Shown here: positions 1 through 17,656 of the stretch, one piece after another
How the letters are laid out: each line of letters opens with the position of its first letter
Numbering within the stretch: position 1 is the stretch's first letter
Source of the DNA: Candidatus Nanohaloarchaea archaeon
GTDB taxonomy: Archaea > Nanohalarchaeota > Nanosalinia > Nanosalinales > Nanosalinaceae
Direction of reading: 5' to 3'
Assembly (NCBI GenBank): GCA_046497485.1
Contig: JAWOFP010000064.1
Span: 1-17,656 of the forward strand
DNA: 17,656 nt
Notes under the pieces: generated by a model
What the model saw: only the letters and a program-made list of their open reading frames with translations
Told to the model about the DNA's origin: nothing
Databases searched by the model: none
Program-made: the position numbers and the translations under genes

Positions 1-1031
1 TTCATATTTGCCCCAAGCAAGGTTAGATAAATATTCTGAATCCCTAAGTCTGGTAGTTGGAGTCCTACAGCTGATGTCTGGAGAATGAAACTGTATAATG
101 ATTGAGCCACGCCTGTAAAGACCATTACGAAGGAAGTAATAATTAGAGCTGGCATAATTACGAGCATAGGGAGCTGTAGAGTTCCAAAGTAGCCATATTT
201 CTTGTTGAAAAACATTTCTTTATACTTCCAACCGTTGTAAATAAATCCACGCGACCATCTTACTCTCTGATTATATAGACCTTTGAAAGTAGCCGGAAAA
301 TCAGTGTAAGAGCTGTCAAAATAAATCATCTCGAACATCTTGCCGCTTTTTCTAAGCTTGAACGCCATTTCAAGATCTTCAGTCAAATTTCCTACATCAA
401 ACCCTCCAACACTTTTCACATCAGAAGTTCTGTAGATAGAAAACGCTCCAGGAGTAACATTCAATGTATTAATTTCTGTCATCAGCATCCTATAGAAGTT
501 TGTAAGCTGATACTCAACCGTTTGAAGTCTTCTAATAAAATTATCGGCTTTAAGAGGCTTAATTGAAGCAATAACAGCTCCAAGGCCTTTATCATTTTCC
601 ATATTGGTAACTGCTTTGTACAGTAGCTGGTTCTCAATCTTTGAGTCAGCATCCTGAACAACGACATAATCTCCTGAGGCCTCTTCCAACCCAGTGTTCA
701 GAGCCGCGGCTTTCCCTTTGTTAACTTCGTGTTCAAGAATATTTATTTTGTCAGAGGCGTATTTTTTCGCTTTTTCCAAGGTGTCATCTGTAGAGGCATC
801 ATTTACGAAAAGTACATCATAATCAGGATAATCTAGTTCTTTAACAGAGTTCAAGGCCTCTTCAACTACCTCTGACTCGTTATATGCAGGCATCAAAATT
901 GTGACAGAAGGGTAACTTTCCAGCTCTTCTACTTTTTCTTCTCTGTCTTTTACAGAAGAGTAAATACTTAGATAGAATACTGATAGGAACACTGATGAAA
1001 ATATGAGCAGCCATGCGATGTAAAGTATCAT
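1..1031 (-). CDS. Processive GT2-family glycosyltransferase (cellulose synthase/PgaC-IcaA-like), 3' end beyond the window edge
   Basis: Absent from the ORF track because it has no stop inside the window. Translated by hand from ATG 1031, it stays open for 343 codons: N-terminal TM (MILYIAWLLIFSSVFLSVFYL), PSVTILMPAYNE, VNDASTD, NKGKAAALN, QDAD, TED and QRVRW (the D,D,D,QxxRW signature), followed by hydrophobic segments. Confidence 0.9.
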   Translation of the reverse strand, partial: MILYIAWLLIFSSVFLSVFYLSIYSSVKDREEKVEELESYPSVTILMPAYNESEVVEEALNSVKELDYPDYDVLFVNDASTDDTLEKAKKYASDKINILEHEVNKGKAAALNTGLEEASGDYVVVQDADSKIENQLLYKAVTNMENDKGLGAVIASIKPLKADNFIRRLQTVEYQLTNFYRMLMTEINTLNVTPGAFSIYRTSDVKSVGGFDVGNLTEDLEMAFKLRKSGKMFEMIYFDSSYTDFPATFKGLYNQRVRWSRGFIYNGWKYKEMFFNKKYGYFGTLQLPMLVIMPALIITSFVMVFTGVAQSLYSFILQTSAVGLQLPDLGIQNIYLTLLGANM

Positions 1032-1035
1032 AGAT

Positions 1036-2232
1036 TTAGTTCTTCATGATCTCTCTTAGGAATACTGTTGCGTAGCATCCCTTCGGAAGATCAAAGCTTA
1101 CAGTCATCTTATTCCTCCCCATATTCAAGTCATCGTCTTCAACTTCTAAAATATCAAAGTTCCTGAAGTCAGCGAACGCCCTTCTGTAGCTGCCTTCACT
1201 TCTAAGTTCCGGTAGCTCCTGCATCCTGAAGTCTTCCTGAGAGACCCCTTCTTCTTCAAGCACTTCTTTCATCAAGTTCTCAGGCCTGTTGTCCTTTAGA
1301 TCTGTTTTGTAACCTACAAGAGGGATTTCATATTTCTCATCATACCATCCTTCCTCAACCAGCTGGGACAGAACTTTGTTGTAGACCCATGACTGATATG
1401 CATGAATAAACAATGTTTGTAGGCCTTCAGGCAGCCTTTTGATAGCTCCTTTGTAGTCTCCCGGATTTTTAGTTAAATGGTATAGAAGAGATTTCTCATG
1501 GTTGAATTTTTCAGGTATTCTTTCTGCAGCGCCCTCTACTTCACGAGTTTCCCACAGATCCTTCCTGACCTTTCTAATAGATTTATACTCTGATTCATAC
1601 GGCTTAGCAATATATGTCCAGACTGCTTCCTCATAATTTCCTCTAAGTAGAAGTCTTCCTACTTGATGGGTGATAGGCCTAGCGCTCCCGAATCTCTGTC
1701 TTCCAAAGTAGTTAGGCATCTTGCCGTCCATCTTTTCTACAGTTTTCAGAGAAGTATTACGGATATTTTCAATCGGAAGCATCAGATCTCTAACAGTGAT
1801 TTCAAATCTGTTAGCCATCAGGTTTCCGAGGCCTATATGACCTCCTTTTCCTATAACTTCTAGATCAAATTCATCTGTGAAAACTTGGTTTACATCCTCT
1901 TCTTCTACACCTTTGATAGAAATATACTGTTCTGTAACTGCCCTTTTATCCTTGTTTCCTGCGTAACCAATTCGTTTCCGAGAAATATGCAGCATCTTAG
2001 AAAGCTTGTTTATAGCCTGTAAAGTAGTCATGTTCTGCTTTCGCAGCTTTACAATTAGATGCTCTCCTTCTCCATCAGTATCATGCTTTGCAAGCTCCTG
2101 AACTATAAAATCGTTTACCTGCTCTTTAATCTCTCCGCTTATTCCAGGCGTATCAGTATAGTGAGCCCAGTCCATATCTGTTAAGTCCAGTTCTGCAAAT
2201 TCTTCAACTTCTTCTTCCTGTTCTTGATTCAT
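1036..2232 (-). CDS. truD: tRNA pseudouridine(13) synthase TruD
   Basis: Motifs DFIVQE, YAGNKDKRAVTEQ (catalytic Asp), GNLMANRFEITVR, PNYFGRQRFG and C-terminal FDLPKGCYATVFLREIMK. Its ATG overlaps the pth2 stop (ATGA). Confidence 0.95.
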   Translation of the reverse strand: MNQEQEEEVEEFAELDLTDMDWAHYTDTPGISGEIKEQVNDFIVQELAKHDTDGEGEHLIVKLRKQNMTTLQAINKLSKMLHISRKRIGYAGNKDKRAVTEQYISIKGVEEEDVNQVFTDEFDLEVIGKGGHIGLGNLMANRFEITVRDLMLPIENIRNTSLKTVEKMDGKMPNYFGRQRFGSARPITHQVGRLLLRGNYEEAVWTYIAKPYESEYKSIRKVRKDLWETREVEGAAERIPEKFNHEKSLLYHLTKNPGDYKGAIKRLPEGLQTLFIHAYQSWVYNKVLSQLVEEGWYDEKYEIPLVGYKTDLKDNRPENLMKEVLEEEGVSQEDFRMQELPELRSEGSYRRAFADFRNFDILEVEDDDLNMGRNKMTVSFDLPKGCYATVFLREIMKN

Positions 2233-2573
2233 TTAACCAATGTCAACTCCGAAGTAATCTTATCAATTTTTGATGATTCTGCCGGTCCTAGGCCTAGAGC
2301 CGTTGCGGTTCCAGGCTCGACTTCAGTATGGCCGGCATCTTTTACTTTGTAATGAGGTATATTAAGTCTTTCAGCACCCATAATCAAATCTTGGAAGCTT
2401 TTCTCACCCTTATCAAGTATAATTTTCTTAGCGCCCTGTGAACCCCAGTCTTTTCTCAAATCTTCATCCACTTTTTTATATGCGTTAAGCGATGCGTGTG
2501 AGGCCTGAGCTGCTAATTTACCTTTGCTCATCCCCAGAGATTCATCGATTACAATCACTTGTTTTAAATCCAT
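2229..2573 (-). CDS. pth2: Peptidyl-tRNA hydrolase, archaeal/eukaryotic Pth2 type
   Basis: KQVIVI..LGMSKGKLAAQASHAS, KKIIL, DAGHTEVEPGTATALGLGP; 114 aa. Confidence 0.95.
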   Translation of the reverse strand: MDLKQVIVIDESLGMSKGKLAAQASHASLNAYKKVDEDLRKDWGSQGAKKIILDKGEKSFQDLIMGAERLNIPHYKVKDAGHTEVEPGTATALGLGPAESSKIDKITSELTLVK

Positions 2574-2666
2574 TTTAGTCCTAGAGCACCCACAACTAAA
2601 TACTTACATCCAATATTTATTTACCTTTCGGTGATAAATACCTCTAATTGTTATTTGGATACGCTA

Positions 2667-2740
2667 TGGGTTCGCCCAGATTCGAACTGGGGATCTTCGC
2701 CTTGTAAGGGCGACGTCATAACCAACTAGACCACGAACCC
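2667..2740 (-). tRNA. tRNA-Val(UAC), intronless, CCA not encoded
   Basis: Reverse complement folds as GGGTTCG-TG-GTC TAGTTGGTTAT GAC-G-TCGCC CTTACAA GGCGA-AGATC-CCCAG TTCGAAT CTGGG-CGAACCC-A. Anticodon TAC, discriminator A. Confidence 0.97.
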
Positions 2741-2763
2741 GCATTATAGGCCTTTCAATGAAG

Positions 2764-2771
2764 CTTTAAAA
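2764..2771 (-). promoter_or_regulatory. TATA box of tRNA-Val
   Basis: TTTTAAAG at -31..-24 from the mature tRNA 5' end. Confidence 0.6.
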
Positions 2772-2780
2772 GACCGTCCA

Positions 2781-5700
2781 TCAAATCTCCTGATCAAGTA
2801 TAGGATCAAAAACCTTATCTTCAGACTTAAAGTAAGGATAATAAACCCTATAAACTTTCCCAGAGTACTCGGACTCCACAGAGCTCTTCTCAACATTATA
2901 ATCAATCAAATCATCCGCTACAACAGCATCTTCTTCTCTTTCGACTTCTAAAACCGATTCAACAGCCTCACCCTCGCTCACCAAACCTTTCTCCTCTAAA
3001 GAATCGATTCTTGTCGAAACCTTAGCCAAACTGATGCCTAACTCATCGGAAATACCAGCTTGGTCGAGGCCTTCACTCAAAAGATCTAAAACTTCGTCCT
3101 CAGATTCAGAAGGCTTCTCACGAGAGGCCTTAATCTCTCCTTTGACACCATCAATTAGAACTTCTTTTTCATCTGTATCTACAAGATAGAGAGGATAGTA
3201 AGCAGTAGCAAATTTCTCTCCATAGGTAGATTCTATCTCCTGAATATCTTTAAGCGGAGAGAAAAATTCAATATCTTTCTGCTCTACATAAGTATCGGCT
3301 GTCTGAGTCTCTCCACCATGCATGGACTTTCTCACTCTTACATCCGTCATCACCGGATAATCATTTCCGAGCAGAAATGCGACTCCAGGCGGCAACGACT
3401 TAATCATATCCTCCACCTCAGAAGTAACACCTTCAAACGACTTTGAAATAGCCTTCAAATCATTAGGATTAGTAACCCGTAGAATAAACTGAGTATTAGC
3501 CTGAGAAAGCACATTCTTATCGATTCGAGCAGGCCTCTGAGAAATAACTCCGATACCCAATCCAAATTTACGTCCTTCCGAAGCAATCTTCCTCATAATC
3601 GGATTTGAGACCGCTTGGCCAAAGCCTTTCTCAGGCACAAAGTTATGAGCCTCCTCAATCACCATGATAAACGGAGGAATCCTATTCTTCTTCCTTAAAT
3701 CGAACAATTTCTTTGCCAGCATGTAAGCAGTCATTTCAGTTGGCTCAGGCTCAACTGCCTTCAAATTAATTATAGTGGCTCTTCCTGGCTCCACTAAATC
3801 CTTGAGATCGATGGGATTTTCTGAGAACAGGCCTGACTCCTCAAGCTGCTCCAAGTAATTTAGTAAGTTCCATTTAGCAGTAGAATCTTCCTGACTTACA
3901 GCATCCTGAATATCCAGCAAATTATAATCGTCTTCTTTATCTTTCAAGTGCTTTAAAGCATTGTAAAGCACCCCCATCTGTGAATTAGTCAATGAATCCG
4001 GAATCAGTGTAGTAAGCTCTTTTTTATCCAAGTTCACAGATGAAAACTGTAGTGGTAAGGCCTCACGATTAATATCGGTATTAGGAGAGTATTCCTTTAC
4101 TTCATAACTATCAGGCTCATCGCTGTCCGGATTAGGCTTTTTCAAAGAAGAGTACTCTCCGTGAGGATCCAAGACCAGTACAGGAAAATCTGCTTCAAGC
4201 ATCTCCTCAATTAAAACTCCCACAGTGTAGCTATTATGAGACACTATACCTCCTCTTCCCGCAATAAAGTTATGATGATCTCTAACTGTGATATCGTAAA
4301 CATATCCATCATGACTTACTTCTTCAATTGATACTATCTTATCCCAAAATAAATCTGAGTCCGCCAGATTTGAATAGAGCTCAGAGTCCAAATGCTCGGA
4401 CATTTCGCTCATTTTTTCTCTTGCAGGCCTTCTCTCATTACGTTCATAGAGCGAGATAAGTGTGGAATGAACTCCAATTTTCTCTCCTAGCTTAGCTTGA
4501 GAAAGACCTAGTTTACTTCTTTCCTTCTTTAGATACTCTCCTTCAACAGGGATCACATCGACATTTGTGTTGCCTTCCTTGGTCGCAAGATAATTCTCCA
4601 ATCTTTCTTGCTTCCTATCGATTCCAAAACCTATTTGTTTTGAAAATCTCTGCATCTGCTTAACTCCGCTGATAGCTATCCGATAGTAAATATCGCCTTC
4701 GTGATCGGAATTAGTTGCTTGCTTTTCACGGGAAGAGATTCTAGAGACAATGCCAAATTCCAAAAGCATGTAGCTTATCTGATTAATCATTTCCTCACTA
4801 GCAGAAGACAAAGTAATCTCATGATCCTCCATAGAACCCTCGCAGTCAAAGAAAGCTCGTAAAAACTTTCTCTTAGGCCTCCTAGATGAAGTCATTACGC
4901 ACTTAGGAACGGATTTTGACCTTGATTTCTGCAAAGTTTCATATCCAACTTCCTCCAGAAAGTGTTTTAATGAAATAGAGTCTATATACGAAGCATTTTT
5001 TCTCATTTTTGACGGTTCAAGATTAAAGAGCTCTGAGCCAAGCTCCTCAAACTTCTTCATCAAACCTTCGTTATTGTTTGTGAAAATAATCCTATAACTA
5101 TTCTCTTGTTGCTCAGTACCCTCTGCCAGGATTAGCGCCAGAAATTCTGTTAGATCTGCATTAATATACTTAGGAGTATTTAAGGCCTTCATTCTTTCTC
5201 CTATAACAAATCCTTGTCCAACCTCAGGCCTACTCCCTTGGTATTTCCATTTTTCTAAAGTGCTCTTGTTCACTCCCAGTTTTTCCGATATTCTGGATAC
5301 TGAGCTTTCATCTTCTACAAGTTCTTTAAATTCGTCAAAATTCTTGGCAAGCTTCTGCCTTCTCTCATTTTCAGAATCTATCTTGTTTGTAATATCTTCA
5401 GAGAACTGGATATTATCAGTTGATTTAAAATCTGTTTTACGAGGAACCGCAACATGCATCCCTTCATCCACTTCTGAGGCCTCAACAAAATCGTAACTAT
5501 TCTCTGCAACCATCAATGGATGTTCCTCTGTTACTTCTATCTCTCTACCAGACTCAGTCTTAATCCTTAAAATTTTATCACACTTTTTACGGTATGCATA
5601 AACTGCGTCTGCATCTACAATTTCAAATTCGTCATTAACGGCCTTAATAGAGCAATCATTAACTGTTCTAAGCTCTTCATCTTCGGACTCCTTAACAGTT

Positions 5701-6182
5701 GAATTAGAATTTTCAAAAATTTTCTTAATGTTCTTCAATGACCCATCACTCATTAAAATATCTGTATCAGGAGTTACGCACTTCCCTGCTCCGGTTTGGG
5801 CTAAGACCGCAAAATGCTTGTAGAAGTCGTCAGGATCTACCATTATGTCTATATCTGGATTAGTTTCCAAGTTACCGACTCTAAGGCCTTTCTCATTCAG
5901 TCCTAAAGTATCGGAGATAAGTTCTTGATCCGCTTCATAGATGATTGAGTCAGGATCTATAACATGTCTAGGAGCTCTTGTAAGGCCTTTATCCCTATAT
6001 CCAATTATATTTGCGGTAGCTGTTGTTTCTCCGTCTTTATGTTTAGTTACTTGATCAACTTGAGCTAAAATCCATTTATCGTTGCTTTTCACTGATACAA
6101 AGTCGAATTTCCCTACTTTTTCAGTCGCTCTGAACTTGAAAGAAGAGGTGTTTACATCGCCTTCAATTACTCCTACTTGCAT
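2781..6182 (-). CDS. HerA/DUF87-family (FtsK-HerA) ATPase precursor containing an intein; spliced product about 617 aa with a C-terminal winged-helix extension
   Basis: N-terminal HAS-barrel-like region; KHFAVLAQTGAGK|SYT Walker A split by the intein; VLVLDPHGEY; Walker B MVIEEAHNF; IASEGRKFG; ISQRPA; LSQANTQ. Confidence 0.9.
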   Translation of the reverse strand: MQVGVIEGDVNTSSFKFRATEKVGKFDFVSVKSNDKWILAQVDQVTKHKDGETTATANIIGYRDKGLTRAPRHVIDPDSIIYEADQELISDTLGLNEKGLRVGNLETNPDIDIMVDPDDFYKHFAVLAQTGAGKCVTPDTDILMSDGSLKNIKKIFENSNSTVKESEDEELRTVNDCSIKAVNDEFEIVDADAVYAYRKKCDKILRIKTESGREIEVTEEHPLMVAENSYDFVEASEVDEGMHVAVPRKTDFKSTDNIQFSEDITNKIDSENERRQKLAKNFDEFKELVEDESSVSRISEKLGVNKSTLEKWKYQGSRPEVGQGFVIGERMKALNTPKYINADLTEFLALILAEGTEQQENSYRIIFTNNNEGLMKKFEELGSELFNLEPSKMRKNASYIDSISLKHFLEEVGYETLQKSRSKSVPKCVMTSSRRPKRKFLRAFFDCEGSMEDHEITLSSASEEMINQISYMLLEFGIVSRISSREKQATNSDHEGDIYYRIAISGVKQMQRFSKQIGFGIDRKQERLENYLATKEGNTNVDVIPVEGEYLKKERSKLGLSQAKLGEKIGVHSTLISLYERNERRPAREKMSEMSEHLDSELYSNLADSDLFWDKIVSIEEVSHDGYVYDITVRDHHNFIAGRGGIVSHNSYTVGVLIEEMLEADFPVLVLDPHGEYSSLKKPNPDSDEPDSYEVKEYSPNTDINREALPLQFSSVNLDKKELTTLIPDSLTNSQMGVLYNALKHLKDKEDDYNLLDIQDAVSQEDSTAKWNLLNYLEQLEESGLFSENPIDLKDLVEPGRATIINLKAVEPEPTEMTAYMLAKKLFDLRKKNRIPPFIMVIEEAHNFVPEKGFGQAVSNPIMRKIASEGRKFGLGIGVISQRPARIDKNVLSQANTQFILRVTNPNDLKAISKSFEGVTSEVEDMIKSLPPGVAFLLGNDYPVMTDVRVRKSMHGGETQTADTYVEQKDIEFFSPLKDIQEIESTYGEKFATAYYPLYLVDTDEKEVLIDGVKGEIKASREKPSESEDEVLDLLSEGLDQAGISDELGISLAKVSTRIDSLEEKGLVSEGEAVESVLEVEREEDAVVADDLIDYNVEKSSVESEYSGKVYRVYYPYFKSEDKVFDPILDQEI
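4233..5780 (-). mobile_element. Intein (516 aa) with LAGLIDADG homing endonuclease and two HTH-like inserts
   Basis: Begins CVTPDT (block A), has IEVTEEHPL (block B TxxH), FLALILAEG and FLRAFFDCEG (LAGLIDADG blocks C and E), YVYDITV..HHNFIA (block F), and ends SHN before Ser+1 of the extein. Removing it restores GAGKS. Confidence 0.95.
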
Positions 6183-6204
6183 ACTAAATAATCAAATCGA
6201 GAAG

Positions 6205-6212
6205 TTGATAAA
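6205..6212 (-). promoter_or_regulatory. Putative TATA box of the HerA-like gene (leaderless spacing)
   Basis: TTTATCAA at -30..-23 from ATG 6182, with AGGCCT just upstream at 6216-6221. Confidence 0.5.
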
Positions 6213-6257
6213 CTTAGGCCTAAATTCTAGCAAGAGAACAATATTTTTTGTCCAAAT

Positions 6258-7340
6258 CTAATTGATAGTGTTGTCTACTTGCGCTCCTAAAATATATTGT
6301 GCCGCTCCATTCGACTGCCTCCATGATCTAAAGGCAATCCCGCTATGCTCTGAATGAGGATTCGTATTAGAGCTCAATTCCGTCACTTGTGAACCGCCTG
6401 AATCATATATTGTAACAGTATGTGAATCTTCTTCCATCTGCATTTCCAATAAATATCTTTCATCGCTTACGAAACCGATATTATTATCGTAATCTTGTTC
6501 TCCATTCCCTCCTACTTCAAATAAGTATACCTCCTGCGAATCAAAATGGATTCTTACATCATTGTAGTTATTTGTATCCTGCCAATTATAGTTAACCCTT
6601 ACCCTATTATTCCGCGCACTTGTATCATTAGTAGCAAACCATACCTTGAACGTGTCGCCAGTCTCAGGATAATGAGGTCTTCCATCACCAGGATTTGAAT
6701 ATACTCTATCAGCATCCTGCATGTTAAACATTCTAAGCAAGTTGTTTTCTTCTACAGCGGAAACAGTAGATTCAATTGATGTATCCTCTACCGTCTCAAA
6801 ATTACCTATATTCTCATTTCCTGTATCTGTGTAACTTCCATCATCAAAATTTGCTCTTTCAAAATTGTCTACTTCAAGTGAGTCGCCTAAAGTAGTTGAA
6901 TCTTCTGTGAGTTGAAGGCCTCCGGAAATAGTACCTGAGACTGCTAAGTTCTCAAGGACTCCAGTGTCATAAATTATTTCAATATCTAATGTGTTACCGC
7001 TATTTGAAGATTCTACATTTCCTAAGGTTACAGATTCCGAACCTCCTAAGCCTATCTGCTTTTCCGACAATAATTCAGTATATCTGCCCTGTTCATCGGT
7101 AACATTAATCTCTCTTATATTAACGGAATTCCCTGCAGCATTTCTCAATATTAATTCAAAATTATCGTTTGCGGTAACTCCGAAATTATCAACTTGTATA
7201 TCTTGTCCTGTAAAACCGCTTGTAGATTCAACTACTTGATTCCCTACAACGGCAAAAACTGCCCCGCCTACAATAGCTACTACAAGCAGCATCCAACCAT
7301 AAGTCATCAAATACTCAATCGCAGACTGTCCTTTGACCAT
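6258..7340 (-). CDS. Class III signal-peptide (type IV pilin-like) surface protein with an extra C-terminal beta-rich domain
   Basis: MVKG|QSAIEYLMTYGWMLLVVAIVGGAVFAVV: Lys-Gly cleavage site, Gln+1, Glu+5, then a hydrophobic helix. An Ig/pilin-like beta region and an acidic beta-rich C-terminal domain follow. Confidence 0.85.
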   Translation of the reverse strand: MVKGQSAIEYLMTYGWMLLVVAIVGGAVFAVVGNQVVESTSGFTGQDIQVDNFGVTANDNFELILRNAAGNSVNIREINVTDEQGRYTELLSEKQIGLGGSESVTLGNVESSNSGNTLDIEIIYDTGVLENLAVSGTISGGLQLTEDSTTLGDSLEVDNFERANFDDGSYTDTGNENIGNFETVEDTSIESTVSAVEENNLLRMFNMQDADRVYSNPGDGRPHYPETGDTFKVWFATNDTSARNNRVRVNYNWQDTNNYNDVRIHFDSQEVYLFEVGGNGEQDYDNNIGFVSDERYLLEMQMEEDSHTVTIYDSGGSQVTELSSNTNPHSEHSGIAFRSWRQSNGAAQYILGAQVDNTIN

Positions 7341-7409
7341 ACCAAGATATTATTTTAGATTATTAATATAACCCTGCTTTATTTCAAACCTTTGCCACAA
7401 ATACACTTT

Positions 7410-7874
7410 ATGGATTTGAGGGAGAAAATTTCGACACCTGATTTTGATTCAGGCCTTCAAGAAAATCTTTTCTATCTAGGAGTATGCATAGTATTAGTTT
7501 CAGGCCTAGTCACTGCAAATAACATTGTAACTGACGGAGATAAACGAGTAGAGGTCGGGCCTACAGAAGTATTTAACGAGTGTAAAGGCCTAGATGTAGG
7601 AATCTGCCTAGGTATTGAACGACCTAGCCATGTGACATATGACTTTGATGACTACAATGGAACTCCTGAAGAAGGAACAGAAGAATACTACAGAAGAGTT
7701 GAAGCCGAATTAATGCTTCAAGCCTATAATATCTGTGAAGAAGACAGTCTAAGCGATATGGAATGGCTTGATCAGGCAGAGTACGATAACAGGACAGGAT
7801 CTGAATGGTATGAGATGGAAGAAATTGATTTACTTGGATGCGAGCAAACTTTCCGCTTCCAAGTAGATGAATAA
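7410..7874 (+). CDS. Hypothetical single-pass membrane protein with an acidic Cys-containing soluble domain
   Basis: ATG 7410 is preferred over TTG 7392. One TM segment (LFYLGVCIVLVSGLVTA), four Cys after it, and acidic composition like the neighbouring genes. Confidence 0.75.
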   Translation: MDLREKISTPDFDSGLQENLFYLGVCIVLVSGLVTANNIVTDGDKRVEVGPTEVFNECKGLDVGICLGIERPSHVTYDFDDYNGTPEEGTEEYYRRVEAELMLQAYNICEEDSLSDMEWLDQAEYDNRTGSEWYEMEEIDLLGCEQTFRFQVDE

Positions 7875-7878
7875 AAAC

Positions 7879-9696
7879 TTAGTTATTCATCTCTTCAAAT
7901 GTAGCAGAAGACCCACCATACTTGAAATTATCAAAGTAATATTTTCTTTCAGTTACTCTGGGCCTTTCATTCATTCCTTCCCAAACCCATTTGTAGATAC
8001 CAAATTTCCCCGATCTTGGAGGGTTTACTTCTCTTGCAGTAGTAGGACCTTCATGGTCATAGACTAAGCTATCATTAACCCATATTTTCATGAGCCCTTC
8101 TTCACCTTCATGTTCCTCGCCATGATGCGACCATTTAATCTGCATTGTGATATCATACCATGTTCCGGGTTCAAGATCTTCACTGTATTCTGCCCAGTCT
8201 GTTCTCCTGATATACTCCCCCTGCTCATCAGTCTCTAGAGAACCATCAGATAAGATATTATTTCTATCTAGGCCTCCCTGAATATCCATAAGATCTCCTG
8301 AAGGTCCAGTCGAATCAGGGCTTGGATACTCATCCACATAGGAATTAATGAATATCAGTTTATCGTTTTGAACATTTACTGAGAGAGGTTTCCCGTTCCC
8401 CAGACAGTAACTTGTGTAATCGCAGACCTGTTGTTGGTTTTCCTCTGTCCACCCCTCAAAATTATCATAATCTATAACAGGTAAATCCGCTACCGACCTG
8501 TGGAACTCATAGATTTGCTCCCTGTTTTCGTCTTCTTCAAAATCTTCAGGCACATAGAATGAGAAGGTATGCCAGAACCCTGAGTTCCAGCGCCTCGCTA
8601 CATTATCGTAAATCCTATCTCCGCGATCGTTCAAACTTGGATTAACCCTTACACTGTTTACACCGCTGTAGTCCCAGTCATAGTCCATGCTAGTTTTAAG
8701 GGAATAATCTCCTTTTCTTGAAACTTCATCAGTGATAACAGTCGCTTCTAAAGCATGCTGCGAAGGCACAGATCTATCAGTATTAACATATGTCGATTCT
8801 CCTGACTCAAATAATTCATGTAAAAAGATATTATTCGAGTTCTCTGAAGCCTTTTCATGGTAATTAGAAGACTGGTATATTGAAGTAATATCACCCTGGG
8901 AAATTGCACGATCAAAAATCTTGAACTCGTCAATTTCTCCGTTCCAATGCCTTCTAAAGCTTTCTGAACCGTCCTCTGCATCATCATAATTTGCGCCTAT
9001 CTGAAGAGGTGTATCTACCGATCCTACAGACTGGCTTACTGAAGAACTATCAGTTTTAACACTGTTTACATACATTTCAGCAGTTTCTTCCTCTCTACTA
9101 AATGTAACCGCAACATGACTCCATTCATTTTCTGGAACTGTAGATGAGACCGTAGTATGCGAGTTACAGTCATTTAGGCCTCCTCTAAACTCTGCAGTTA
9201 TAAGTTGAGTGCCATCTAAACGCCTTATTTGATAACTGCAGTCTCCTCTACCAGATATAGCCTCCCAGTTTGTTGAGTAGTCAGGTTTTATCCATGTTGA
9301 GATGGTGAACTCCTCAGTATAATCTGTATCTTGTATTTCATACACACCATCTATTTCTGTGGAGGAAACCTCATATCTTGGCTCTGGCGCATCATCTGCA
9401 GACGCTCCATCATTATCAGAAACAGAGTCTGTTTCTTCGCCACTAGAATCTTCAATATTTTCTCCTTCATTATTTTCATTATCATCAAGATCGGAGTCAT
9501 CAACATTTTGCTCTTCTGTTTCAGTGTTAGAATCTTCCTCAGAATCAGAACTAGAATCTACATTCTTCGAGTAATCTATAAAATTTGAAGCAGCATCAGA
9601 GACATTAGAACTACCTGAAAATCCTATATACATTATAGATCCTGCTGCAAAAACCATTACTGCAGCCCCCATGATTAAGGCGATAATCTGATTCAT
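7879..9696 (-). CDS. Membrane-anchored or secreted protein: S/D/E-rich linker, LamG/ConA-like lectin domain, polysaccharide-lyase-like jelly-roll domain
   Basis: Hydrophobic N-terminus; low-complexity acidic linker (about aa 45-105). LamG motifs: FTISTWIKP, EWSHVAVTF, MYVNSV, LQIGA, WNGEIDEFKIFDRAIS. Lyase-like motifs: WHTFSFYVPEDF, QIYEFH, PGTWYDITMQIKWS, GLMKIWVND, KFGIYK. Confidence 0.8.
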   Translation of the reverse strand: MNQIIALIMGAAVMVFAAGSIMYIGFSGSSNVSDAASNFIDYSKNVDSSSDSEEDSNTETEEQNVDDSDLDDNENNEGENIEDSSGEETDSVSDNDGASADDAPEPRYEVSSTEIDGVYEIQDTDYTEEFTISTWIKPDYSTNWEAISGRGDCSYQIRRLDGTQLITAEFRGGLNDCNSHTTVSSTVPENEWSHVAVTFSREEETAEMYVNSVKTDSSSVSQSVGSVDTPLQIGANYDDAEDGSESFRRHWNGEIDEFKIFDRAISQGDITSIYQSSNYHEKASENSNNIFLHELFESGESTYVNTDRSVPSQHALEATVITDEVSRKGDYSLKTSMDYDWDYSGVNSVRVNPSLNDRGDRIYDNVARRWNSGFWHTFSFYVPEDFEEDENREQIYEFHRSVADLPVIDYDNFEGWTEENQQQVCDYTSYCLGNGKPLSVNVQNDKLIFINSYVDEYPSPDSTGPSGDLMDIQGGLDRNNILSDGSLETDEQGEYIRRTDWAEYSEDLEPGTWYDITMQIKWSHHGEEHEGEEGLMKIWVNDSLVYDHEGPTTAREVNPPRSGKFGIYKWVWEGMNERPRVTERKYYFDNFKYGGSSATFEEMNN

Positions 9697-9719
9697 AGGA
9701 ACTAATAGTATTGCTAGAG

Positions 9720-9727
9720 ATTTAAAA
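9720..9727 (-). promoter_or_regulatory. Putative TATA box of the LamG/lyase gene
   Basis: TTTTAAAT at -31..-24 from ATG 9696. Confidence 0.5.
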
Positions 9728-9775
9728 TATATTACAACCCAATTTTAAGCTTTCACAAATTAAAGAATTATTATA

Positions 9776-9781
9776 AGGTGA
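9776..9781 (+). promoter_or_regulatory. Shine-Dalgarno site of ndk
   Basis: AGGTGA 8 nt before ATG 9790, with a TATA-like TTTTAAGC at 9743-9750. Confidence 0.6.
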
Positions 9782-9789
9782 ATTAAATT

Positions 9790-10278
9790 ATGTCAGATCA
9801 AATTGAGAGGACTTTTGTAGCGCTGAAACCTGATACGGTGAAGCGTGGAATCACAGGCAAAATCATTGATATTTTCGAGGAAACCGGTTTCAAAATCGTC
9901 GGTATGAAGATGGTCTGGGCCGATGAAGAGATCCTTCAAGAACATTACAGCGAACATGTGGACAAAGACTTCTATGATAGACTTGAAGAATACATGAGCT
10001 CGGGTCCTATCGTCGCAATAGTGCTTGAAGGAGTCGAAGCTGTCGAGAACTTGAGAAAGATTGTAGGAGAGACAGATCCAAAAGAAGCCGATCCTTCAAC
10101 TATCAGAGGCAAGTTTGCTCACATGAGCTTTGAGCACGCAGACGGAAGCGGAAGACTTCACAAGAACATTATCCATGCTTCAGCAGAGAAAGACGAAGCA
10201 GAAGAAGAGATAAGCATCTGGTTCGACGACGAAGAGCTTCACGATTTCGAATCAGCTCACGAAGAATTCGTTAGATAA
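9790..10278 (+). CDS. ndk: Nucleoside diphosphate kinase
   Basis: ERTFVALKPDTVKRG, HYSEH, YMSSGPIVAIVLEG, LRKIVGET, TIRG, NIIHAS (phospho-His). Confidence 0.97.
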   Translation: MSDQIERTFVALKPDTVKRGITGKIIDIFEETGFKIVGMKMVWADEEILQEHYSEHVDKDFYDRLEEYMSSGPIVAIVLEGVEAVENLRKIVGETDPKEADPSTIRGKFAHMSFEHADGSGRLHKNIIHASAEKDEAEEEISIWFDDEELHDFESAHEEFVR

Positions 10279-10282
10279 CATA

Positions 10283-10305
10283 TTCCTCTTTTCTCATTTT
10301 CTATT
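10283..10305 (+). terminator. Pyrimidine/T-rich archaeal-type terminator of ndk
   Basis: TTCCTCTTTTCTCATTTTCTATT begins 4 nt after the ndk stop. Confidence 0.45.
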
Positions 10306-10350
10306 ACAATTTCAGTAAAAGATTAAACTTTTCAGGCCTAAGTCTTTCTT

Positions 10351-10545
10351 ATGGCAAAGAATAAACTTTACCGTTCGGAAACAGATAAGTGGATTGCAGG
10401 AGTATGCGGAGGAATAGCTGAAGTATACGATGTTGATCCGGCTCTAGTAAGGGTAGCTGCAGTATTACTAGCTTTCACACAGGTTGGAATATTAGCATAC
10501 CTGGCTGCATGGCTGATTATCCCTCATGAATCAGAACTTGAGTAG
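10351..10545 (+). CDS. pspC: PspC-domain membrane protein
   Basis: [31 protein letters not shown] ... YLAAWLIIP is the classic PspC pattern. Confidence 0.92.
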
Positions 10546-10633
10546 GCCGTCAGCACTCAAAATCTAACCCGCAACATATTCTATCCTTATTTTTGTTAGG
10601 CGAGTTAATTCCCGCAGGGTTCATCATCCAGCC
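10545..10633 (-). ncRNA. Box C/D guide sRNA (K-turn), predicted guide for Cm34 of tRNA-Leu(CAA)
   Basis: Minus strand reads GGCUG-G-AUGAUGA (box C, 10621-10627) ... CUGA (box D, 10550-10553)-CGGCC. Terminal stem GGCUG/CGGCC, a 3-nt GAU bulge and tandem G.A pairs give a canonical K-turn. It fills the gap between convergent pspC and pheT almost exactly. Confidence 0.8.
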
Positions 10634-10641
10634 ATTATAAA

Positions 10642-12270
10642 TTAATAGGACTTCTCCAGATTCTCTAAGTCAAGCTCAAAGCCCGAGACATCTACATCAA
10701 GACCCCAGTTATCAGCTACTTTTTCCTTGAACTCACAGATATAGCCGATTTCTTCACCTTCAAGGCAGATCTTGGCAGATCTCTTAGATTTACCATACTC
10801 ATAGTGATCCTCTTCAAGAGCGAATTTCAGGCCTAATGCATTTTCAAGGACTTGTAAGGCCTTTCTTGCTTCAGTATAATCTATATTGCCAGCCTTTAGG
10901 TAGCAGATTTTCTTTTTATTCTCTGCTTCTGGCATCTCGACGACCTCTCCTACTTCAAAGAAAGTCTGCGGATAGCTTTGATGTCTATTTTCTTTAAGTA
11001 CTTCAAAGATAGATGGCGTCATCCAGCTTCGAACAACTTCATAATCCTCAGTCAAAGCGTTAGCCATAGAGGCATGAGGGCTCTCATCGAGCTCCATCTT
11101 ATCAAATAATTTCTCTTTACTGGATAAAGTAAATGTATGCGTTTCCAATGCCCCTGAACCTATCAAGGCCTCTCTAACCACCTTGGAGAACTCCTCTAAT
11201 TCATTCTCCGAGCCTATCTGATCTACCTCCGGTAATTCTGGCTCAATATTATTGTATCTATATGCGATAACGATGTCCTCAATGAGATCATAGCTATGCA
11301 TTATATCAGTTCTGTAGCACGGGACATCCACATCTACTTTCTTTTTAGAGGCTTTAGCACCATAACCCATTGATTCCAGCAGTTCAGCGGCGTCTTTTCC
11401 AGAAAGGTCTAGGCCTGAAACTGAGTTCAAGTACTCGATATCCAAGTCTCTTCTTTCTGGCTCCAGTTTCGGCAGTCTTTCCTCACCTACTTCTAAATTC
11501 TCAAGCTCACCGCCTCTATCGGACAAAGCAGTTGACAAAATATTCAAGGCCTTTTTAACCGTTTCCTGGTCTTTTCCTGTCACATCGATAAATATATCCG
11601 TCGTCTTATGATCGACTTCAGTCAATTGGTTGTTAATGATAGGCGGGAAGCTAAGGACTTGGCCTTTGGAGTCTTCAATTATAGGATATTTTTCTTCGTC
11701 TTCTAGAATCCAAGCGTATTCCTGTCCTTTCTCATGCTCATCGACAATCTGGCCAAGATCCATATCTCTGTCGTATTCAAGAGGCGTGAAAGATACTTTT
11801 TCGGGCTCAACAGCTCTATAAGTAAACGGCGGCTCAAGCTCTGAAAGATCATGAAGACCTATCGCCAGTTTATCTCTTCTACGACCTAAAGTTTCGTGAA
11901 TCTTCTCTTGCAACTGAATCAAACCATTAATAGCTCTTTCATCAAGCTCCAAATCCCTGACTACTGCCGCACCTATTACAGGCCTTACTTCTTCAACCGA
12001 TTCTTCGACTTCAAGCTTCAGTCCTCCTTTCGAAACCTTATATTCTTCTAGGCCTTCTTCTATCCCAAAGTAACGGGAGTAAGCTCTTGCAAGGCCTTCC
12101 ACACTCAATAGATCGGGTCTGTTAGGATATACTTCTACATCCCATTTGACACCTTCGACACGGTTCCAGTGTACTCCTAAATAGGATGCTTCTTCCTCAA
12201 GTTTTTCGTCTTCAATACCTGTTCCGATTAATCTCTCAAACTCATTCTTGTTAATTTCGATGTGTGCCAT
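10642..12270 (-). CDS. pheT: Phenylalanine--tRNA ligase beta subunit (archaeal type)
   Basis: PNRPDLLSVEGLAR, LIQLQEKIH..LGRRR..AIGLHD, LSFPPIIN, PCYRTDIMHSYDLIEDIVIAY. ATG 12270 is preceded by SD GGAGGAGG (12277-12284); the ORF track start at 12273 is the TTG just before it. Confidence 0.96.
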   Translation of the reverse strand: MAHIEINKNEFERLIGTGIEDEKLEEEASYLGVHWNRVEGVKWDVEVYPNRPDLLSVEGLARAYSRYFGIEEGLEEYKVSKGGLKLEVEESVEEVRPVIGAAVVRDLELDERAINGLIQLQEKIHETLGRRRDKLAIGLHDLSELEPPFTYRAVEPEKVSFTPLEYDRDMDLGQIVDEHEKGQEYAWILEDEEKYPIIEDSKGQVLSFPPIINNQLTEVDHKTTDIFIDVTGKDQETVKKALNILSTALSDRGGELENLEVGEERLPKLEPERRDLDIEYLNSVSGLDLSGKDAAELLESMGYGAKASKKKVDVDVPCYRTDIMHSYDLIEDIVIAYRYNNIEPELPEVDQIGSENELEEFSKVVREALIGSGALETHTFTLSSKEKLFDKMELDESPHASMANALTEDYEVVRSWMTPSIFEVLKENRHQSYPQTFFEVGEVVEMPEAENKKKICYLKAGNIDYTEARKALQVLENALGLKFALEEDHYEYGKSKRSAKICLEGEEIGYICEFKEKVADNWGLDVDVSGFELDLENLEKSY

Positions 12271-12307
12271 CAAATTCCTCCTCCTTGAATCTCTAAATTA
12301 TCTAATT

Positions 12308-13693
12308 TCATTTTTCAGGCCTCCAGACAGGAGTCTCTTCCAATATTTCGATATCGTTTCTGTAAAGCTCTCTGATATCTTCGATCCCTGCTGCTTTTGC
12401 TGCGATTCTTCCAAGGCCTAATCCCCAAGCAAGCACTGAGACCTCTTTACCAATCATAGGTTTGACTACTTCAGGCCTGAACATTCCTGCGCCTCCTAAT
12501 CCCATCCATTCGCCGTTGTCTTTTACTTGTACTTCTACGCTCATCTCGGTGTATGGATAGTAGCTTGGGATTAACCTAAATTCTTCATAACCCATCTTCT
12601 CGAAGAATTCCGAAATATATCCTTTCAAGTTCTGGAAGCTTAGATCTTTTCCTACAACTATTCCATCCGTCTGATAGAACTCAGCCAGATGGGTTTTATC
12701 GACTGTCTCATTTCTGAAGTTTCTGGACACAGTGAAGAACTTAGCTGGAAGATCCTCTTCCTCCAGTTCTGAAAGCTTCTGCGCTGAAACAGATGTAGTG
12801 TGAGTCCTCAAAACATTTCTTTCCGCATCCTCACGGCTCCAGTCATAACCCCATCCAGCGCTTCCTGTAGTCCAGCCGTCTTCATGAGTCTGCTTCACAT
12901 GCTCCACTCTTTTGTTGCCTGATTCATTGAACTTTGAGATATCAGCTTTTTCTGGATTATCCATGAAGAATGTATCATGCAGTTCTCTTGCAGGATGATC
13001 CTGAGGAGTATATAATGCGTCAAAGTTCAGGAAGCTTGATACAACAAAATTTCCTTGCATCTCCTTGAAACCCATCTCTCTCCATTGATCTCTTGCGTAG
13101 TCGACAACTTCTTTGTAAAAATGCTTTCTTCCTATCTGCGGCATAGATGCCTCAGCTTCTACATTGAATTCCTCTTCTACATTATCTATTTTTACCTGCT
13201 CTCCTCGCTCCGTAAGTTTCAGAGATTTCTCTGTCTCCGTAACTCTTTCCACCAGGCCTCTATCGACATGATCTGCGCCAAAGTCTTCATCTCTCAACTG
13301 CTGAGCGACTTTATCTTCATCAACAAATTCTCCTTCTTCAGTTAGTCGGACTTCTCCATTTTCTATTTCTATCCAGCCTTTCTGCCTGGCTTTACCTACT
13401 GCGACATCTGCCGGAATATTGATTTCAGAGAAACCTTTTGGCCCGTCTTCCAAAATTTCTACTAACCTGAATTCTGGGCTTCCCTCTCTCATTACAGCCT
13501 TTCCTTTATTTGTTAGAGTGTAGGCAACTTCTTCGTCTCTAATTATCTCTACAAGGCCTTTTTCCTCTAGTTCTTTTGCGGCTCTGGCGATCATCGACTG
13601 GTCAAATCCTTGATCCTCCAGCCTTTCATATCTTATCTCTTCAGAGTTCTTTACCTGTTCAAATACTGTTTTAGCCTGTTGAGAGAGTTTCAC
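12308..13693 (-). CDS. pheS: Phenylalanine--tRNA ligase alpha subunit (archaeal type)
   Basis: NFDALYTPQDHPARELHDTF, VLRTHTT, FRNETVDKTHLAEFYQTDG, YYPYTEMS, GAGMFRPEV, LAWGLGLGR. GTG 13693 is preferred over TTG 13714 because TATAAAAA (13716-13723) sits at -30..-23 from it. Confidence 0.96.
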   Translation of the reverse strand: MKLSQQAKTVFEQVKNSEEIRYERLEDQGFDQSMIARAAKELEEKGLVEIIRDEEVAYTLTNKGKAVMREGSPEFRLVEILEDGPKGFSEINIPADVAVGKARQKGWIEIENGEVRLTEEGEFVDEDKVAQQLRDEDFGADHVDRGLVERVTETEKSLKLTERGEQVKIDNVEEEFNVEAEASMPQIGRKHFYKEVVDYARDQWREMGFKEMQGNFVVSSFLNFDALYTPQDHPARELHDTFFMDNPEKADISKFNESGNKRVEHVKQTHEDGWTTGSAGWGYDWSREDAERNVLRTHTTSVSAQKLSELEEEDLPAKFFTVSRNFRNETVDKTHLAEFYQTDGIVVGKDLSFQNLKGYISEFFEKMGYEEFRLIPSYYPYTEMSVEVQVKDNGEWMGLGGAGMFRPEVVKPMIGKEVSVLAWGLGLGRIAAKAAGIEDIRELYRNDIEILEETPVWRPEK

Positions 13694-13715
13694 ACCAGAG
13701 TTTTGAGGATCCAAT

Positions 13716-13739
13716 TTTTTATAGCAACAGGTTTAATAG
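13716..13739. promoter_or_regulatory. Back-to-back TATA boxes for pheS (-) and the KaiC-like gene (+)
   Basis: TATAAAAA (minus, 13716-13723) and TTTAATAG (plus, 13732-13739), each at -30..-23 from its start codon. Confidence 0.55.
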
Positions 13740-13761
13740 CACAAAACCTCAAATTTAGTTC

Positions 13762-14472
13762 ATGGCTATCGACACCGGTATTGAAGGCCTCGGAGACATG
13801 GTGGAAATACCAGATGATTATACTTTGCTTCTTGGAGGCCCTCCAGGAACCGGTAAGAGTGCATTTGCACTGGACTACCTTTTCGAGGGAGTTCAAAATG
13901 GTGAAAAAGCTCTTTTCATAACTTTAAGAGATTCTAAAGAAGAGATAATGGAAAGTGTTGAGCTACGAGGATATGATTCAAAATCCGAGAACTTCAGAAT
14001 ACAGGAAGCTACAGGTCTGATGCGTGGAAGCAGCGGACAGGTCTTCGAACCAGAAAAAGTAATAGACGGTTTAAGGAGAAACCTGAATAAGTTCGAACCT
14101 GATAGAATCGTAATCGACAGTATTACAAAATTCCTGATGATTTTCGATGCAGAACCTGTTCAGAGAGAAGAGGCCTCCCGTATAGTAGGCCGAATCAAGG
14201 AAAAACAGGCCTCATCCTTGTTTATAGGAGAAGTACCTTACTCAAAAAATGGGCAGCCTTCAAGATATGAAATCATGGAGTTCGTGGTCGATGGAATCTT
14301 CAAGCTTGAGCAATCACAGGATGGAATCATGTTTGAAATTTTGAAGATGAAAGGCCTTGGTTACGATAGAAAAACTAAGAAGGTAGATATTTCAGATAAC
14401 ACAGTTTCTTTAAACAGTTTCAATAAAAGCCGCTCCAATAATGGCGAAGACTCCGACTACGAAGAGCTTTGA
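13762..14472 (+). CDS. Single-domain KaiC/RAD55-like RecA-superfamily ATPase
   Basis: IDTGIEGL, Walker A GPPGTGKS, GEKALFITL, Walker B RIVIDSIT, EFVVDGIFKL, ILKMKG. Confidence 0.88.
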   Translation: MAIDTGIEGLGDMVEIPDDYTLLLGGPPGTGKSAFALDYLFEGVQNGEKALFITLRDSKEEIMESVELRGYDSKSENFRIQEATGLMRGSSGQVFEPEKVIDGLRRNLNKFEPDRIVIDSITKFLMIFDAEPVQREEASRIVGRIKEKQASSLFIGEVPYSKNGQPSRYEIMEFVVDGIFKLEQSQDGIMFEILKMKGLGYDRKTKKVDISDNTVSLNSFNKSRSNNGEDSDYEEL

Positions 14473-15129
14473 TAACTGAATCCAGTGCTCCCAGCTTAAA
14501 TGCTGCCTATAAACCGAAGCTGAAGCAGTTGTACCCAGTATTCCAGCAACTATAAACCCTGTCATTTCTAAAGACGTGTGCGGAAAGTATGCTAGAGGTG
14601 AACTGTTTGATAAAATTATTTCCAAGCCTGTTAAATCGCTTGCAAGCGTTGCAAAGAATACTCCAACCATTGAAGCATTCAGTGAAAGTATGAATGCTCC
14701 TGCAGACCCTAAAAATGCTGATACGCCTAGAATCATTACAAACAATGTCAAGTTATGGCTCGAAACTCCAAGGAATGAGGCATCAAGATTTGTAGCTTGC
14801 CCAGTGAGGCCTGTAGTACTGAGCTGAGTGGTGAAGAACTCAGGCATCAGAAGAGCACCAATAAAGAACGCTGTAACTAGGCCTATAAACAGAGATCCAT
14901 AAGCCATTGTTTCATCCATGAAGTCAGGGTTCTCCTCATACTCGAAATAATAATCCATCAATGGGAACACCATTGGAACCGCTGCAATCATTGGAGCGAT
15001 TAGAGAGGCCTGATCGGTGAAAAAATTGTTAGCTGCCCAGATACCTGTAAGCCCTGAGATTAGGCCTAGAATAGCTAGGGCTTTGTAGTTGTGAGACTCC
15101 TCTTCTCTCAGAATTAATTCTGGCAGCAT
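14410..15129 (-). CDS. SpoIIM-like (stage II sporulation protein M family) integral membrane protein
   Basis: About 6-7 TM segments; HNL, LNASMVG and YFPHTSLEMTGF resemble the SpoIIM PHGxxE motif. TATA TTTAATAT lies at -30..-23. Confidence 0.75.
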   Translation of the reverse strand: MLPELILREEESHNYKALAILGLISGLTGIWAANNFFTDQASLIAPMIAAVPMVFPLMDYYFEYEENPDFMDETMAYGSLFIGLVTAFFIGALLMPEFFTTQLSTTGLTGQATNLDASFLGVSSHNLTLFVMILGVSAFLGSAGAFILSLNASMVGVFFATLASDLTGLEIILSNSSPLAYFPHTSLEMTGFIVAGILGTTASASVYRQHLSWEHWIQLSKLFVVGVFAIIGAAFIETV

Positions 15130-15173
15130 AGAGTTTACTTATCTAAGCCCAATATTAAACTTAAGGCCTGACA

Positions 15174-16328
15174 CTACCTCTTCCTCTCAAGATCGATATT
15201 CCTATCCCACATCTCTTCGGCTAATTCACCGTCATACATCATCTTTTGAACCAGTTCATCAGCGTTCTCCTTTCTTTCCTGATGACCCTCAAGGAAATCG
15301 TTCAGTTCCTCAATCAGAATCTCTTTGATCTCTCCTGTCAACATCTCTCCAGATGAATAGTCCTCGGCGATTTCACGCAGTCTCTCATCATCCTCCATCA
15401 AAAGGTTACGGAGCCACTGGAAAGAGGTATCGACCGATAAATCTGCGCCTTCCGCTCTATGCTCTTCAAGTGTATCGCCCCCACCCGAGTAAGCATGTTT
15501 CTTGACTTTCTTCTCGACTTCTTCAGGAGTATCATCCAGCATGATAGCCGTCTTCGGCTTAGAAGAGCTCATCTTTCCTTCCGGCCCTGTCAATGCAGGG
15601 ATAAACTTGGAGTGAATAGCAGCCGTTTTTTCATGACCAAACTGCTCTGCTATATCTCTTTGAATTCTCCAGTAAGGATCTTGATCAATTGCCGCAGGGA
15701 TAACGCACCTCTTATCTTCAAAGAAAGTCGGGATATTCTGAATAGCAGGCCAGAAATTCATTCCGATATTTGTTGAGCCATCAAATCCAAATACGCCTGA
15801 GGCCTGTGAATTATTCACTTTTTCCGCGATCTTTACGATTCCATCGTACATATTGCCCATGTACTCACGGTTCCTGAAGATAAATGTCTTGTCTGGATCA
15901 AATCCTGCTGCAGCAATCTCTCTAATATTATCTTCTGCATACTCATCGATTTCTTCATCGGTTATTTCGCGGTCCCAGTACTTTTCATCGTCCGTCACCT
16001 GGATATATACATTTACATCGAATTTTTGCTGGATCCATGCCGTGAAGTAGAAGCTAACTATATGACCAATATGCATAGGGCCTGAAGGACCTACACCTGT
16101 GTAGAGGAAAAATCCATCTCCTTCCTCATACTCTTCTAATGCTTTGTCGAGGCCTCGATGCGAGTAGATGAAATCTCGATCAACATATAGATTACTTTCT
16201 CCAGCAAGTTCGAAGAACTTCTGCTTCAGCTCTTCGTCAATCTCTTCTGTCCCGAATTTATCTATTAGTCTATCGTAATCTACTTGCCCTTCCACATCGA
16301 AAGGTGTCACATCAAAGTCCTCTGGCAT
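15174..16328 (-). CDS. trpS: Tryptophan--tRNA ligase (archaeal/eukaryotic type)
   Basis: VTPFDVEG.VDYDRLIDKFG, LYTGVGPSGPMHIGH, IQVTDDEK, AIDQDPYWR, KMSSS, AYSGG. Confidence 0.97.
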   Translation of the reverse strand: MPEDFDVTPFDVEGQVDYDRLIDKFGTEEIDEELKQKFFELAGESNLYVDRDFIYSHRGLDKALEEYEEGDGFFLYTGVGPSGPMHIGHIVSFYFTAWIQQKFDVNVYIQVTDDEKYWDREITDEEIDEYAEDNIREIAAAGFDPDKTFIFRNREYMGNMYDGIVKIAEKVNNSQASGVFGFDGSTNIGMNFWPAIQNIPTFFEDKRCVIPAAIDQDPYWRIQRDIAEQFGHEKTAAIHSKFIPALTGPEGKMSSSKPKTAIMLDDTPEEVEKKVKKHAYSGGGDTLEEHRAEGADLSVDTSFQWLRNLLMEDDERLREIAEDYSSGEMLTGEIKEILIEELNDFLEGHQERKENADELVQKMMYDGELAEEMWDRNIDLERKR

Positions 16329-16374
16329 TTTTTGAATTCCTCTGAAAAGAAGTTCCCTCCAAATTTTGAAATAA

Positions 16375-17133
16375 CTACTCGTTAAACTTGGAGGCCTTAT
16401 GCCCTAGCACACCATCATAACCATTTGTGGACATCAAGACCGGATAGAAATCTTCTTCCGCAATTAATTCCTCATTATCTCTCCTTGCGTAAACCTCTCC
16501 CTTCTCAACTTTCTGGAAGTTTTCTTTCAGGAATCTCCAATCGCCTTCAACCTTCTCTTTTTGAACAAACAGTTCAGGATCCGAGGCCTCAAACTCTGCA
16601 TCTATAACGCCAAAGTAGGCTAAAAAGTTCTCTATAACATTTACAGCATTTTCAACCGCTTGATCGCTGTGCTGAGTTCCCGCTTCAACCACTACCCCTG
16701 TCGCAAAATCAGTCAGAGTCCCTGAATCTTCCTCAAACTTTACAGCATAATCAGCTCCAGAGGCCTGAATCATCTCCATCTCAGGATCTTCAAAGCTTTT
16801 AGTATTCGCAAAAGGCCTGTCAAAAGAATGAGTAGTATGAATATCCAGGACTTTTGACGCCCCTATCTCGCTCAAAAGTTTAGCAGCCAATCTTTCCTCT
16901 CTTTGATCTGAATCAATATCTCCAGGAAAACTACGGTTCAGATCCGTGTCCAAGAATCTTTCATCTTCTTCCAAGGCCTCTTCGTTTGCGATTATAAATT
17001 TTACAGCTTTATTGTACTTTAGATCTTTTTCAAGAACATTTTTTATTGCTTTCTTTCCTGCAGGTTCGTCTCCGTGAATCGATCCTATTATTGTGAATTC
17101 TATCTCTCCAGTTCCACGAGTCTCTACCTTCAT
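16375..17133 (-). CDS. Succinylglutamate desuccinylase/aspartoacylase (M14-like Zn deacylase) family protein
   Basis: HGDE Zn ligands, DLNRSFPG, VLDIH, VEAG. TATA TTTAAATA lies at -30..-23. Confidence 0.88.
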   Translation of the reverse strand: MKVETRGTGEIEFTIIGSIHGDEPAGKKAIKNVLEKDLKYNKAVKFIIANEEALEEDERFLDTDLNRSFPGDIDSDQREERLAAKLLSEIGASKVLDIHTTHSFDRPFANTKSFEDPEMEMIQASGADYAVKFEEDSGTLTDFATGVVVEAGTQHSDQAVENAVNVIENFLAYFGVIDAEFEASDPELFVQKEKVEGDWRFLKENFQKVEKGEVYARRDNEELIAEEDFYPVLMSTNGYDGVLGHKASKFNE

Positions 17134-17169
17134 ACTTTAGAATAAAGTTTGAGAATATTTAAACACTTT

Positions 17170-17656
17170 TCAAATGTCCAAGGCTTCTACTGCTGGAAGT
17201 TCTCCTCCAGAAACGCATCTTACAAAGGCGCCTCCAGCAATCGAGACATGGTCAAAGTCATCCATAGAGTAGCCGAATTCTTTGACAAGTGAGGATGTAT
17301 GGCCTCCGCCCATTACAGTGAATCCTTCACAGTTTTTCAAGGCCTCTAAAATTTTCTCAGTGCCTTCAGAATGTTCTTCAAAAGCTCCCATTGGCCCTTT
17401 CATCAATGCAGAATCGGCTTCTTCAATTATTTCAGCGTATCTTTCACTTGTTTCCTCTCCTATATCCCAAGACATTTCTTCTACATCTTCAGGCCTTTTA
17501 TCGCCGTCTTCTGTCACTAGATCTGAAGGGAGCTCAAATTTCTCAGGGTGTTCTTCAATTAAATCTTTCAGCTGTTTTTTTTTGGAGTCAAGGCCTCTTT
17601 CTTCTATCCATTCTCCTTTTTCTCCTAAGTCTTCTCCTTGAGCAAGTAATGCGACT
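17170..17656 (-). CDS. pgk: Phosphoglycerate kinase, 3' part (5' end beyond the window edge)
   Basis: The frame stays open upstream of the ORF-track GTG to the edge (VALLAQGEDLG...FELPSDLVTEDG). WDIG, KGPMGAFE, MGGGHT and HVSIAGGAF..GGELPAVEAL are archaeal PGK C-terminal motifs. Confidence 0.92.
   Translation of the reverse strand, partial: VALLAQGEDLGEKGEWIEERGLDSKKKQLKDLIEEHPEKFELPSDLVTEDGDKRPEDVEEMSWDIGEETSERYAEIIEEADSALMKGPMGAFEEHSEGTEKILEALKNCEGFTVMGGGHTSSLVKEFGYSMDDFDHVSIAGGAFVRCVSGGELPAVEALDI

Follow-up and report, generated by a model that had tools for sequence, protein, structure and literature searches.

The window, that is, the whole analysed stretch of 17,656 nt, belongs to the genome of a tiny, salt-loving symbiotic archaeon (G000; 967,558 bp, or 0.97 Mb, in 66 contigs). 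Its reverse strand encodes an intein-bearing protein, which from its motifs we take to be a HerA-like ATPase, and two core proteins, presumably the beta and alpha subunits of PheRS (named by sequence rather than by family scan), whose genes served as phylogenetic marker for a tree built with FastTree. A probable tRNA gene is indicated solely by a conserved multi-hit stretch. Over these genes and the spacers (Table 1), 62 copies of the perfect palindrome AGGCCT were directly counted, spanning 583..17596 at a mean spacing of 279 bp, the closest pair being 28 bp apart. The earlier note on this DNA had claimed about 62 copies and an excess of roughly 25-fold; the count is confirmed, with 2.6 copies expected from base composition and 4.2 from a first-order Markov model (15-24-fold). 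It had put the GGCC tetramers outside AGGCCT at about 17, which is the number found (79 in the window, 62 of them within the hexamer). The copies occur, as it had also stated, in all codon phases (12, 18, and 25), on both strands, and between genes; of the seven lying outside gene calls, three fall into an ORF missed by the caller (14410-15129) and four are intergenic. AGGCCT is not restricted to core sequence, since the intein of the HerA-like gene, like both exteins, has copies. Aligning contigs of four runs with the window yielded 40 of 5,060 differences, too few for a polymorphism test.

Table 1. Positions of AGGCCT and of the genes named in the text
Feature	Position	Strand	Remark
AGGCCT starts (1/4)	583, 677, 854, 1282, 1421, 1675, 1829, 2290, 2501, 2748, 3067, 3125, 3531, 3829, 4058, 4425		perfect palindrome
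AGGCCT starts (2/4)	4875, 5183, 5226, 5477, 5884, 5983, 6216, 6916, 7451, 7502, 7586, 8270, 9176, 10334, 10829		perfect palindrome
AGGCCT starts (3/4)	10857, 11166, 11411, 11547, 11980, 12050, 12092, 12317, 12414, 12473, 13254, 13554, 13785, 14171, 14207, 14352		perfect palindrome
AGGCCT starts (4/4)	14807, 14879, 15006, 15062, 15164, 15800, 16150, 16392, 16584, 16761, 16813, 16974, 17340, 17491, 17591		perfect palindrome
Intergenic AGGCCT	2748..2753		between probable tRNA gene (about 2666-2741) and ORF 2781-6182
Intergenic AGGCCT	6216..6221		between ORFs 2781-6182 and 6258-7340
Intergenic AGGCCT	10334..10339		follows ORF 9790-10278
Intergenic AGGCCT	15164..15169		between ORFs 14410-15129 and 15174-16328
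Intein-bearing gene (presumably HerA-like)	2781..6182	-	12 AGGCCT copies, in both exteins and intein
Two core genes (presumably PheRS beta and alpha)	10642..13714	-	12 AGGCCT copies; phylogenetic marker

Excess, spacing, and distribution of AGGCCT

G000 contains 3,249 copies, about one per 300 bases, on 66 of 66 contigs (1.8-5.8 per kb). The genome-wide count against Markov and synonymous nulls, for which the earlier note had asked, upholds the excess: the observed-to-expected ratio (O/E) is 21 for base composition, 14.8 for a first-order Markov model, and 6.4 for a second-order null that is itself trained on AGGCCT-rich sequence, and the count is 7-fold over within-gene synonymous shuffles. 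In the non-coding spacers, 284 copies are found versus 16 expected (18-fold); the density equals that of genes, for genes and spacers of every orientation, with no trend along gene length. The word is close to saturation, occupying 67% of the protein-permitted places in the genome, compared with 3.4% in a low relative, and filling all three codon phases to 65-78%. Since all phases are filled and every synonymous route is used, an enzyme acting on a single mismatch would offer no explanation. In a codon-conditional model, the perfect word has a fixation bias of e^4.2 (about 67-fold), versus -0.5 in a low relative. Shuffles, model, and non-coding excess agree that codon or dipeptide bias is insufficient, as had been proposed, and an artefact of a single contig or assembly, named beforehand as the refuting case, is ruled out by the presence on every contig and by 11 other, equally rich assemblies. 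The claim that one-transition neighbours are undepleted holds overall (O/E 0.95-1.01), but in the phase synonymous with AGGCCT three of the four are depleted (AGACCT 0.32, AGGCTT 0.53, AAGCCT 0.62; AGGTCT 1.14). Relative to shuffles, permissive peptides are 1.4-2.0-fold as frequent in G000 and G010, against 0.8-1.0 in G024; conserved amino acids are overridden no more often at AGGCCT (0.10-0.135) than at six control words (0.10-0.15). The word is a pure hexamer without conserved extension, its flanks being near background.

Close neighbours are avoided (neighbour exclusion). At distances of 6-30 bp there are 59 pairs versus 124 +/- 7 in within-gene permutations, at 31-80 bp 282 versus 344 +/- 12, and at 81-150 bp 530 versus 536, the effect fading by about 80-100 bp. 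It is found likewise in G010, and its decay is smooth, with lengths of 33 bp (G000) and 49 bp (G010), neither a step nor a 10.5-bp (helical) modulation being seen; in the 300 kb of G022 it is weak and not significant (20 pairs versus 25, a count as low being reached in 12 of 200 permutations). The control words AGATCT, GAAGAA, and AAGCTT display no exclusion. Avoidance of hairpins or slippage was rejected as its cause (close GC-rich direct and inverted 6-mers, O/E 0.65-1.12, no trend). The periodicity that the earlier note had wanted checked did not emerge: in one closed genome, G010, and by a method simpler than that of Xu et al., no period of 10-90 kb survives correction. A 74.6-kb peak in the raw counts of G010 is also seen in G+C content and, whether realised, permissive, or residual counts are used, does not reach the 95% level of the null.

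Among the relatives, the trait is patchy: of 70 genomes from the phylum, 12 are high in AGGCCT, and these belong to three or more distinct lineages. One genus includes sisters of both the high and the low type. G004 retains 11 of 64 aligned sites of G003 and, judged from these alignments, looks to be losing the word. The members of four pairs of high genomes have in common 137 of the 171 sites that are permissive in both; since occupancy is 65-80% regardless, re-creation and conservation of sites are not separable there. Distant high genomes tend to have the same orthologous sites occupied (0.80 versus 0.60), a correlation that points to some site-specific constraint.

Relation to HIP1 and other known systems

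AGGCCT in nanohaloarchaea is an archaeal counterpart of cyanobacterial HIP1 (GCGATCGC), a likeness claimed beforehand and borne out by a genome-wide excess of at least about 15-fold, in all frames and non-coding DNA, independent of codon use. HIP1 and alternate HIPs are likewise perfect palindromes, 15-fold or more over-represented (PMC4390886, PMC5861425), and occur in every frame as well as between genes, at up to about one copy per 300-350 bases and patchily among relatives. AGGCCT differs as an archaeal hexamer that is neither GCGATCGC nor a variant described in cyanobacteria, and by its recurrence as the identical word in separate lineages. Further differences are the lack of a cognate methyltransferase among the families searched on assembled replicons, of a corrected 10-90 kb period in G010, and the exclusion at 30-50 bp compared with the scale of about 1 kb in Elhai's HIP1 model. 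According to Xu et al. 2018, high HIP1 abundance was unknown outside cyanobacteria and its cause unresolved (PMC5861425); none of the papers searched contains an earlier description of AGGCCT excess in nanohaloarchaea. This second, archaeal case is set in 1-Mb genomes; its high and low sisters in one genus, an apparently decaying genome, and closed genomes in which no cognate methyltransferase was found render the HIP question testable by gene content, methylome, and pull-down. The 30-50 bp exclusion is a length scale that every mechanism has to reproduce, and an about 67-fold force on some 4,000 positions, with permissive peptides doubled, matters for symbiont phylogeny and codon analyses.

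The uptake sequences of Pasteurellaceae and Neisseriaceae, as described in the available part of PMC1939737, resemble AGGCCT in occurring genome-wide where coding permits and in reshaping permissive peptides; molecular drive is the explanation given for their accumulation, and even spacing is claimed for them as well. The same part presents them as non-palindromic 9-10-mers of lower density, often paired in terminators, whereas AGGCCT is a palindromic hexamer whose close pairs are avoided. Species with uptake sequences possess a known competence machine; DprA was found in none of the five genomes tested for it. RAATTY of Campylobacter is a methylated self-mark for transformation. Like AGGCCT it is a very frequent palindromic hexamer, in its case tied to DNA exchange, but it is methyltransferase-dependent, degenerate, A+T-rich, and bacterial. 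For C. coli, the available part of PMC8627207 gives 28,482 sites, 99.7% of them methylated. Restriction-modification systems targeting AGGCCT or its GGCC core (A. borkumensis; NgoPII family, PF09521) go along with ordinary or low counts, such as 1,674 AGGCCT sites in A. borkumensis, in the accessible portion of PMC12128166. AGGCCT does not fit this type II profile, the target being enriched and M/R genes not being found in the high genomes.

Candidate mechanisms

The reading favoured here, at a probability of about 0.42, is that AGGCCT is a highly iterated palindrome made by molecular drive via a sequence-specific reader. This reader, probably homodimeric, would bind double-stranded DNA at the perfect hexamer, biasing which version is retained during fragment exchange, or uptake and recombination; alternatively, it might bias heteroduplex resolution by short-patch repair. 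Because one site would serve a tract a few tens of bases long, a nearby second site would gain less, and the short-range exclusion speaks for a reader with an effect that saturates over such a distance. Drive would operate without methylation on all resident DNA, filling the synonymous room first and then nudging variable amino acids. We infer that it is gained and lost per lineage and that sites would decay after loss. In favour of drive are the fixation bias, the filling of all phases, the neighbour exclusion, the equal density in genes and spacers, the lack of a long period, the foreign-looking islands devoid of AGGCCT, the enriched permissive peptides, and the few G003 sites left in G004; the saturation predicted by Elhai's model (PMC4390886) and the accumulation of uptake sequences by drive (PMC1939737) also speak for it. 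Against drive stand the lack of DprA in the five genomes tested and the failure of the about ten candidates compared across genomes to yield a reader, as well as the non-palindromic form of known uptake sequences (PMC1939737), the weak exclusion in the 300 kb of G022, and the correlated occupancy of orthologous sites. Synonymous divergence is not lower near shared sites (residuals deviate from zero by no more than 0.011, SE 0.007-0.016), although this test is low-powered because about half of the synonymous codons already differ; nor is GC3 shifted beyond about 20 bp from the sites. A general repair-strand signal would predict both effects, so that their absence counts against drive. Equilibrium statistics cannot separate drive from selection.

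It is possible, though rather unlikely, that AGGCCT is under selection as the target of an abundant protein of chromatin or replication, which would need an anchor every few hundred bases or so; exclusion could then, with similar reservation, reflect redundant or clashing second sites. This would suit the even, under-dispersed spread of sites (variance/mean of 0.76 and 0.85 per kb), a slight preference for A/T at positions 2-4 bases away from the word, and the selection and nucleoid role which Xu et al. favour for HIP1 (PMC5861425). It is less readily reconciled with the smooth decay without step or helical phase, the lack of a long-range period, and the survival of sister genomes in one genus without AGGCCT excess. 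A small winged-helix protein adjoining the histone and RPA genes has its top 8 matches in high genomes, but is found in 38 of 50 genomes, the low G023, G051, and G052 having an identical recognition helix; histone, DUF2582, and AbrB-like proteins do not follow the trait either.

That AGGCCT is a self-mark, read by a defence, host- or virus-side protein outside the fixed chromosomal gene set (on a plasmid, a provirus, or in the haloarchaeal host), is improbable. It would account for no chromosomal gene following the trait so far, but only about ten of 107 candidate rows were compared across genomes. Foreign-looking islands without AGGCCT (gaps of 13.4 kb and 5.5 kb) and some low genomes that combine GGCC avoidance with an NgoPII-like restriction system, such as the pair in G024, are in line with it. 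However, the 22 CRISPR spacers of G010 (802 bp) include two copies of the word (P about 0.02), so that invaders may share it, and exclusion at 30-50 bp is not obviously predicted. A viral scan returned at least 121 stretches, 80 with long flanks; among the eight richest of those listed none looks halophilic. Equally doubtful is a first archaeal DNA-exchange signal, in which a methylation-independent, horizontally mobile reader, possibly a surface beta-propeller, would pick short word-bearing fragments, so that the nanohaloarchaeal lineages with the word would make up a private exchange community and reshape their genomes through molecular drive.

An Elhai-type ratchet, in which a cognate methyltransferase marks AGGCCT and steers mismatch repair so that sites become fixed once they arise and are protected thereafter, is very unlikely. 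The model does predict saturation by neighbours (PMC4390886, section 3.4), AGGCCT-specific methylation is known in a bacterium (available part of PMC12128166), and NucS occurs in 48 of 50 genomes. The methylation-directed repair suggested by the earlier note nevertheless found no counterpart among the families searched on assembled replicons: PF00145 is unmatched in the closed high genomes G005, G010, and G022 and in G001-G004, PF01555 has no match over cut-off in G000, G005, and G010, and 20 diverse methyltransferase queries retrieved nothing except one truncated, type IIG-like gene of G010. The one C5 methyltransferase of G000 is encoded on the contig poorest in AGGCCT, which is 4.9 kb long and has 1.83 sites per kb. 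No NucS residue separates 10 high from 12 low genomes, and the available part of PMC6159521 describes a bacterial homologue without flanking-sequence preference. A codon, dipeptide, or assembly artefact, to which the coding of common halophile peptides (EGL, EAS, RP) by AGGCCT might lend itself, is already refuted by the 7-fold excess over synonymous shuffles, the 18-fold non-coding excess, 12 independent assemblies, and three metagenome contigs (22-29-fold).

For the reader postulated by molecular drive, 107 candidate rows were compiled, 56 proteins scanned against Pfam, and about ten tested across genomes; the filter for genes lost in high genomes used a single low genome, and G022 was represented by 300 kb. 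A membrane-anchored surface beta-propeller related to PF09826 occurs in 7 of the 12 high genomes and in 3 of the remaining 38 of the family, and is no more than a lead; its structure model is poor (mean pLDDT 58.6), matches generic propellers, and gives no hint of DNA binding. About a dozen genes of repair and chromatin did not pass the comparison by presence/absence. Presence/absence or sequence eliminated C5 and N4/N6 methyltransferases, Ogg, the PolB2 cassette, DinB/PolIV, and DnaG. Also rejected were the EndoQ-like TIGR00375 (absent from G005 and G022), the RadA allele (G022 carries the low genome's type), DprA, the histone, and the winged-helix protein, as well as DUF2582 (5 of 5 genomes), Ogt (26 of 50), AbrB-like proteins (28 of 50), the 115-aa gene adjoining RadB (49 of 50), and NucS. 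Atlas look-ups of two candidates without assigned identity yielded only DUF6309 and PHP-like leads. Pilin-like clusters, named from motifs, are found in G000 and G010.

Extent and strength of the AGGCCT excess

The excess of AGGCCT is real and strong. By direct count the window holds 62 copies, among 79 of GGCC, while 2.6 are expected from base composition and 4.2 from a first-order Markov model; the second-ranked palindromic hexamer reaches 17. The window is contig C10 of an assembly of 967,558 bp (66 contigs, 97% complete); acidic encoded proteins, together with the source labels on related proteins and records, assign it to the Nanohaloarchaea. In this genome (G000), 3,249 copies occur, on all 66 contigs at 1.8–5.8 per kb, with observed/expected ratios of 14.8 (first-order model) and 6.4 (second-order model). 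Flanking bases are close to background, so that the word is a pure hexamer. In our own calls of 1,144 genes, the codon phases hold 515, 1,010, and 1,422 copies, and ten within-gene synonymous shuffles yield 380–444 instead of the observed 2,947. Density is 3.3 per kb inside genes and 3.5 between them, similar across divergent, tandem, and convergent spacers (3.5–4.0 per kb), and noncoding DNA holds 284 copies versus 16 expected. The earlier note's figure of about 62 copies for about 2.5 expected, in all three phases and between genes, is thus confirmed, and the excess outlasts the Markov and protein-preserving nulls and extends beyond this contig and assembly.

In a conditional model of synonymous choice including codon and junction terms, the perfect word weighs 4.20 ± 0.04 in G000 versus −0.51 ± 0.09 in G024, a closed AGGCCT-poor relative. 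One-mismatch words weigh 0.4–1.2 in G000, those lacking GGCC being just 0.2–0.5 higher there than in G024. Permissive places, where the encoded protein allows AGGCCT by synonymous choice, are occupied in 2,698 of 4,027 cases in G000, 3,698 of 4,943 in G010 and 592 of 981 in 300 kb of G022 (both closed and AGGCCT-rich), and 79 of 2,329 in G024. Occupancy is alike in conserved and accessory genes (0.57–0.80) and along gene length. Permissive peptides exceed amino-acid shuffles 1.4–2.0-fold in G000 and G010 (0.8–1.0 in G024); in 445 orthologue triples, replacement of residues that the two other genomes conserve has rates of 0.10 and 0.135 at AGGCCT, no higher than the 0.10–0.15 of six control words. 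AGGCCT bends the proteome at variable positions, not conserved ones. At one RPA N-terminal position (stretches L223–L252), E-G-L is encoded through an AGGCCT site in 10 of 10 rich genomes and in G004, of intermediate density, and S-G-L is found in 16 of 18 poor ones.

Distribution among genomes

Among 70 genomes of the phylum, 12 carry 2.0–4.75 AGGCCT per kb, G004 carries 0.95 and 57 at most 0.69, relatives' genome sizes being rounded. All rich genomes belong to the window's family, in genera g1 (4 of 5, including G000), g7 (3 of 3), g19 (3 of 3), and g2 (2 of 6). In a tree built from PheT+PheS for 30 genomes, after 11 of 41 were dropped for missing loci, they occupy three places, G010 standing beside poor G024 (support 0.99); an RPA tree of 29 sequences puts them in four. 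Deep branches are weakly resolved, and the pattern fits either repeated gain or a single origin followed by many losses. G004, nested among rich genomes, retains 11 of 64 aligned sites of its rich relative G003, and 15 of the 64 have become AGGTCT/AGACCT. G024 avoids GGCC, and its C5 methyltransferase (L002/L203) adjoins an endonuclease of the NgoPII family. An almost identical gene pair occurs in G020 (L001); both genomes are among the three poorest in AGGCCT.

Genome-wide, G000 avoids ACGT (observed/expected 0.49), GTTAAC and GTCGAC (0.49), and GTCAAC/GTTGAC (0.60), likely a restriction footprint. Three nonhalophilic phage contigs hold 20 copies of AGGCCT in 6.1 kb (L295), 14 in 6.1 kb (L310, whose terminase resembles those of Lactobacillus phages), and 10 in 3.2 kb (L331), within a wider GGCC excess.

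Exclusion between sites and possible mechanisms

Permissive places 6–20 bp from another site are occupied at 0.25 instead of 0.64 in G000 and 0.48 instead of 0.73 in G010; three control words show no such neighbour effect. On the logit scale, occupancy in G000 falls short by 2.5 at 6–10 bp, 1.1 at 18–24, about 0.6 at 24–42 and 0.4 at 50–80, and the shortfall is approximately zero from 80–100 bp onward. Pairs number 59 at 6–30 bp (mean 124) and 282 at 31–80 bp (mean 344), values reached in 0 of 200 within-gene permutations, and are as expected at 81–150 bp. G010 agrees with this, and G022 gives a nonsignificant hint. An exponential kernel raises the log-likelihood by 83 units in G000 (length 33 bp) and by 118 in G010 (49 bp); including a 10.5-bp term brings no more than a further 1.1. 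Close inverted or direct pairs of GC-rich 6-mers are not generally avoided.

Every one of the six positions is under this pull, in every phase, so that a glycosylase or Vsr-type enzyme acting on one mismatch would not suffice. Palindromic targets are typical of dimeric proteins, which suggests a dimeric reader, that is, a protein recognizing AGGCCT. The exclusion has neither step nor helical phase and would be accounted for more readily by tracts or fragments of varying length than by a footprint of fixed size, and we tentatively favour enrichment by a drive acting through short exchange or repair tracts (probability roughly 0.4). Selection of AGGCCT as chromatin sites is the next most probable reading, somewhat less likely than drive; the under-dispersed counts per kb speak for it. 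Synonymous divergence does not drop near shared sites in eight rich pairs, at low power. A self-mark, extrachromosomal or host-side, is improbable. Long AGGCCT-free gaps coincide with islands of foreign appearance, reaching 13.4 kb in G022 and 5.5 kb in G010. Two AGGCCT in the 22 CRISPR spacers of G010 (802 bp, P about 0.02) are a weak hint that invaders share the word.

The most fitting class for AGGCCT is that of the highly iterated palindromes, as a new variant from archaea. It works like cyanobacterial HIP1 (PMC5861425, PMC4390886) but shows neither the methyltransferase nor the periodicity features. No prior description was found in the literature searched; the main texts of PMC11001535 and PMC10266531 mention neither AGGCCT nor GGCC, and in them one nanohaloarchaeon methylates GDGCHC.

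Search for a reader and associated loci

The methylation-directed version raised in the earlier note, with a co-occurring methyltransferase to look for, is not supported so far: C5 enzymes were found neither in closed rich G005, G010, and G022 nor in G001–G004, and N4/N6 enzymes do not track richness. A methylation ratchet is improbable. G000 has a single C5 copy, on a small contig beside a McrB-like ATPase; in G010 the methyltransferase search gave only a truncated type IIG-like gene. Spacing periodicity, also raised there, left no long-range period after correction in G010, where a 74.6-kb raw-count peak follows G+C.

The entire G000 and G010 genomes, set against all of G024, gave 107 candidate rows, with 56 proteins scanned; the DNA-related ones compared across genomes (repair, chromatin) failed presence/absence or sequence tests. 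Rejected on these grounds were EndoQ-like TIGR00375, Ogg, DUF2582, the PolB2 cassette, the RadA allele, DinB/PolIV, DnaG, Ogt, DprA, the winged-helix protein encoded next to histone and RPA, histone itself, a 115-aa gene adjoining RadB, NucS, and an AbrB-like protein. Among the candidates examined, only a membrane-anchored beta-propeller fits. PF09826 occurs in rich G005, G010, G022, G049, and G057 and in poor G015, G017, and G046; a divergent form is in G000 and G001 and absent from G002–G004 and G060. This makes 7 of 12 rich versus 3 of 38 other genomes (Fisher P 7e-4, uncorrected, with about a hundred candidates in play and related genomes not independent). One clade (support 1.0) comprises solely rich genomes and three metagenome contigs, two near-identical, with AGGCCT enriched 22–29-fold; named nanohaloarchaeal records were not counted as independent. 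The G000 form lies outside this clade, the five rich genomes lacking the family are 75–89% complete, and of the 20 genomes outside the window's taxonomic family, 12 carry it yet have low AGGCCT counts. The predicted fold gives no hint of DNA binding, and the protein is a lead, no more.

Two EndoQ-like copies of G000 are 80% identical to that of G010, well above the core average, and CRISPR I-B and other genes are likewise close, which suggests gene exchange between these two rich lineages. Further loci are listed in the table.

Loci noted in the window and in related genomes
Feature	Location	Remark
EndoQ-like (TIGR00375)	G000 C12:4688-5896	
EndoQ-like (TIGR00375)	G000 C31:2168-3376	
EndoQ-like (TIGR00375)	L127:1688-2902	
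RadA	G000 C52:1154-2098	family has two types, one common to G000 and G010 (87%), the second to G022 and G024
Winged-helix gene adjoining histone and RPA	G024 C1:18343-18567	looks degraded
Noncoding stretch	G000 C39:2385-2490	conserved in G010, not found in G024 (tblastn)
Noncoding stretch	G000 C25:10237-10323	as preceding; no tRNA or tmRNA at G010 counterpart (ARAGORN)
HerA-like ATPase with intein (presumed)	window 2781-6182 (-)	
5' end of pilin-like surface-protein gene (presumed)	window 7254-7340	

Window genes were named from motifs, not family scans; the intein presumably comprises a homing-endonuclease-like part and an HTH. Relatives match this gene solely at the intein's flanks, and in related strains contigs pass directly from about 4210-4230 to about 5780, thus lacking the intein. 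The pilin-like stretch of about 80 bp is matched by a dozen similar stretches in G004 and shows many loose ends among metagenome contigs, and so belongs to a gene family with a common signal-peptide end.

Follow-up and report, generated by a model that had tools for sequence, protein, structure and literature searches.

The window, that is, the whole stretch of 17,656 nucleotides that was analyzed, belongs to contig C10 of a 0.97-Mb archaeal assembly (97% complete; referred to as G000). A 96-nt gap between a gene with a PspC domain and the convergent pheT gene contained a box C/D guide RNA gene (Table 1), and the stop codon of pspC overlapped the last base of the 3' strand of the terminal stem of this RNA. 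In a scan of the genome, it was the sole intergenic C...D candidate having a terminal duplex below -5 kcal/mol; no match was obtained from Rfam at this locus at E≤5. The pheT transcript may host the sRNA. An identity as the terminator or UTR of pheT was rejected, because the sRNA unit was inverted within the same gap in four genomes (G013, G014, G062, and G064); a scan with bacterial-type models found no terminator-like site at the locus. The window also encoded a HerA/DUF87-type ATPase with a LAGLIDADG intein (2781-6182, minus strand) and a 605-aa protein with laminin-G and polysaccharide-lyase domains (7879-9696, minus strand).

Table 1. Features of the guide RNA locus (positions in the window).
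Feature	Position	Strand	Remarks
PspC-domain gene	10351..10545	+	convergent; conserved neighbor
box C/D guide sRNA gene, about 89 nt	10545..10633	-	ends inferred from the terminal stem
terminal stem, 3' strand	10545..10549	-	pairs with 10633-10629
box D, CUGA	10550..10553	-	homologues: CUGA in 22/27, CCGA in 5/27
D guide, 11 nt	10554..10564	-	pairs with the anticodon arm of tRNA-Leu(CAA)
internal hairpin at the place of D'/C'	10565..10607	-	8-bp stem, CU bulge, 4-bp stem, 17-nt loop
spacer 1, 13 nt	10608..10620	-	10619-10608 pairs with the variable arm of tRNA-Leu
box C, AUGAUGA	10621..10627	-	RUGANGA in 27/27 homologues (box C was in the search pattern)
terminal stem, 5' strand, 5 bp	10629..10633	-	covarying in homologues
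pheT, Phe-tRNA ligase beta subunit	10642..12273	-	stops 8 nt upstream of the sRNA, same strand

Terminal boxes C (RUGAUGA) and D (CUGA) with the G.A pairs of a K-turn were found as in other archaeal box C/D RNAs, whereas the internal D'/C' K-loop of the canonical bipartite form was not. The sequence-only reading had placed a guide at 10554..10620, with a hairpin of 8 bp (one G.U) and AACA/UGUU around an A-rich loop, and spacers of 13 and 11 nt. All of these core elements were present on the minus strand, while the boxes and the 5-bp terminal stem had been omitted from that interval. The outer hairpin stem was formed by UAACUCGC (10607-10600) and GCGGGUUA (10572-10565), and the 4-bp inner stem enclosed the loop. 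In this genome alone, folding of the hairpin middle was modest: -9.4 kcal/mol, z -2.0, and p 0.04. Shuffled sequences folded as well as the naked 88-nt RNA (z 0.23), whose minimum free energy structure paired spacer 1 with the 3' arm of the hairpin instead. The internal hairpin is established through homologues rather than by the fold of this genome's RNA.

Sequence, pattern, and synteny searches yielded 27 distinct intact homologues, one each in 27 of the 50 genomes of the family (13 of 21 genera); control searches with reversed patterns gave no matches. When archaeal and bacterial genomes were scanned with a middle of 12-42 nt, 28 matches were returned: eight in Nanohaloarchaea and 20 in bacteria. 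The latter were taken as chance, and the bacterial loci L059, L066, and L075, which fit the regular expression, were removed before all counts. No convincing homologue or covarying spacer variant appeared among the matches listed for 20 genomes of families f2-f5, and the 10 loose matches examined consisted of one decayed homologue (G049) and coding or tRNA-flanking DNA. The search patterns included the two guide cores, whose invariance was therefore partly built in. The terminal stem was absent from every pattern, and was kept in a fixed register in 133 of 135 pairs of the 27 homologues, with 4-6 letter pairs per position; the cross-genome null gave a mean of 81 and a maximum of 101 pairs. Box C and spacer 1 were present in 19 of the 37 pspC loci (37 of 45 loci). 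The same gap contained decayed guide copies at L150 (G049) and L153 (G050), and the sRNA was missing from it in other genomes including the single-contig G005 and G021. Judged by these sequences, the guide RNA is an independent gene, and the decayed copies and empty gaps make it a dispensable one.

The absence of good C'/D' boxes, as first noticed in the single sequence, was borne out by the 27 homologues, in which no signal exceeded chance: the best C'/D' mismatch score was 4.52 in homologues and 4.50 in shuffles, and K-loop-like pairs anywhere in the middle were found in 2/27 (2.0 expected by shuffling). A lineage-wide loss of C'/D' was rejected, because four-box guides with exact CUGA boxes (rRNA guides with near-perfect C'/D') were retained in 29 of the 50 family genomes, and two of them in G000; the loss is therefore peculiar to the tRNA-Leu guide. 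The middle of the homologues ranged from 19 to 151 nt and fell into 22 unrelated sequence clusters. Nevertheless, 25 of the 27 middles folded with p≤0.05 against dinucleotide shuffles (median z -3.2), and a first helix of at least 4 bp was found in 26. RNAalifold of the nine homologues with the shortest middles (19-33 nt) identified six pairs in the inner stem, each with 3-5 double changes. When counted up to the predicted stem, the two spacers of about 12 nt each that are typical of the class were recovered: the stem began 11-15 nt after box C (12 nt in 14/27) and ended 9-14 nt before box D. The earlier proposal that a hairpin replaces C'/D' was thus confirmed in the homologues, with near-canonical spacing and with covariation revealing the inner stem. 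On the other hand, naked folds counted against the hairpin, with an inner stem probability above 0.5 in only 12/27; when the boxes and guide cores were held open, it was above 0.8 in 16 and below 0.2 in seven. We infer from the homologues that the sequence and length of the stem are free, and that its base and spacing alone matter.

The same range of lengths would also suit a halfmer with a neutral insert, namely, one long antisense interrupted by tolerated palindromic repeats that do not dock on Nop5. Halfmers are active in vitro (PMC7229835), the spacers formed an almost continuous reverse complement of the tRNA (linker of 1 nt here), the middles of G051 and G053 matched a tRNA-Ala intron and DNA beside a tRNA-Ser in G000, and five other middles have a palindrome in common. 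We consider such an insert improbable because no hairpin-less form (middle of ≤18 nt) was found in 70 genomes, the stem lay 11-15 nt from box C and 9-14 nt from box D in 27/27, the 22 unrelated middles all folded, and the middle of this genome's sRNA was unique within its genome.

The genes for tRNA-Leu(CAA) and tRNA-Leu(UAA) were located at C60:5420-5502 and C57:6417-6499, respectively. Pairing between the D guide and the anticodon arm of tRNA-Leu(CAA) extended over 10 bp, one of them G.U, with G10558 at position 5 lying opposite C34; the target base is that at position 5 from box D (PMC3413156). Spacer 1 (10619-10608) paired over 12 bp with the same tRNA's variable arm at C60:5462, 1 nt downstream of the D-guide site; its duplex with the variable arm of tRNA-Leu(UAA) was 10 bp long and included one G.U. 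The sRNA and tRNA-Leu(CAA) accounted for both occurrences of the 12-mer in the 0.97-Mb genome, and its chance of occurring in one named 83-nt tRNA was about 5e-6 by an arithmetic estimate. Targets of spacer 1 were ranked among 41 tRNA genes and three rRNA sequences, the own-16S locus including flanks; two rRNAs from G022 were used as stand-ins because the assembly lacks 23S and has only a partial 16S. The duplex energies were -24.9 kcal/mol for Leu(CAA), -21.4 for Leu(UAA), and -17.1 for the next tRNA, and rRNA was rejected as the target of spacer 1 since the best value in this rRNA set was -15.4. In G000, near-identical pairs of tRNA-Thr(UGU) (C25:10599-10688 and C28:1829-1917) and tRNA-Arg(GCG) (C23:4-75 and C46:21241-21312) were also noted, which may be assembly redundancy.

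The sequence-only reading had predicted that the spacer after box C is complementary to the variable arm of a tRNA-Leu, and that this site lies near the anticodon matched by the D guide. Both predictions agreed with the tRNA-Leu(CAA) gene, except that the first A of the spacer was unpaired, so that the literal search string matched the sRNA itself alone and the complementarity held for 12 nt. The further claim that a single tRNA is clamped was correct in that both sites are in tRNA-Leu(CAA), but the arm is also common to tRNA-Leu(UAA). None of the three contrary outcomes named beforehand (a non-complementary arm, a match to rRNA instead, or conserved C'/D' boxes without stem covariation) occurred. 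Together, the two spacers were complementary to an almost uninterrupted segment of the tRNA, the anticodon arm followed by the variable arm, with the hairpin at the junction; the linker between the two sites was 1 nt here and 1-7 nt across homologues. Co-folding of the sRNA with either tRNA-Leu gave both duplexes, an intact hairpin, and a three-way junction. These results strongly suggested that the RNA is a real guide, very probably one without C'/D' that is aimed at two sites of tRNA-Leu.

In the 17 genomes with the sRNA and at least one of the two tRNAs, spacer 1 paired over 9-13 bp with every Leu(YAA) arm found. A matched change was observed as one event: in genus g20, the spacer has AA after the core, and both tRNAs have UU. 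Among the eight genomes with both tRNAs, pairing with the arm was longer for UAA in four and for CAA in one, and equal in three. Since the variable arm is common to tRNA-Leu(UAA), with the longer pairing in 4/8 genomes, the target is probably both Leu(YAA) tRNAs, and tRNA-Leu(UAA) is probably a second substrate beside tRNA-Leu(CAA). Position 5 was G in 24/27 homologues, making a Watson-Crick pair with C34 and a wobble pair with U34, and A in three g20 genomes, making a Watson-Crick pair with U34 and a mismatch with C34. The G.U at the Leu(UAA) target in 24/27 counted against the methylation reading, and mismatches at the target position lower activity (PMC1635284).

Scored against the anticodon arm of G000, not against their own tRNAs, the homologues paired through the D guide over 6 bp (six homologues), 7 bp (11), 8 bp (five), 9 bp (three), or 10 bp (two), with a median of 7. 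Compared with the usual antisense length of 8-12 nt and Watson-Crick pairing at position 5, this RNA had 10 bp with G:C34, and at least 8 bp were found in 10/27 homologues. The net binding of a 7-bp D guide alone was -2.4 and +0.1 kcal/mol for CAA and UAA, respectively; the values for spacer 1 alone were -9.9 and -7.2 kcal/mol, with an arm-opening cost of about 6 kcal/mol. Given such a short D guide, it is probably the arm duplex of 9-13 bp that anchors the tRNA. However, the canonical rRNA guides of G000 also pair over about 7 bp, and a short D guide may therefore not need an anchor.

The two four-box guides of G000, C1:1068-1146 and C60:5973-6053 (both on the minus strand), had 7-bp matches with 23S rRNA, to the adjacent U and G in a GGUGUUC stretch and to a CGAUGUC stretch. 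We take their targets to be probably the equivalents of Um2552/Gm2553. In Haloferax volcanii, no guide was found for these equivalents (PMC2584109).

In metagenomes, at least 40 of at least 119 loci (L191-L309) were four-box guides against the same Leu anticodon, so that guides of this kind for Leu(YAA) are widespread. A CCC-NNN-GGG spacer was found in none of the four-box Leu guides among the matches listed, for which a 9-nt D guide had been demanded. A D' spacer with CGAACC was present in 17 of the 40 listed four-box Leu guides, and formed 8-11 bp with the junction between the arm and the T-stem of the G000 tRNA-Leu(CAA), at which it is possibly aimed in the same tRNA. A Leu tRNA was the best partner of the D' spacer in 6/40 listed four-box guides, compared with 6.5% for shuffled spacers, using the tRNAs of G000 and not their own.

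The tRNA-Trp introns (G000:C14:34355-34490 and L340-L346) of 52-65 nt carried one D-like AUGA and one C-like RAUGAUU around a stem in all seven retrieved, and this putative one-motif guide, for C34, is a second kind. The tRNA-Met intron of G000 (C12:1218-1383) resembled it: a stretch antisense to its own anticodon loop is followed by AUGA, a stem, and GAUGAUU, which invites comparison with the tRNA-Met intron of Nanoarchaeum equitans (PMC3491384). The sR-tMet of H. volcanii is a one-motif candidate that keeps the G.A pairs and binds L7Ae. As a separate observation, the hairpins of the homologues L047 and L050 (also L128) matched G000 at C17:9045-9071, in a tRNA-Ala(CGC) intron, and at C7:32257-32284, beside tRNA-Ser(UGA); this putative small dispersed palindromic repeat enters stable-RNA genes.

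Fibrillarin, Nop5, and L7Ae are all encoded in the genome. The one SpoU-family methylase found was TrmJ-like rather than TrmL. The product of the Nop5 gene (L083:1483-2229 of contig C62 in G000, minus strand) begins at a point equivalent to about residue 113 of Sulfolobus Nop5. About 112 residues are thus missing from its N terminus; they make up the alpha/beta domain to which the recruitment of fibrillarin has been attributed. The frame was equally short in the 27 parsable loci of 30 (L310-L339), and open frames of 247-284 aa were found in all full-length matches but one (47 genomes). In a predicted complex of fibrillarin with residues 1-132 of Nop5, the score was 0.77 (best control, 0.02), the runs agreed in 100% of contacts, and the interface comprised residues 2-20, with partner pLDDT of at least 89. 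Of the solved pairs, 116 of 157 reached the mark set for this score, as did 2 of 215 mismatched ones; these counts apply only roughly to our own alignments, and the pass may stem from likeness to solved structures. The remaining N-terminal helix of Nop5 is predicted to bind fibrillarin. Among the RNA-contact residues of Nop5 (compared with PMC9670817), Q296, K316, K336, and R339 were kept, whereas R313, H327, and R331 differed.

The truncated Nop5, the patchy presence with two decayed copies, and a strong duplex that is the non-catalytic one would be in line with an RNA that does not direct methylation: either an antisense or chaperone RNA by which tRNA-Leu is held or unfolded, or a relic undergoing decay. 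This appears very unlikely, since position 5 from box D is base 34, the sR47 site, in 27/27 homologues, the terminal stem covaries, fibrillarin and four-box guides are retained, and fibrillarin binding is predicted for the Nop5 helix that remains.

We favor, with a probability of roughly 60%, a methylation guide with one K-turn for the wobble base of tRNA-Leu(CAA), in which a plain stem would dock on Nop5 and spacer 1 would act as an anchor. L7Ae and one Nop5 would bind the terminal K-turn, and the other Nop5 of the dimer would receive the plain stem with no L7Ae involved, in the manner of the engineered one-stem guides. Spacer 1 would invade the weak variable arm of 3-4 bp and hold the tRNA by a G+C-rich duplex of 9-13 bp; this anchoring would allow the D guide of 6-10 bp to engage the anticodon loop, and fibrillarin would 2'-O-methylate position 34. 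In published work, halfmer guides function in vitro (PMC7229835), and a plain stem replaces a C/D motif in Nop5 binding and methylates at position 5 without L7Ae in vitro (Wang, Yang, and Ye 2022, PMC9670817). Counted against this reading, pairing over 10 bp inhibits archaeal RNPs at low temperature (PMC7229835), and both motifs were needed for exact specificity in one study (PMC1635284).

The ability of engineered stems to direct methylation at position 5 without L7Ae (PMC9670817) would equally allow a dual guide, in which the plain stem is equivalent to D' and spacer 1 also directs 2'-O-methylation within the 5' strand of the variable arm, at the third C of CCC when the spacer has 12 nt and at the second when it has 13 nt. 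Such a second methylation is conceivable because the engineered stem acts 5 nt upstream, and the geometry of the crystal (one unpaired, a 10-bp core, and one unpaired) was found in 14/27 homologues; furthermore, the core began exactly 1 nt past box C in 27/27, although this was fixed by the pattern too. In Pyrococcus furiosus, an earlier prediction assigned a guide to G47 of tRNA-Leu(UAA), but the methylation itself was undetected in the tRNAs analyzed there (PMC7668247). Since the distance from core to stem varied over 5 nt (spacer of 11-15 nt), the register set by the stem is not conserved, and we regard the dual guide as a rather unlikely alternative to the anchored guide with a single target base.

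The sR47 of Pyrococcus abyssi, considered here with the related tRNA-Leu(UAA) guide, is likewise a box C/D guide in which the D guide has base 34 of Leu(CAA) at position 5 (PMC3413156 and PMC7994747; sR47 is also treated in PMC5558902), and the D guide of the present RNA likewise faces the anticodon loop of Leu(YAA) with base 34 as the target. In sR47, a UGAUGA C' box is followed immediately by a guide of 12 nt (oligonucleotides in the supplement of PMC3413156), whereas the nanohaloarchaeal RNA lacks C'/D' and hence the four-box layout. As the two share a guide dictated by the target alone, common descent is not demonstrable; the Rfam family named sR47 (RF01131) had no match in the genome. The layout is closest to the engineered guides BMG1-BMG3 (PMC9670817), which likewise have one K-turn, one plain stem, and two spacers of about 12 nt, and a plain stem of at least 4 bp stood at the place of a C/D pair in 26/27 homologues, with covariation among the nine that have the shortest middles. 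They differ in that the natural RNA replaces the internal pair, while BMG1 is without the terminal pair; the natural stem-loop is free in length, spacer 2 is about 1-2 nt shorter, and the two spacers are directed at neighboring sites in a single tRNA.

Pyrobaculum sR46, sR61, sR123, and sR126 also carry a pair of spacers for the same tRNA, but these dual guides are described as rare and have the ordinary four boxes (PMC6009581), whereas in the nanohaloarchaeal RNA the sites are separated by 1-7 nt and a D' box is lacking; unusual boxes occur in 3-11% of known sRNAs (PMC6009581). In yeast and human snoRNAs, a second complementarity beside the target similarly supports a short guide and raises methylation up to five-fold in yeast, but these are eukaryotic, have rRNA targets, and retain divergent but active C'/D' boxes (PMC3116282). 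The Nanoarchaeum equitans tRNA-Met intron (PMC3491384) and human C/D-like halfmers (PMC7229835) have one recognizable C/D pair or a non-canonical internal motif; they are intronic, or without the second spacer and stem. In the literature searched, which included bioRxiv 10.1101/2024.06.21.599552 and few subscription papers and lay outside the original sR47 papers, there was neither a nanohaloarchaeal guide nor a natural guide with a stem for C'/D', and within it the stem-for-box layout was otherwise met in print solely as an engineered molecule.

Whether box-free or one-stem archaeal guides exist was left as an open question in PMC9670817, in which it was suggested that some sRNAs may have a stem for a motif. 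The nanohaloarchaeal family fits this suggestion, and would be a concrete natural candidate. Its 27 natural variants, one of which has a middle of 19 nt (G052), are offered for in vitro tests of one-stem guides, and since the four-box guides in the same genomes serve as controls, the question is directly testable in vitro. The failure of Rfam to match this RNA indicates that search models built on four boxes miss a class of archaeal guides. The arrangement also suggests how the loop of a folded tRNA may become accessible to a guide, namely, through a hold on a weak arm beside it.
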